Of a DNA stretch of 64,000 bases, positions 1 to 64,000 are shown one piece after another. The notes under the pieces are model-generated. The model saw only the letters and a list, made by a program, of their open reading frames with translations. It had not been told where the DNA came from and did not search any database. The stretch is from Mustelus asterias. Its lineage: Eukaryota. Positions within the stretch are counted from its first letter, which is position 1, and each line of letters begins with the position of its first letter. The translations under genes were made by a program, and so were the position numbers. Location of the stretch: NCBI RefSeq assembly GCF_964213995.1, contig NC_135808.1, positions 7,192,001 to 7,256,000 of the forward strand, read 5' to 3'.

Positions 1-1214
1 CATATTTGATAGATCAGGGAACAGAGGGCTATGGGGAAATGGCACAGAAAAGGAGTTGGGGCAGGAATAGGTCAGCCATGGATGGCAGGGCAGGCTTGAA
101 GGGCCTGGTGGCCTCCTCCTGCTTCTATGTCTTGTGACCGCATGCTATGGAAATCACCCAATCTTTATTTCCATTGGAATACAAATAAGTAGTAAATAAG
201 TGGCACTTTTTTTAAAGCAAAACCAACTGAAATTAGGTCAGTGTACATTGTGGAAGTCCCTTTTCACCAGTGGTGTCCTACTTTTCGACAGAGTGTGACT
301 TTGAAACTGCCAACATCCGCCACTTTTACAGCTCAATGTCTGTAAGAATTCACAGAAAATGATTCAACTAGAGTTTCCAACCTCTTAAGTTCTTGTAGTT
401 AATGGGATAACAATATTTTCCTGGTAATCGAAAACAGAATATTTTGGGAACTGTGACTACATGCTAATTCTTAGACAAGTATATATTTCAAGATAATTTA
501 GTTGATCCACTACATCATTAGTTATTCAATAAATGCAGCAAAATCAATCTCCTTGCTACTGTTAATTGATAATTTTCTCCTATTGATCAATAGTTTCTGA
601 ATTTTCCTGCAGGTTTTATCACCACTTAACTTTTTCCAATGAATTTGCATGCAGTCTTTCACTGCTAGGCTCGGCCATTTGCATTTTTGCTGCATTCTGA
701 ATTCCTATATTTTTTATTCTTTGCCTATTTTTAAGATATCTCCACTGTGGATTGAGTTTAAAGTTTATTTATTAGTGTCACAAGTAGCCTTACATTAACA
801 CTGCAATGAAGTTACTGTGAAAATCCCCCAGTCGCCACACCCCGGCGCCTGTTCAGGTACACTGAGGGAGAATTTAGCATGGCCAATGCACCTAACCAGC
901 ACATCTTTCGGACTGTGGGAGGAAACTGGAGCTCCCGGAGGAAACCCACGCAGACACGGGGAGAATGTGCAAACTTCGCACAGACAGTGACCCAAGCTGA
1001 GAATCTGGGTACCTGGCTCTGTGAGGCAGCAGTGCTAACCACTGTGCCACCGTGGTCTCTGCTGCCTGAGAGAGAGGTTTGCTGTCTATTTAGAGTATCC
1101 GCCCATCCTTCATCCCACTGGATTATGAAAACTGAATCTGCAAATATTGCAGCATTATAAAAATCTTTTAAAAACAAACAGATTTGATCACAAGTAAACA
1201 AGGAGAGGTAGCCA

Positions 1215-1340
1215 TGATGTGGAGACATGATGGACTGGGGTGGACACAGTAAGAAGTCTCACAACACCAGGTTAAAGTCCAACAGGTTTATTTGGAATCA
1301 TGAGCTTTCGGAGCACTGCTCCTTCCTCTGGTGAGTGACT
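1215..1340 (-). mobile_element. Short Penelope pseudo-LTR fragment
   Basis: Matches acaacaccaggttaaagtccaacaggtttatttgg at 34085. Confidence 0.75.
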
Positions 1341-4300
1341 CCTAATCTTAGGACTGACTGGGGATAGAACCCACTCTAGCGCCTGTGCTTGATTAGACAA
1401 GCACCGGAGTTGGGGTGGTGGGTGAAGAGGGGAGTGGATGTGATCTGGAGCCGCTGGATGGGAGGGACTGTGGTGGGATCTGCTTCTGATTGTTCTCTGG
1501 ATTGATGGATCTGGTTAACTGCTCTAATGTTGATGTGGCTGTAGATGCTGAATTGTGACATCTTCTAGGTGTTGGTACATCCCCGTGTCAGGTTGGGTCA
1601 AGAGTGTAACTGGATGTTTAAGTGTTCCCAGGGAGAAATAGATGACTGGGATGGACCTAAAGATTAAAGCCGGAGCAGGAGACAAAACTGGCGTTCAGGC
1701 AGCTTGAAATGATAATGCCCGTAAATTCGCTTAATGGAATATAAAGTCAGTCTCAGTAAGGATAACGATGGCAGCTACGACTGATTTCTGTAAAAGAACT
1801 CAGCTAGCACGTGAATGCTGTGGGCAGCACGGTGGCACGGTGGTTAGCACTGCTGCCTCACAGTGCCAGGGGCCCAGGTTCGATTCCTGGCTTGGCTCAC
1901 TGTCTGTGTGGAGTTTGTACATTCTCCCCGTGTCTGTGTGGGTTTCCCCTGGGTGCTCCGGTTTCCTCCCACAGTCCAAAGATGTGCAGGTTAGGTGGAT
2001 TGGTCATGGTAAATTGTCCCTTAGTGTCAGGGGGACTAGCTAGGGTAAATGCATGGGGTCATGGGGATAAGGCCTGGATGAGATTGTGGTCAGTGCACGC
2101 TCGATGGGCCGAATGGCCTCCTTCTGCACTGTAGGATTCTGTGATTCTATGAATGTTCCTTAAGGAAGGAAATCTGCCATCCTTACCAGATGTGACCTAC
2201 ATGTAACCCCAGACCTACAGCTGACTCTTAACTGTCCTCTGAAATAATGAGTAACACATGCTGACCTTGCCCCTAATGCCCAAATCCCATGAGTGAATAA
2301 AGAAAATAAAATATGCATTTTTGTTCTGTAATGTACGAGTTAATTAAATAAAGCCACAGGAGTAGGAACAGGAGTAGGCTATTCAGCCCCTTGAGCCTAT
2401 CCCAACAGTGAATAAAATCATGGGTGATCTGATATGGTTTAAATCCACATTTCTCCGTTATCCCAGCATAACTCGTTGCCAGTCTAAAGTCTATCCAACT
2501 CAGCCTTGAATATATTCAATGGCCCTCCCTAACAACACTGTAACTACACCGCCTGGACTGTAAGAGGCAGCTCACCAACACCTTTTCAAGGGCAATTAGG
2601 GAAGTGTTTGAACTGTTGGCCTTGCCGGCATTGCCCACCTGCCCTGAAAGAATAAAATCTACAGCCTCCACTGCTGGCTGTTGGGAAAATACCAAACGTA
2701 TTATTTCCCCACATGGTATCATGTTGAGTTTCTGGATAAACTGAATTGTTGTCCTTGCAATGAATAGTGGCATCTTCAAGCAAATCGATGGAGAAACACA
2801 GTATCACTGAGCAGTAAAACGGGCTGTCAACTCACTGTCGCTTTACAGCATAGAAAGGGAATAGGAAATTGCATTGACATAGCGCCCTTTATGACCTCAG
2901 GACTTCCGAACTCTCCAGGTAAGCCATGAGCGTACTCACCGCCTTAGTGAAGATAATGCAGCAGCCAGTTTGCGAACAGCAAGCTTCCACAAGCAGCAGT
3001 GAGATAATGAACAGCTAATCTGTCATTGTAATGTTGATCGAGAGGTGAAAATCAGCCAGGACACCGAGGCAAAATTCCCTGCTCCCTTCCAATAGTACCA
3101 CTGAAAATCTCCTCTCAATTATCGCACAATCCATCTGAAGCAACACTGCTCCGTTCATGAGGTTTCATGAGATCCGAAGGCGTTTTTGAGGATTCTTAGG
3201 GCAATCTTTGACTGTCTACCACTATGCCGCCACTTCTGCTGGACCAGTCCTGCTGGTGGGACAGGACATACCGAGGGATAGAGATGGTGGTATCTGAGAC
3301 ATTGTAAGGTACAATTCTGTGTGCATGGCTACGTCAGGCTGTTCCTTGACTAGTCTGTGAGACAGTTTCCAATTTTGCCACAAGTCCTCTGATGTTCGCA
3401 AAGAGGACTTTGCAGGGCTGTTAGAAACAATTTCTGATTAGGATTTTATTCCAAGTTATACTAAGCACAGGATTTATGATGTACTCATGTGTGATGCATG
3501 TTGTTACATATTGTGAAGTCACTAACGATTGGCAAATGTTGTGTTTTGTAAACTAAATTGCTCTGTGACTACATATTTAATGGACAGTTAACGGAAAAAT
3601 AATTTCAAAAGCAATTTGATCACTTGCTCTGCAACTTACAGCGCTTTCACTGCAAATGTCAAGAAGATTAAGATATCACAGCTGAAATTGCTGAGCAGAG
3701 CAATGGAACAACAGAGTGGATACAGGATGGTGCTCTGGATCAATACGTTGAGGAGCCAACAAGAGAACATGGCATCTTGGACTGGGTAATGTGCAATGAG
3801 ATATGATTAGTTGGCAATCTAGTTGCCCTCGCGGATGAAAGACCGTAATATTATTTATCATGATGAGGTAGTTGCTTCTGAGACCAGGGTCATGAATCTC
3901 AACAGATATAACTATGATAGCATGAGGCATGAGTTGGCTGTCATGGACTGGGAAACATTGCTGAAAGGATGGACAGGGGACAGGCAATGGCAGGCATTCA
4001 AGGAATGAATAGGTGAACTCTGAAAGCTGTTTATTCCTATTTGGTGCAAGAGTGAAAAGGGAACTGTGACCAAACCATGGGCTTACAAGGGAAATTAGAT
4101 TCAATGAAGAAGCCTACAAATTGGTAAGAAGAAAACATTAGATCTGAGGATTCGCAGCAGTTAAAATTTCAGCAAAGGAGGACCAAGGGCTTGATTAAGA
4201 AGGGAAAAATAGAGTATGGGAGTAAACTAGTGTGAAACATAATAACTGACTGTAGAAGTTTCTATAGGTCTGTAAAGAGAAAAAGATTGACAAAAATGAA

Positions 4301-4951
4301 TCCTTACGGTCAGAAATGGGAGAATTCACAGCGGGGAACAAAGAAATGGCTGAGGAACTACATTTGCACTTTGCTTCCGTCTTCACAAAGGGAGACATGA
4401 ATAATATATCAGAAGTTCTCAGAAACACAAGTTTTAGTGAGGAACTTAAGGAAATCAGTATTAGTAGGGAAATGTTTTTGGGAAATTAACAGGACCGAAG
4501 GCGAATAAGTCTCCAGGGCCGGATAATCTTCATCCCAGATTACTGAAGGAAGTTGCCCTAGAAATAGTAGATCCATTGGTGTCCATTTTCCAAAATTCCT
4601 GGAATCTGGAGTAGTTGCTACAGATTGGAGGGTAGCTAATGTAAGCCCGCTATTCAAAAAGAGAGGTAAAGATAAAAATGGGAACTATAGACCACTGAAT
4701 CTACCGTTGGTAGTCGGGAATTTGCTGGAGTCTATTATCAAGGATTTCACAGGATAGCATTCGTCAAGCAGTCGTATTATCAGGCAATGTCAGTATGGAT
4801 TTATACAAGGGCAATCATGCTTGACAAATCTTACTGGAATCCTTTGAAGGTGTAACCAGTAGAGTTGATAAGGCAGAACAAGTGGATGTGGTTTATTTAG
4901 ACTTTAAGAAGGCTTTCAACAAGGCCTCAAATAGCAAACTACTATGTAAAG

Positions 4952-5820
4952 TTTGATTTTTGATTTGATTTGATTTATTATTGTCACCTGTATTAACATA
5001 CAGTGAAAGGTATTGTTTCTTGTGCGCTATAGAGACAAAACATACCATTCATAGAGAAGGAAAGGAGAGAATGCAGAATGTAGTATTACAGTCATCACTA
5101 GGGTGTAGAGAAAGATCAACTTAATGCGAGGTTGGTCCATTCAAAGGTCCAACTGCAGCAGGGAAGAAGCTGTTCTTGAGTCGGTTGGTATGTGACCTCA
5201 GACTTCTGTATCTTTTTCCCGACAGAAGAAGATGGAAGAGAGAATGTCCGGGGTGCGTGGGGTCTTTAATTATGCTGGCTGCTTTGCCGAGGCAGCGGGA
5301 AGTGTAGACAGAGTCAATGGATGGGAGGCTGGTTTGCGTGATGGATTGGGCTACACTCACGATCTTTTGTAGTTCCTTGCTGTCTTGGGCAGAGCAGGAG
5401 CCATACCAAGCTGTGATACAACCAGAAAGAATGCTTTCTATGATGCATCTGTAAAGGTTGGTGAGAGTCGTAGCTCACATGCCAAATTTCCTCAGTCTTC
5501 TGAGAAAGTAGAGGTGCTGGTGGGCTTTCTTAACTATAGTGTCGTCATGGGGGGACCAGGACAGGGTGTTGGTGATCTGGAGACCTAAAAACTTGAAGCT
5601 ATCGACCCTTTCTACCATTGATGTAGACAGGGGCATGTTCTCCTCTACGCTTCCTGAAGTCGATGACAATCTCCTTCGTTAAGCTGAGATTGAGGGAGAG
5701 ATTATTGTTGCCGCACCAGTTCAGCAGATTCTCTATCTCATTCCTGTACTCTGTCTCACCACTGTGGTGGTGTCGTCAGCAAACTTGAAAATCGAATTGG
5801 AGGGGAATTTGGCCACACAG
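4952..5820 (-). mobile_element. Rex1/Babar-like LINE 3' fragment
   Basis: ERVDSFKFLG...KKAHQHLYFLRRLRKFG and RLKNSFFP motifs; (TCAAA)n tail. Confidence 0.8.
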
Positions 5821-6785
5821 TTAAATTTAAAGCACATGGGATTGAGGATAGTGCTTTGAGATGGATTGAAAGCTGGTTAGCAGACAGGAAGCAAAGAATC
5901 AGAATAAATTAGTATTTTTCCAATTTGCAGGCCGTGATTACTGGGATACCACAGGGATCAATGCTAGACACCAAATATTCACATAATATATTCATGATTT
6001 GGGCAAGGGAATTAAATATATTATCTCCAAATTTGCAGATGATACAAAGTTGGATGGGAGGGTGAACTGTGAGGAGGATGCAGAGATGCTTCAGCATGAT
6101 TTGGACAGGCTGAGTGAATGGGCATGACAGGTGCAGTATAAATGCATCTGGGGCTAAATGTGAGGTTATCCACTTTGGTAGCAAAAATAAGAAGGCAGAT
6201 TATTATTGGAATGGGTATAAATTGAGAGAGGTGGATATTCAGCGAGACCTTGGTGCCCCTGTGCATCCATCACTGAAAATAAGCACAACAAGCGGTAAAG
6301 AAGGAAAAAGGTATGTTGGCCTTCAGAGTGAGAGAATTTGAGGATAGCAATATGGATGTTTTATTGCAATTGCATAGGGCATTGTTGAGGCCACACCTGG
6401 AGTATTGTGTTCACTTTTGGTGTCCTCATGTGAGGAAGGATGTTCTTTCTATGACGAGAATGCAGCGAAGGTTTCCCAGGCTGATTCCTGGGATGGCAGG
6501 GCTGTCATATGAGGAGAGATTAATCAATCAGGATTATATTCATTGGAGTTTAGAAGAGTGAGAGGGGAAGTCACAGAAACCTATAAAATCCTGACAGGAT
6601 AAGACAGGGTAGATTCAGAAAGAATGTTCCCGACGTTGGGGGAGTCCAGAACTAAGGGTCATAGTTTGAGGATAAGGTTAAACCTTTTAAACTGAAGTGA
6701 GGAGAAATTTCTTCACCCAGAAGTTGGTGAATGTGTGGAATTCACTACCATAAAAAGTAATTGAGGCCAAATCTTTGTGTGATTT

Positions 6786-7580
6786 CATAGAACATAGAAA
6801 AAATACAGCACAAACAGGCCCTTCAGCCCACAAGTTGTGCCGGTCATGTCCCTACCTACTTAGGCCTATATATAGGCCTACCTATAACCCTCAATCCTAT
6901 TAAGTCCCATGTACTCATCCAGAAGTCTCTTAAAAGACCCTATTGAGTTTGCCTCCACCATCATTGGCGGCAGCCGATTCCACTCACCCACCACCCTCTG
7001 AGTGAAAAGCTTACCCCTGACATCTCCTCTGTACCTACTCCCCAGCACCTTAAACCTGTGCCCTCTTGTAGCAGCCATTTCAGCCCTGGGAAAAAGCCTC
7101 TGAGAATCCACCCGATCTATACCTCTCAACATCTTGTACACCTCTATCAGGTCACCTCTCAACCTTCGTCTCTCCAAGGAGAAAAGACCGAGCTCTCTCA
7201 CCCTATCCTCATAAGGCATGCCACCCAATCCAGGCAACATCCTTGTAAATCTTCTCTGCACCCTTTCAATAATTTCTACATCCTCCCTATAATGAGGCGA
7301 CCAGAACTGAGCACAGTACTCTAAGTGGGGTCTGACGAGGGTCTTATAAAGCTGCATCATTATCATCCGACTCCTAAACTCAATCCCTCGATTGATGAAG
7401 GCCAGCACACCATATGCCTTCTTAACCACCTCCTCTACCTGCGAGGCCGATTTAAGAGTCCTATGGACCCGGACCCCAAGGTCCTTCTGATCCTCTACAC
7501 TGCTAAGAGTCTTACTCTTGATATTATACTCCTTCATCCCATTTGACCTGCCAAAATGTACCACTACACATTTATCCGGG
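6786..7580 (-). mobile_element. Young 5'-truncated CR1 LINE
   Basis: Open 228-aa ORF2 C-terminus; (TTCTATG)n-type tail; closely similar to copies at 24.5 and 26.1 kb. Confidence 0.93.
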
Positions 7581-10569
7581 TTTCAAGAAGCAATTAGATA
7601 TAACTCTTGGGACTAAATGGATCAAGTGATATGGGGAGAAGGCAGGATCAGGGTATTACATTTGAAGATCAGCCATGATCATAACGAATGGCGGAACAGA
7701 CTCGAAGGGCTGAATGGCCTATTCCTGCTTCTATTGTTTATGTATGTTTCCATGTCACAGGTTAATTGGTTGCCATTCATTGAGGTCAGTTAAAATGTCA
7801 CGGCTTTACTGCAGTCACATCCTGTTGTTCTGTGAAAAGTCGAAGTGAGAGTATGCGATATGGCACATATTAGAGAAGGGAACGGTGGTCCACTAAGATT
7901 GTAAAATATTAGAAAGTAACTTTACAAGGTAGATGGAGGGTGTATGAGATGTTCAGCAAACCCAGAGCTGGAAAACAGAACGTTTCTACACACACGGACA
8001 CTGAGTACCAGGATCTTTGAGGGTAAAGTTGACACATGGGGAAAAAGACACTCCTCTCAGATCAACTATTGGATCTTAATGTATTGTCACTTGATTCTTG
8101 TTTTGGGCCAGAAATGATGTGGGAATAATACTGCAGTTGTCATTACCAGACTGGAGTTATGCTGCCCTTTGTGGAGATTTGCAGATCTGATGATTCACAC
8201 ATCTCTGCACAAGATCAGTTGCAGACACAGTCGCAGACGTTCTGCTATGAAGTTTATCTTGTCAGCTTAGAACAAGTAAAGATGTACCACTTAGGTTAAC
8301 ATGGAGCGGCAAAGTTTGCTTTATTTTTAAATGCAGATCACATATCACGATGAAGCGTGACTACACACCCATGGCGTAGGCGAGGCGGTGTCATAGTGGT
8401 ATTATCATAAGACTAGAAAGCCAGAGGCCCAGGGCCCGCTTTCAAATCCCACCACGGCAGAAGCTGAAATTTGAATTCCATAATTATCTGGAATTAAAGT
8501 CTAATAATGAAACCATTGTCTTCGAAATCCTGACTCCCAAATGCCCGTTAAAATTGAGAGCAGTTTGGGATGGGCAATAAAAGCTGGCCCATATCCCGTA
8601 AATAAACAAACAAGGTAATAAGGCAAACATGGAGAGAATATCCAAAAAGAACAGTCCTGAGAGGGAGTTCTCGGGCTGGGGGCAAGGTGCTGGTGCTGCA
8701 GTAACTTAAACAGAACTCTACATCCCAAAGGAAAATGAATTTGAGTTTTGTCCAATTGTTAGACAGCCTGACGTTATTCTATCAGGAAATTTAATATATG
8801 TTCATAGTATTGAGAGCAGATACGGGCAAATGTTTCCACAGGCTGCATTACTTGAAAGGGTGTGGAAGAATAATCAAATAGTCACTTTCAAAAGGGAATT
8901 GGACATAACCCTTCACCAATTTATTTATTGGCACAAGTAGGCTTACATCAACACTGCAATGACAGTACTGTGAAAATCCCCTCGTTGCCACACTCCAGTG
9001 CCTGTTCAGGTACAGTGAGGAAGAATTTAGCATGGCCAATGCATCTAACCAGCATGTCTTTTGGACTGTGGGAGGAAACCGGAGAACTCGAAGTAAACCC
9101 ACGCAGACATGAGGAGAACGTACAGAATCCGCACAGACAGTGGCCCAAGCTGGGAATCAAACCTGGATCTCTAGTATTGTGAGGTAGCTGTGCTAACCAC
9201 TGTGCCATTTCCTTATTCATTCCCCAAGGCAATACCCTGACCAATCAGTAACTCTGCACAGTTGAATCTGTGCAAAGGTTTGGCAGTTACCTGTTCCCTG
9301 GTGCTTTTTCCATGGCAACCCCTCTACAATCCGAATCCACTTGGCAACCAATCAGCACCCTCTTCCCATGCATTATAAATTGTTTATCCGTTTGGGATTT
9401 GGTATTCTTGAGAATGAAACCTGCTGAGTACAAAATGGAAAGTTTCAACGGTATGTCTCTCTTTTTACCAATGCTCAAGTTATGTAGCATGAAGCCGATG
9501 GAATTGCGTGTCACATGTTGATGGGTGCATGATTTTGTAACATTACACACGTAATGTCCAAATATCATAAACATTACTGATCATATCTATATCAGAGAAA
9601 GTAAATCTTATTGTATTTTGTTTTAGGATTTTTCCTAGATCACTTGCGCAAGGATTGAATTCTGAAACTCCCTTCCACAAACACTGCCAGGCAAATAGTT
9701 AATGTAAGGTCTGGCGTTGCTAGGTTTTTTGTTACTCACAGGTATTTAGTGATATTGGGGAATGACTCGGAAGTGACATTGAAACACAGACCAGTAATGG
9801 AGCAATGGCGGAAAAGACTCAAGAGGTTGAATGGTCTTCCCTTGTCTCCATGTTCTAATTCAGAGATTCTGCCCTTTTATCAAGTAAATCGGGTATTCTT
9901 TTTTAAAAATTTCATTCTAAAAGTTCGTTGTTGTCAGTTTATTAGTAGGCTTGCATTAACATTGCAATGAAGTTACAGTGAAAATCCCCTAGCCGCCACA
10001 CTCCGGTGCCTGTTCGGGTACACTGAGGGAGAATTTAACATGGCCAATGCACCTAACCAACATGTTTTTTGGACTGTGGGAGTAATCATAGAATCCCACA
10101 GTGGAGAAGTTAGCCATTCGGCCCATCGGGTCTGCACCGACCACAGTCCCACCTAGGCCCTGTTCCTGTGACATCACATATTTACCCTGCTAATCTCCCT
10201 GACGCTAAGGGGCAATTTAGCACGGCCAATGCACCTAACCAGCTCGTCTTTCGGACTGTTGGAGGAAACCGTAGCACCCGGGGGAAACTCATGCAGACTC
10301 CACATAGAAAGTGACCCAAGCCAGGAATCGAACCCAGGACCCTGGCGCTGTGAGGCAGCAGTGCTAACCACTGTGCCACCGTGCTGCTCCCATTCTGTGA
10401 ATCTGAATGGCGGTAGCACGACCGGAATGTGTTGCCTATTCCTCATTGCCCTTGCCTTTGCTTATTGTTCGTGACCCTGTGGTGAATAGTAAAAACTGAA
10501 AATGCAAAACTGTATTTGCGGCGATGCGGGGGTGTGGGCTGGAATCTCACCAAACAAGGTGTTACTGTA

Positions 10570-10855
10570 GGTCACCAAATAAACCAAATCGACAAATGGA
10601 TGGATAAATTAAAAGGCAACCTCTTCAAAAGAAGCCGCATCAAAGTGAACAGAACCTCACCGGAAACTTAAAACATTAAAATAAAATGTGACAGAAGGAG
10701 CTGACAAAGAAACCCAGCCCCCGGGGGTGTCCACCAGGCATGTAAAACCTTAATCATGTCAGCAAACATGGCTGCTCCCTTTCCAGGGACAGCCAGGCGA
10801 TGAACATAGCGGCGGAAGAGGGGCAGACATTCTGGATGGATAGCGGCCGAACTTA
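10570..10855 (-). mobile_element. Degenerate Tx1/L1-clade 3' end
   Basis: Alignable by eye to 47455-47740. Confidence 0.6.
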
Positions 10856-10864
10856 TAAGACATT

Positions 10865-12603
10865 GGGCCCGATTTTACCATTTTGATTCTAAGTGCCGAA
10901 TCTGACCTCGAAATCCACTTTTCAGTGCACCCATACGCTTTTAGCCGGCTCCAGTCCGATCTGCGGGGCTTAGCGCTGCCGGAACGATCGGAGCTCTGAA
11001 CTGCGCATGCGCAGTTCGAAAAATATCTGAAGCAGCGCGCCCGGGCGGGAACGAAAAAAAAGCAGAGAGAGCGACTCTCTGACACATGGAAGAGTTGGCA
11101 ATAATTATACCTGCTCTTGTTAGAGAAAATATTGTTCTAACAATCTGATAATGCTATTAAACTCAAAGCTTTTGTCGAAAGATTACACTTGCATCTATTT
11201 CAACTGTCTGCTTTTGTCTCAGTAATGAATATGAGCTGTTTGGATTATTTTGGGCTGATTGTGTCGACTTGCAGGGTTCAAGTGAAAAATAAAATGTGTA
11301 TTTCTGAGAATCTTCGACCACACAGAACAAAGTACATCCATATCATTTTGAGTGTCTGTTCATTCCTGCTGTCACAGAGACGTCTCCCCATCAACATATT
11401 GTAAAATAAATATATAACAATCCCAGTACTTGTAGCATATATCCTGAAGCAACAGTTCTTTAGAAGGAATTTCTAGTCCCAGGAACATCTAGGATATACT
11501 TAAACAGTGTCAGAAGTTTAGTAGTTTAGATCAAATGAATGTAATGGTAGTTTATGCAGAAAAATTAGTTTATTAACTTTCTAAAGTGTAACAATAATTT
11601 GAAAAGAGATGCTTTTACTGTTAAAGGATAGGAATTAAAACATTCAAATGTTTCAATTCCTATCCTTTAACAGTAAAGATAATGAATGGTTTATGTGCCT
11701 GGAATGGTTACGTCCTCCCCCCCCCAACCAGAGATCCATCCTCCCCCCCCTCCGATCCCCCAACCAGAGATCCATCCTCCCCTCCTCCCACCCCCCCAAC
11801 CAGAGATCCATCCTCCCCCCCTCCGCCGCCCCAACCAGAGATCCATCCTCCCCCCCCGCCTCCCCCCCCAACCAGAAATCCATCCTCCTCCCCTCCTCCC
11901 CCCCAACCAGGGATCCATCCTCCCCCCTCCTCCCCCCCAACCAGAGATCCATCCTCCCCCCCCTCCCCCCCAACCAGAAATCCATCCTCCACCCCTCCTC
12001 CCCCCCCAACCAGAGATCCATCCTCCCCCCCCTCCGCTCCCAACCAGAGATCCATTCTCCCCCCTCCCAACCAGAGATCCATCCCCCCCTCCTTCCTCCT
12101 CCTCCCCCCCCCAACCAGAGATCCATTCTCCCCCCGCCTCCCAACCAGAGATCCATCCTCCGCCCCTCCCTCGAACACACTCGCAGAGCCGCCTCCGACC
12201 TGGGACGGCGGAATGGCTGCGACTACAAGACACTCGTAAGTACCGGAGAGCTTTCGGACGCCATGCACCTACCTCCTCGCCAACCCTCACTGAGGAAGCG
12301 CCGGCTTCCGACTTTTATTTAGCAGTTAAAAGCGCGGATCCGGATTGGGCCGCGCGGTGGTAAAGTGGGATTTGGCGGTAGAGTTGGGTGGGCAGTTCAT
12401 GAAATCGATTTGAATACATGCTAATGAATTTAAATCGTTGGGTCACCCGATTCGGTCACGGACCGGATCCACGCCCGAATTGGGTGTCGGTAAAGCCGCG
12501 ATCTGCTTGGATTCGGGTGCAGATCGCATTAAAGGCCCGACACCTGAATTTACCGTGATTTCGCGCATGTTTTCGGGCGCGAATCTTTGGTAAAATCGGG
12601 CCC
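10865..12603. mobile_element. Non-autonomous PIF/Harbinger-like DNA transposon with AT-rich cargo and an internal minisatellite
   Basis: Perfect 16-bp TIR GGGCCCGATTTTACCA (10865-10880 / 12588-12603); 3-bp TSD ATT; subterminal sequence shared with 22246-23456. Confidence 0.82.
11716..12170. repeat. C-rich minisatellite, core CCAACCAGAGATCCATCCTCC plus variable C runs
   Basis: Over a dozen tandem units; explains the Pro/Gly-rich ORFs seen in all six frames. Confidence 0.95.
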
Positions 12604-15449
12604 ATTATGTGTGGCCTTCACCGGCCAGGGTATTGCAGCTGGAAATAGCCCAAACGCTCAAAGCTCCATCTTGTGGCAAACCAGTGCTGCTCTTTCTAAA
12701 AAACTGATGGAACTGCAGAAACTGACCTTTTGGTGGTGTTAAATGTTGCCAGGTGAAAGATGAATCATTTCCAGTTAGTGCCATAGTGGCGTTAAAGTAC
12801 AATGAGTGTTATTTTACTGAACTGTGCACAAAATTATACGTAAGGTTCTTCTGCAATAAAACGGTTGGGAGGTTCGAGTTAAGGGTGCTTTTCTGGGCCG
12901 CGATAACCATTTAGTAAGTGTTTGTAATAAACGCCTGGATCACAATTACTTGAATTGAATTTAAGGAGAGATTTTCATGTCCCATTAGATTCCGGAATGA
13001 GGATAACACGAGGTTTGGCTCAGGCTCGGAGTTGCACAGATTACGCAATGCCTAAGGACCTGCATCGACTAATAGAACCCAGAATCAATGCAGTTTAGCG
13101 TTCGTCTTATGTCAAAGTTACTTTGCACAAGTTAAGGTTTAACTCATGAGTTTAATTCTGAAGTAGAAGTTCATATGGGAAAAATAATGGAATATGTCCG
13201 GCAGCGTTCAATTCTCAAAATGATTACCTGTGACCCCATTTGAGTGCTCCAAACTTCCGGTTACTCCCAAGTACCCCCAGGGCGGCACGGTAGCACAGTG
13301 GTTAGCGCTGCTGCTTCACAGCTCCAGGGACCTGGGTTCGGTTCCCGGCTCGGGTCACTGTCTGTGTGGAGTTTGCACATTCTCCTCGTGTCTGCGTGGG
13401 TTTCCTCCGGGTGCTCCGGTTTCCTCCCACAGTCCAAAGATGTGCGGGTTAGGTTGATTGGCCATGCTAAAATTGCCCCTTAGTGTCCTGGGATGCGTAG
13501 GTTAGAGGGATTAGCGGGTAAATATGTCAGGATAAGGGGGTAGAGCCTGGGTGGGGTTGTGGTGGTGCAGACTCGATGGGCCAAATGGCCTCTTTCTGCA
13601 CTGTCGGGTTTCTATGATTCTAAAGATTGAAGTGAGGAGTGGTTAGGGCTGTTGAGTGGGGAGAGATGCGGGTGGCGGTGAGTGTTTGACAGGAGGGACC
13701 TGGTTAGAGAGTTGTTGAGTGTGGGCTTTGTGGGGAGGTGCTGACCTAGGGATGAGGGGTGATAGTGTTGATTAAGAATTGGTTGGTGGGTTGCCCGGAG
13801 GGAGGATGGGGTACGTTGGGGGGAGGAGGGCGGTGGAGGGATTGACCGTAGCGAGCTGGTTAGAGAATTGTTCCGCCAGAGTTTGGGGAAGAGGTGGGTG
13901 GACTGGGCAAGGGGAGGGCGAGTGGTGTAGGGGTGGTGTTAAAAGACAGTAGGGCAGTAGGGGCAGGGTTGTCGGGGGGACAAGATTAAACAGCTGAAAA
14001 AATGTAGACCTACCTCTTTTCAGGCTGTGGTTGTTACAGCGACCAGGTCTTATAGAATAGGCGACTTAGCCACGCCCATGGATAGAAAAAAATGTGCACT
14101 TAAAGAGGCCATGCAGTTGTCAAGAACTAAGTCAGAGCTTGACGCCCGCTATTTCTGCCTCTAGGTCGCAGAGGGACAAGAGCGACACATAAGAACACCA
14201 CTACCTATAGGGTCCCTTCCATGTCACACGCCATCCTGACTTGGAACTATATGGACATTCATTTAGAATTTAAAAAGAAATTATTCTTGCATGGGATGTG
14301 GGCATCACGGTCAAAGCCTGCAATTATTGTACATCCCTAAATCTGGGTCTCACTTACAAGTGTCCTTGTCGCAGAGTATATCCGGAAGGTTGTAATCCAG
14401 TGGCTAGTTCACATTTAGAGGGTCTTTTGGTAGATGGCCAGCATCTTTCAAACGTGACAGAATTAGTGCAGATAGTATTGACTTAGCAAGAAGCATATAC
14501 TGATGATATCAGCAAACACCAGAACCTCTGTGCTGATGACCTTATAATGCCAAGCCGAGGATACATCAGAAGAAGTGAGGATGGAAATTTTCTCCAAACA
14601 ATATAATGTCCTGGTCATAGAATCATAGAATCCCTAAAGGGCAGAAGGGGGTGATTTGGCTCATCGAGTCTGCACTGACAACAATCCCAGCCAGGACCTA
14701 TCCCCATAAACCCACTTATCTACCCTGCTAACCCCCTGACACTAAGGGATGATTTAGCATGGTCAATTAACCTAACCCGCACATCTTTGGACTGTGGGAG
14801 GAAACCGGAGCACCCGAAGGAAATCCACGCAGATTCAGGGAGAATGTGCAAACTCCACACAGACAGTGACCCAAGCTGGAAATCAAACCTGGGTCCCTGG
14901 CACCGTGAGGCAGCAGTGCTAACCACTGTGCCACCGTGCCACCCACGGTCAGTGCCAGTGGTCGCAATACTGTAGCAGACTGTACAGGCACATTTGGTAG
15001 GCAGGCAGATATGTATTCCAGTTATGTTTATAATCCTCCATACTGTATTACTCAGCTTGCAGCTTTTGTAATGCGCGTGTTTACTTCAGTGTCAGGTTAA
15101 CAGATGGATGGCGATTGTGAATATGCAAAGTTGGATATGTTAAATTATAAACAACCTTTATCGTTACACTGTCAATGCTGATAGACAAAATGACAACTTC
15201 CTGACTCTGTTTGAGTTGAGAGGCAGATAGAGAGGACACTTTTTCAACACTATGTTGGGGGATGTGGGGAGAGTGAGTTCTATCACCCAGAGCAGCCAGT
15301 CCCTTACAGCGAAGCCCACATCCTGTTCACATGTTTCCTCTGAACTCCTGTCCTGACAGATGAATGAGCAATGTGTTTTTTCCCTTCAATGATCCACAGT
15401 TGGCAAGCCTCCTCTCTTTATAGGGAACCTGTGTCACTGTTCAGCCGAT

Positions 15450-17365
15450 CAAAGAACAAAGAACAAAGAACGAAGAACAATACAGCACAGGAACAGGCCC
15501 TTCGGCCCTCCAAGCCTGCACCGATCATGTGTTCCTAACTAGACCATCCATTTGTATCCCTCTATTCCCAGTCTGTTCATGTGGCTATCTAGATAAGTCT
15601 TAAATGATCCTAGTGTGTCTGCCTCAACCACCTTGCTTGGTAGTGCATTCCAGGCTCCCACCACCCTCTGTGTAAAATACAACCCCCGCATATCTGTATT
15701 GAACCTTGCCCCCTTACCTTGAACTTGTGACCCCTTGTGTTTGTCATTTCTGACCTGGGGAAAAAGCTTCCAACTGTTCACCCTATCTATGCCCTGCATA
15801 ATTTTATAACCTTCTATTAGGTCGCCCCTCAACCTCCGTCTTTCCAGGGAGAACAACCCTAGTTTACTCAATCTTTCCTCATAGCTAATACCAGGCAACA
15901 CCCTGGTAAACCTTTTCTGCACTCTCGCCAAAGCCTCCACATCCTTCTGGTAGTGTGGCGACCAGAACTGGATGCAGTATTCCAAAAGTGGCCTAACCAA
16001 CGTTCTATATAACTGCAACATCATATGCCAACTTTTATACTCTATGCCCCGTCCAATAAAGGCAAGCATGCCATATGCCTTCTTCACCACCTTTTCCACC
16101 TTTAAGGATCTGTGGACTTGAACACCCAGATCCCTCTGTGTGTCTATACTCCTGATGGTTCTGCCATTTATTGTATAGCTCCCCCCTGCATTAGATCAAC
16201 CAAAATGCATCACTTCACATTTATCTGGATTAAATTCCATCTGCCATTTCTCTGCCCAATTTTCCAGCCTATCTATATCCTGCTGAATTCTCTGACAATG
16301 TTCATCACTATCCGCAACTCCAGCAATCTTTGTGTCGTCCGCAAACTTACTAATCAGACCAGCTACATCTTCTCCCAAATCATTTATATATATCACAAAC
16401 AGCAGAGGTCCCAGTACAGAGCCCTGCGGAACACCACTAGTCACAGACCTCCAGTCAGAAAAAGACCCCTCCACTGCTACCCTCTGTCTTCTACGGCCAA
16501 GCCAGTTTTGCCCATTTGCTAGTTCACCTTTGATCCCGTGAGATTTAACCTTTTGCACCAGCCTGCCATGAGGGACCTTGTCAAATGCTTTACTAAAATC
16601 CATGTAGACAACATCAACGGCCCTTCCCTTGTCAATGATTTTTGTCACCTCCTCAAAAACTCAACCAACTTTGTGAGGCATGACCTCCCTCGTACAAAAC
16701 CATGTTGTCTATTGCTAATGAGATTATTCAGTTCTAAATGTATATCGATCCTATCTCTAAGAATCTTCTCCAACAGTTTCCCTACCATGGATGTCAAGCT
16801 CATTGGCCTATAATTACCTGGGTTATCCTTGCTACGCTTCTTAAATAACGGGACCACATTTGCTATCCTCCAATCCTCTGGGACCTCACCTGTGTCCAAT
16901 GAAGAAACAAAGATTTCTGTTAGAGGCCAGCAATTTCATCCCTTGTCTCTCTCAGTAATCTAGGACAGATGCCATCTGGCCCTGGGATTTGTCTACCTTA
17001 ATGCTCCTAAAACACCTAACACTTCCTCCCTTGTAATTGCGATTTGTTCTAACGGGTCTACACATCCCTCCGAGACACTACCAATCAACGTGTCCCTCTC
17101 CTTTGTGAATACTGATGCAAAGTATTAATTTAGGATCTCACCTACTTCCTTGGGTTCTAAGCATAATTCCCCTCCTTTGTTCTTGAGAGGTCCGACTCTT
17201 TCTCTGACAACCCTCTTGTTCCTAACGTATGTATAAAATGCCTTGGGATTCTCTTTAATTCTGTCTGCCAAGGACATTTTGTGACCCCTTTTTGCCCTTC
17301 TAACTCCCTGTTTGAGTTCTTTTCTACTTTCTCTGTATTCCTCCAGTGCTTCATCTGTGAATCTG
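15450..17365 (-). mobile_element. CR1 LINE, frameshifted RT region
   Basis: DFSKAFDKVPH, GVPQGSVLGP and KFADDTK motifs; (TTCTTTG)n tail. Confidence 0.93.
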
Positions 17366-17822
17366 TGGAATTCACATGTGAATTCCATACATTATCGACC
17401 AGCTGAAAGTTACCAGTCCAAAGGTCTGCAGGTTAGGTGGATTGGTCATGCTAAATTTCTCTTAGTGAATGATAGATAGAAACCCTGCAGTACAGAAAGG
17501 CCATTCGGCCCATCGAGTCTGCACCGACCACAATCCCACCCAGGCCCCACCCCCATATCCCTACATATTTTACCCTGTAATCTACGCATCCCAGGACACT
17601 AAGGGGCAATTTTAGCATGGCCAATCAACCTAACCCGCACATCTTTGGACTGTGGGAGGAAACCGGAGCACCCGGAGGAAACCCACGCAGACACGAGGAG
17701 AGTGTGCAAACTCCACACAGACAGTGACCCAAGCCAGGAATCGAACCCAGGACCCTGGAGCTGTGAAGCAGCAGTGCTAACCACTGTGCTACCGTGCCGC
17801 CCTAAAATAACCAGAAAGGGGG

Positions 17823-17999
17823 TGGTGCACCGTTACCGGAGATACTGCAATACCGGACCGATACGTGAAGTGGACGGAGCAAGCCCCTATTCCATCTCCC
17901 TGCTCCAAAAATCAATTTAATATATGGTCCCCAGATAAGGGACGTATCAGATATTAAACTGATAAGAACAGATACTACACTTGATCTTAGCCAAAAGGC
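17823..17999 (-). pseudogene. RNU2: U2 snRNA retrocopy lacking the first ~11 nt
   Basis: Reverse complement reads GCCTTTTGGCTAAGATCAAGTGTAGTATCTGTTCTTATCAG...GATTTTTGG (Sm site)...GGTGCACC. It sits inside a SINE, with no native 5' end. Confidence 0.92.
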
Positions 18000-19074
18000 T
18001 AAGATGTCCCAAGATGTGTAGATTGGGGGATTACCCAAGTAAATGCATGATGTATGGGGATCGGGCGGGAGTGGACCTGGGTAAGTTGCTCTGCCTGACA
18101 GCCAGTGCAGATGCTTGGAGCTGAATGGCCTCCTTCTGCACTGTAGGGATTCTATAATGCCTGCCAGTCCCTTGTACATGGTCCTGATTAGGCAGTGTAT
18201 CAATCGGAATGTTGGCATTTCATCCTTTTTTGTTTGTTTCGTTTATTTTCCTACTGCAATAAGATTCAACCCACTTGTTGATTGGAGGCTCTGATCTCCA
18301 AGCACCCACTGAAGCAGGTGAGCTGTGGAGAGTCAGCACCGTGCCAGTTGCAGGCTACCCAATTTGAGCTGGGTGGTGGCTGACCACTGGGGCTTGATGG
18401 TCCCTCCCACGGCCGGGGTCAGCCCATAGAACCTGATGTCTAGCCAATGATATTGGGTTATTACTCAAAACAGTTGTCTGCCGCATTCTGTTAACCATCC
18501 GCAGGGAGATTGGAGCGCCCTCTACAGACTTGGGAAAATATATGAACACCCTGGACTGGCAAGACTGCTGGGCGCACTGATCCATTGCACTATCCATTCG
18601 AAGGCGGTTGCAGTAGGTATGAGCGAAACATTTTTGGAGTGGGAATGTCTAAATGGAAATCTCTTTCCATCTGTCCTGTGAAGGAGTAAGGATAACAAAG
18701 CGATAGAAGAACCTGGCGCTAAGCTCCAAAGATGATATATAGTTTACATGAATCAACACTTAATCCACAGGACTAGGAGACATGAGGATAGGAAATCTTC
18801 TTAGCAAATAGACTGTTTTCAAATCGGCTGTTCCTTGTGCATTCTATCCGAAACCTGCGGACAATCGGACAACGCCGCCTTTCTGAGAAGATCTCGCACA
18901 AGCTCCTGTGCTTTTGAATCGTGTAGCTTGCTTCCGAAAAATGTACTTCCACTTTTAAAAAAAGTACTCCATTCTCAAAGCTGCAAAGTTAATGCAAGGA
19001 GCGGACAGACCCAAATCCATCTCCTTGCTTGCTCCAAGAAAAAACAAATTCAAATGGCATGCAACCTTTAAAAC

Positions 19075-20640
19075 ATATTTGATTCAATTTATTACATGTA
19101 TTGTGATATGGTGAAAAGTATTGTTTCCTGCACGCTATACAGACAAATATCGAAACATAGAAAATGGAAACAGGAATAGGCCATTCAGCCCTTCGAATCT
19201 GCTCCGCCATTCATTTTGATCATGGCTGATCATCGAATTCAATATCCTGATCACCCCCTTCCTCCCATATCCCCTGATCCCTTTAGCCCCAACAGCTATA
19301 TCTAATTTCTTCTTGAAATCAGACAGTGTTTTGGCCTCAACTACTTTCTTTTGTAGTGAATTCCACACATTCACCACTCACTGGGTGAAGAAATTTCTCC
19401 TCACCTCAGTTCTAAAAGATTTGCCCCTTATCCTCAAACCATGACATCTAGTTCTTGACTCCCTCACCATTGGGAACATTCTTATTGGAACCTTATTGGA
19501 ACCCTGTTAGACTTTTATAAGTTTCTATGAGATCCCCTCTCACTCTTCTGAACTCCAGTGAATATAATCCTAACTGATTTAGTCTCTCCTCATACGGCAG
19601 ACTTGCCATCCCAGGAATCACCCTGGTAAACATTTGCTGTACTCACTCTATAGCAAGGACATATTTCCTCAGATAAGGACACCAAAACTGCACACAATAT
19701 TCGAGGTGTGGCCTGACTAACGACCGATACAATTGCAAAAGAAATACAGCAAAACATACCATTCATATAGTATATGGGGAGAAGGAAAGGAGAGGTTGCA
19801 GAATATAGTGTCACAGTCATAGCCAGAGTGAGTTTTAGTTGAGCACTTGAAATATCATAATATTCACGGATATGGGAAAATGGGACTAACGCACCTTTAG
19901 TGGTAGTTATTGTCAGTCCAGACTCAATGGGCTGAAGGGTCTTTTCTGCTGTGCTTGGCTCTATGACTTGATGAATCGAATTCATGGTCCCCACAAGAGA
20001 AACATACAAGATTCAAGATTGAGAGAGCTAGAATACAAGAGCAGGGATGTACCTCTGAGGCTGTGTAAGGCTCTGGTCAGACCTCATTTGGAGTATTGTG
20101 AGCAGTATTGGGCCCCATATCTAAGGAAGGATATGCTGGTCTTGGAAAGAGTCCAGAGAAGGTTCACAATAATGATCCCTGGAATAGAGAGCTTGTCATA
20201 TGAGGAACAGTTTAGGACTCTGGGTCTGTCCTCATTGGAGTTTAGAAGGATGAGGGGGGGTCTTATTGAAACTTACAGGATACTGCGAGGCCTGGATAGA
20301 GTGGATGTGGAGAGAATGTTTCCACTGGTAGGAAAAACTAGAACCAGAGGGCACAACCTCAGGCGAAAGGGACGATCATGTAAAACACAAATGAGGAGGA
20401 ATTTCTTCAACCAGAGAGTGGTGAATCTGTGGAACTCTTTGCTGCAGGAAGCTGTGGAGGCCAGGTCACTGAGTGTCAAGACAGAGATGGATAGGTTCTT
20501 GATTAATAAGGGGATCAGGCGTTATGGGGAAAAGGGAGGAGAATGGGGATGAGAAAAATGTCAGCCATGATTGAATGGCGGAGCAGGCTCGTTGAGCCAA
20601 GTGACCTAATTCTGCTCCTATGTCTTATGGTCTTATGCCA
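19075..20640. mobile_element. Cluster of LINE 3' fragments: Rex1-like tail split by CR1 (-) at ~19150-19745, and CR1 (+) at ~20010-20640
   Basis: CR1 C-terminal ORF 19968-20552; flanks match the 4952-5110 tail. Confidence 0.8.
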
Positions 20641-22595
20641 TGAAAAGGCATTGCACCCCATCTTGGGTGAGACCTGACTCTGGAATTTGGCCAAAAGGTG
20701 GAGGAGCACACCCCCTGCCAGGTAATCAAAGCCTCACCCCTGCCAGGTGGTTATGGTCTCAGCAGTACCAGATTATCATGGTTTGCCATGTACATTGCCA
20801 GTTAATAATTTAACAACTGCAAGCAAATTTCTCACAGATCACAACATTGCTGGAGTCAGCAAATATGTCCACTATCTTGCTATGGTTTAGCACTGGACTC
20901 TTTTCAATCTCATGAGGTGGAAGTTTGTAGAAAAACACAATTCTAGGTTCAGGTTTACCTCACTGTTCTGCGCCTTCTCAAAGCAACTTACAAAAGGGCG
21001 GCATGGTAGCACAGTGGTTAGCACTGCTGCCCCACAGTGCTAGGGTCCTGGGTTCAGTTTCCGGCTTGGGTCACTATCTGTGTGGAGTTTGCACATTCTC
21101 CCCGTGTCTGTGTGGCTTTCCTCCAGGTGCTCCGGTTTCCTCCCACACTCCAAAGATGTGCGGGTTAGGTTGATTGGCCGTGCTAAAGTTGCCCGTTAGT
21201 CTCCTGAGATGTGTAGCTTAGAAGGATTAGCAGGTAAAATATGTAGGGATATGGTGGTAGGGCCTGCGTGGGATTGTGGTCAGTGCAGACTCGATGGGCC
21301 AGATGGCCTCTTTCTGCACAGTAGGGTTTCTATCATTTCTAAAAGGAACAGGGGATCAAATTTAATATACCTTCAGGCAAGGAATGCCAGGGAACGATTA
21401 AAAGTACAAGTGTGACCACAAAAGCCTAATGTAATCATTTCCTCAATGATATTGAAAGGAAATGTTTTGCTACCAAATTGCAGCTAGTGTGTCCAACCAA
21501 GCTGCAGGGTCTCCCCACAAGGCCCAGGGGGCTCAGCAAGAGGGCAACGCTTAAAATGGAGGCCGTTCTCTGGGTCTGTGCTCAACTATTCCACAGTTCT
21601 TAAGTTCTTATGTTCTTATGTTTTAAAGTTTATCTATTAATGTAACAAGTAGGCTTACATTAATACTGCAATTAAGTTACTATGAAAATCCCGTAGTCGC
21701 CATACTCCGGCGCCTGGTCAGGTACACTGAGGGAAAATTTAGCATGGCCAATTCACCTAACCAGCACGTCTTTTGGACTGTGGGAGGAAACCAGAGCACC
21801 CAGAGGAAACCCACACAGACACGCAGACTCCGCACAGTCACCCAAGCTGGGAAGCGAACATAGGTCCCTGGTGCTGTGAGGCAGCAGTGCTAACCACTGT
21901 GCCACCGTGTAGATGTCTAATCAGTGAAACAAAAGGAACAGAAGCCTGAACCTAATCTGCATATAGCATTTAAGCACAGGAAAAAACTTGGACTTTGCCA
22001 ACTTGAAAGTGCTAAGAGTATGGCCATTTTTGCCAAGAATGTGCGTCAGGTGGTCAACAGGCTTCTGTGGCAGTTGAGCTGGTGCTCCGTGATCTATTAG
22101 ACATCAATATGTTCTGTGAAACATAAGCATTTGAGTACTGTGGTCACAATGAGGCCCAGAATTGGGGAAGACTCATACCAGATTAGATCGACCAACTTGC
22201 CTTTTCTTAAACCAATTCGACTCCAAAGTGCACAGAAAAGTGCAGGGGCCTAATTTTACCAAAGCGTCGCGCCCATTTTTGAGCGCGAAATCACGGTAAA
22301 GTTGGGCATCGTGCCTTTAACGCGATCTGCACCCGAATCCGAGCAGATCGCAGCTTTATCGACACCCGATTTTGATGCGGGTCTGGCCCGCGCCTGAATT
22401 GGGCGGCCCGACGATTTAAATGCATTTGCATTGGGGGAGAGGGGGTGTGACATCTCATCCTCTGGGGGGGGGGTGGGGGGGGGGGGGAGGTGGGAGGAAA
22501 GGGGGTGTGACCAATCATCCTCTAGTCGGGGGGCGGGGGGGGGGTTCCGCTGCCAGTCTGCGGCCGATCCCTCCTACCGGAGTGGATGTGCGGCC

Positions 22596-22750
22596 ATGCC
22601 ATCCCACAAAACCTTCAGGATGAAGTGATTCCTCGCTAAGAAGATGAAGCAGAACCGGCCGATTCCACAGTGGATCCTCATGAAAACCGGCTACAAGATC
22701 AATACAAGTCCAGGAGGAGACACTGGAGAAGGACCAAGCTGGGCCTGGAA
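22596..22750 (+). pseudogene. RPL39: RPL39 (eL39) processed pseudogene, left arm of an inverted pair
   Basis: Intronless [49 protein letters not shown]; premature TGA, 1-nt deletion, terminal stop replaced by GAA. Confidence 0.92.
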
Positions 22751-22776
22751 AAGGATACACCGTCACTGGTACACTA

Positions 22777-23016
<240 letters not shown>

Positions 23017-23547
23017 GGCCGCACGTCCACTCCGGCAGGAGGGATCAGCCGCAGACAGGCAGCGGAACCCCCCCCGACCAGAGGATGATGCATCACACCC
23101 CCTCTCCTCTCCCCCCTACCCAGGGGATGATCAGTCACACCCCCTCCCCTCCCACCTCCCCCCCCCCGGCCAGAGGATGATCTGGGTCCCGCCCCCCCCT
23201 CCGCCCACCTCCCCCCCCTCCACCCTGACCAGAGGATGACCGTCAGAGAGCCGCTCTCTCCGCTTTCTGCTTTTTCTTTCTTTTCGAACTGCGCATGCCA
23301 GCTCCGATCGGTCCGCCAGCGCTAAGCCCCGCCCACAGCGCGAATCGGACTGGAGCTGGCAAAACGCGTATGGGCGCGCTGGAAAGAGGATTCCAGGTGC
23401 GGATCTATTTGATGCCCGGATTCGGCACTTAAACTCAAAATGGTAAAATTCCCCCCCAGGACTTGAAACAGAGACTTCTCGAAAGAAACACTGCAAGGGC
23501 TGCTTCTTTGTGCGTAGATGGGGATGTTTGCATGTGTATTATATCGA

Positions 23548-25725
23548 AACATAAAAACATAGAAGATAGGAGCAGGAGGAGGCCATTTCACTCTTCGAGC
23601 CTGCTCCGCCATTCATCACGATCATAGCTGATCATCCAACCCAATAGCCTAATCCTGCTTTCCTCCCATAACCTTTGATCCCATTTGCCCTAAGTGCTAT
23701 ATCCAGCCGCCTCTTGAATATATTTAATGTTTTGGCATCAACTACTTCCTGTGGTAATGAATTCCACAGGCTCACCACTCTGTGGGTGAAGAAATGTCTC
23801 CTCACCTCCATCCTAAATGGTCTACCCTGAATCCTCAGACTGTGAACCCTGGTTCTGGATTCCCCCACCATCGGGAACATCCTCGCTGCAGCTACCCTGT
23901 CTAGTCCTGTTAGAATTTTATAAGTCTCTAATAGATCCCGCCCACCCCCCCAGGGCGGCACGGTAGCACAGTGGTTAGCGCTGCTGCTTCACAGCTCCAA
24001 GGTCCCGGGTTCGATTCCCGGCTCGGGTCACTGTCTGTGTGGAGTTTGCACATTCTCCTCGTGTCTGCGTGGGTTTCCTCCGGGTGCTCCGGTTTCCTCC
24101 CACAGTCCAAAGATGTGCGGGTTAGGTTGATTGGCCAGGTTAAAAAAATTGCCTCTTAGAGTCCTGGGATGCGTAGGTTAGAGGGATTAGTGGGTAAAAT
24201 ATGTGGGGGTAGGGCCTGGGTGGGATTGTGGTCGGTGCAGACTCGATGGGCCGAATGGCCTCCTTCTGCACTGTAGGGTTTCTATGATTCTATGATTTCG
24301 TCTGAACGCCAGCGAAATCAATCCTAACCTAGTCAATCTCTCCTCATACATCAGTCTCGCCATCCCCGGAATCAGCCTGGTAAAAAGTGATCATCAGTAT
24401 TGCAAGAGCTATCCCAAGCATAAACAGAGGCAGGGCTAACCTGGAGATTAGAACTTTCATTATAATAAATCATAACATGGAAAAACAAATTACTTTAGAA
24501 ACATAGAAACATATAAAAACTACAGCACAAAACAGGCCTTTGGCCCCACAAGTTGTGCCGAACATATCCCTACCTTCTAGGCCTACCTATAACCCTCCAT
24601 CCTATTAAGTCCCATGTACTCATCCAGGAGTCTCTTAAAAGACCCTATTGAGTTTGCCTCCACCACCACTGATGGTAGCCGATTCCACTCGCCCACCACC
24701 CTCTGTGTGAAAAACTTCCCCCAAACATTTCCCCTGTACCTACCCCGCAGCACCTTAAACCTGTGTCCTCTCGTAGCAGCCATTTCCACCCTGGGAAAAA
24801 GCCTCTGAGAGTCCACCCGACCTATGCCTCTCAGCATCTTATATATTTAACCAACATTTAAGATATGCTGCCCAGGAAACTGACATTACTGGTAAATCGT
24901 GAAAAAAATCTGCATCGTTGGTCCTAATGACTGGCATTAGGTTTTAAGTTGGTTCATTGCTGATCTAGTCTATGGAGCTACCAACTGAAGTGGATATTCT
25001 GAAGGGTTAAGTCCGATTCAGGGAGATAGAAGCTTAGAAACTAGAAGCAGGAGGAGGCCATTCTGCCCTTTGAGCCTGCTCCGCCATTCATTATGATCAT
25101 GGCTGATCATCCAATTCAATATCCTGATTCCGCCTCCCCCCATATCTCTTGAACCCTTTAGACCCAAGAGCTATAACTAATTATTTTCTTGAAATCACAA
25201 TGTTTTGGCCTCAACTACTCTCTGTAGTAATGAATTCACCGCTCTCTGGGTGAAGAAATTTCTCCTTACAGTTCTAAAAGGTTTACCTCTTCTCCTCAAA
25301 ATACGAACCCCAGTTCTGGACACCCCCACCATCGAGAACATTATTTCTGAATCTACCCTGTCTCATCCTGTTAGAATTTTATAAGTTTCTATGAGATCCC
25401 ATCTCACTTTTCTAAACCCCAATGAATTGAATCCTAACCGACTTAATCTTTCCTCATATGACAGACCTGCCATCCCAGGAATCCGCCTGATAAACATTCA
25501 CCACATTCCCACTGTAGCAAGAACACCCTTTCTCAGATAAGGACACCGGAACTGCACACAATACTCCAGGAGTTGGCTCACCAAGGCCCTATACGATTGC
25601 AGTAAAAGATACCTACGACTACACTCAAATCCTCTTGCTATAAAGGCCAACATACTATTTGCCTTCTTTAGTGCCTGCACCCTGTGACATGAGCCCAAAA
25701 CATAAAGTTGACCCTTCAGCACAGG
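23548..25725 (-). mobile_element. Three CR1 3' fragments (~23548-24385 with a nested SINE at 23952-24297; ~24497-24845; ~25033-25720)
   Basis: CR1 C-terminal motifs (RGH..K, FFTQRVV..WN.LP) and tails. Confidence 0.85.
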
Positions 25726-26146
25726 ACTGAGGGAATTGAAGGAGTTGCTGACTAATGGATGGCACCTTAAACTGAAGCCCCCTTTCTCCTCTCAAGAGGA
25801 CATGTTATAACCAATGGCCCTTACTTTGAAGAACAACAGAGGAATTCTCTCCACTCTCCAATATTTATCCTCCACAATCACTAGACCATTTTACCTGCTC
25901 ATGGTCACAATGCTGCCTGTGTCAGCTTGCCCTATGCAAGTTAGCTGTGATGTTTCTTACACGGCATTGGAAACATTTCAAACTTCTGAAATTACTAAAG
26001 CACTTTGAGGTGTCGTGGCACAGTGGTTAACACTGCTGCCTCACAGCACCAGGCACCCGGGTTCGATTCTCGGCTCGGGTCACTGTCTGTGTGGCTTCTG
26101 CACTTTCTCCCCACATTTGCGTGGGTTTCCTCTGGCTGCTCTGGTT

Positions 26147-28127
26147 TCATAGAACATAGAACATAGAAAGCCACAGCACAAACAGGCCCTTCGGCCCACA
26201 AGTTGCGCTGATCATATCCCTACCTCTAGGCCTATCTATAGCCCTCAATCCCATTAAATCCCATGTACTCATCCAGAAGTCTCTTAAAAGACCCCAACGA
26301 GTTTGCCTCCACCACCACCGACGTCAGCCGATTCCACTCACCCACCACCCTCTGAGTGAAAAACTTACCCCTGACATCTCCTCTGTACCTACCCCCCAGC
26401 ACCTTAAACCTGTGTCCTCTCGTAGCAACCATTTCAGCCCTTGGAAATAGCCTCTGAGAGTCTACCCTATCCAGACCTCTCAACATCTTGTAAACCTCTA
26501 TCAGGTCACCTCTCATCCTTCGTCTCTCCAGGGAGAAGAGACCAAGCTCCCTCAACCTATCCTCATAAGGCATGCCCCCCAATCCAGGCAACATCCTTGT
26601 AAATCTCCTCTGCACCCTTTCAATGGCTTCAACATCTTTCCTGTAATGAGGTGACCAGACTGCGCGCAGTACTCCAAGTGGGGTCTAACCAGGGTCCTAT
26701 AAAGCTGCAGCATTATCTCCCGACTCCTAAACTCAATCCCTCGATTAATGAAGGCTAGTACGCCGTATGCCTTCTTGACCGCATCCTCCACCTGCGAGGC
26801 CGATTTAAGAGTCCTATGGACCCGGACCCCAAGGTCCTTCTGATCCTCTACACTGCTAAGAATGGTACCCTTCATATTATATTGCTGCTTCATCCCATTG
26901 GATCTGCCAAAATGGATCACTACACACTTATCCGGGTTGAAGTCCATCTGCCACTTCCCCGCCCAGTCTTGCATTCTATCTATGTCTCGCTGCAACTTCT
27001 GACATCCCTCCAAACTATCCACAACACCACCTACCTTGGTGTCGTCAGCAAACTTACCAACCCATCCCTCCACTTCCTCATCCAGGTCATTTATGAAAAT
27101 GAGAAACAGCAAGGGTCCCAGAACAGACCCCTGGGGCACTCCACTGGTCACTGACCTCCATGCAGAGAAAGACCCCTCCACAGCCACTCTCTGCCTTCTG
27201 CAGGCAAGCCAGTTCTGGATCCACAAGGCAACAGCCCCTTGGATCCCATGCCCTCTCACTTTCTCAAGAAGTCTTGCATGGGGGACCTTATCGAACGCCT
27301 TGCTGAAGTCCATATAGACCACATCCACCGCTCTTCCTTCGTCAATGTGTTTGGTCACATTTTCAAAGAACTCAACCAGGCTCGTAAGGCACGACCTGCC
27401 CTTGACAAAGCCGTGCTGACTACTTTTGATCATACTAAACTTCTCTAGATGATCATAAATCCTGTCTCTCAGGATCCTCTCCATCAACTTACCAACCACT
27501 GAGGTTAGACTCACCGGTCGGTAATTTCCCGGGCTGTCCCTGTTCCCTTTCTTGAATATAGGGACCACATCTGCAATCCTCCAATCCTCCGGAACCTCTC
27601 CCGTCTCCATCGACGATGCAAAGATCATCGCCAAAGGCTCCGCAATCTCCTCCCTCGCCTCCCACAGTAACCTGGGGTACATCCCATCCGGTCCCGGCGA
27701 CTTACCAACCTTGATGCCATTCAATAGTTCCAACACATCCTCTTCCTCACAGTCCAAAGATAAAGAAAATTACAGCATGGGAACAGGCCCTGCGGCTATC
27801 CAAGCCTGCACCTACCATGCTGCCCGACTTAACTAAAACCCCCCTCCCTTCCAGGGACCATATCCCTCTATTCCCATCCTATTCATGTATTTGTCAAGAC
27901 GCTCCTTAAAAGCTACTACCATATCCGCATCCACTACTTCCCCTGGCAGCGAGTTCCAGACACCCACCACCCTCTGTGTAAGAAAATCAGCCTCGTACAT
28001 CTCCTTCAAACCTTGCCCCTCATACCTTAAACCTATGCCCCCTAGTAATTGATTCTTCCACCTTGAGAAAAAGCTTCTGACCATCCGCTCTTTCCATGCC
28101 CCTCATAATCTTGTAGACTTCTATCAC
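26147..28127 (-). mobile_element. Two CR1 insertions (26147-27746 with RT domain; ~27760-28127) nested in a V-SINE
   Basis: 401-aa RT ORF with a frameshift near 26660; SINE sequence resumes at 27748 and 28128. Confidence 0.92.
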
Positions 28128-28819
28128 ATGTGTAGGTTAGGTTGATTAGCCGTGCTAAATTGCCCCTTACTGTCAGGTGGTAAATATGAGGCATTATGGA
28201 AATAGGGCCTAGGTGGGATCGTGGTCGGTGCAGACTCAATGGGCCGAATGGCTTCCTTCTGCACTGTACGAATTCGATGATTTCTCCCACAGTGCTCACT
28301 AGATGCATTGGTCATGCTAAATTCTCCCTCGGTGTACCTGAACAGGAGTGTGGCGACTAGGGGCGACTAGGGGAATTTCACAGTAACTTCATTACAATGT
28401 CAATGTAAGCATACTTGTAACAATAATAAATAAACTTGATTTTCTCGCTTACTTAAGTTTCGGTCTCAGCACCTTACCAAATCACAAATGGCTCTAATAT
28501 GCAGCCCCACAAACATCTCAGGAATGATAGTTTTGTGAAATAGATAGGATAACTAGTTCATGTAGTGATTATGGAGAGGAGTTAAATGGCCTCAACCTCT
28601 ACTGGCGCCCACTCAATCACTCACACAGCAGGATTTTACCTCCAGCAATTCGAAAATAGTAGATATTCTAAAATATGTTCACAAGTGATGATGAGCAGTT
28701 TCAAGGGAAGGTGTTATCATTGCACACAAGCAGGTGCGACATCATGTTGGTGACTGAGTGCGAATGAATGAATGGTTTTTCTTGATTCAATGAGAAATGA
28801 GTTAAGACAGTACTAACCC

Positions 28820-28941
28820 ATTTCCTATACCGGAGATGACAGTGCATGAGTACATTTGTTGCCTACCACATGTAAATCACTCTGATCAATATCCTACCAC
28901 TGAAATCAGCGGAGGTTGTTTGCAGCAGTTTCAGTCAGAAG
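28820..28941 (+). promoter_or_regulatory. Candidate promoter/non-coding exon 1 of gene A
   Basis: Non-repeat block conserved with 54160-54292, ending in the conserved donor CAGAAG|GTAATG. The leader exon has its own acceptor, so an upstream exon is required. The 5' limit is unknown. Confidence 0.6.
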
Positions 28942-29843
28942 GTAATGTTTCAACTCTATGCGCGATTGTGATGGGGCAAGCGATATAGCAGTTACTCCGA
29001 GCTACTGGGCAGCTCCATCCGCTTCTCTTGCTAAGTCCAATGCAAAGATGTCCCATTAAACCATAGCAAAGTAGGCAAGCAACCGGTTCAAACTCTCATC
29101 TGCAAGGCACCTCTGAGGCAGGAGGGTTGTGCGTTCAAATCCACATCTAGAACTTCATGGCAAGCCTGACACTCTCATGAATTACTAAAGAGTGCCGCAC
29201 TGCCAGAGGTGCCAATTTGGAATGAAAAGTTAAAAGGTGCCATTGTCAGCTTTCTCAGGAGTACATAAACGATTCTATTGAAAGGAAGGTGGGTGGGTTA
29301 GAGTAAAATGCAATGATGCAGTGGTTAGCACTGCGCCAGGGACCCGGGTTTGCTTCCCGGCTTGGGTCACTGTCTGTGCAGAGTCTGCACCTTCTCCCAG
29401 TGTCTGCATGGGTTTCCTCCGGGTGCTCCGGTTTCCTCCCACAGTCTGAAAGATGTGCAGGTTAAGTGCAGTGAGCATGCTAAATTCTCCCTCAGTATAC
29501 CTGAACAGGCGCCAGAGTGTGGCAACTAGGGGATTTTTACAGTAACTTCATTGCAGTGTTAATGTAAGCTTGCTTGTGATGAATAAATAAACTTTAGCAA
29601 TAACTGCGCACTATATTCTTCATTGTTTGACACTAAATAAATGGGACCATATATTTACATGAGTTACAAATCGAATTCCAGCCAGGCATCTTTCACTGCC
29701 ATAGTTCAGTGACCACCAGCTGAAAGGATAAATACACAGGGAAGTTTAAATGGATCACATTTTTTCTCAAACAGTTGAATGAATATCTCGCAAAAATTAT
29801 ATATACAAATTATTTTCCCTTTATTGCAGGCAGTTGTGAAGCC

Positions 29844-29886
29844 ATGTTATGGGATGGATTCATTTGGTCATTGCTGTTATTCTGGA
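29844..29886 (+). CDS. NCR3: NCR3/NKp30-like gene A, leader exon (MLWDGFIWSLLLFW, phase 1)
   Basis: Acceptor ttttccctttattgcag ends at 29829; gccATG at 29844; hydrophobic 14 aa; donor A|GTAAGT at 29887. Homologous 43-nt coding segment in gene B; splices in frame to the V exon. Confidence 0.85.
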
Positions 29887-32800
29887 GTAAGTAATCCACA
29901 ACCATGGTCTTTCGATAATTTTGAACAGATTCACATTCTGCCACCACCCCCCCCCCCCACCCCGCCCGCCCGCCCCCCCACCACCACCACACATGCACAC
30001 ACACACATACACACAGGTAACACTGGGGGCATAGTGTCACCGTAGTTAGCACTGCTGCCTCACAGCACCAGGGACCCGGGTTCGATTCCTGGCTTGGGTC
30101 ACTGTCTGTGTGCAGTTTGCACATTCTCTCCATGTCTGTGTGGGTTTCCTCCGGGTGCTCCGGTTTCCTCCCATAGTCCAAAGACGTATGGGTTGGGTGG
30201 ATTGGCCGTGCTAAATTGCCCCTTAATGTCAGGGGGACTAGCTAGGGTAAATGCACGCGGTTATGGGGATAGGACCTGAGTGGATTAGTGGTCAGTGCAG
30301 ACTCGATGGACCGAATGGACTCCTTCTGCACTGTAGAATTCTATGATTGTGACACTAATAAAAAAAATAAACTAATAATAAATAAAAATAACATTAAATT
30401 TATGTCTGCGTGCATATATTTAATCTAACATAAGACAAATACTTATGTACAAATACTTATTTGTAAAGCAGATATTTCATTATATACTTGAAAACATAAC
30501 AGACAACAACTTTTCAGGCGCCTTTGGGCTCATCAATTGCCCCAAAGCGCTTGAAAATGCGTTCATATCAACTGCCTAAAGAATGGAATCGCCAATCTCG
30601 GAGATTCTTCTGCTAACTGTGTCAATGTTAATGGTTATCCGGCGGGCCATTCAAAAGTCTAAAAGGAACCACACAAAAACAAACATTATCTTGGTATATC
30701 CCATTATCCTTCAGGAGTAGGCAAGATCCACTGACTGCATTGTGGAATACAGCGACTTGAGCGCCGAGGTCAGTTCACAAGCGATGGCAGTTGAAGTGAA
30801 TTCACTGGGCTTCAGCAGTTCTGACCCATGGGATTTCATTCTAAGATTGCTTTAAAACCTCCTCCTAACACCGCGTGGCGAAGGATCACATCCCGATAAC
30901 CATTCGCTTTCCTAAATTGGACTGACTACTTTCAGAATTTTCTACACTCATGTGAATTTCACAGATTTGGCGATATCCTCTTATCCTTGGTTCCGTGTAC
31001 TGTTCACTTTATGCTCGTCAAACCGCGCCCGGCGCACTAGTTATTAATAACAGTCTCCGATAAGTAATTCTCAAAGCAAACATACTTAACATACTAAATG
31101 TTCCGAAGCAATGAAATTGGAACTTGACGAGAAAGCGTCGTTATATGTGTTAAAATTTGTGGACGCAAAATGGGGGCCCAGAGCAGGTAAAATTGTCCAA
31201 CAAGAGGCTAGCACTGCTGCCTCACCGCGCCAGGGATCCGGGTTCAATTCCGGCCTCGGGTCACTGTCGGTGTGGAGTTTGCACATTCTCCACATGTCCG
31301 CATTTGCTTCCTCCGGGTGCTCCGGATTCCTCCCACAGTCCAAAGATGTGTAAATTAGATTGATTGGCCATGCTAAAATTGCCCCTTAGTGTCAGGGGAT
31401 TATCAGAGTAAATATGTGATTTATTTACTGTGCCACCGTGCCGCCCATAGCCTAGGGAGTAGGGCCTTGATGGGATTGTTGTAGGTGCAGGTTCGTTGGG
31501 CCGAATGGCCTCATTCTGCACTGTAGGGATTCTATGATCACCCCCTCCGCCTCCCCTCCCCAACCCCCTCCCTCCCCAGCAACGAGGGTCCAGCAACACT
31601 GAGGTTGTCCCTCTAACTTGATATCGAGGTCTGGTTTGAGGAGGTGATAAAAGTGACTTTAAAATGGGATCTGAGCCTCACTGGAAAGACCAGTATCTGT
31701 TGCCCATCTATAATTGGGTTTCAACTGAGTGGCATGCTTGGCCATATCGGGAAATCAATTACATTGATGTAGGTCTGGAGTCACAAGCAGGAACTAGGGA
31801 CGGCAGCTTTCCTTCCCCTTGGCCTCTGAGCATGAGCCTGGGTTTCTGGATTACTAAAGTTAAGTTTATTTATTAGTTAGAAGTAGGCTTACATTAACAC
31901 TGCGATGAAGTTACTGTGAAATTCCCCCAGTTGGCACACTCCAGCACATGTTCGGGTTAATGCTTCCAACCAGCATGTCTTTCAGACTGTGGGAGAAAAT
32001 TGGAGCACCTGGAGAAAACCCACGCAGACTCGGGGAAAACATGCAAACTCCAAACAGACAGTGACTAAACCAGGAATCGAATCCAGGTCCCTGGCATTGT
32101 GAGGCAGCTAACCACTGTGCCACCGTGCCACCCATAGCCTAGTGCTATTACCACTGCTCCAACATCTCGCCCCAAGGCTGTCCAGGGCTGTATTATACTA
32201 ATTCTCTCCAGCAGACCTCCTGTTCCCCCATGGTCGTTATGATCATCACAATTTTCAAGATAATTGATTTTAAATTATCATCAGTTTTAAATTAGAGGTC
32301 TAAGCTGATAAGTGACCAAACTAGCATGAAAGGTAATTGCAATTAAGATGTAATATTACATCAACTGTGGCTGGACGATTATCAACTCGGTGAATTAATC
32401 TCTTTAGTCTAGAACATAGAACATAGAACAGTACAGCACAGATCAGGCCCTTCGGCCCACGATGTTGTGCCGAGATTTATCTGAAACCAAGATCAAGCTA
32501 TCCCACTCCCTATCATGTGTGCTCCATGTGCCTATCCAATAGCCGCTTAAATGTTCCTAAAGTGCCTGACTCCACTATCACTGCAGGCAGTCCATTCCAA
32601 CCACTCTCTGCGTAAAGAACCTACCTCTGATATCCTTCCTATATCTCCCACCATGAACCCTATAGTTATGCCCCCTTGTAATAGCTCCATCCACCCGAGG
32701 AAATAATCTACCTACAACTTGCGTGTTGCAGTGCAAGGTGTACCCAACTGACTGTGCAGACTGGCATATTCAAAGCCTAGGATTATATGTGGAGGGATGG

Positions 32801-33512
32801 CCTAAAACATGGGGTGGCCATGCTTATCGTGAACTTTAGTTGAACGATATACAGGTTAGGTGGATTGGCCATGCTAAATTTCCCAACAGTGTCTTAAGGT
32901 ATGTAGGTTAGATGGATTAGCCATGGAAAATGTGTGGGGTTGCGGAGATAGGGCGGGGAAGAGGGCTGGGTAAAATACTCTGTCACAGAATTGGTGCAGG
33001 CTCGATGGGCTGAATAGCCTCCTTCTGCTCTGTAAGGATTTTATGATTCTATAACCAACACTTTAAAATAGAACTTCTTCAGTGAACTATTTTATACTGG
33101 CCATCGTTGTCTCAAGTAAAGACAGATTACAGGAGCAGGTTATTGAATTCTTTTTGTGCTTGTGGAATTATCTGAGGGTGAGAAAGGGAACTGTCAAATA
33201 GATTGGGAATCTGAATCAAAGGTAGAAAAATTTGGAATTAAGAATCCACTGATTAGAATAGAACCATTGTCCATTTCCAGAAAAATAGCATCTGGTTCAC
33301 TAATGTCTTTTAGGGAAGGAAATCTGCCATCCTTACCTGGTCTGGCCTACATGTGACTCCAGAGCCAAAGCAATGTGGTTGACTCTCAACTGCCCTCGGG
33401 CAACTGGGGATGGGCAATAAATGCTGGCCAGCCAGCGACGCCCATATCCCATAAATGAATAGGAATAGAATAGAGTGGCGTGACTACTCATGAGGACATT
33501 TTGTGTCTACAG

Positions 33513-33866
33513 GAGTTACTGGCTCTAGAGTTACAGTCAAGCAGACACCGACTTTAATCAGCGTTCCCGAAGGCGACACCTTCCACATGGATTGTATCTT
33601 CAGTGAGAATGCGACCAATTCAGGAGATGAAGCCATTGGTTCAGTCACTTGGTATAAAGAATCCAGAACCAGTACAGTCTGCAACAACTGCAGAGAATAT
33701 ATCGGACGTGTTCAGAAATCCGATGTATCTTTCTTTCACAAATTTAAAAATGCATCCATATCAATAACTGAGGTGGAACCGAAAGACACGGGAAGGTATT
33801 ACTGTGAGGTGGAGCTTGCCATTGGTGGAAAGGGGACTGGAGATGGAACAAATGTTACAGTGAAAC
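33513..33866 (+). CDS. NCR3: NCR3/NKp30-like gene A, VJ-type Ig V exon (354 nt, phase 1-1)
   Basis: Acceptor tctacag|GA, donor C|GTGAGT. Canonical V-set Cys...W...DTGRYYC, the NKp30 signature AIGSVTW, and a germline-joined J-like GxGTGxGTxVTV. Confidence 0.93.
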
Positions 33867-34072
33867 GTGAGTCTGTGTTCTTTTACATTTTATTTTGGTA
33901 TAGCAGCCTCTCGTCAAACATGATCAAATGGAAGGTCAAGGTAAGTAAACCATTAATATATTGATTGCAATTTTCCCTGTTGAATCTTACCGAAAAAAAT
34001 GTGTACACTGACCGAATCGGATGTAACGCTGGTATTAACGCATCTTCCATTTGACTCTGCTTTGAAAATATT

Positions 34073-35203
34073 GTAAGAAGTTTAACAACACCAGGTTAAA
34101 GTCCAACAGGTTTATTTGGTAGCAAAAGCCACACAAGCTTTCGGAGCTCTAAGCCCCTTCTTCAGGTGAGTGGGAATTCTGTTCACAAACAGAGCTTATA
34201 AAGACACAGACTCAATTTACATGAATAATGGTTGGAATGCGAATACTTACAACTAATCAAGTCTTTAAGAAACGGAACAATGTGAGTGGAGAGAGCATCA
34301 AGACAGGCTAAAAATATGTGTATTGTCTCCAGACAAGACAGCCAGTGAAACTCTGCAGGTCCACGCAACTGTGGGAGTTACAAATAGTGTGACATGAACC
34401 CAATATCCCGGTTGAGGCCGCCCTCATGTGTGCGGAACTTGGCTATCAGTTTCTGCTCAGCGACTCTGTGCTGTCGTGTGTCGTGAAGGCCGCCTTGGAG
34501 AACGCTTACCCGAATATCAGAGGCCGAATGCCCGTGACCGCTGAAGTGCTCCCCAACAGGAAGAGAACAGTCTTGCCTGGTGATTGTCGAGCGGTGTTCA
34601 TTCATCCGTTGTTGCAGCGTCTGCATAGTTTCCCCAATGTACCATGCCTCGGGACATCCTTTCTTGCAGCGTATCAGGTAGACAACGTTGGCCGAATTCT
34701 GCCACGGGCATTCGGCCTCTGATATTCGGGTAAGCGTTCTCCAAGGCGGCCTTCGCGACACACGACAGCGCAGAGTCGCTGAGCAGAAGCTGATAGCCAA
34801 GTTCCGCACACATGAGGACGGCCTCAACCGGGATATTGGGTTCATGTCACACTATTTGTAACTCCCACAGTTGCGTGGACCTGCAGAGCTTCACTGGCTG
34901 TCTTGTCTGGAGACAATACACATCTTTTTAGCCTGTCTTGATGCTCTCTCCACTCACATTGTTCCGTTTCTTAAAGACTTGATTAGTTGTAAGTATTCGT
35001 ATTCCAACCATTATTCATGTAAATTGAGTCTGTGTCTTTATAAGCTCTGTTTGTGAACAGAATTCCCACTCACCTGAAGAAGGGGCTTAGAGCTCCGAAA
35101 GCTTGTGTGGCTTTTGCTACCAAATAAACCTGTTGGACTTTAACCTGGTGTTGTTAAACTTCTTACTGTGTTTACCCCAGTCCAACGCCGGCATCTCCAC
35201 ATC
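34073..35203. mobile_element. Penelope-like element: GIY-YIG C-terminal fragment with inverted pseudo-LTR arrangement
   Basis: Minus-strand NVVYLIRC...WYIGETMQTLQQRMNEH (GIY-YIG); inverted arms 34073-34536 and 34703-35166. Confidence 0.9.
35071..35107 (+). ncRNA. Minimal type I hammerhead ribozyme-like motif in the Penelope pseudo-LTR (mirror copy at ~34132-34168, - strand)
   Basis: cac-CTGAAGA-a-ggggc(ttaga)gctcc-GAAA-gctt-gtg: core boxes, stem II, palindromic stem III and short stem I. Penelope-like elements are known to carry such motifs. Confidence 0.7.
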
Positions 35204-36124
35204 TTGAAAATATTGGACAGAAATGCTGTGGCAAGAGGCCAGGTCGCTGAGTTATCTTAAGACAGAGATGGATAGGTTCTTGAATGGTAAGGGGAGAAGG
35301 TGGGAGAATGGGGCTGAGAAACGTATCAGCCATAATCGAATGGTGCGGTAGACTCGATGGGCCGAATGGTCGAATTCTGCTCCGATATCTTATCATGGGT
35401 ATAAAACTGGGGTTGCAACCGTTAGCGTGGCCAAGCGGTGTGGCTGTTTAGTGCAGACGGGTCGACACCAGGCACACCACAGCGAGTGAACTGGGATGCA
35501 TCAGAATGAATTAACAAGAAAATCAGCAAAAAATTGTTAAAGTAATGACAGGGTCACAGTAAATGGTCAGTCTGTGTTGTCTTACGTCAGGGTGGCACAG
35601 TGGTTAGCACTACTGCCTCACAGCACCGGAGTCCCAGGTTCAATTCCAGCCTCCGGTCACTGTGTGGAGTTTGCATTTTCGCCCCGTGTCTGCGTGTTTC
35701 CAGCGGGTGCTCCGGTTTCCTTCCACAGTCCAAAGATTAATTGGCCAGGCTAAATTGACCCTAATGTCAGGGGGATTAGCAAGGTGAATGCATGAGTTTA
35801 CGGGAGTAGGGCCTGGGTGGGAGTGTGATTGGTGCAGATTCGATGTGCTGAATGGCTTCTTTCTGTAGTGTAGGGGTTCTATGATATCCTTATATACCGT
35901 TCTACTGTTTAAAAACAACCTTTGAAATTGAAGCTCTGATGAATTCATGAATTGAACATTTTCTTGTCGGGTCTTCCCTGAAATCAGGTATCAGATGCAC
36001 TGCTGCTTTCACATCCTGTCATATTATAACCACCATTAATAATGATGGACAACAATTCTGTGTCAGGTGCGAAAAACAGCGTTGTGCCTGATGCTCTGAA
36101 CTTCCCTCTGAAGAGACTTGGAAA

Positions 36125-39100
36125 ATAGAACATAGAACATTACAACGCAGAACAGGCCCTTCGGCCCTCGATGTTGCGCCAACCAGTGAAACCAATCTAA
36201 AGCCCATCTTACCTACACTATTCCAATATCATCAATATGTTTATCCAGTGACTATTTAAATGCCCTAAATGTTGGCGAGTCCACTACTGCTGCAGGCAGG
36301 GCATTCCACGCCCTTACCACTCTCTGAGTGAAGAACCTACCTCTGACATCTGTCCTATATCTATCACCCCTCAATTTAAAGCTATGTCCCCTCGTCCTAG
36401 CTATCACCATCCGAGGAAAAAGGCTCTCACTATCCACCCGATCTAATCCTCTGATCATCTTGTATGCCTCTATTAAGTTACCTCTTAACTTTCTTCTCTC
36501 TAACGAAAACAACCTCAAGTCCCTCAGCCTTTCCTCATGAGACCTTCCCACCATACCAGGCAACATCCTAGTAAATCTCCTCTGCACCCTTTCCAATGCA
36601 TCCACATCCTTCCTATAATGCGGTGACCAGAACTGTACGCAATACTCCAAGTGCGGCCGCACCAGAGTTTTGTACAGCTGCAACATGACCTCCTGGCTCC
36701 GAAACTCAATCCCTCTACCAATAAAAGCTAATACTCCATACGCCTTCTGAACAACCCTATCAACCTGGGTGCCAACTTTCAGGGATCTATGCACATGGAC
36801 ACCGAGATCGCTCTGTTCATCCACACTACCAAGTATCTTACCATTAGCCCAGTACTCTGTAATCCTGTTACTCCTTCCAAAGTGAATCACCTCACACTTT
36901 TCTGCATTGAACTCCATTTGCCACCTCTCAGCCCAGCACTGCAGCTTATCTATGTCCATCTGTAACCTGCAACAACCTTCCGCACTGTCCACAACTCCAC
37001 TGACTTTAGTGTCATCCGTAAATTTACTAACCCATCCTTCTATGCCCTCATCCAGGTCATTTATAAAAATGACAAACAGTAGTGGCCCCAAAACAGATCC
37101 TTGCGGTACACCACTTGTAACTGAACTCCAGAATGAACATTTCCCATCAACCACCACCCTCTGTCTTCTTACAGCTAGCCAATTCCTGATCCAAACTGCT
37201 AAATCACCCTCAATCCCATGCCTTCGTATCTTCTGCAATAGCTTACCGTGGGGAACCTTATCAACCACTTTACTAAAATCCATATACACCACATCAACTG
37301 CTCTACCCTCATTCACCTCTTTGGTCACCTTCTCAATGAACTCAATAAGGTTTGTGAGGCACGACCTACCCTTCACAAAACCGTATTGACTATCCGTAAT
37401 CAAATTATTCCTTTCTAGATGATTATAAATCCTATCTCTTATAATCCATTCCAAAGCTTTGCCCACAACAGAAGTAAGGCTCACTGGTCTATAATTACCA
37501 GGGTTGTCTCTACTTCCCTTCTTGAACAAGGGGACAACATTTGCTATCCTCCAGTCTTCTGGCACTATTCCTGTAGACAATGACGACATAAAGATCAAAG
37601 CCAAAGGCTCTGCAATCTCCTCCCTAGCTTCACAGAGAATCCTGGGATAAATCCCATCCAGGCCAGGTGATTTATCTATTTTCACACTTTCCAGAATTGC
37701 TAACACCTCCTCCTTATTAACCTCAATCCCGTCTAGTCCTATAGCCTGTATCTCAGTATTTTCCTCGACAACATTGTCTTTTTCCTGCGTGAATACTGAC
37801 AAAAAATATTCATTTAGTGCCTCTCCTATCTCTTCAGGCTCCATGCACAACTTCCCACTACTGTCCTTGCCTGGCCCTAATCTTACCCTAGTCATCCTTT
37901 TATTCCTGACATACCTATAGAAAGCTTTAGAGTTTCCCTTGATCCTACCTGCCAAAGACTTCTCATTTCCCCTCCTGGCTCTTCTTAATTCTCTCTTTAG
38001 ATCCTTCCTGGCTAACATGTAACTCTCAAGCGCCCTAACTGAGCCTTCACGTCTCATCTTTACATAAGTCTCCTTCTTCCTCTTCACAAGAGATTCAACT
38101 TCTTTAGTAAACCACGGTTCCCTCACTCGACCATTTCCTCCCTGCCTGACAGGTACATACTTATCAAGGACACCCAGTAGCTGTTCCTTGAACAAGCTCC
38201 ATATTTCAATTGTGTCCATTCCCTGCAGTTTCCTTCCCCAACCTATGCATCCTAAATCTCTCCTAATCGCATCATAATTTCCTTTCCCCCAGCTATAACT
38301 CTTGCCCTTCGGTATATACCTATTCCTTTCCATCGCTAATGTAAACATAACCGAATTGTGGTCACTATCACCAAAGTGCTCCCCTACCTCCAAATCTAAC
38401 ACCTGGTCTGGTTCATTACCAAGTACCAAATCCAATGTGGCTTCGCCTCTTGTTGGCCTATCTACATACTGCGTCAGGAAACCCTCCTGCACACATTGGA
38501 CAAAAACTGACCCATCTAAAATACTCGAACTATAGCTTTTCCAGTCAATATTTGCAAAGTCCCCCATAACAACTACCCTGTTACTTTCGCTCCTATCCAG
38601 AATCATCTTTGCAATCCTTTCCTCTAGATCTCTGGAACTTTTCGGAGGCCTATAGAAAACTCCCAGCTGGGTGACCTCTCCTTTCCTGTTTCTAACTTCA
38701 GCCCATACTACCTCAGTAGACGAGTCCTCATCAAATGTCCTTTCTGCCACCGTAATACTGTCCTTGACTAACAGTGCCATACCTCCACCTCTTTTACCAC
38801 CTTCCCTGCTCTTACTGAAACATCTAATCCTGGAACCTGCAGCAACCATTCCTGTCCCTGCTCTATCCATGTCTCCGAGATGGCCACAACATCGAAGTCC
38901 CAGGTACCAACCCATACTGCAAGTTTACCCACCTTATTCCGGATGCTCCTGGCATTGAAGTATACACACTTCAAACCACCTTCCTGCCTGCCAGTACACC
39001 CCTGCGACGCTGAAACCTTATCCATGACCTCACTACTCTCAACCTCCTGTACACTGGATCTACAATTCAGGTTCCCATCCGCCTGCTGAATTAATTTAAA

Positions 39101-39200
39101 CCCTCCCGAAGAGCATTAGCAAATTTCCCACCCAGGATATTGGTACCGCTCTGGTTCAGGTGTAGACCATCCCGTTGGTAGAGGTCCTACCTACCCCAGA
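36125..39200 (-). mobile_element. Near full-length CR1 ORF2 (APE endonuclease + RT) in intron 3 of gene A
   Basis: 887-aa ORF; the N-terminal NARSIRNK...ISETW motif is in another frame (frameshift near 38.82 kb); premature stop at 36252. Confidence 0.95.
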
Positions 39201-39244
39201 ATGGAATAAATAACTTACTCGAGTGAGTTGTTTTTCTGAAACAT

Positions 39245-40095
39245 GCCATGTACACACAGATACATACACACGCACACATATGCACACACAGACAGAGACA
39301 CACGATCACACACACAGACACATATATAATCATACACGCACATATACACAATGGTGACACACGCAGATGCATACACACCAGCACACAGAAGTACACACAG
39401 ACACGACACACAACAGACACATACAGGCACATACGTATAGACACACACACATAGGCACACGGACACAGACACAATCACACACTTCAGCACACACACCGAT
39501 ACAGACACAGGCAGACATACATAGATATCTACAGACACACATACAGGAATACATAAAGGCATGCACACAACACACAGACACCTACATACACACACGTATA
39601 CACACACAGAGACATAGACACACACACAATTATATTTACATGCACATGCACATATGCATACATATAATCACACACACATGCAGACACAAACAGACAAATG
39701 CAGATACATGCAGACCCACACACAGAAATACATACTGACATGTGCACACAACACGCACACATAGACACATACACACATACGTGTATACACGCACACAATC
39801 ACACATTTATGCACAGACTTACATGCAGACATACATGCAATCACACACATACATGCACAAACATGCACACATACATACAGACCCATACACTGAAATACAT
39901 ACAGACACGCACACACAACACACATGCACAGACACACACATGTATACACACAGAGATACAGACATACAGAGAATCACTCACACATGCACACTCTCACATG
40001 TGGACACACATAGAATAACACACACTTACAGACATGGACAGACACATACAGATACATACAGACCCACACACTGAAATACATACAAAGACACATAA
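39245..40095. repeat. Degenerate (CA)n-rich low-complexity tract
   Basis: Directly visible; source of the His/Thr and Cys/Val ORFs. Confidence 0.95.
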
Positions 40096-40483
40096 ATGAA
40101 AGAATAAAAAAACTCTTGCACAGCACATGGTGTAACACTTCATCTCCGATAACCGGCCACGCTGAAATCTATAGGTTTATAATACACAGCCTTATATTCA
40201 CTGAACTCTCGTTTCCCCGTAGCTTTATCTGCTGGCCATCTTTGGCCCGTGGCTGTGTACTCAGTTGACACTTTTTGAACTGAAACTTACCGCTAACTAA
40301 AGCATGCGACAGCACAAGCTAGCACGCAAAACACTTTGTTTCCTTTATCTGCTCACCATCTTCGTGTTGTGGCGCTCTGCACCGAAGCTCGCGGAAGTTT
40401 TCTCAAATAAAGCATACAGTTAACATCAAAAGCAGAATGGAGGAAAGAAAAGCTGTTTTTTTTTGTTTGTTTTCTCTCTGTAG

Positions 40484-40608
40484 GTCGCGTTTATTCTGAA
40501 GTGACATCGCCTTCAATTCAATGGAACGTTTATCGGCTCATAGTGGCAGCGTTGGTGCTGGTGTTGCTGACATTCATCCTTTGGATGGCACGGTGGCACA
40601 GTGGTTAG
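40484..40608 (+). CDS. NCR3: NCR3/NKp30-like gene A, stalk/TM exon ending in a SINE-derived stop (RRVYSEVTSPSIQWNVYRLIVAALVLVLLTFILWMARWHSG*)
   Basis: Strong acceptor tttctctctgtag at 40483; phase 1 matches the V exon; TM Arg (CGG 40534-40536); in-frame TAG 40606-40608 lies in the SINE head. The spliced protein is 173 aa. Confidence 0.85.
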
Positions 40609-40903
40609 CACTGCTGCCTCACAGCTCCGGCGACCGGGGTTCGCATTCCAGCCTTGGGTGACTGTCTGTAGAGTTTGCATGTTCTCCCCGTATCTGCGTG
40701 GGTTTCCTCCGGGTGCGCCGGCTTCCTGCCAGATTCCAAAGATGTGTGGGTTATGTGGATTGGCTATGCTAAATTGACCCTTCGTGTCAGGGGGATTAAA
40801 CAGGGTAAATACTTGAGATTACGGGTATAGAGCCTGGGTGGGATTGTTGTTAGTGCAGGGTCGATGGGCTGAATGGCCTTCTTTTGCACTGTAGGGATTC
40901 TAT
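40583..40903 (+). mobile_element. HE1/V-type tRNA-derived SINE inserted in the TM exon of gene A
   Basis: A/B-box head (ggcacggtggcacagtggttagc...gggttcg), central V-domain, CR1-type tail gcactgtagggattctat. Confidence 0.95.
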
Positions 40904-43900
40904 AAATTCTATTCTATTTTCAAATTTCCTCCTCACTGCTGCGGACCTCTAACTAATTATACTAAATTTAACTTGATTACTACATAGAATAAGTTACTGC
41001 AGATCTATATCTTCCCTGCAGTGTGTTGAATACTGTATATGTAAAAGAACGCCGCGGTTAATTTAGCTCACGTTGCGATGTATCTAAAGCGACAGTAAAC
41101 TAAAATGATGGATAATCAAAATGTCAGCGTTGGCTATCATGATTTTCTTTAACAAATGCAACTGAACAAGGCCATTGTTTGAACTTTGCATATTTTGAAA
41201 TCACAAATACTATGGTTTGTGCCATAGGTGTATTTTGATTACCGCAGAAACAATTAATGGAAAGACCGACATGGTCACATCTCCAGAGACATCTCCGGAT
41301 TCGATTCCCAGCTTGGGTCACTGTCTGTGCGGAGTCTGCACGTTCTCCCAGTGTCTGTGTTGATTTGCTCCGGGTGCTCGGGTTTCCTCTCACACTCCGG
41401 GTTAGGTGGATTGGCCATGTTAAATGCGCAGGGTAACTATTATAGGGCGGGTGAGTGGGCCTCGGTCGAGTGCTCTTTCACAGGGTCGGTGCAGACATGA
41501 TTGGGGAATGATTGGGATTTTGTGCGCTATGTGTTCGGCGAAAGGGGCGTGAAGAAGGCACAGGGACTGGGCAATTGGCCACCTGCGATGCTGTGTTCTA
41601 TGATTCTATGACAAAACCAAGTACTGTCGCCTCATGCTCCACGCGATGAGAGAGACCGTGACCAATCTCTCTCGCAAATAAATTTTCTTAGAAATCCATC
41701 GTTGCTTCAATTGACTTGACATAGATAGATTTGGGAAGCTTAGGGAGAAAGCAGCCAATGTTGCCGAGTCCAGGAAGAAACGTGAATCTTAAAACAAGAT
41801 ATAGCTTGCGCTTACGTAGAGCTTTCCACCGTGTTGAATATCCCAATGTGAATCACCGGAACATTATCAAGCACTATCGTGAGATATTCCAGCAACTTAA
41901 CCGACAGCTGGGATGAACTGATAGACTCTAAGGAGAATCTTAAATGAGGAATGAGAGAACGTGAGGCTGAAAGAGAAGGAAAGGTGAATGGGAAATTGTG
42001 TTATAACTAACTATGTTTCAGTTAGTTACAAGAATGAAAAAAAATGACTGCTACCCACCATTGTGCGCCACCGTTGTCACGTATTAATTATTGATTGAAT
42101 GTTTTCACTGCGTTGAATTACAGTCTGGTCATCAAAATTGCAGAAGTAACGCTTACCTAATTGTGCATCCGAGTAAACCTCAGAATGTTTCACGTGTTTA
42201 TAGCATTTTTAATCCATTTGCTCCAGGCTTTGCGGATCACAGTGTTTTTGTCACATCATATACAAGGTCTCAAGCAATGGTGAGCTGAGAAACTATATGG
42301 CCGGAATTCTCCCATCCCGCCCGCCACTGGAATTTTAGCGGGCGAGTTGCTGAGCATGTGAAACGCCATTGACGGTCGGCTGGGAATTTCTGGCTTTAAG
42401 ACCAGCGCGGCTGGAGAATTCCCTATTCAAAATGAAAGTCTATGTTAAGGAAAGAGCAGATTTTCTCCTAAAGTTTTCACTTCTATTGATCACTCCAATA
42501 TGCTATTTTTGGGCTATTACTGTTCTTCCAGCTTGAAAATACGTAATCAATTTAAAATGTCGTATAGGTCAAAGAATAAAACAGGGAATCCAAGTTGTAA
42601 ATACGGTATGTGATAAATCTCAATGAAAACCACCAGTTTGATTTGCACTGTGGTTAACTGACATTGAATGTGGCTATTTTTGAGGAAGAAAGATGCAAAG
42701 CTAAGTTTCACGATGAATATGATTGGAATAGAGGAGAACAGAAGTAAGATCGAGCGATTCGTGAACGCAAGTTTGGGATGTGGCTTTTTTTTTCATTCTT
42801 GGGACATGAGCGTCGCTGGCTGGCCAGCATTTATTGCCAATCCCGAGCCACCCTTGAGAAGGTGGTGGGGAGCCGCCTTCTTGAATCGCTGCAGTCCACG
42901 TGCTGCGGGTTGACCCACAATGCCATTAGGGAGGGAATTCCAGGATTCTTACCCAGCCATTGCGAAGGAACGGCGATATATTTCCAAGTGAGAATAGTGA
43001 GAGGTTTGGAGAGCCGAGTGTCAACTAGGCTGCAGCAGGAAATGGAGGTAGATAGAGAAATCACCCAGGCGCGGTGAATCAGCATGCTGTTAACAAATGG
43101 ACGTGTTTTTCAAATGCTTTCTAAGAAATCCGAAAAAGTTAGGATCGGGGGTGAGAGAGACTGAGGCACAACACTAGCATTATGCAAGAGCTTCAAATTG
43201 AATACTTGTATTGATGCCTGCTTGACGTTAAACCCAAATTCTATGGACGTTTCCCGTGATGCATTTAACAATGTCAAATTGGAACACATATGTGGCAATA
43301 TATTAATGCCAGGCCGTAATAGCATAAGGCGTGGGTGGAGAAGTCGGTCATTCGGCCCATCGAGTCTGCTCCGCCATTCAATGAGATCATGGCTAACCTG
43401 ATAAGATATTTCTCGACTCCACATTCTCGCTGTGTCCCCAAAGCATTCCCTTACTGATTAAAAATCCGTCCACCTCAGGCTTTAACATACTTAACGACCC
43501 AACTTCTGCAAACTTCTGCGGTAAAGAATTCTACAGATTCACTATCGAAACGAGTACTGCTTTTCGTTATTTACCCTTGAAACAGCCTTGTACCACATTT
43601 ATTAGTTTTTGTCTCGAAATGTTCAGAGTTCTGCCAACCTTTAGTTCGTTCGTTGAAATAACCTACCAGCCCCCACATATATTTCTTATCCGATTATAAC
43701 GAGAACTTTAGTCTTTATAGTCTTTAGTCCATTGCATGGGATATTGCCTGCGAGGTGTGTTCATTTGTTCCCGTATTATATGAGCGATTTTCTGCTCTAA
43801 ATATATCTCTTATTGCAGATAACCCCACTGCATGTATCTTATATGGGGACTCGAACTTTTTCTCTTGTTGCCAACTTGCCACGCTTTGTGAAAGGAGTTA

Positions 43901-45672
43901 TTGACAATTGCCGTGTTCACGCTGCCAAGGTCGAGATTCTTTTGGGAGTTTGACCTTTGTAAAGTGGGCGCAAGCTGACCCATGTTCTCGAACCTGGCAG
44001 GGCATTGTGTTAATCCTTTTTATCAGTGCATCGTCCTGTTAACCGTTTGCAAATCCAAACTGTCATTTGCTGTCCCAAAGCTGTCTGTGCGGAGTTTGTA
44101 CATTCTCCCCGTGTCTGCGTGGGTTACTTCCGGGGGCTCCGCTTTCCTCTCACCGTCCAAAGATGGGCGGGTTAGGGTGAATTGGCCATGTTAAATTGCC
44201 CCTTAGTGTCAGGGGGGCTAGCTAGGGTAAATGCATGGGGTTATGGGGATCGGGCCTGGGGGAGATTATGGTCGGTGCAGACTAGATGGCCGAATGGCTT
44301 CCTTCTGCACTGTAGGAATACTATGAATCTAACATCATGGAACAGTGAACAGTGTAATCAGTGTAATCATAATTAAATACCAATATACAGTCAAAAGAAA
44401 AATGTTTCCAGAGGGCGGCACGGTAGCACAGTGGTTAGCACTGCTACTTCACAGCTCCAGGGACCTGGGTTCGATTCCCGGCTTGGGTCAATGTCTGTGT
44501 GGAGTTTACACATTCTCCTCGTGTCTGCGTGGGTTTCCTCCGGGTGCTCCTGTTTGCTCCCACAGTCCAAAGATGTGCGGGGTATGTTGATTGGCCATGC
44601 TAAAATTGCCCCTTAGTGCCCTGAGGTGCGTAGATTAGAGGGATTAGCGGGTAAAATATGTAGGGATATGGGGGTAGGGCCTGGGTGGGATTGTGGTCGG
44701 TGCAGACTCGATGGGCCAAATGGCCTCTTTCTGCACTGTAGGGTTTCTATGATAAGGAATCGCCAGGTTCGCCATATTGCTCCGTGTAATTTCCATTACG
44801 GATTTGAATTAAAAGATACTCGGTACAAGTTAAAAGATCAACCATTGACTCGAAGTTAATAACAATAGAAGATAGTAGTGGAGCTGTTATAGACTTTTAT
44901 ACGCTGAAGCAATTGCATGATCACCTGTAGTGTGACTTAACATAACCACAATATTTGTTCAAAAGATTGAAGGGCGGAGACATGTTGGGAAACTATAATT
45001 TATGAGAAGCTGAACGTCAGTCAATCAAGCAGCCACCCTCCTGATGCGATTGTGTGCAAGACAACGAGGCCACGCGTACAGAGTAAAAACTCACAGCGAG
45101 AGGGGCGGTGTCACTCCCAGAGCAACAATGGAGAATCTCAATTGCAGACATTGTATAAATTGTAACCAGGCTTGGAGGCGGCTATCAGCATCAACAGAAG
45201 TCGCCTTGATGCTTAACACCCATTCTAATAACGATTGAGTTGGATTATTTTTTCTGACCTTCACAGTTTTAAAGTTTAAAGTTAGGATTGGACTTTAATA
45301 AATTGCTACTTGAAAGTTCTGCATATTTAAACATAATAAGTATTCTTGTCCTTGATTGCGAAGGTGTGCTGAAAGTAATGTTTGTATCAGTAATTTGATT
45401 GATTGATTCGACGCGAGAATGATTCCTTCTCACCAAGTTCAAAGCGCCATACATTAAGGTTGGACACTGGTTTCTTGTCGTTCTTTTCCGAACCAAACTT
45501 GTTATATTTCGCTGTATTTGTGACTCCTAATCAGTATTCTTCCAGTTTCATGTATTTTTTCGAAGTGCAAGTTTATTAACCAAGGTTTATAATCAATAAT
45601 TTGTTATGCGACCTCGAGATAGTCCGAGATAAGGACTATGGACGTCGGATGTAACAAGAGAAATGTAGCCCA

Positions 45673-45689
45673 GACGCCCCCTACAGGCC
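45673..45689 (-). promoter_or_regulatory. CTCF-like motif (GGCCTGTAGGGGGCGTC) between genes A and B
   Basis: Close match to the CTCF core consensus; motif only. Confidence 0.4.
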
Positions 45690-47439
45690 GCTTTATCATT
45701 GACTACGATCATTACAGATGTTTGTCAGTAACATAATTTCCTGCCATATCGATATCCCCTAATTCCATGAGGGCAGTCTTGCCCAACCTTTGCGCCTTCA
45801 AAAGGGCCAGATTTCCATTTAGCCCCCTTCAAGGCGCAGGGCCGATGACCAAATGAGGCTCGACTCAATTTTGAACTGATTTGGTATTTTTAAATTGCAG
45901 TGTTGTGAAAAGAAACAATTACTGAGCAAAAACAAAGTAGTATTAAACAGTAACCTGTTAAGGAGTGTATTCAATAAAAATGACCAGAGCGTGAAAGGGT
46001 TAGAGCGTGTGTGCCAGGCTGTATCAGTGCTCCCTCATTCACCCTAATCCACTGGGAGTAAATGTCTGTATGTGTTGGGTTGGCAAGTGAGAGCAAGTGA
46101 GAGCATTCACTCGCACTCCCGCACACACACAATTACTCTGTAATGGCCACCAAATCAGACTCCTTCGCAATGATTTGTGCTGTCAACTCATTTACCTTGT
46201 TTCGAATGCTACGAGCATTCAGATAAAGTGGACAAGACTATCTTAGGAATCTATATATCTCCACACTGAATCAATATTATCTGCAACCCATGTCATAATC
46301 AATGATTCGAATCCTTACATTCGTTTTATTTCATTATTTTATTAGTGTCACAAATAGGCTTACATTAACACTGCAATTAAGTTAGTGTAAAAATCCCCAA
46401 TGCGCTGAAGGAGAATTTAGCATGGTCAATGCACCTAACCAGCATGTATGTCAGACTGTGGGAGGAACCTGGAGCACCCGGAGGAAACCCACACAGGGAG
46501 AACGTGCAGACTCCACATAGAGTCTATTCACATAGACAGTGACCCAAGCCGGGAATCAAACCCGGGTCCCTGGCACTGTGAGGCAGCAGTGCCAACCACT
46601 GGGCCACCGTGCCGCCCTCTGCCCTCTTCACATCTCTGCCCTAAAAAGGTGATCTTTCATCTTGGTGGGATATTTCTAATTCCTGATTGCCAGGGGGAAT
46701 TTCCCTCAACATTTACCCCAACAAAGCCTCTTCAGAATCGGATCAAAGTTCATTCAGCTGAAATTTTGTCCTCCTTTACCTCTCCATGAATACTGACTCT
46801 CCTACTGATTGGTTCTAGAGTTTTCCCTTTTTATTTCAGATTTCCAGCACTCACATTGTGCCATGGAATAATATAAATATAGAATCCTGCAGTGCGGAAG
46901 GAGGCCATTTGGCCCATCAGGTCTGCACTGACCACAATCCCACCAGGCCGTATCTCCACAGCCCCATGCATTTACCCGAGCTAGTCCCTCTGACACTAAG
47001 GAGGAATTTAGCATTGCCAATCCACCTAACCAGCACATCTTTGGATGTGAGAGGAAACCGGAGCATCTGGAGGAAACCCATGCAGACACAGGGAGAATGT
47101 GCAAACTCAACACAGATAGTGACCCAAGCCGTCAATTGAACCCGGGTCCCTGGCACTGTGAGGCAGCAGTGCTAACCACTGTGTCACTGTGCCGTCCCAC
47201 CTGTCCCTTCAAGATCTTCTATGTTTCAATGAGATCACCTCTCATTCTCCTAAACTCTATTGATTAAAGGTCAAATCTATTCAAATTCTCGAAGAGGCAA
47301 CATTCGCCATATCAACATCTAGTCAAGTATATCATTCTGAAGAGAAGTGGGCCAAACCTGTCACTAGTCCTCCATGTATGGTCTCACTAAAGCCCTGCAG
47401 AATCGCAGCAAGTCTTCCTGAGTGCTGCTCCCCAGCTCC

Positions 47440-49630
47440 TTTGCCCTCTTTTTAGGTCAAACCAAATATACAAACTCAGATTAAGTCAGGACAAAGTAAA
47501 AGGGGCAGCTCCCAAAAAAGGAGGGGGAACAGCCCGAACAGAAATCAAAGTACAAAGGAAACTTAAAAACATCAAATTAAAATGTGATTATTAGGGTCGA
47601 TAACGCACCCCAACCCCTGCGGTGCCCAACGGGCGCGGAAGGTGTCAAGTGTGCCCGTGGACACCGCATGCTCCCTCTCCAGGGACACCTGGCCGTGAAC
47701 GTCGCCGCGGTAGAGGGGCAGACAGTCAGGATGGACGGCCCCCTCGATCGCCCGCTGCCTGGACTGTTAAATGGCGCGTTTCGCCAGGCCCAGGAGCAGG
47801 TTCACGAGGAGGTCACCATCCCAACCCTCCTCTCTCCGCACCGGGTGTCAGTAGATCAGGAGCGTGGGACTGAAGTGCAAACAAAACATCAATAAAAGGT
47901 TCTTTCGGAAAACATAAAGGGAGTGCAGCCTAAGACACACAACATAGACATGGTCCACGGACTCCAGAAGGCCACAGAAAGGGCAGTCTTCGGAGCCCGT
48001 GAACCAGTGAATCCTACGGTTGTGTGGAACTGCTGCATGCATCACCCTCCACCCCAGGTCCCCGACGTAATTGGGGAAATCCCGCCGTAGAGGGACCTCC
48101 AGTGGGGACCTCCGCCGGCCGGCGGTAACAAGGCCCGCCAAGGTGTATCCGGGCGACAGGCGAGGAGGCAGTAGTGGAAGGTGTGCAGCAGCAGCCCGCA
48201 CAGGAAACGCCTCCGCGCAGTAGAAAAAGGCACGGAGGACATTTCCGCGAGACGGCTCAGGCTGTGGGGCACCTCACCCAGGGAGGGGGGTTGAGGTTTT
48301 GGGCCAATGTGGAATTCCGCCTGAACAGGGGAACGCTCGGGCGGGATCCCACCGCACGCCTGCGCCGCCTCGAGTTTGCGTGCAGTTTCGGGGCGAAGCA
48401 TGACTGTCCTACGGTTTAGGATGGCTTTGGCCACGTGCCAGACGATCGTCCCCGCGCGCTCAGCCAGCATGCGGGGACTCATCCAGCCCGCCCCTCCACC
48501 ATCGAGCATGGCCCAATTCTGGTCACCCCGGCGTCCACAGCCCTCCTCTCTGCCAGCCACCTAAAGTTATACGGCTGGAGGAGCGGATTCCTGAGCAGCA
48601 GCTCTCGCACAAGAGCCGCTACTCCTGATGGGGGGGAGCTGCATCGCGAGGCGACCGTGTTCCAGACAGTGAGGAGGTCCTGGTAAAAGACGGGCAACTC
48701 CTGCAGGGCGGTCGAAGCACGCCCCTGTTCGATATGCAGGAGCTGCACGTCATAATTGAGGCCGTGCCACTGGCGGAAGAAATACGTCGCCATGGCACAC
48801 CATTGTGGAGGGGGCTCAATGTAAAGGTACCTCTGCAGGGCCTGGAGGCGGAAGGTCGCTATCTGAGTGCGGAGGCGCACCAGACCTTGTCCACCCTCCT
48901 CAAGCAGGAGATGCAGAACTGCAGCAGGGACCCAGTGCAGTCGATTGTCCCAGAAGAACTGCAGGAGGGTTCTCTGGATATCGGTGACAAAGTCAGGGGG
49001 AGGGGTCAAAGGGACCAGCCGGTACCACAGCATGGAAGCGACCAGCTGGTTTATGACGCGAACTCGGTCCCCACTCCTGTCCAGCGATTTAGGCGGGTGG
49101 AGACTTTGGCCTCCAGCTCCCGCCAGTTCGCCGGCCAGGACTCTTCGGCTGGGCAGAGATGGGCCCCCAAGTAGAGGAGGTTGGTCCTGCTCCAGGTGAA
49201 AGGCCTGAGCTCCTCCGGAAGGGGATCCATCTCCCAAGGACCGACAAGGATTCCAGAGCACTTGGCCCAGTTGATCCTGGCGGAGGACGCAGCGGAGTAC
49301 ACCGCCTGGCATTCTCCCATCCTCCGCAGGTCAGCCGGGTCCATGAACATGAGGAGCACGTCATCGGCGTAAGCTGACAGGACCACCCCTATGTCCGGTC
49401 TGCGCAGGGCCAAACCTGACAAGCTCCTCCGCAAGAGGCGCAGGAATGGCTCCACGAATATGGAATACAGTTGGCCGGACAAGGGGCAGCCCTGCTGTAC
49501 TCCTCTCCCAAAGTGAAGGGGCGCCGTCAGGGACCTGTTAACCTTAATCAGACACTCTGCGGCAGAGTACAGTAATCGGATTCGGGCGACAAAATGCGTC
49601 CCGAACCCGAATGCCCGCAAAGTCCCTGTA
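47440..49630 (-). mobile_element. Tx1/L1-clade non-LTR retrotransposon, 5'-truncated and frameshifted
   Basis: RGVQQGCPLS and AYADDV RT motifs; C-terminal CPFCG..ESVDH...C zinc motif; GC-rich. Confidence 0.88.
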
Positions 49631-49804
49631 CAATACAGTCCAACATTCCCGTAGCTTTTCCAATCGTTTACAATGCCTCTATGGTGAATTCCTGTGTTAC
49701 TTGTGTGCACCAAAGCATCTGCAAAGATTAACATTTGCCACTCTTACATCGTTTTAGAAAATCTCTTTTCTATTGTTCTTTCCAAAGTGAATAACTCATT
49801 TTCT

Positions 49805-50165
49805 GATCAGGGCCAGTGTGATCTCCTGGACTCGTTTCGATCGCCTCAGGGGGTCGGAGAGGAATTTCCCAGATTTTCTTTCCCCATATTGGCCCTGGGG
49901 TTTTCACTCTGGGTTTTCGCCTTTCCCTGGAGATCACATGGTCTGGAATGGGGGGGGTGGGGGTGAGTTAATAGGTTGTGATGAACAAAGCATCGTAGCT
50001 GTGAGGGACAGCTCGGAGGATAGGATATTAGGATGTAGATAGGCTGGAAAATTGGGCGGGGATCCTGGATTCAGGATTCAATCCTGGACCGGGGAGCGGC
50101 GCGGGCTTGGAGGGCCGAAGGGCCTGTTCCTGTGCTGGATTGTTCTTTGTTCTTGGTTGTTCTTT
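49805..50165 (+). mobile_element. CR1-type 3' UTR fragment
   Basis: Ends in gggccgaagggcctgttcctgtgctg plus (ttctttg)n, as in the 15.45-kb CR1. Confidence 0.65.
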
Positions 50166-51654
50166 GTTTCTCCACATTATGCTCAATCTGGCATGTCCAT
50201 AGAATCCCAACAGTGCAGAAGGAGGCCATTTGGCCCATCGAGGCTGCAGCACCCTCAATCCCACCCAGGCCCTATTCGCGTCACCCCAACTATTTACCTG
50301 TTAATCCCACTGGCACTTGGGTCAATTTAGCATGGCCAATCAACTTTATCAGCACATCTTTGGACTTTGGGAGGAATCCAGAGCACACGGAGGAAACCCA
50401 CTCAGACACGGGGAGAATGTGCAGACTCTGCACAGACTGTGAACCAAGCTCGGAATTGCACCAGGGTACCTGGTGCTATGAGGCAACAGTGCTTACCATT
50501 GTGCCACTGCCGCCGTTGGCTCCCTATCCATTGGCATCTAAACATTCTGACTTATTGCACCATTTGTCCCCCAATATCGACCCTGTCAGTTACTTCCTCA
50601 AAAACACCAATCAATTTCCCAGGCAAGATTTCATTTCCATAAAACCATCATGGCCCGAAACGGATGGAATCAAAACAAGCTCTACACCTGGGCAAAGGCC
50701 ATAGGTTTAACATCTCCGGTCCTGTCCGCCGCGACAATCATCGTGGGCGAGACGGAAATTTTGGCCGACTATTTGAAGGTACGTTGAATTCGGGCGGGAC
50801 TTTCCAGTCTCGCGGCGCGTGCGACCGGAAAACTCTGCCGGTGATCTTCCGGGGTCCTTTGCCATGGGCGCAAGTCCCCTTATGACCAGGAACCCCCGTG
50901 AGAGGGCCATAACGGAATTTGTGGTGGGGAGAACTTAGAAGAAGATCTTGCCCTCCCCGCCCCCTCCTCCCGCCATGTAATCTGGTTCAGACCCAGCGAG
51001 GGAAAGGACCTAGTGACCATTAATTTGCATAGATTTAAATATTCCTAAATGACATTACGCCATAGCTTCCGGGGACATCTGTGACCGGAGTACTTGGAAA
51101 GATATCACCATTCCTTCACTGTCGCTGGGTTAAAATCCTGGGATTCCCACCCGAACAGTCCGCAGGCTGTGTCTGCACCTCAGGGCCTGCAGCGGTTCAA
51201 GAAGACAGCTCATTACCACCTTCTCAAGGGCAACTACTGATGGGCACTAAATGCTGGTCTTGCCAGCGATGTCCACATTCCATAAAATGAATATAATTTT
51301 AAAAATATCCATCTTTCTCCTGCTCTGATGAAATGCCACAGAATGGAAACATGAATTCTGCTTCTCTCTCCACAGACGCTGTCTGTCCTCCCGAGTATTT
51401 CCAGCATTTGAACAAAATATATTTCAGTGTTCCAGCCTCTGTTTATTCGTTACTGTTCTACGTGCAAATGGAACAACACTTCAAAGGTACTTTAACGGCT
51501 GAAAAGCGTTTGGGTCCTTCTGCCCTTGGGAAAGGCTGCAAGGCTAATTTTGTTTCTCTTACTGAACTCTTGGTTTTAGACAATTGGTCAAATCTCACAG
51601 AGCCCCAATATACAGCCCAACAGGCAGTCAGCAACTAACGTTCCTTTCTGACAC

Positions 51655-52140
51655 TATGTGGAGATGCCGGAGTTGTACTGGGGTGGACACAGTAAGAAGT
51701 CTGTCCGATCTTCGGGTAAGCGTTCTCCAAGGAGGCCTTCAAGACACACGACAACGCAGAATCACCTAACAGAAACTGATAGCCAAGTTCCACACGCATG
51801 AGGACGGCCTCAACCGGGATCTTGGGTTCAGGTTACAGTACCTGAAACCCCCACCATTTGGCCTGGGATTTCAAAATCCTACTCATCGTCCTGGCTTGAG
51901 ACAATTCGCATCTCTTGAACATGTGTTCATCCCTTTCTCCACACGCGTTGTCTGTATTTACAAAGACTTGATTACCTGTAAAGACTCGCATTCCAACCAT
52001 TATCTTGCAATTCTGTCTCTGTCTTTATATGCTGTGTTTGTGAACCCACCTCTCCACTCAACTGATGAAGGGGCAGCGCTCCAAAAGCTCGTGATGCCAA
52101 ATAAACCCGTTAGACTTTAAGCTGGTGCTGTGAGACTTCT
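51655..52140 (+). mobile_element. Degenerate Penelope-like 3' fragment with a decayed hammerhead motif (CTGATGA...CAAAA)
   Basis: Homologous to 34720-35166. Confidence 0.8.
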
Positions 52141-52416
52141 GACATTGTCATTGGCTATCTCTCAATTCGATGTTGCTAGTTACTTATTGATGTGCGTTTC
52201 CATGCGTCCTCATGTGCCTGAACTTGCTGATCTTTGGCCACATGGGTCAGGATGAGCCAGGAGGCACGGAAGTGCAGGGGTTGCTTGCTTGTCCTTCCAT
52301 ATCTAGACAATTGGTAATACATGCCAGACATGCATTTGAGTGCTGGCTTAGATCATGAAAGCCACAAAGATTTTTGTCATATTTTCTTAGTTCTGCCCTT
52401 GTACACGAGTCATTTC

Positions 52417-52775
52417 GGGGGAGGTGATGGCCTTCTGTTATTATCGCCAGGCTATTAATCCAGCAACTCAGCAAATGTTCTGGGGACCAGGGTTCGAATC
52501 CCACCACGGCAGATGGTGGAATTTGAATTCAATAAAAAATGGTATCTGGAATTAAGTATCTATTGATGAGAATGTCCATTGTCAGAAATAAAACATCTGG
52601 TTTATTAATATCCTTTCGGGAAGGACACATGCCGTTCTTACTTAGTCTGGCCTACATGTGACTCCAGAGCCACAGCAATGTAGTTGACTCCCAACTGCTC
52701 TCCAAGTCTAACCAGGGATGGGCAATAAATGTTGACCAACCAGCGACACCAATGTCCCACAAACGGATGAAAAGA
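52417..52775 (+). mobile_element. Second tRNA-headed SINE family, representative copy (others at ~8375-8605, 33200-33460, 57443-57800, 60435-60825(-))
   Basis: tRNA-like head ending gggttcgaatccc; shared ggcctacatgtgactccagagcc core and gggcaataaatgctggcc tail. Confidence 0.75.
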
Positions 52776-53997
52776 AAATGAGTTGTACAGATAGTACAGG
52801 GACCTGACCGCTGGTGGCGCTGTCAGCCAATGTTACCGTGAAATGGCACTTCGCCATCATGCTCACTTCATTCAGATCATGAGAGGAGATTCCATCGAGC
52901 AAGTATCGCCGGCTGACTGTTATGCAGCTCCACAATTCTGGAATCAAGTGCTCTCTGCCGCACAGAATCTTGCGTCAACTGCGCAAGCCACGCTGCATCA
53001 CAAAGAGATCAACAAACATCTTCTGAAATGTACCGACTGCTGGTACTTTGTGAAAATAAACATCTGGCTGACATAAAAACCCGCCGCTACCTTGGCTGAT
53101 CACCTTTCAATCTGTAGTTTGTTGAACATGTCTTTTCTCAAGCTATCTGGGTATTACTTCTACAGTAAATATCCTTCCTTCGGATTGTTACGCTTTAGGA
53201 TGCCGACACATGCACATGCAATGGAATTGCCGGAGCAATGCAAACTTCCGAATAGCTGAATTGTGCTGCCCGGGACCCTCTGCAAATGTCCCTTACGCAG
53301 AGTCGCTTATTCAGTGTGAGTGACTTTGCATTGCGTATCCCGATTTGTAACCTTAGAAAAGGTACGCTGTTCAATCACTGGCGTGACCCAGTGATAAACA
53401 GCGCACTGCCACCCCAATTTAGTCGACCTTCACCAACCTGACAGCTTACCAATGACCCTAACCCCTACGGACCTGTGTGCCTCACTCCCCAATACCCGGC
53501 ATCGACCAACCCAACCTGACCGACTGCCCTCCAGACAATCTAGTGATCGGACCCTCCCACCTACCCCAACTACCACCACCACTACTGGACACTCCCCTCC
53601 CCCCAGACTACCCAATCCTGATTGCTCCTCCCCGCAAGCAACCGACATATCTTCCCATCCCCCGATCAGCCTTCCGACCCCTCGCCCCATTCATCCTCAG
53701 ACCTAATCCCCACTCCGATTACCTGATACAGGCCCATTCACCAACTCACACACGCAGCCAGCCGTTCGCACAGCCATCCACCTACTTGCCCACTTACACA
53801 ACTACTTACTCACTCACTCACACACTCACACAATGACTCAGTCATTCAGCCAACTGCTTACCCACCCGCTCATCCGCTCACCCACCTGTTCCCCCTTCAC
53901 AGTCACTGATCACCCACACACTGAATGTCTTTGAGATCTGTAACCACTTCCCTGAATGCGGCAGCTGATGTTCTGACAAAGGGCAGTGCACCCCGCC

Positions 53998-54012
53998 CTG
54001 CCCCCTAGTGGG
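53998..54012 (-). promoter_or_regulatory. CTCF-like motif (CCCACTAGGGGGCAG) upstream of gene B exon 1
   Basis: Close match to the CTCF core consensus; motif only. Confidence 0.45.
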
Positions 54013-54159
54013 TGACTGCGTTGAAACATCGCTGTTGCAGCTGCGCCAGGAAATGCCGCCTGGATGGGCTGCGACCATCGCAGTCAACGGCCATGATCCC
54101 GAACATGGCCTCTGACAGAAATATGTATATCAATGACTAATGATCCAAGGCCTAGCTCA

Positions 54160-54292
54160 TTTCCGATACGATAAAAATGGCAACCGGAGATGACGGTGGT
54201 CATACGTTGCCTACCAGAAGTATATCACTGATTGATCAAGACCCTCCCCTTGAGATCAGACAGAGGTTGGTTGCAGCAGTTTCACTCAGAAG
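54160..54292 (+). promoter_or_regulatory. Candidate promoter/non-coding exon 1 of gene B
   Basis: Paralogous to 28820-28941 (accggagatgac, gttgcctacca, gcagcagtttca.tcagaag|gtaatg). Confidence 0.6.
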
Positions 54293-55075
54293 GTAATGGT
54301 TCGACTTTGTAACTGATGCGCACAGCAATATAACAGTTATTCCAACTTGATGTCTCCATCTGCTTGTCTTGCTCAATCTAATGCAAAGATGTCCTATTAA
54401 ACATTAACAAAGCAGGTAAATTGATGTGACTATTTAAATTATTAACAGCTGGAAGGTACAGCCTGTATATATGGTTCTTTGGAGTTTCCTGGCGAATTCT
54501 TCTCCCTCAATCATCACTTGTAGAGAAAGGTAATTTAGTCTTGGGTACATTTCTACTCATGGGAGCTTGCTGCGGTCAAATTGGCAACCCTCGTTTCCTA
54601 CATTGCAATCCTACTTTTCCAAAGTAGTTCGCTGTACTGAATGCTCTTTGCCAAATCTAATGGTCCGGAGGGAGGATATGAAGTCGAGTTTCTCATTATT
54701 CTTTACTTCTTTGTCCGCTATAATCAAGAAGGATTTTAACTAATCCGTCCGTCCTCTCAAGATGTAACGAAAGATTATTTTCTGAAGCCGAGGCCGTGGT
54801 TAATTTCCACGAGGGTTATAACTGGACGCTACATTTCCTAGTGTGTTTAATGCTTAATAAATTAGACCAGATTCTCAATTAATTTCAAACAGGAAATCGG
54901 TTAGAATTCCTGCCAGTTAATCTCCACTGTTGCATTGCAGCGACCTCCGGCGAAAACGACAAATGCACTAAATTTAACTGCTCCACTTTTTTTTTGTTCA
55001 CAATGTTGAATGAATTGCTCTGAAAAATGTTATAAAAGAAATACTACTCATTTGTCCACAGGTAACCGCGCAGCC

Positions 55076-55118
55076 ATGCTATGCAACAGAATCGTTTGGT
55101 CATTGCTGTTGCTCCCTC
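55076..55118 (+). CDS. NCR3: NCR3/NKp30-like gene B, leader exon (MLCNRIVWSLLLLP, phase 1)
   Basis: Acceptor tttgtccacag ends at 55061; gccATG; donor C|GTAAGT; same length and phase as in gene A. Confidence 0.85.
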
Positions 55119-55364
55119 GTAAGTAATCTGCACCCGGGCTCTCTTATGTGTCTATGAATAAGCATATGTACACACACGCATACACACAGAGTTACACATC
55201 CACACGGATACTTGTTATCGAGGTTTATGCACCCATTTATACGCATATTGTATATCTACTTATATTAGATACAAACATTTAAATATTTCACGCAGAGGCA
55301 TCGATACACACATCTGTAAACATATCATCTACATTATTCAGATACGTACTTCATATAGAGGTAT

Positions 55365-55634
55365 AAATGCATATGCATGAACATATTGCACACACACACA
55401 TCCACACGCACAGATACGCACGCACACATACTCCCACATGCATGTGCACACACATACATATACACAAATGAACACGCACACATGCCAACATACACACACA
55501 CACACACACACATACACTCAGGCACACACGGACACATCCATACGCTCAAACGCACACACATAGGCACATACACCAACACACACACAGACACACACAAACA
55601 CACACACACACACACACACACATACACACACACA
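55365..55634. repeat. Degenerate (CA)n microsatellite region in gene B intron 2
   Basis: Directly visible. Confidence 0.95.
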
Positions 55635-56648
55635 GGACGTACTGGCAAATAACTGAAGCCCCTCATCCCGAGAACCATTCTCGTGAATCTTTTTCGCAAT
55701 TTCGTCAAGTCATTCAAATCATTTTTGGGATGCCGGAATGGCGTATGGGGAGAGATTGGGTCCATTCGGATCACAGAAGAGTTCAGATGGAGCTCAGACA
55801 AATGTGGGGTGATCTCATAGATACCGATAATATTCTAACAGGACGAGACAGGCAGGAAGGGATATTCCCGATGGTGGGGTGTCCAGAACCAGGGGACACT
55901 GCCTAAGGATACAGGATAAACAGTTTAGGTCTGAGATGAGGAGGAAGTTCTTCACTCAGAGAGTGGTGAGCCCGTGACTTCGCTAGCACAGAAAGCAGTT
56001 GAATGCGAAACATTGTATGTTTTCAAGAAGGAATTAGGTATAGCTCTTGAGGCTAAACGGATCAAATGATATTGAGGAGAAGCGGGAATAGGGTACTGAG
56101 TTGGATGATCAGCAATTAATATAATGAATGATGGGAAAGGCTGGAAGGGCTGAATTGCGTATTCCTGCCCCTCTTTTCTATGTTCCTATGTTTGTAAAGT
56201 GCGATGGCCAAAATATTATTTTACACAGGGTTGAAATAACCTATGTGCCCCATTAATAAATGCTGTATACTTCATTAACTCCCATTCTGCCACCTTCAAT
56301 GACTTACGTACATACACATCGGGGTGGCTCTGTTCCTACAGACTTGGACCCTTTATTTTTCTCTTGGTTCTTCGTGTTTTTTCTACCAAAACGAATCACT
56401 TCACAATTCTCTGCGTTAAATTAAACCTCCCATTTGACCTCCGGTTCCAGCAAACTGTCCATATGCCATTTCGAACTCCTCCACTATCCTCATCGCCCTT
56501 CACAATGCTTTCAAATTTTTTATGGTCCACAACTTTAGAAAATTGTGCATTGTGAATCAAGGTCATTTATACATGCAATGTCACAGGTTTCTTATTCCTT
56601 GTCGCTCTTTGGCGATTGTGCAGAGACGGAGCTGCAACTCCTCCTCGC

Positions 56649-56723
56649 AACAATGTAGCGTGGAGCGACTATTACTGAGGTTATTGCATGTTTACCGGAG
56701 TTACCGACTCTAGAGTTACAGTC
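56649..56723 (+). pseudogene. Truncated relic of an NCR3-like V exon 5' end with a dead acceptor
   Basis: tgtttaccg|gagttaccgactctagagttacagtc matches the start of the gene B V exon (tgtttacag|gagttactgactctagagttacagtc), with AG changed to CG. Homology stops after about 9 codons. Confidence 0.8.
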
Positions 56724-58379
56724 TACCAAGCAAGGATCGAGAATGATAAGGATTGTTGATCCTGTTTCCCTCTTTGCGATTAGGCGGACATTCTAATTTG
56801 TCTTTATATGCGCAAGAAGAGTCTGGCTAAAAAAAAGACAGGTAACCACTAAGACTTAATATTTTCGACTCGCTGGCTGGAGTGAAAACCTGGAGTGCGC
56901 TTGACCTCTTGCCGAAAAAGTGCCCGATTTTCCTACAATTTGGATTCTAATTCATCACCAGTTTTTTTATACGCGCCTAGTTTGTAACGTAGCCCTCCCA
57001 GCTCGTGTAAGATAGCATTTGCATTAAAGCGTAATATTCACGCTTCTGACCTGCTTTCGGCAACACAGTGGAGCCAATGACATACTTGCAAGTAGAGACT
57101 TCAATTGTTCTGCAGCAGCTGCCGTCAGCGCCAGTTAAAACGCATTGTAGTCAATTCCCATTAAATAAAGGGCAGCTTCAGTCTCATTGCTCCTCTTTAT
57201 TTGTGGTTTAGACTGAGGGGTGGAAAGAAAAGTCTCAGACAGCAGACTCTAAGATAGATTGCACATCAGAAATAAAGCTGGAAAATATCACGCGGAATTC
57301 AGGCATTACTCAGTGTACACTCAGGTCGGGCAATGGCTGGCGAGAAACAGGGAGACAGAGCGAGAGACTCTCCGCCCTGTCTCCCTGTGTGGTGGCGCGT
57401 TGTTTGCCAGCGGCAGGATTCACTGGTGCCACCGCTGTCAATGGGGAGGCGATGGCCTAGTGGTATTTTCGCTAGACTATTAATCCAGAAACTCAGCTAA
57501 TGTTCTGGGGACCCGTGTCCGAATCCCACCATGGCGGCTGGTGGAATTTGAATGCAACACAAAATACCTGGAATTAAAAATCTATTGATGACTATGAAAC
57601 CATTGTCGATTGTCGGAAAACCCCATCTGGTTCACCAATGTCCTTTAGGAAAGCAAATCTGCCGTTCTTACCTGGTCTGCAGTTCATATGACTTCAGAGC
57701 CATAGCAATGCAGTTGACTCTCAACTACCCTTGGGCAACTAGGGGTGGACAATAAATGCGGGTCCAGCAAGCCATGCCCATGTTCCATGAACGAATGAAA
57801 AAATATCCCATTGACGTTACCCCATGCCAGCAAGAAACCGGCGGGAGAATCCCGCCAGTGTGAATGGCAAAAGAATGGCGGCCAGGATCTTTTAGGCTTA
57901 AGTGTTAATTTTACTTATTAGTTTCAAAGTAGTCTTACATTGACACTGCAATGAAGTCATTGTGAAAAGCCCTCAGTCGCCACACTCCGACGCCTGTTCG
58001 GGTACACTGAGGGAGAATTCAGCATTGCCAATGCACCCTAACCAGCACATCTTTCGGACTGTGGGAGGAAACCGGAGCACCTGGAGGAAACCCACGCAGA
58101 CACAGGGAGAAGGTGCAGACTCCGCACAGACAGTGACCCAAGCCGGGAATCGAACCCGGGTCCCTAGCACTGTGAGGCAGCAGTGCTAACCACTGTGTCA
58201 CCATCCCATAAATCGATGACCCTTCTTCAGAAAACTGAAACGTTAAAATGACCCGTTGTGCAACTGAATTGCTTGTTGCTGTTAGCTGTGATATCCATTT
58301 CAGAGCCCAATGTTTCTGTAACTCAAAACCAACAATGTCGAGTGGCCTGACTGTTAATGAGGACATTTTATGTTTACAG

Positions 58380-58733
58380 GAGTTACTGACTCTAGAGTTA
58401 CAGTCAAGCAAACACCGAACTCTGTCAGTGTTAAACAAGGCGACACCTTCCATCTGTATTGTAGCTTCAGTGAGAATGCGACCGATTCAAGAAACGAAGC
58501 CATTGGTTCAATCACTTGGTATAAAGATTCCCGAACCTGTAAAGTCTGCAACAACTGCGGAGAATATATCGGACGTGTTCAGAATTCTGATGTATCTTCC
58601 TTCCGCAAATACAGAAACGCATCCATATCAATAACCGATGTGAACCTGAACGACACAGGGAAGTATTACTGTGAGGTGGAGCTTCTGATCGGCGGAAAGG
58701 GGACCGGAGAAGGAATAGATGTCACAGTAAATA
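58380..58733 (+). CDS. NCR3: NCR3/NKp30-like gene B, VJ-type Ig V exon (354 nt, phase 1-1)
   Basis: Acceptor tttacag|GA, donor A|GTGAGT; AIGSITW, DTGKYYC, GKGTGEG. 32 of 118 aa differ from gene A (manual count). Confidence 0.93.
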
Positions 58734-61700
58734 GTGAGTTTGTGTTGCACGTGTAACCGCACGTTCTTTCCAAATAAACACGTAAATGGGAATTAGGGAT
58801 AATTAATCCTCCCGCACATTGAAAGTCTGCCACGCTGGGTCCTGCCCACACAAATTGTACGCTTACGAGATCGGATGCAACCCTCAGGGTTTCACTCTGT
58901 CCGAGTTTACTATGCTTCTACAATAGTGGAGGAGATTTCTGGGCCAGGTATAAAGCCGGCAGTCACAGCAGCATAGAATGGTTTCAGCTCCCGGTGTCTG
59001 TGCAGGCTCGTTGTGCAAGCTCACTTCTGGAGCAACACAATGTGCCCCAATCCCTGGCACTTTTCTGAAACCGTATCACATTCTATTTTGAACGTTAGAA
59101 CCTTATTTAATTCTCTTTTAAAACTCAGAATTAGCTGCCTCCAACACACTCTGAACCAGTGGACCCCAGATCCTAACCACTCAGTGCGTGAAATGAATGC
59201 TTTATTTCCCTCATGCCCTTGTTGGCTCGTTGGCGGATCACCTGAAATCCATCTCATCTCCTTCTCGACACTATCATAATAAGGAGCAGTTTCACTCCAA
59301 CTAGTCTGTCCAGATCCTCGTGATTGTGTACGCCTCTATGATATCTCTTTTTAACCTCTCTCCTTCGAGGAGAAACAAGCCGAGAGGGTTCTCCAATCTG
59401 TCCACTTACTGAAGTCTCTCAAACCTGGAAATATTTTTGTAAATCGTTTCTGCATACTCTGCAAAGCCTTAACATCGTTATGGAAAGTTTGGCACCCAGA
59501 ATTGGGAACAATGCCCCAGTTGAGGCCGAACTGGCGTTTTTTTTTAAATCGCCATAGCTTCCTTACTTCTGCATTCAATGCCTCCGTTTAAAAAGCCTTG
59601 AATGCTGTATGCCTTGCGAATCACTTTCTCAACTCGCCCTGGTAATTCCATCGATTTCTGCACATATGCCCTCATAGGGGATTTTCACTTCATTGCAGTG
59701 TTAATGTAAGCCTACTTGTGACACTAATATTTTTTAAAAATTCATTCGTGGGACATGGGCATCGCTGACTAGGCCAGCATTTATTGCCCATCCCTAGTTG
59801 CCATTGAGAAGGTGGTGGTGAGCAGCCTTCTTGAATCGCTGCAGTCCATGACAGCGGACTGCAGTCCATGACATTAACTTAACTTTAACTCACATATTTC
59901 CTGTCCCTCCATGTGTCCCGCCCTCCTGACAATTCAGCGATGCATCTCAACTGTCCCTGGGGAACTTTCAACTTAAAGTGAGTTGGCCTATCGAATACTG
60001 CCCTTTACAATTTTTTTGCTACCATATCCAGAAACTTCATTATCTCATCTTTAGTTCCGACTTTGGCATCATTGTCTTCCTTATTAATAACACATACAAA
60101 ACATTAATTTGTTCCTCAGCCATTCCTTATACCTCCATGCATAGATCACGTCTTTAGTCCTTAATCGCCCCGACCCTTGCCCTACTCACCAGTTTCTATT
60201 AAAGTGCTTGTAGACTTTTGGATTCCTTCATGTTAGCTGCCAATCACTCCTTATGGTTTCCCTTCGCCTCTTCGATTTCCTTTTTTCTCTCTCTTTCTTC
60301 CTATTTTCAGTCTGCTTCTTATTTGTATTGATACTAAATTAAGAACAGACAGTCAACCATAATTTATTCCCTACCTCATCATGCAGCGAGTGCTAATATT
60401 GTTTGTCCTGATTGTTTCCCTTGTGGGATTTTATTTCTATTCATTCGTCGGACATGGGCATCACTGCCTGGTCAGCATTTAATGCCCATCCCAAGTTACC
60501 CTTGGGAAGGTGATGGTGAACTTCCTTTTTGAAACGATGATACAACGGAATGGCTTGCTAGGCCATTTCAGAGGGAAGTTGAGAGTCAACCACATTGCTG
60601 TGGCACTGGAGTCACATGTTGGCCAGAACAGGCAAGGACGGCAGATTTCCTTCCCTAAAGAATATTACTGAACCAGATGGGGTTTTCCAACAATCCACAA
60701 TGGTTTCATTGTCATCAGTACATTCTTAATTGCTTATATATTTTTTATTGAATTCAAATTCCACCACCTGCATGGTGTGATTCGAACCCTCCCCAGAACA
60801 TTAACTGAGTTTCAGATGAATAGTCATGTAGGTAGGCATAGGTATTAAAGCTATAAGTTCATGTTACATTCTGCAAAAATACCCAGCTGCTGTTACATAA
60901 ACACGAACAGAGCGAAATAGGAGCAGCAATTGGTTATCATTGGATTGTGGCTCCAACGTCACATCCCGCCTGCCTACCATGACTCTGATTCCCTTGTTAA
61001 CCACGACCACATTACAGTGGAATGGGTGAAGCTATACGAACTTCATTTCTAGAATAATCCTAATGTAAAAAAAGTGACGGAAAAGTAAACTCGACTTGGC
61101 GATCCTTTCTGCATTATTTGTTGTGACGTGACGACAGTGTGACAATAGTTGCCACAAGGGAGTCATCCTTCCAAGAATTGGAATGAGACAAGTCAGAATA
61201 GAAAGGAGGATTCTAGTCAGGTGGGGATTCACCAGACCATTCTCTTTCTACATGTCTGATATCAAGAAGCTGTATTGGCGAAATAGGCAAACAAAATATT
61301 GAAACACACTTTCCTCTCCACCAGCAGAAATAATAACATGGCAGTAAGAACATAGATTGTCACAGCCAGCTGCTGAGTCAGAACTCGAGATATCCTCAGG
61401 GATGTCAAAATACAGCAATAAAAATTCAGGCTCCAGCTCATGGTAAAGAAATAATTTATTTGTATGCCAAACAAATTCGAGAGAGGGGTGTGGGGGCGGT
61501 TGGGGGGGGGGGGCGTGGGGGTGGAGGAGGATGGGGTGGGGAGAGAGAGAGAGAGCTGTGCAGAACATTGTACAATTGCTCACTTCACCATCCCCCTACA
61601 ATCAACCAAACGATCTCCGAGGAAATCTTGTATTCACCGAACTGGCACATTCTACTGGCTTTATCTGCTCACCATCTCTCTGCACCAATGCTCTTGACTC

Positions 61701-61952
61701 TCACCCTAAGTTGCTTTGCTTTCAACTAAAATGTACGACCAGCAATGGCAATCAGCCAAACACAAATGGGGATGGAGGCTGACACATTATTTTGACTTTT
61801 CTGCTCATTAGCTTGGGGCTCTGTGCATCGAGGTGCTGAAACTTACCTGCGGTTTCTCAACTGAAGCACGAAGCCCAGAATAGTTCCCCACATCGAAAAC
61901 ACAGTAGCAGATGGAAAGAAAAGCATTTTTTACTGTTCTTTTCTCTCTAAAG

Positions 61953-62090
61953 GTCATGTTGATTCTGAAGTGACAACGCCTCCAAGCCAATGGAACACAT
62001 ATCTGCTTATTATCTCAGTGCTGGCCTTTGTGGTACTCGCTCTCATCCTAACTAAACTAATTTTTATTCTGCAATGCTGTGGACCACCAG
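61953..62090 (+). CDS. NCR3: NCR3/NKp30-like gene B, stalk/TM exon (SHVDSEVTTPPSQWNTYLLIISVLAFVVLALILTKLIFILQCCGPP, phase 1-1); gene continues beyond the window
   Basis: Acceptor ttttctctctaaag, donor CAG|GTAATT, no stop; homologous to the gene A TM exon but with Leu (CTG 62003-62005) in place of Arg. Confidence 0.85.
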
Positions 62091-62654
62091 GTAATTATTC
62101 TGAATTCAGCCTATTTTACAACAAGGCATGAATGACTATTTGTCTGAAGAATAGCATGGCTGATCTATGGCTTACATTGTTATACACTTACAATGTCTCT
62201 GAAATAATCAGCATGATTAATAATTGCAGTAATACCAGTATTTCCATGAATGTTCTTATTTTCCAAAAGGAATTTTTAAAGTTAAATGTTTATTTATTAG
62301 TCACAAGTAAGTCTCACATTAACACTGCAATGAAGTTACTGCTAAATTCCCCTAGTCGTCACTGTCCGGCGCCTGTTAGGGTCAATGCACTTAACCAGCG
62401 CGTTTTTCAGAATGTGGGAGTAAACCCAATCACCCAGAGGAAACCCGTACAGATATAGGGAGACTGTACACAGATAGCCACCCAAGCTGGGAATCGAACC
62501 TGGGTCCCTGGCGCTGTGAAGCAGCAGTGCTAACCACTGTGCAACCATGCCGCCCACTAGTTACGTTAAATTTAGAAAATTATTTATAACCTTGCATAAC
62601 TTGAAGCTGCAAATATCATGGGTCGTGTCATAGGTATATATTAATTATATAGAA

Positions 62655-64000
62655 TAAACGGGAGAGTCAGGCCACTCGGCTCAACCAATCCATGCCGCTC
62701 TTTATGGTCCATTCAAACCTCCTCCTAACTTTTTAAAATCTAAATGTATCGTTATAACCATTTATAACTTATTCCCTCATTTGCTTGTGTGCATTACCTT
62801 ACGTGTGTCTATACGATTCGCATCAACCAGCCCCTGTGGTAACAAGTCCCACATTTTTACCAGCTTTTGGGTAATGAGGTTTCTTCTGAATTCCCTATCG
62901 GATTTCTTTGCCACCATATTATATTGATGGCTTCTATTTATATACTTTCCCACAAGAGGAATCATTCTCTTCATATCCACTCCATCAAACTTTTCATAAT
63001 TTTTAAAGTCCTGTTTTCGTTATTAATTCGAACATTATTTTCCAAGAGAGGTGGGAAGGAGCCTCCCGATCTGTTCCTGATACCCATGAGGTTCTGGTAT
63101 CATTCTTGTATATCTTCGCCACATCCTCTCCAGTGTCTCTATATCATTTTCATAACATGCCCACCATAGCTATACTCTGCATTCTAAGTGCAATCTAACC
63201 AAGATTCAATGCAGGTTTAGCATAATTTCCCTACTTCCAATTTTCTCCCCCTAGAAATAACGGCTAGTATTTGACTTGCTTTGCTCATCTGTAGGCAATC
63301 TTTAGTGATTGATGTATTTGCACTGTGAAACCCTTCTGCTCCTGTACCCCACTTAGGCGTGCACCTTACAGGTAATAAATTACCTCCCTATTCTTCCTAC
63401 TAACATGTACCATTTTACCTTTAAATGTTGAAATGTATTTGCCAATTTACTTCCCTTTCTTCAATTTTATTAATATTCCTATGCAATTTGTTGGAGACCT
63501 CCTCAATATTAGCGATCTCCCAAAGTAGGGTCATTTAGAAATTGTGCGATTGATTCGAAAGCCAATTTGTTAATGTAAGCACCGAGCATCAGCGGTCTCA
63601 ACACTGATCCTTGTGAACTACAATTTTATTCATTCTGAATGACTGCTCTTTGATTCTACTCTCTGTTTTCTGGCTTGACGTCAGATAGCTTACCATTCTG
63701 GCACCTATCCCCTAGCTACACATTTTCTGGTCTTGTTCATTAGTCCAGACAGCTTATCAATTCCTTTAGAAAATCCTGATAAATAACATCCATTCCATTG
63801 CCGTTCTTTGCTCTTTCTTTTACCTCCACAGAAAATCAAAGAGAAGACAATAAGACCAAAAGACATAGGAGCAGAATTAGGCCACTCGGCCCATCGAATC
63901 TGCTCCGCCATTTATCATGGCTGATATTTTTCTCTTCCCCATTCTCCTGCCTTTATCCCATAACCCCTGATCCCCTTATTAATCAAGATCCTATGTATCT
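62655..64000 (-). mobile_element. Old antisense CR1 (~62655-63850) with a younger CR1 3' end inserted at ~63850
   Basis: Degenerate MDVIYQDFLK and RGH/QKLV..W..LP motifs; the young tail matches 20520-20640. Confidence 0.75.

Follow-up and report, generated by a model that had tools for sequence, protein, structure and literature searches.

Mammalian NKp30 (NCR3), which has one V-type Ig domain containing a J-like GxGTxxxV strand, is encoded by one gene and has native short tails, and its transmembrane (TM) arginine is described in an excerpt of PMC6514059 as pairing with CD3zeta/FcRgamma. For the primate KIR and rodent Ly49 receptors, parts of PMC2213150 set out a rule by which inhibitory receptors come first and activating receptors are derived from them, an inhibitory-type ancestor gaining a basic TM residue and losing its ITIM tail. 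Paired receptors have 'nearly identical' ectodomains according to a portion of PMC12310515, and a portion of PMC12227049 links shark NKp30/NCR3 to the MHC.

The NKp30/NCR3 family is further characterised by its B7-H6-type ligands. Elasmobranchs have an NCR3 family in which short forms with a lysine in the TM segment (nurse shark QTT61904.1, P0050; Hemitrygon P0010) are found together with long ITIM forms (P0030 and P0036), and at the level of the family a paired system built on the NKp30 scaffold is no new idea. The nurse shark NCR3 genes reportedly comprise eight subtypes (work of Kinlein et al., 2021), and NCR3-like proteins have been predicted for Heterodontus, Chiloscyllium, Carcharodon and Hemitrygon. 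Our literature search, which left two key papers outside its reach, found no description of an ITIM-type NKp30 in cartilaginous fish. Here we analyse two NKp30/NCR3-like genes, A and B, of the shark Mustelus asterias; both lie in one 64-kb stretch of DNA, the whole of which is referred to as the window.

Results

The window is without any N and, besides genes A and B, consists of repeats only. The two genes are collinear on the plus strand with their V exons 24,867 bases (~24.9 kb) apart, the V domains align without gaps at 85 of 116 identical residues (73%, E 2e-63) and the V exons are 85% identical in DNA, which bears out the first-pass annotation of this DNA, where two collinear paralogues about 25 kb apart with about 73% V-domain identity had been noticed. 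Exon order is common to both genes and consists of a 5'UTR exon, a leader exon, a single VJ-type V exon and a stalk/TM exon (Table 1). The first-exon block of gene A (28829-29075) matches that of gene B (54183-54416) at 76% identity with the same donor, and the leader exons match at 82% of their DNA; the leader of gene A also matches those of P0002 and P0004. We take the first exons as 5'UTR because their ATG frame is not conserved in gene B, where a stop follows after 13 codons. The ATG at 28835, considered as a start of gene A, was rejected, the peptide it opens not being hydrophobic and the same frame of gene B running into that stop.

Table 1. Features of genes A and B, in window positions; a slash within lower- or upper-case DNA letters marks the exon boundary
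Feature	Position	Strand	Basis
Gene A non-coding first exon, 3' part	28829..28941	+	Ends at donor AAG/GTAATG; match to B
Gene A leader exon MLWDGFIWSLLLFW, phase 1	29830..29886	+	Signal-peptide scan; acceptor ttgcag/, donor /gtaagt
Gene A V exon, VJ-type V-set	33513..33866	+	Pfam V-set E 1.1e-12; splice sites read
Gene A stalk/TM exon, native part	40484..40582	+	Acceptor ctctctgtag/; gap-free vs B 61953-62049
SINE-like repeat, ~330 bp, within gene A TM exon	40583..40912	+	Ends common to 26 other window copies
Old TM exon remnant of gene A, 3' of repeat (..FKFPPHCCGPL)	40913..40951	+	A 40909-40998 aligned to B 62052-62137
Gene A relic cytoplasmic-tail exon (ETIIYEKLNV...NNGESQLQT)	44989..45150	+	Two homologue tails, tblastn
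Gene B non-coding first exon, 3' part	54183..54292	+	Conserved block, donor same as A's
Gene B leader exon MLCNRIVWSLLLLP, phase 1	55062..55118	+	Signal-peptide scan; DNA match to A's leader
Gene B V exon	58380..58733	+	Pfam V-set E 5.3e-13; splice sites read
Gene B stalk/TM exon, end ..QCCGPP + G/gtaatt	61953..62090	+	Similarity to P0002; donor

Family membership was judged from the V domains. Like mammalian NKp30, each gene has a single V-type domain, here encoded by one V-set exon with the germline-joined J-like motifs GKGTGDGTNVTV and GKGTGEGIDVTV, in which the Gly and Val are invariant across a 10-sequence alignment. The best solved structure is NKp30 for both (E 5.1e-10 for A, 1e-10 for B), as are the top four for each, and the next structures are TCR alpha for A (7e-7) and CEACAM1 for B (5e-7); together with the Pfam V-set matches, this upholds the earlier assignment of both genes as NKp30/NCR3-like, at an identity to human NKp30 that is low (bit score about 43-45). 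The closest proteins, which for gene B are also the closest full-length relatives, are P0002, an 'NCR3-like' protein of Heterodontus (horn shark), at 63%, and P0004 of Chiloscyllium (bamboo shark) at 58%. Both share the leader, V, stalk and TM segments and the CCGP end with A and B, and have long tails with tyrosine motifs, namely the ITIM/ITSM-like TVYAAV and IVYATV. NCBI gives these nearest proteins the name NCR3-like, and the matches include a curated nurse shark NCR3; A and B are only 36% identical to the nurse shark entry, against 58-63% to the nearest listed proteins. A homologue search started from the gene A ORF gave no match, its length limit excluding the relatives of 280-294 aa, and one started from P0002 gave P0002 alone. 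We place genes A and B, as tandem paralogues, in the NCR3-like (NKp30-like) family of elasmobranchs. Among 54 relatives, 22 have a charged TM segment, 22 a tyrosine motif, none both and 10 neither, and the division between charged TM segment and tyrosine tail runs through the whole family.

The stalk/TM exon of gene B is 66% identical to residues 134-177 of P0002 (E 5e-13) and its peptide ends ...WNTYLLIISVLAFVVLALILTKLIFILQCCGPPG, directly before gtaatt. Compared with mammalian NKp30, the gene B TM segment carries no charge before a juxtamembrane Lys, and it has a CC motif. An open donor to further exon(s) had been proposed here, and the exon does end in CAG/GTAATT, whose score of 4.62 is the highest of seven donors scored. 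Using tblastn and motif patterns, we found no tail exon of gene B in 62091-64000, and the putative tail would lie beyond the window. Gene B probably represents the ancestral long-tail design, its strong donor leading to predicted tail exons outside the window.

The TM peptide of gene A reads ...WNVYRLIVAALVLVLLTFILWMARWHSG and then stops. Reading the codons at both TM exons substantiated the Arg/Leu difference noted before: gene A has tat CGG ctc, with the Arg codon at 40534-40536, and gene B has tat CTG ctt. Since P0002 and P0004 also have Leu at this place, the Arg of gene A is, by this comparison, derived; among the relatives listed, none of the A/B subtype has an Arg there. The 18 residues after it carry no charge, the corresponding number in the 22 charged-TM relatives being 13-26 with a median of 18. 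This distance to the cytoplasmic end is 21 in the NKp30-type sequences P0093, P0110 and P0150 and 26 in P0131, a set in which P0093 and P0110 are the two confirmed by name as mammalian NCR3. The Arg stands at the outer TM edge, after IQWNVY, whereas at least 3 hydrophobic residues precede the K/R in the 22 charged relatives.

At the membrane/cytoplasm boundary, the TM exon of gene A contains a repeat that is absent from gene B; the insertion was delimited by local alignment, and a MAFFT alignment of both TM exon regions gave no single gap. The last eight residues of gene A (W/MARWHSG) are encoded by the repeat, as is the TAG stop (40606-40608), 3' of which poly(A) hexamers that may mark a 3' end of gene A lie at 40795 and 41677. 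Because scanning the repeat for tRNAs and Rfam families gave no match, the label SINE refers only to its size, copy number and common ends; the repeat may be tRNA-derived. We know of no elasmobranch NCR3 relative that ends in a repeat. Its divergence is 14.3%, or 13.3% without CpG (JC 0.146), from a consensus of 12 local copies only, so that a divergent source copy would inflate the apparent age; for comparison, Ks between A and B is 0.31, which halves to 0.155. Mammalian NKp30, with its one gene and native tails, differs in this from the present locus, where there are two genes and the tail of A is repeat-derived. Accordingly, the tail of about five residues once ascribed to gene A stands in so far as there is no signalling tail and 5-6 residues are left, but it is not native, having arisen by the SINE-like insertion and donor loss.

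Past the repeat, the remnant of the old TM exon has a 5-base indel and its donor is gone, CTA/ACTAAT in gene A against CAG/GTAATT in gene B, with no GT at the homologous site. A relic tail exon with the ITIM-like IIYEKL lies 4 kb downstream of the TM exon in a frame open for 64 codons from 44971 to a stop at 45163-45165, and the tails of P0002 (residues 195-246, E 1e-4) and P0004 (residues 207-240, E 0.004) match it by tblastn at one place and in one frame. Within the window, neither further tail exons 3' of the relic (tblastn, motif patterns), among them the terminal one, nor a small exon before the relic were found. On the strength of the exon remnant past the repeat and the ITIM-like relic downstream, gene A, as its DNA reads, descends from a long-tail gene with an ITIM-type tail.

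Gene A is intact in its ATG, its three open coding exons and its eight splice nucleotides. In a substitution-only neutral simulation, such intactness arose by chance with P = 0.014 for a K of 0.146, P = 0.048 for a K of 0.10 and P = 0.20 for a K of 0.05. The V exons of A and B align with 0 gap columns in 354 bases, and in seven alignments of the non-coding flanks 811 aligned bases come with 65 gap columns. Ka/Ks between A and B, an average over both lineages, is 0.47, and polarised changes number 12 in A and 8 in B, with 13 ambiguous. Since the repeat is old (~13% diverged) and yet the start, frames and splice sites are intact, we infer that gene A continues to be produced as a membrane receptor without a tail and that selection retains it.

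Discussion

From its sequence, gene A would either encode a derived receptor that lacks a tail or be dead. We favour, tentatively and with slightly less than even confidence, the reading that A and B are tandem NKp30-like paralogues of which B is long-tailed and A is a SINE-truncated, Arg-gaining, tail-less receptor. Soon after the duplication, the repeat would have inserted at the cytoplasmic TM edge of A so that five or six residues encoded by the repeat, and then a stop, took the place of the entire tail, and in the same lineage the first TM residue would have changed from Leu to Arg. We suggest with more reserve that an ITAM adaptor docks at this Arg, which would make A activating and B inhibitory. 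The old insertion and the gain of the Arg may have converted a receptor of inhibitory type to one of activating type. Gene A would in this resemble the KIR/Ly49 rule, as both steps can be seen in it and the ITIM relic is still present downstream; it differs in having lost the tail through a mobile-element insertion, in belonging to the NKp30-like family and in ectodomains that are 73% identical. The pair of an activating A and an inhibitory B proposed in the first-pass annotation is only partly sustained: A has a basic TM residue and no signalling tail, features that it shares at the level of sequence with the activating members of KIR, LILR, PIR and SIRP pairs, and B has a long-tail design and relatives with ITIM/ITSM-like motifs, but the short tail of A is secondary, coming from the repeat, and the V identity of 73% falls short of the near-identical ectodomains of these classic pairs.

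A bolder version, which we regard as somewhat improbable, makes gene A a working activating receptor that arose from an ITIM-type NKp30-like gene by mobile-element exonisation. The SINE-like repeat would then have contributed the stop-transfer Arg, a tail of five residues with its stop and, it may be, a poly(A) hexamer, and the adaptor dock would have been added afterwards by the single Leu-to-Arg change. We also consider it unlikely that gene A is a pseudogene, in which the repeat ruined the TM exon, donor and tail then decayed and the Arg belongs to a large number of changes free of constraint. The presence of a repeat and an early stop within a coding exon, the lost donor, the 5-base indel in the exon remnant and the terminal and small pre-relic exons not found within the window would all suit such decay, and activating receptors are called short-lived in a part of PMC2213150; yet the ATG, the three coding exons and the eight splice nucleotides have outlasted a repeat that is 13% diverged (P 0.014), the V exon of A is free of indels, A is not more changed than B (12 vs 8) and Ka/Ks is 0.47.

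Gene A might instead be expressed and tail-less with an Arg that is merely interfacial, serving as a decoy, a ligand sink or a partner chain with neither adaptor signalling nor a pair. The extreme position of the Arg on the margin of the hydrophobic stretch, V domains just 73% identical, which is low for a same-ligand pair, and the 10 of 54 relatives with neither charge nor motif are consistent with this, whereas the mutual exclusion of charge and tyrosine motif among the relatives (22/22/0) and a derived Arg at a family-typical distance from the cytoplasmic end argue against it, and we think it distinctly unlikely. It is highly improbable that gene A still yields a long-tail ITIM isoform through a cryptic donor within the repeat: two phase-1 GT sites (40601 and 40604) do precede the stop and the relic exon is open over 64 codons with IIYEKL kept, but these sites score -3.78 and 0.04 against 2.0-4.6 for seven real donors, the relic exon has no AG allowing in-frame phase-1 entry, and the small pre-relic exon and the terminal exon were not found within the window.

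Because gene A retains relics, namely the lost donor and the ITIM exon, the direction of change can be read without a tree. If gene A is dead, the locus would be one of the usual birth-and-death events of a large cluster of receptors. If the exonisation reading is true, a cartilaginous fish would offer a datable inhibitory-to-activating switch with readable relics. If gene A is expressed, the inhibitory-first rule of KIR and Ly49 would operate on the NKp30 scaffold as well, and would do so at the base of the jawed vertebrates, with a mobile element removing the tail in one step.

Two NKp30/NCR3-like genes with a common exon plan

The first-pass annotation had described two collinear V-domain paralogues about 25 kb apart and about 73% identical, and our measurements agree: the V exons lie 24,867 bases apart on the plus strand, and their protein alignment is gap-free with 85 identities in 116 residues (73%, E 2e-63), at 85% DNA identity. 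Both V domains matched the Pfam V-set (E 1.1e-12 for gene A, 5.3e-13 for gene B), and for each the four best solved structures were NKp30 (E 5e-10 for A, 1e-10 for B), followed by a TCR alpha chain for A (7e-7) and CEACAM1 for B (5e-7). The stretch AIGS(V/I)TWYK and a J-like strand, GKGTG(D/E)G..VTV, are present in both. The exons were queried one by one, in a window sequence without any N.

A signal-peptide scan requiring a phase-1 donor returned a single related pair, MLWDGFIWSLLLFW (A) and MLCNRIVWSLLLLP (B), whose leader exons are 82% identical in DNA and resemble the leaders of the nearest homologues. Exon phases are consistent in both genes, with phase 1 for the leader and on either side of the V exon. 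Further upstream, blocks ending in the same donor, AAG/GTAATG, probably represent a 5'UTR exon, since their ATG is followed by no hydrophobic stretch and, in B, a stop is reached; the start previously assigned to the pair falls in this block.

Features of the two genes and other elements in the window
Feature	Position	Strand	Remarks
Upstream block, A	28829-29075	+	76% match to gene B 54183-54416
Leader exon, A	29830-29886	+	acceptor, gccATG start, gtaagt donor
V exon, A	33513-33866	+	
Stalk/TM exon start, A	40484	+	preceded by good acceptor
Repeat in TM exon, A	~40583 to 40912		~330 bases
Stop, A	40606-40608		repeat-derived
Old TM exon after repeat, A	40909-40998		aligned to B 62052-62137
Tail exon relic, A	44989-45150	+	tblastn; reads ETIIYEKLNVSQSSSHPPDAIVC...NNGESQLQT; 4 kb past A's TM exon
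Leader exon, B	55062-55118	+	acceptor, gccATG start, gtaagt donor
V-exon-start copy	56667-56723		57 bases, isolated in B leader-to-V intron; 86% to B; reads CMFTGVTDSRVTVYQ
V exon, B	58380-58733	+	
Stalk/TM exon start, B	61953	+	preceded by good acceptor
LINE reverse transcriptase ORF	36252-38915	-	887 aa, inside A V-to-TM intron
Further reverse transcriptase fragments	much of 1-28 kb and 47-50 kb		
Inverted arms, A intron	34072-34521, 34718-35163		both 77% match to intergenic 51704-52144
ORF in inverted-arm region	34378-34845	-	GIY-YIG nuclease-like; presumably a Penelope-type element
TG/CA-rich low-complexity tracts	39187-40074, 55334-55801		just upstream of A's TM exon, after B's leader; many frames open as Cys/Val or His/Thr runs
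Proline-rich tandem repeat	11648-12363		PPNQRSIL / PPTRDPSS units; all six frames open

A repeat supplies the end of gene A

Rereading both TM exons reproduced the TM peptides and codons reported earlier (CGG in A vs CTG in B): gene A reads ..SPSIQWNVYRLIVAALVLVLLTFILWMARWHSG and then stops, and gene B reads ..TPPSQWNTYLLIISVLAFVVLALILTKLIFILQCCGPP and then G/gtaatt. The tail of about 5 residues attributed to A is indeed short, but the annotation had not stated that this ending is the product of an insertion. An interspersed repeat, represented by 26 other copies with the same two ends within the window, occupies A's TM exon and contributes W/M-A-R-W-H-S-G and the stop; the ending of the gene A protein is thus foreign. 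After the repeat the old exon resumes, reading ..FKFPPHCCGPL in A vs ..KLIFILQCCGPP in B, and at the place of B's donor (CAG/GTAATT) A carries CTA/ACTAAT and therefore no GT.

Upstream of the stop of gene A, phase-1 GT sites occur at 40601 and 40604; they score -3.78 and 0.04, vs 2.0-4.6 for the seven real donors, and no in-frame phase-1 acceptor into the relic exon was found in the DNA read around it. Downstream of the stop, poly(A) hexamers occur within the repeat at 40795 and again at 41677. The former reads ATTAAA in A's copy vs GATTAGC-A in the local consensus, and may be a poly(A) hexamer 190 bases past the stop. When sequencing runs were searched with the gene A V exon, four matched; two of these, with all sampled words present, are probably the source DNA, and one small run under another label, with 0.59 of words, is by our guess RNA and serves as a lead only.

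A protein search of the whole library with the gene B V domain gave 248 matches at E <=1e-3, 50 at <=1e-10 and 6 at <=1e-30. The two nearest single-domain proteins, P0002 from Heterodontus francisci (280 aa, 63% identical, annotated 'natural cytotoxicity triggering receptor 3-like') and P0004 from Chiloscyllium plagiosum (294 aa, 58% identical), have the same leader, V domain and stalk, with an uncharged TM and a juxtamembrane Lys, and P0002 also has a CCGP end. Their tails exceed 110 residues and terminate in TVYAAV (P0002) and IVYATV (P0004), which conform to ITSM and ITIM. Using tblastn with both proteins, we recovered every exon of A and B plus one extra, a tail exon relic matched in the same frame by P0002 residues 195-246 (E 1e-4) and P0004 residues 207-240 (E 0.004), with an ITIM-like IIYEKL at the position of TIYAKL in P0004. 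Neither a terminal VYAxV exon nor a DKRTGTQVV-type exon was found after gene A within the window, and the 1.9 kb left after gene B, whose tail lies outside the window, yielded no tail exon either. Gene A is thus the descendant of a long-tail gene from which the repeat removed the tail at the membrane edge.

Age of the insertion and retention of gene A

A consensus was built from 12 local copies, one further copy being left out; the repeat in A departs from it at 47/329 positions (14.3%), or at 40/301 without CpG places (13.3%, Jukes-Cantor distance 0.146); the consensus copies themselves diverge by 0.066-0.174. Compared with a V-exon Ks of 0.31 between A and B and with seven non-coding flank alignments of mostly 69-74% identity (range 69-88%), the insertion seems to be of almost the same age as the A-B duplication.

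Since then the ATG start and all eight splice nucleotides of gene A have been preserved, and three coding exons have stayed open. In a neutral simulation that modelled substitutions only, the chance of such intactness was 0.014, 0.048 and 0.20 at 0.146, 0.10 and 0.05 assumed substitutions per site. There are no gap columns in 354 V-exon bases or 97 native TM bases, vs 65 per 811 aligned bases in the seven non-coding alignments. The A-B comparison gives a Ka/Ks of 0.47 in the V exon and 0.37 in the stalk/TM part. When changes were polarised against the outgroups P0002 and P0004, 12 were assigned to A and 8 to B, with 13 unplaceable. Together, these observations argue that selection probably kept gene A after the insertion, a weak point being the small size of the local consensus used for dating.

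Membrane charge and tail form across the family

Leu stands at the Arg position in B, P0002 and P0004, so the Arg arose on the lineage of A. Our survey covered 54 relatives of 140-330 aa with a TM-like window, from 153 proteins: 22 carry a tail tyrosine motif but lack K/R among the first 14 TM residues, another 22 have a TM K/R but no tyrosine motif, the tail being <=40 residues long in 15 of them, 10 have neither, and none has both. Counting the uncharged residues after the K/R gives 13-26 (median 18) for the 22 charged relatives and 18 for A. Several hydrophobic residues precede the charge in these relatives; unlike them, A has IQWNVY before its Arg, which may therefore sit at the membrane interface. 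The late Lys of gene B is conserved in P0002 and P0004, with polar residues after it in P0004, and in our reading it probably serves as a stop-transfer residue on the cytoplasmic side rather than as an adaptor dock.

Judged by these relatives, the contrast between a charged TM in A and a predicted long tail in B belongs to a split already present across the family. The proposed activating/non-activating pair is partly supported, in that the contrast of architecture is real and matches this split; however, A's short tail is the product of an insertion into a former ITIM-type gene, and the ectodomains are only 73% alike.

According to PMC6514059, NKp30 has a single V domain and associates through a TM Arg with CD3zeta or FcRgamma. 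Shark NCR3 is presented in PMC12227049 as a non-rearranging, MHC-linked VJ gene, with nurse shark NCR3 genes deposited. Among our matches, nurse shark NCR3 (QTT61904.1, P0050, 170 aa) has a TM Lys and lacks a tail, in Hemitrygon akajei a K-TM short form (P0010) occurs beside an ITIM form (P0036), and the ITIM form of Carcharodon (P0030) is named NCR3-like. Kinlein et al. (2021) reportedly described eight nurse shark subtypes. That activating receptors arise by mutation from inhibitory ones is a principle set out in PMC2213150. If gene A is expressed, the most interesting point would be a mobile-element route from an inhibitory-type to an activating-type receptor.

What the first reader, a model, noticed from the sequence alone, without database searches (positions are those of the whole stretch)
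40484..40990. A SINE inserted inside the TM exon supplies gene A's C-terminus and stop codon
Seen: the reading frame runs from ...LTFIL into the SINE head (W-M-A-R-W-H-S-G-TAG at 40606). Beyond the SINE the rest of the exon survives as TGC TGC GGA CCT CTA A|ctaattatact, versus gene B TGC TGT GGA CCA CCA G|gtaattattct, so the donor has changed GT>CT at 40953. The SINE-derived residues complete the hydrophobic span and add a basic stop-transfer-like residue. Inference: TE exaptation fixed a short-tailed receptor, as needed for an Arg-bearing activating form. Without the SINE the dead donor would read through to CCGPLTNYTKFNLITT*, so the order of events is open. The alternative is that gene A is a recent pseudogene.
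Basis: partly seen in the sequence, partly recalled or inferred. Interest (0 to 1): 0.82.

Follow-up and report, generated by a model that had tools for sequence, protein, structure and literature searches.

The report
SINE-truncated NKp30-like shark receptor gene
A mobile element sits inside the membrane-anchor exon of a shark immune-receptor gene and cuts the protein off just after the membrane span, leaving either a tail-less receptor or a dead gene; the rest of the gene is intact, but no RNA data were available to decide.

Summary
Gene A has three exons with canonical splice sites: leader 29844-29886, V 33513-33866 and a membrane exon from 40484. The frame runs into a high-copy SINE at about 40583 and stops at TAG 40606, giving 173 codons. 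The rest of the exon survives at 40919-40952, and its donor is CT instead of GT.

The family is NKp30-like (NCR3-like). Gene A's membrane exon is of the inhibitory type, like gene B and two long-tailed shark relatives. A relic tail exon with an ITIM lies 4.4 kb downstream at 44973-45165.

The insertion looks old: 5-12% diverged, with 4 indels. A neutral-decay simulation gives 0.0003-0.024 for the upstream coding sequence staying intact over that time. A 578-nt contig from another species matches only the exon, starting exactly at 40484, and keeps the Arg codon. It is probably a spliced transcript.

No RNA run of this species was on record, and the look-up of encoding contigs, the only route to orthologous loci, was closed.

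The best reading is a tail-less receptor (confidence 0.45). A pseudogene is the main rival (0.33). The "activating" claim is unsupported: the Arg lies at the membrane edge, and the short-tailed relatives seen here, including nurse-shark NKp30, use a different Lys-bearing span.

The parts
29844..29886 (+). Gene A leader exon. ATG at 29844, signal-peptide-like MLWDGFIWSLLLFW, ends in phase 1, donor A|GTAAGT.
   Evidence: tblastn with the N-termini of P0002 and P0006; sequence read.
33513..33866 (+). Gene A V exon. 354 nt, phase 1-1, acceptor cag|G, donor C|gtgagt. V-set domain with a J-like GKGTGDGT motif.
   Evidence: V-set E 1.1e-12. NKp30 is the best solved relative of gene B's paralogous V domain. 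61% identity to the Heterodontus NCR3-like protein P0002.
40484..40582 (+). Host-derived part of gene A's stalk and membrane exon. Carries the derived Arg codon CGG at 40534-40536.
   Evidence: tblastn to gene B's exon and to P0002.
40583..40918 (+). SINE in sense orientation. Head with pol III box-like motifs and an ATTCT-type tail. The 3' limit and the target-site duplication (TTT or CTTT) are uncertain by a few bases.
40606..40608 (+). TAG stop inside the SINE head. It ends the 173-codon reading frame.
40795..40800 (+). ATTAAA hexamer inside this SINE copy, 187 nt after the stop. The window consensus reads ATTAGC here. A possible poly(A) signal, untested.
   Evidence: The number of such hexamers after the stop (3 in 2.4 kb) is about what I estimate by hand for chance.
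40919..40952 (+). Remainder of the exon beyond the SINE (FKFPPHCCGPL). Two codons shorter than gene B, P0002 and P0006 between the Lys and the CC motif.
40953..40954 (+). Former splice donor, now CT. Gene B has GT at 62091-62092.
41677..41682 (+). First canonical AATAAA after the stop.
44973..45165 (+). Relic cytoplasmic exon of gene A. Frame open for 63 codons, with ITIM IIYEKL and a second Tyr (TLYKL) just before TAA. A possible phase 2-2 exon (ag|G ... TT|gtaacc).
   Evidence: tblastn with the P0002 tail, E 8.7e-6, and the P0006 tail, E 6.7e-4. Sequence read. The splice phases are my own reading.
55076..55118 (+). Gene B leader exon. 43 nt, donor C|gtaagt.
58380..58733 (+). Gene B V exon. 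84% nucleotide and 73% amino-acid identity to gene A's V exon.
61953..62090 (+). Gene B stalk and membrane exon. No SINE, Leu where gene A has Arg, ends ...QCCGPP G|gtaatt.

Best explanation
Gene A is a paralogue of an inhibitory-type, NKp30-like (NCR3-like) single-V receptor.

A SINE landed in sense orientation in its stalk and membrane exon, immediately after 15 hydrophobic residues. Translation now takes W-M-A-R-W-H-S-G from the SINE head and stops. The predicted product is a 173-residue type I protein with an 18-19 residue span and a five-residue basic tail. It is cut off from the ITIM exon(s) that still lie downstream.

**Shown**
- The anatomy.
- The homology of each part.
- The age-like divergence of the SINE.
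- The intact upstream exons.

**Inferred**
- The truncated gene is still expressed and kept by selection as a tail-less receptor. It would act as a non-signalling competitor or decoy of gene B, or less likely as an adaptor-coupled activating partner through the Arg.
- The membrane exon has become the terminal exon, so the stop would not trigger nonsense-mediated decay.
For: 1. **The upstream gene is intact.** The ATG, signal peptide, both donors, both acceptors and 496 nt of coding sequence upstream of the SINE are all intact.
2. **The SINE looks old.** It differs from the window consensus at 41 of 319 positions, or 11-12% outside CpG. It has 4 indel events and 16 of 319 private changes.
3. 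**Neutral decay should have broken the gene.** The simulated chance that the upstream coding sequence and splice dinucleotides stay intact is 0.024 at K=0.05, 0.003 at K=0.08 and 0.0003 at K=0.118.
4. **Constraint on the coding sequence.** dN/dS between A and B is 0.47 for the V exon and 0.37 for the pre-SINE membrane exon.
5. **The part after the stop has decayed.** It shows a two-codon loss, two prolines and a lost donor.
6. **A probable spliced transcript in another species.** Record 9 of run X3 is a 578-nt contig from organism B. It lies only on 40484-40585 (10 differences, no gaps) and starts exactly at the acceptor, with no coverage of 40457-40483. No difference is listed at the Arg codon, which lies in the part of the piece where differences are listed.
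7. **The predicted C-terminus can span a membrane.** The best 19-residue window has mean Kyte-Doolittle 2.55, against 2.86 in gene B.
Against: - No RNA run of this species is on record. Expression, the 3' end and use of the stop are all unobserved.
- The SINE age rests on a crude consensus of 14 window copies. At K=0.03 the intactness probability is 0.11, which is not significant.
- Gene A's V domain carries more lineage-specific amino-acid changes than gene B's: 11 vs 8 and 10 vs 3 with two outgroups, and 7 vs 2 where both outgroups agree. None is significant, and this fits some relaxation of constraint.
- The downstream ITIM exon is still open. That has probability 0.055-0.28 if it has been unused over K=0.05-0.118.
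- The X3 run is only guessed to be RNA. Its contig is 90% identical, so it could be a paralogue. It ends 2 letters past 40585, so it does not show whether that species has the SINE.
- TE insertions in coding exons of multigene immune families are usually disabling.
Confidence: 0.45

Rival explanations
1. Gene A is a pseudogene. The SINE insertion, the donor loss, or both killed an inhibitory receptor copy, and the intact V and leader exons have simply not decayed yet.
For: - There are two lesions relative to the ancestral architecture: a SINE in the exon and a CT donor.
- The relic ITIM exon shows that the ancestral product was long-tailed.
- Gene A's V domain has more unique changes than gene B's, 7 vs 2 where both outgroups agree.
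- There is no RNA evidence.
- Among 150 listed representatives, no hit of 165-185 aa reaches 50% identity, and the nearest relatives are long-tailed.
- If the SINE is younger than it looks (K about 0.03), intactness is unremarkable at 0.11.
Against: - The upstream coding sequence and four splice dinucleotides are intact, with P = 0.024 or less for K of 0.05 or more.
- dN/dS is below 1.
- Identity to the outgroup P0002 is no lower for A (61%) than for B (59%).
- A probable spliced transcript of a gene-A-like, Arg-bearing exon exists in another species.
Confidence: 0.33
2. Gene A still makes a long-tailed inhibitory receptor. A donor upstream of the TAG is spliced to the downstream tail exons, so the SINE stop is bypassed.
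For: - The ITIM exon at 44973-45165 keeps an open frame, a perfect ITIM and plausible ag/gt borders.
- Two GT dinucleotides in the required phase 1 lie just before the TAG: 40601 GTGGTT and 40604 GTTAGC.
Against: - Both candidate donors are poor matches to the donors actually used at this locus (GTAAGT, GTGAGT, GTAATT).
- No intermediate exon was found between 40953 and 44973.
- The original donor was allowed to decay.
- An open 189-nt frame is not rare by chance (0.055-0.46).
Confidence: 0.1
3. The insertion is a recent or rare polymorphic null allele, or an assembly error.
For: Only one sample (X4 and X5, the same sample) holds the stretch, so fixation is untested.
Against: - The copy is 13% from the consensus, with 4 indels and 16 private changes.
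- The host sequence beyond it has decayed.
- Contigs of the sample cross both SINE borders with 0 differences. No SINE-less joint is among the 15 joints shown, though 667 were not shown.
Confidence: 0.03

Closest known systems
NKp30 / NCR3 and the shark 'NCR3-like' genes
   Same: - One V-set domain with the J-like G-x-G-T motif, encoded in a single exon, and a leader / V / stalk-membrane exon plan.
- Human NKp30 is the best solved-structure match, at E 1.3e-10.
- The nearest protein is named natural cytotoxicity triggering receptor 3-like in Heterodontus francisci (61% identity).
- NKp30 signals through a membrane Arg that pairs with CD3-zeta or FcR-gamma (PMC6514059, section 6, passages read).
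   Different: - Genes A and B are not orthologues of NKp30 proper. Nurse-shark NKp30 (P0053, 170 aa) is 36-39% identical and has a different, Lys-bearing span and a short tail.
- A and B belong to a long-tailed, ITIM-type lineage.
- Gene A's Arg sits at the outer edge of the span, not within it.
Paired receptors in which an activating or tail-less member arose from an inhibitory one by tail truncation (KIR2DS/3DS, LILRA, SIRP-beta, PILR-beta; recalled, not searched here)
   Same: - Two tandem paralogues with similar ectodomains (73% amino-acid identity).
- One is long-tailed.
- The other is predicted to have a short tail and a derived basic residue in or at the membrane span.
   Different: - The truncation here comes from a SINE inside the exon, not from a point mutation, frameshift or exon loss.
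- Adaptor pairing is untested.
- Expression is untested.
Transposon exonization giving truncated immune-receptor isoforms, for example the truncated IFNAR2 isoform (PMC10515820; search listing and start of abstract seen)
   Same: A TE supplies the C-terminal coding sequence and the stop. This uncouples the ligand-binding part from the signalling tail and gives a potential decoy.
   Different: - There, an intronic TE is used as an alternative exon beside the full-length form, with RNA and functional proof.
- Here, the TE sits in a constitutive exon, the full-length route appears lost (dead donor), and there is no RNA evidence.
HE1 / V-SINE family of sharks and rays (PMC3747384, table read: tRNA-derived, partner LINE HER1)
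   Same: - A high-copy short retroposon in an elasmobranch-like genome.
- Pol III box-like head motifs (TGGCACAGTGG, GGTTCGATTCC), recognised by eye.
   Different: - Identity with published HE1 was not tested, because no reference sequence was on hand.
- ARAGORN and Rfam find no tRNA in it.

Membership tests
NKp30-like (NCR3-like) VJ-type single-V receptors | One V-set Ig domain with an unsplit J-like G-x-G-T-x-V-T-V end | tested here: met
   Pfam V-set at E 1.1e-12 for gene A and 5.2e-13 for gene B. NKp30 is the best PDB match and the motif is aligned.
NKp30-like (NCR3-like) VJ-type single-V receptors | The nearest named relatives are NCR3 or NCR3-like | tested here: met
   P0002, NCR3-like of Heterodontus francisci, is 61% identical. 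Of the 11 names looked up, 4 are NCR3 or NCR3-like, 4 are uncharacterized and 2 are pIgR-like multi-V proteins.
NKp30 proper (orthologue of NCR3) | Short tail and a basic residue inside the span, as in nurse-shark and tetrapod NKp30 | tested here: not met
   Gene A's span is homologous to the inhibitory type (gene B, P0002, P0006). No Lys-type span exon was found in the window. Identity to P0053 is 36-39%.
NKp30 proper (orthologue of NCR3) | Linkage to the MHC | not tested
   No MHC gene was looked for in the window. PMC10751288 (passages read) places NKp30 in the MHC.
Activating member of a paired receptor | Basic residue in the span that pairs with an ITAM adaptor | tested here: inconclusive
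   A derived Leu-to-Arg change gives NVYRLIV, while gene B, P0002 and P0006 have Leu. It lies at the outer edge of the span. Pairing cannot be tested by sequence.
Activating member of a paired receptor | Short cytoplasmic tail without ITIM | tested here: met
   The predicted frame ends five residues after the span. This holds only if the mRNA is as predicted.
Activating member of a paired receptor | Inhibitory partner with an ITIM tail | not testable with these tools
   Gene B's tail lies beyond the window (note s1-890421, unchecked). The relatives P0002 and P0006 carry Tyr motifs such as TVYAAV and IVYATV.
Exapted (exonized) transposable element | TE sequence present in the mature mRNA and translated | not testable with these tools
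   No RNA run holds the stretch.
Exapted (exonized) transposable element | Gene kept under purifying selection after the insertion | tested here: inconclusive
   The neutral-decay simulation gives 0.0003-0.024 for K=0.118-0.05 but 0.11 at K=0.03. The relative-rate counts lean the other way.
Exapted (exonized) transposable element | Insertion fixed and shared by related species | not testable with these tools
Pseudogene | Further disabling changes outside the first lesion | tested here: not met
   There is no stop, frameshift, lost ATG or lost splice site in the leader, V or pre-SINE membrane exon.
tRNA-derived SINE (HE1-like) | Recognisable tRNA-related head | tested here: not met
   ARAGORN finds 0 tRNA genes in the window. 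Rfam gives 0 matches at E of 1 or less on 40400-41100. Only the box-like motifs are seen by eye.
tRNA-derived SINE (HE1-like) | High copy number with a common head, body and tail | tested here: met
   14 heads and 30 HSPs in 64 kb. Alignment of 11 copies.

The most novel reading that the evidence does not exclude
A SINE insertion converted an inhibitory NKp30-like receptor into a conserved, expressed, tail-less partner. Its derived membrane Arg recruits an ITAM adaptor. It would be an activating receptor born through a transposable element in a cartilaginous fish and shared by more than one shark species.
Probability: 0.18. Interest if true: 0.7.

Novelty: new member of a known kind. Interest (0 to 1): 0.42.

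Why it matters
- **If gene A is expressed.** It would be a clean natural case of a transposable element turning an inhibitory immune receptor into a tail-less decoy or activating partner. It would lie in the oldest jawed-vertebrate lineage, in the NKp30-like family that is discussed in the origin of antigen receptors.
- **What it would add.** It would extend TE-made truncated receptors, known from human interferon signalling, to sharks and to insertions in constitutive exons.
- **If gene A is a pseudogene.** It is an ordinary casualty of birth-and-death evolution in an immune gene cluster.
- **Testability.** One RNA-seq or cDNA experiment decides between these.

Tried and rejected
- **Word-indexed protein searches.** The search for homologous proteins with gene A's V exon found nothing. 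This is explained by its length filter, since the relatives are 280-294 aa. With P0002 as query it found only P0002 itself. The third search was left unused.
- **tRNA origin of the SINE.** ARAGORN and Rfam found no tRNA or other RNA family, so "tRNA-derived" is not confirmed here.
- **Alternative activating span exon.** I looked for a Lys-type membrane exon, using the C-termini of P0011, P0035, P0053, P0091, P0122 and P0131. Nothing credible was found.
- **Intermediate exon.** I looked for one between the membrane and ITIM exons, and for tail exons of gene B in 62091-64000. The only shared pieces are repeats.
- **SINE-head peptides in relatives.** 0 of 153 fetched proteins carry them. These are cluster representatives, so this says little.
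- **Poly(A) hexamers after the stop.** Their number is about what I estimate by hand for chance, so I do not count ATTAAA at 40795 as evidence.
- **Papers.** PMC4594805 (Ohta and Flajnik 2015) is not held. The listings show no title on a SINE-truncated NKp30-like receptor in sharks. This is a listing-level check only. Supplementary gene tables of PMC10751288 were not opened and might list these genes.
- **Spliced model.** It was searched exon by exon. The joined protein was sent to no search or fold tool.
Full report
**Observation.**
- An exon begins at 40484 behind a strong polypyrimidine tract and AG.
- Codons from 40486 give RVYSEVTSPSIQWNVYRLIVAALVLVLLTFIL, then WMARWHSG, then TAG at 40606-40608.
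- The last 7-8 residues and the stop lie in a repeated element.
  - Its 39-nt head occurs 14 times in the window with 3 or fewer mismatches, this copy included, against 0 in 100 shuffles.
  - The 330-nt copy gives 30 HSPs, self included.
  - An alignment of 11 copies places the element's start at about 40583 and shows an ATTCT-type tail ending near 40916-40918.
- Behind it, 40919-40952 reads FKFPPHCCGPL in the frame that continues the pre-SINE frame if the element and a TTT duplication are removed.
- The exon end aligns to gene B's ...CCGPP G|gtaattattct at 62075-62101. About 24 of 31 bases agree by my count, and A|ct replaces G|gt.
- DNA contigs of the probable source sample (X4 and X5, one sample) cover 40100-40606 and 40886-41323 without a difference.

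**Gene models.** tblastn with relatives found both leader exons.
- *Gene A:* ATG at 29844, 43 nt, donor A|GTAAGT. V exon 33513-33866, phase 1-1. Membrane exon from 40484.
- *Gene B:* leader 55076-55118, V exon 58380-58733, membrane exon 61953-62090 with donor GT.
- *A versus B:* the V exons are 84% identical in DNA and 73% in protein. The membrane exons match at about 80% over the blastn alignment, which includes 42 nt of upstream intron, and at 70% over the 32 pre-SINE codons. Beyond the exon flanks the introns share only repeats. The duplication is therefore old (dS 0.31).

**Family.**
- Both V exons are V-set domains, at E 1e-12 and 5e-13.
- Gene B's V exon, the one searched, has human NKp30 as its best solved relative, at E 1.3e-10 with the J-like GxGTG end aligned.
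- A full HMMER scan gave 263 proteins at E of 0.001 or less.
- The nearest single-V hits are P0002 and P0006.
  - P0002 has 280 aa, is 61% identical, and is named natural cytotoxicity triggering receptor 3-like in Heterodontus francisci.
  - P0006 has 294 aa, is 53% identical, and comes from Chiloscyllium plagiosum.
- Both have gene-B-like spans (...LLIFSV...K...CCGP in P0002) and long tails with Tyr motifs.
- Nurse-shark NKp30 proper (P0053, 170 aa) and two ray proteins (P0011, P0035) have short tails and a different, Lys-bearing span. They are 35-43% identical to gene A's V domain in the HMMER scan.
- Genes A and B are therefore NKp30-like but not NKp30 orthologues. Gene A's span is of the inhibitory type.

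A frame of 63 open codons lies 4.4 kb downstream of the membrane exon, at 44973-45165.
- It matches the tails of P0002 (E 8.7e-6) and P0006 (E 6.7e-4).
- It holds a canonical ITIM, IIYEKL, and a second Tyr just before a TAA.
- It has plausible ag and gt borders in phase 2-2. That is my own reading.
- Gene A therefore descends from a long-tailed inhibitory gene, and the SINE and dead donor now cut that tail off.

**Age of the insertion.** I compared this copy with a majority consensus of the 14 longest window copies, taken from the 30 HSPs.
- It differs at 41 of 319 aligned positions, which is 11-12% outside CpG.
- It carries 4 indel events.
- 16 of 319 positions are private to it.
- I take K of about 0.05-0.12 as the range since insertion. 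The consensus is crude, and master-copy differences would lower K.
- A recent or rare null allele is unlikely. Fixation could not be tested, because only one sample holds the stretch.

**Is the gene alive?**
- *For.* A neutral-decay simulation used substitutions with ts:tv of 2, and indels at the SINE's own ratio with 20% taken as in-frame.
  - The chance that the 496-nt upstream coding sequence, the ATG and four splice dinucleotides all survive is 0.11 at K=0.03. It is 0.024 at K=0.05, 0.003 at K=0.08 and 0.0003 at K=0.118.
  - dN/dS between A and B is 0.47 for the V exon and 0.37 for the membrane exon.
- *Against.*
  - Gene A's V domain has more lineage-specific replacements than gene B's. 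The counts are 11 vs 8 (p 0.65), 10 vs 3 (p 0.09), and 7 vs 2 where both outgroups agree.
  - The ITIM exon being open has probability 0.055-0.28 over K=0.05-0.118. This mildly favours a younger lesion or continued use.

**Reads.**
- No run on record as RNA holds 40440-41290, so expression in this species is untested.
- One result from read laying is useful. Record 9 of run X3 (organism B, "RNA?" by guess) has 578 nt at depth 11. It lies only on 40484-40585, at record positions 3-104, with 10 differences and no gaps.
- Its match begins exactly at the acceptor, and run X3 has no depth over 40457-40483. The flank upstream of the acceptor is still alignable even between paralogues A and B. A genomic contig should therefore have run on, and a spliced transcript is the simplest reading. 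The remaining 474 nt would fit V + leader + 5' UTR, which is inference.
- All four differences listed in the central part change residues: I to S, W to G, V to A and A to S by my codon count. Two of them restore gene B's base.
- None is listed at the Arg codon 40534-40536.
- The contig ends two letters beyond 40585, at the SINE head, so it does not tell whether that species carries the SINE.

**The activating claim.**
- The Arg (CGG) is derived. Gene B, P0002 and P0006 have Leu at that position.
- NKp30 does signal through a membrane Arg (PMC6514059, section 6, passages read).
- But here the Arg is the first residue of the span, and the span is otherwise of the inhibitory type.
- The short-tailed relatives seen here (P0053, P0011, P0035) use a different span.
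- I put adaptor coupling at about 0.2. A signalling-dead decoy or competitor is the more economical function if the gene is alive.

**Bypass splicing.** Two phase-1 GTs precede the TAG: 40601 GTGGTT and 40604 GTTAGC. Both are poor next to the donors used at this locus.

**Comparison and novelty.**
- TE-made truncated receptor isoforms are known (PMC10515820; listing and start of abstract seen).
- Activating receptors derived from inhibitory ones by tail loss are textbook knowledge, recalled here and not searched.
- What is particular here is a SINE inside a constitutive membrane exon of a shark NKp30-like gene. The stop comes right after a still-usable span, and the former ITIM exon is left stranded.
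- No title in the listings describes this. That is a listing-level check only.

**Limits.**
It looks like an elasmobranch, judged by the repeat family and the protein relatives.

Noticed in passing
window 56656-56729: A stray copy of the acceptor and first about 14 codons of the V exon (MFTGVTDSRVTVYQ) lies 1.65 kb upstream of gene B's real V exon. It matches gene B's own V-exon start at 13 of 14 residues. At DNA level 56656-56723 is 78% identical to 33471-33538 of gene A.
   Followed up: no
window 36252-38915 (-): An open 887-aa reverse-transcriptase/endonuclease ORF of a LINE lies inside gene A's V-to-membrane intron. It accounts for much of that intron being twice as long as gene B's.
   Followed up: no
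window 39187-40074 and 55334-55801: Long imperfect CA/TG-rich low-complexity blocks, giving Cys/Val- or His/Thr-rich pseudo-ORFs. One lies upstream of gene A's membrane exon and a similar one lies in gene B's first intron.
   Followed up: no
window 40795-40800: This SINE copy reads ATTAAA where the window consensus reads ATTAGC, 187 nt after the stop and followed by a GT-rich stretch. It could be a poly(A) signal, but the hexamer count is about what I estimate by hand for chance.
   Followed up: partly
window 40406-40507 and 40916-40966: In the source-sample runs the summed contig depth is 77-151, against about 20 in the neighbouring unique sequence. Runs X1 and X3 also have depth at 40406-40456. 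This suggests a short repeated or low-complexity piece, or paralogous exons elsewhere in the genome.
   Followed up: no
window 47580-49740: A GC-rich block (0.585 in 48001-50000) with overlapping long ORFs on the minus strand, including a YADDVLL-type reverse-transcriptase motif. It is probably a second, older LINE fragment between genes A and B.
   Followed up: no
window 33233-33460 and 57569-57796: The same repeat (80% identical) lies upstream of both V exons, ending 53 nt before gene A's V exon but 584 nt before gene B's, where a further SINE lies between. It recurs at 60571-60762 in reverse. It may have been present before the duplication.
   Followed up: no
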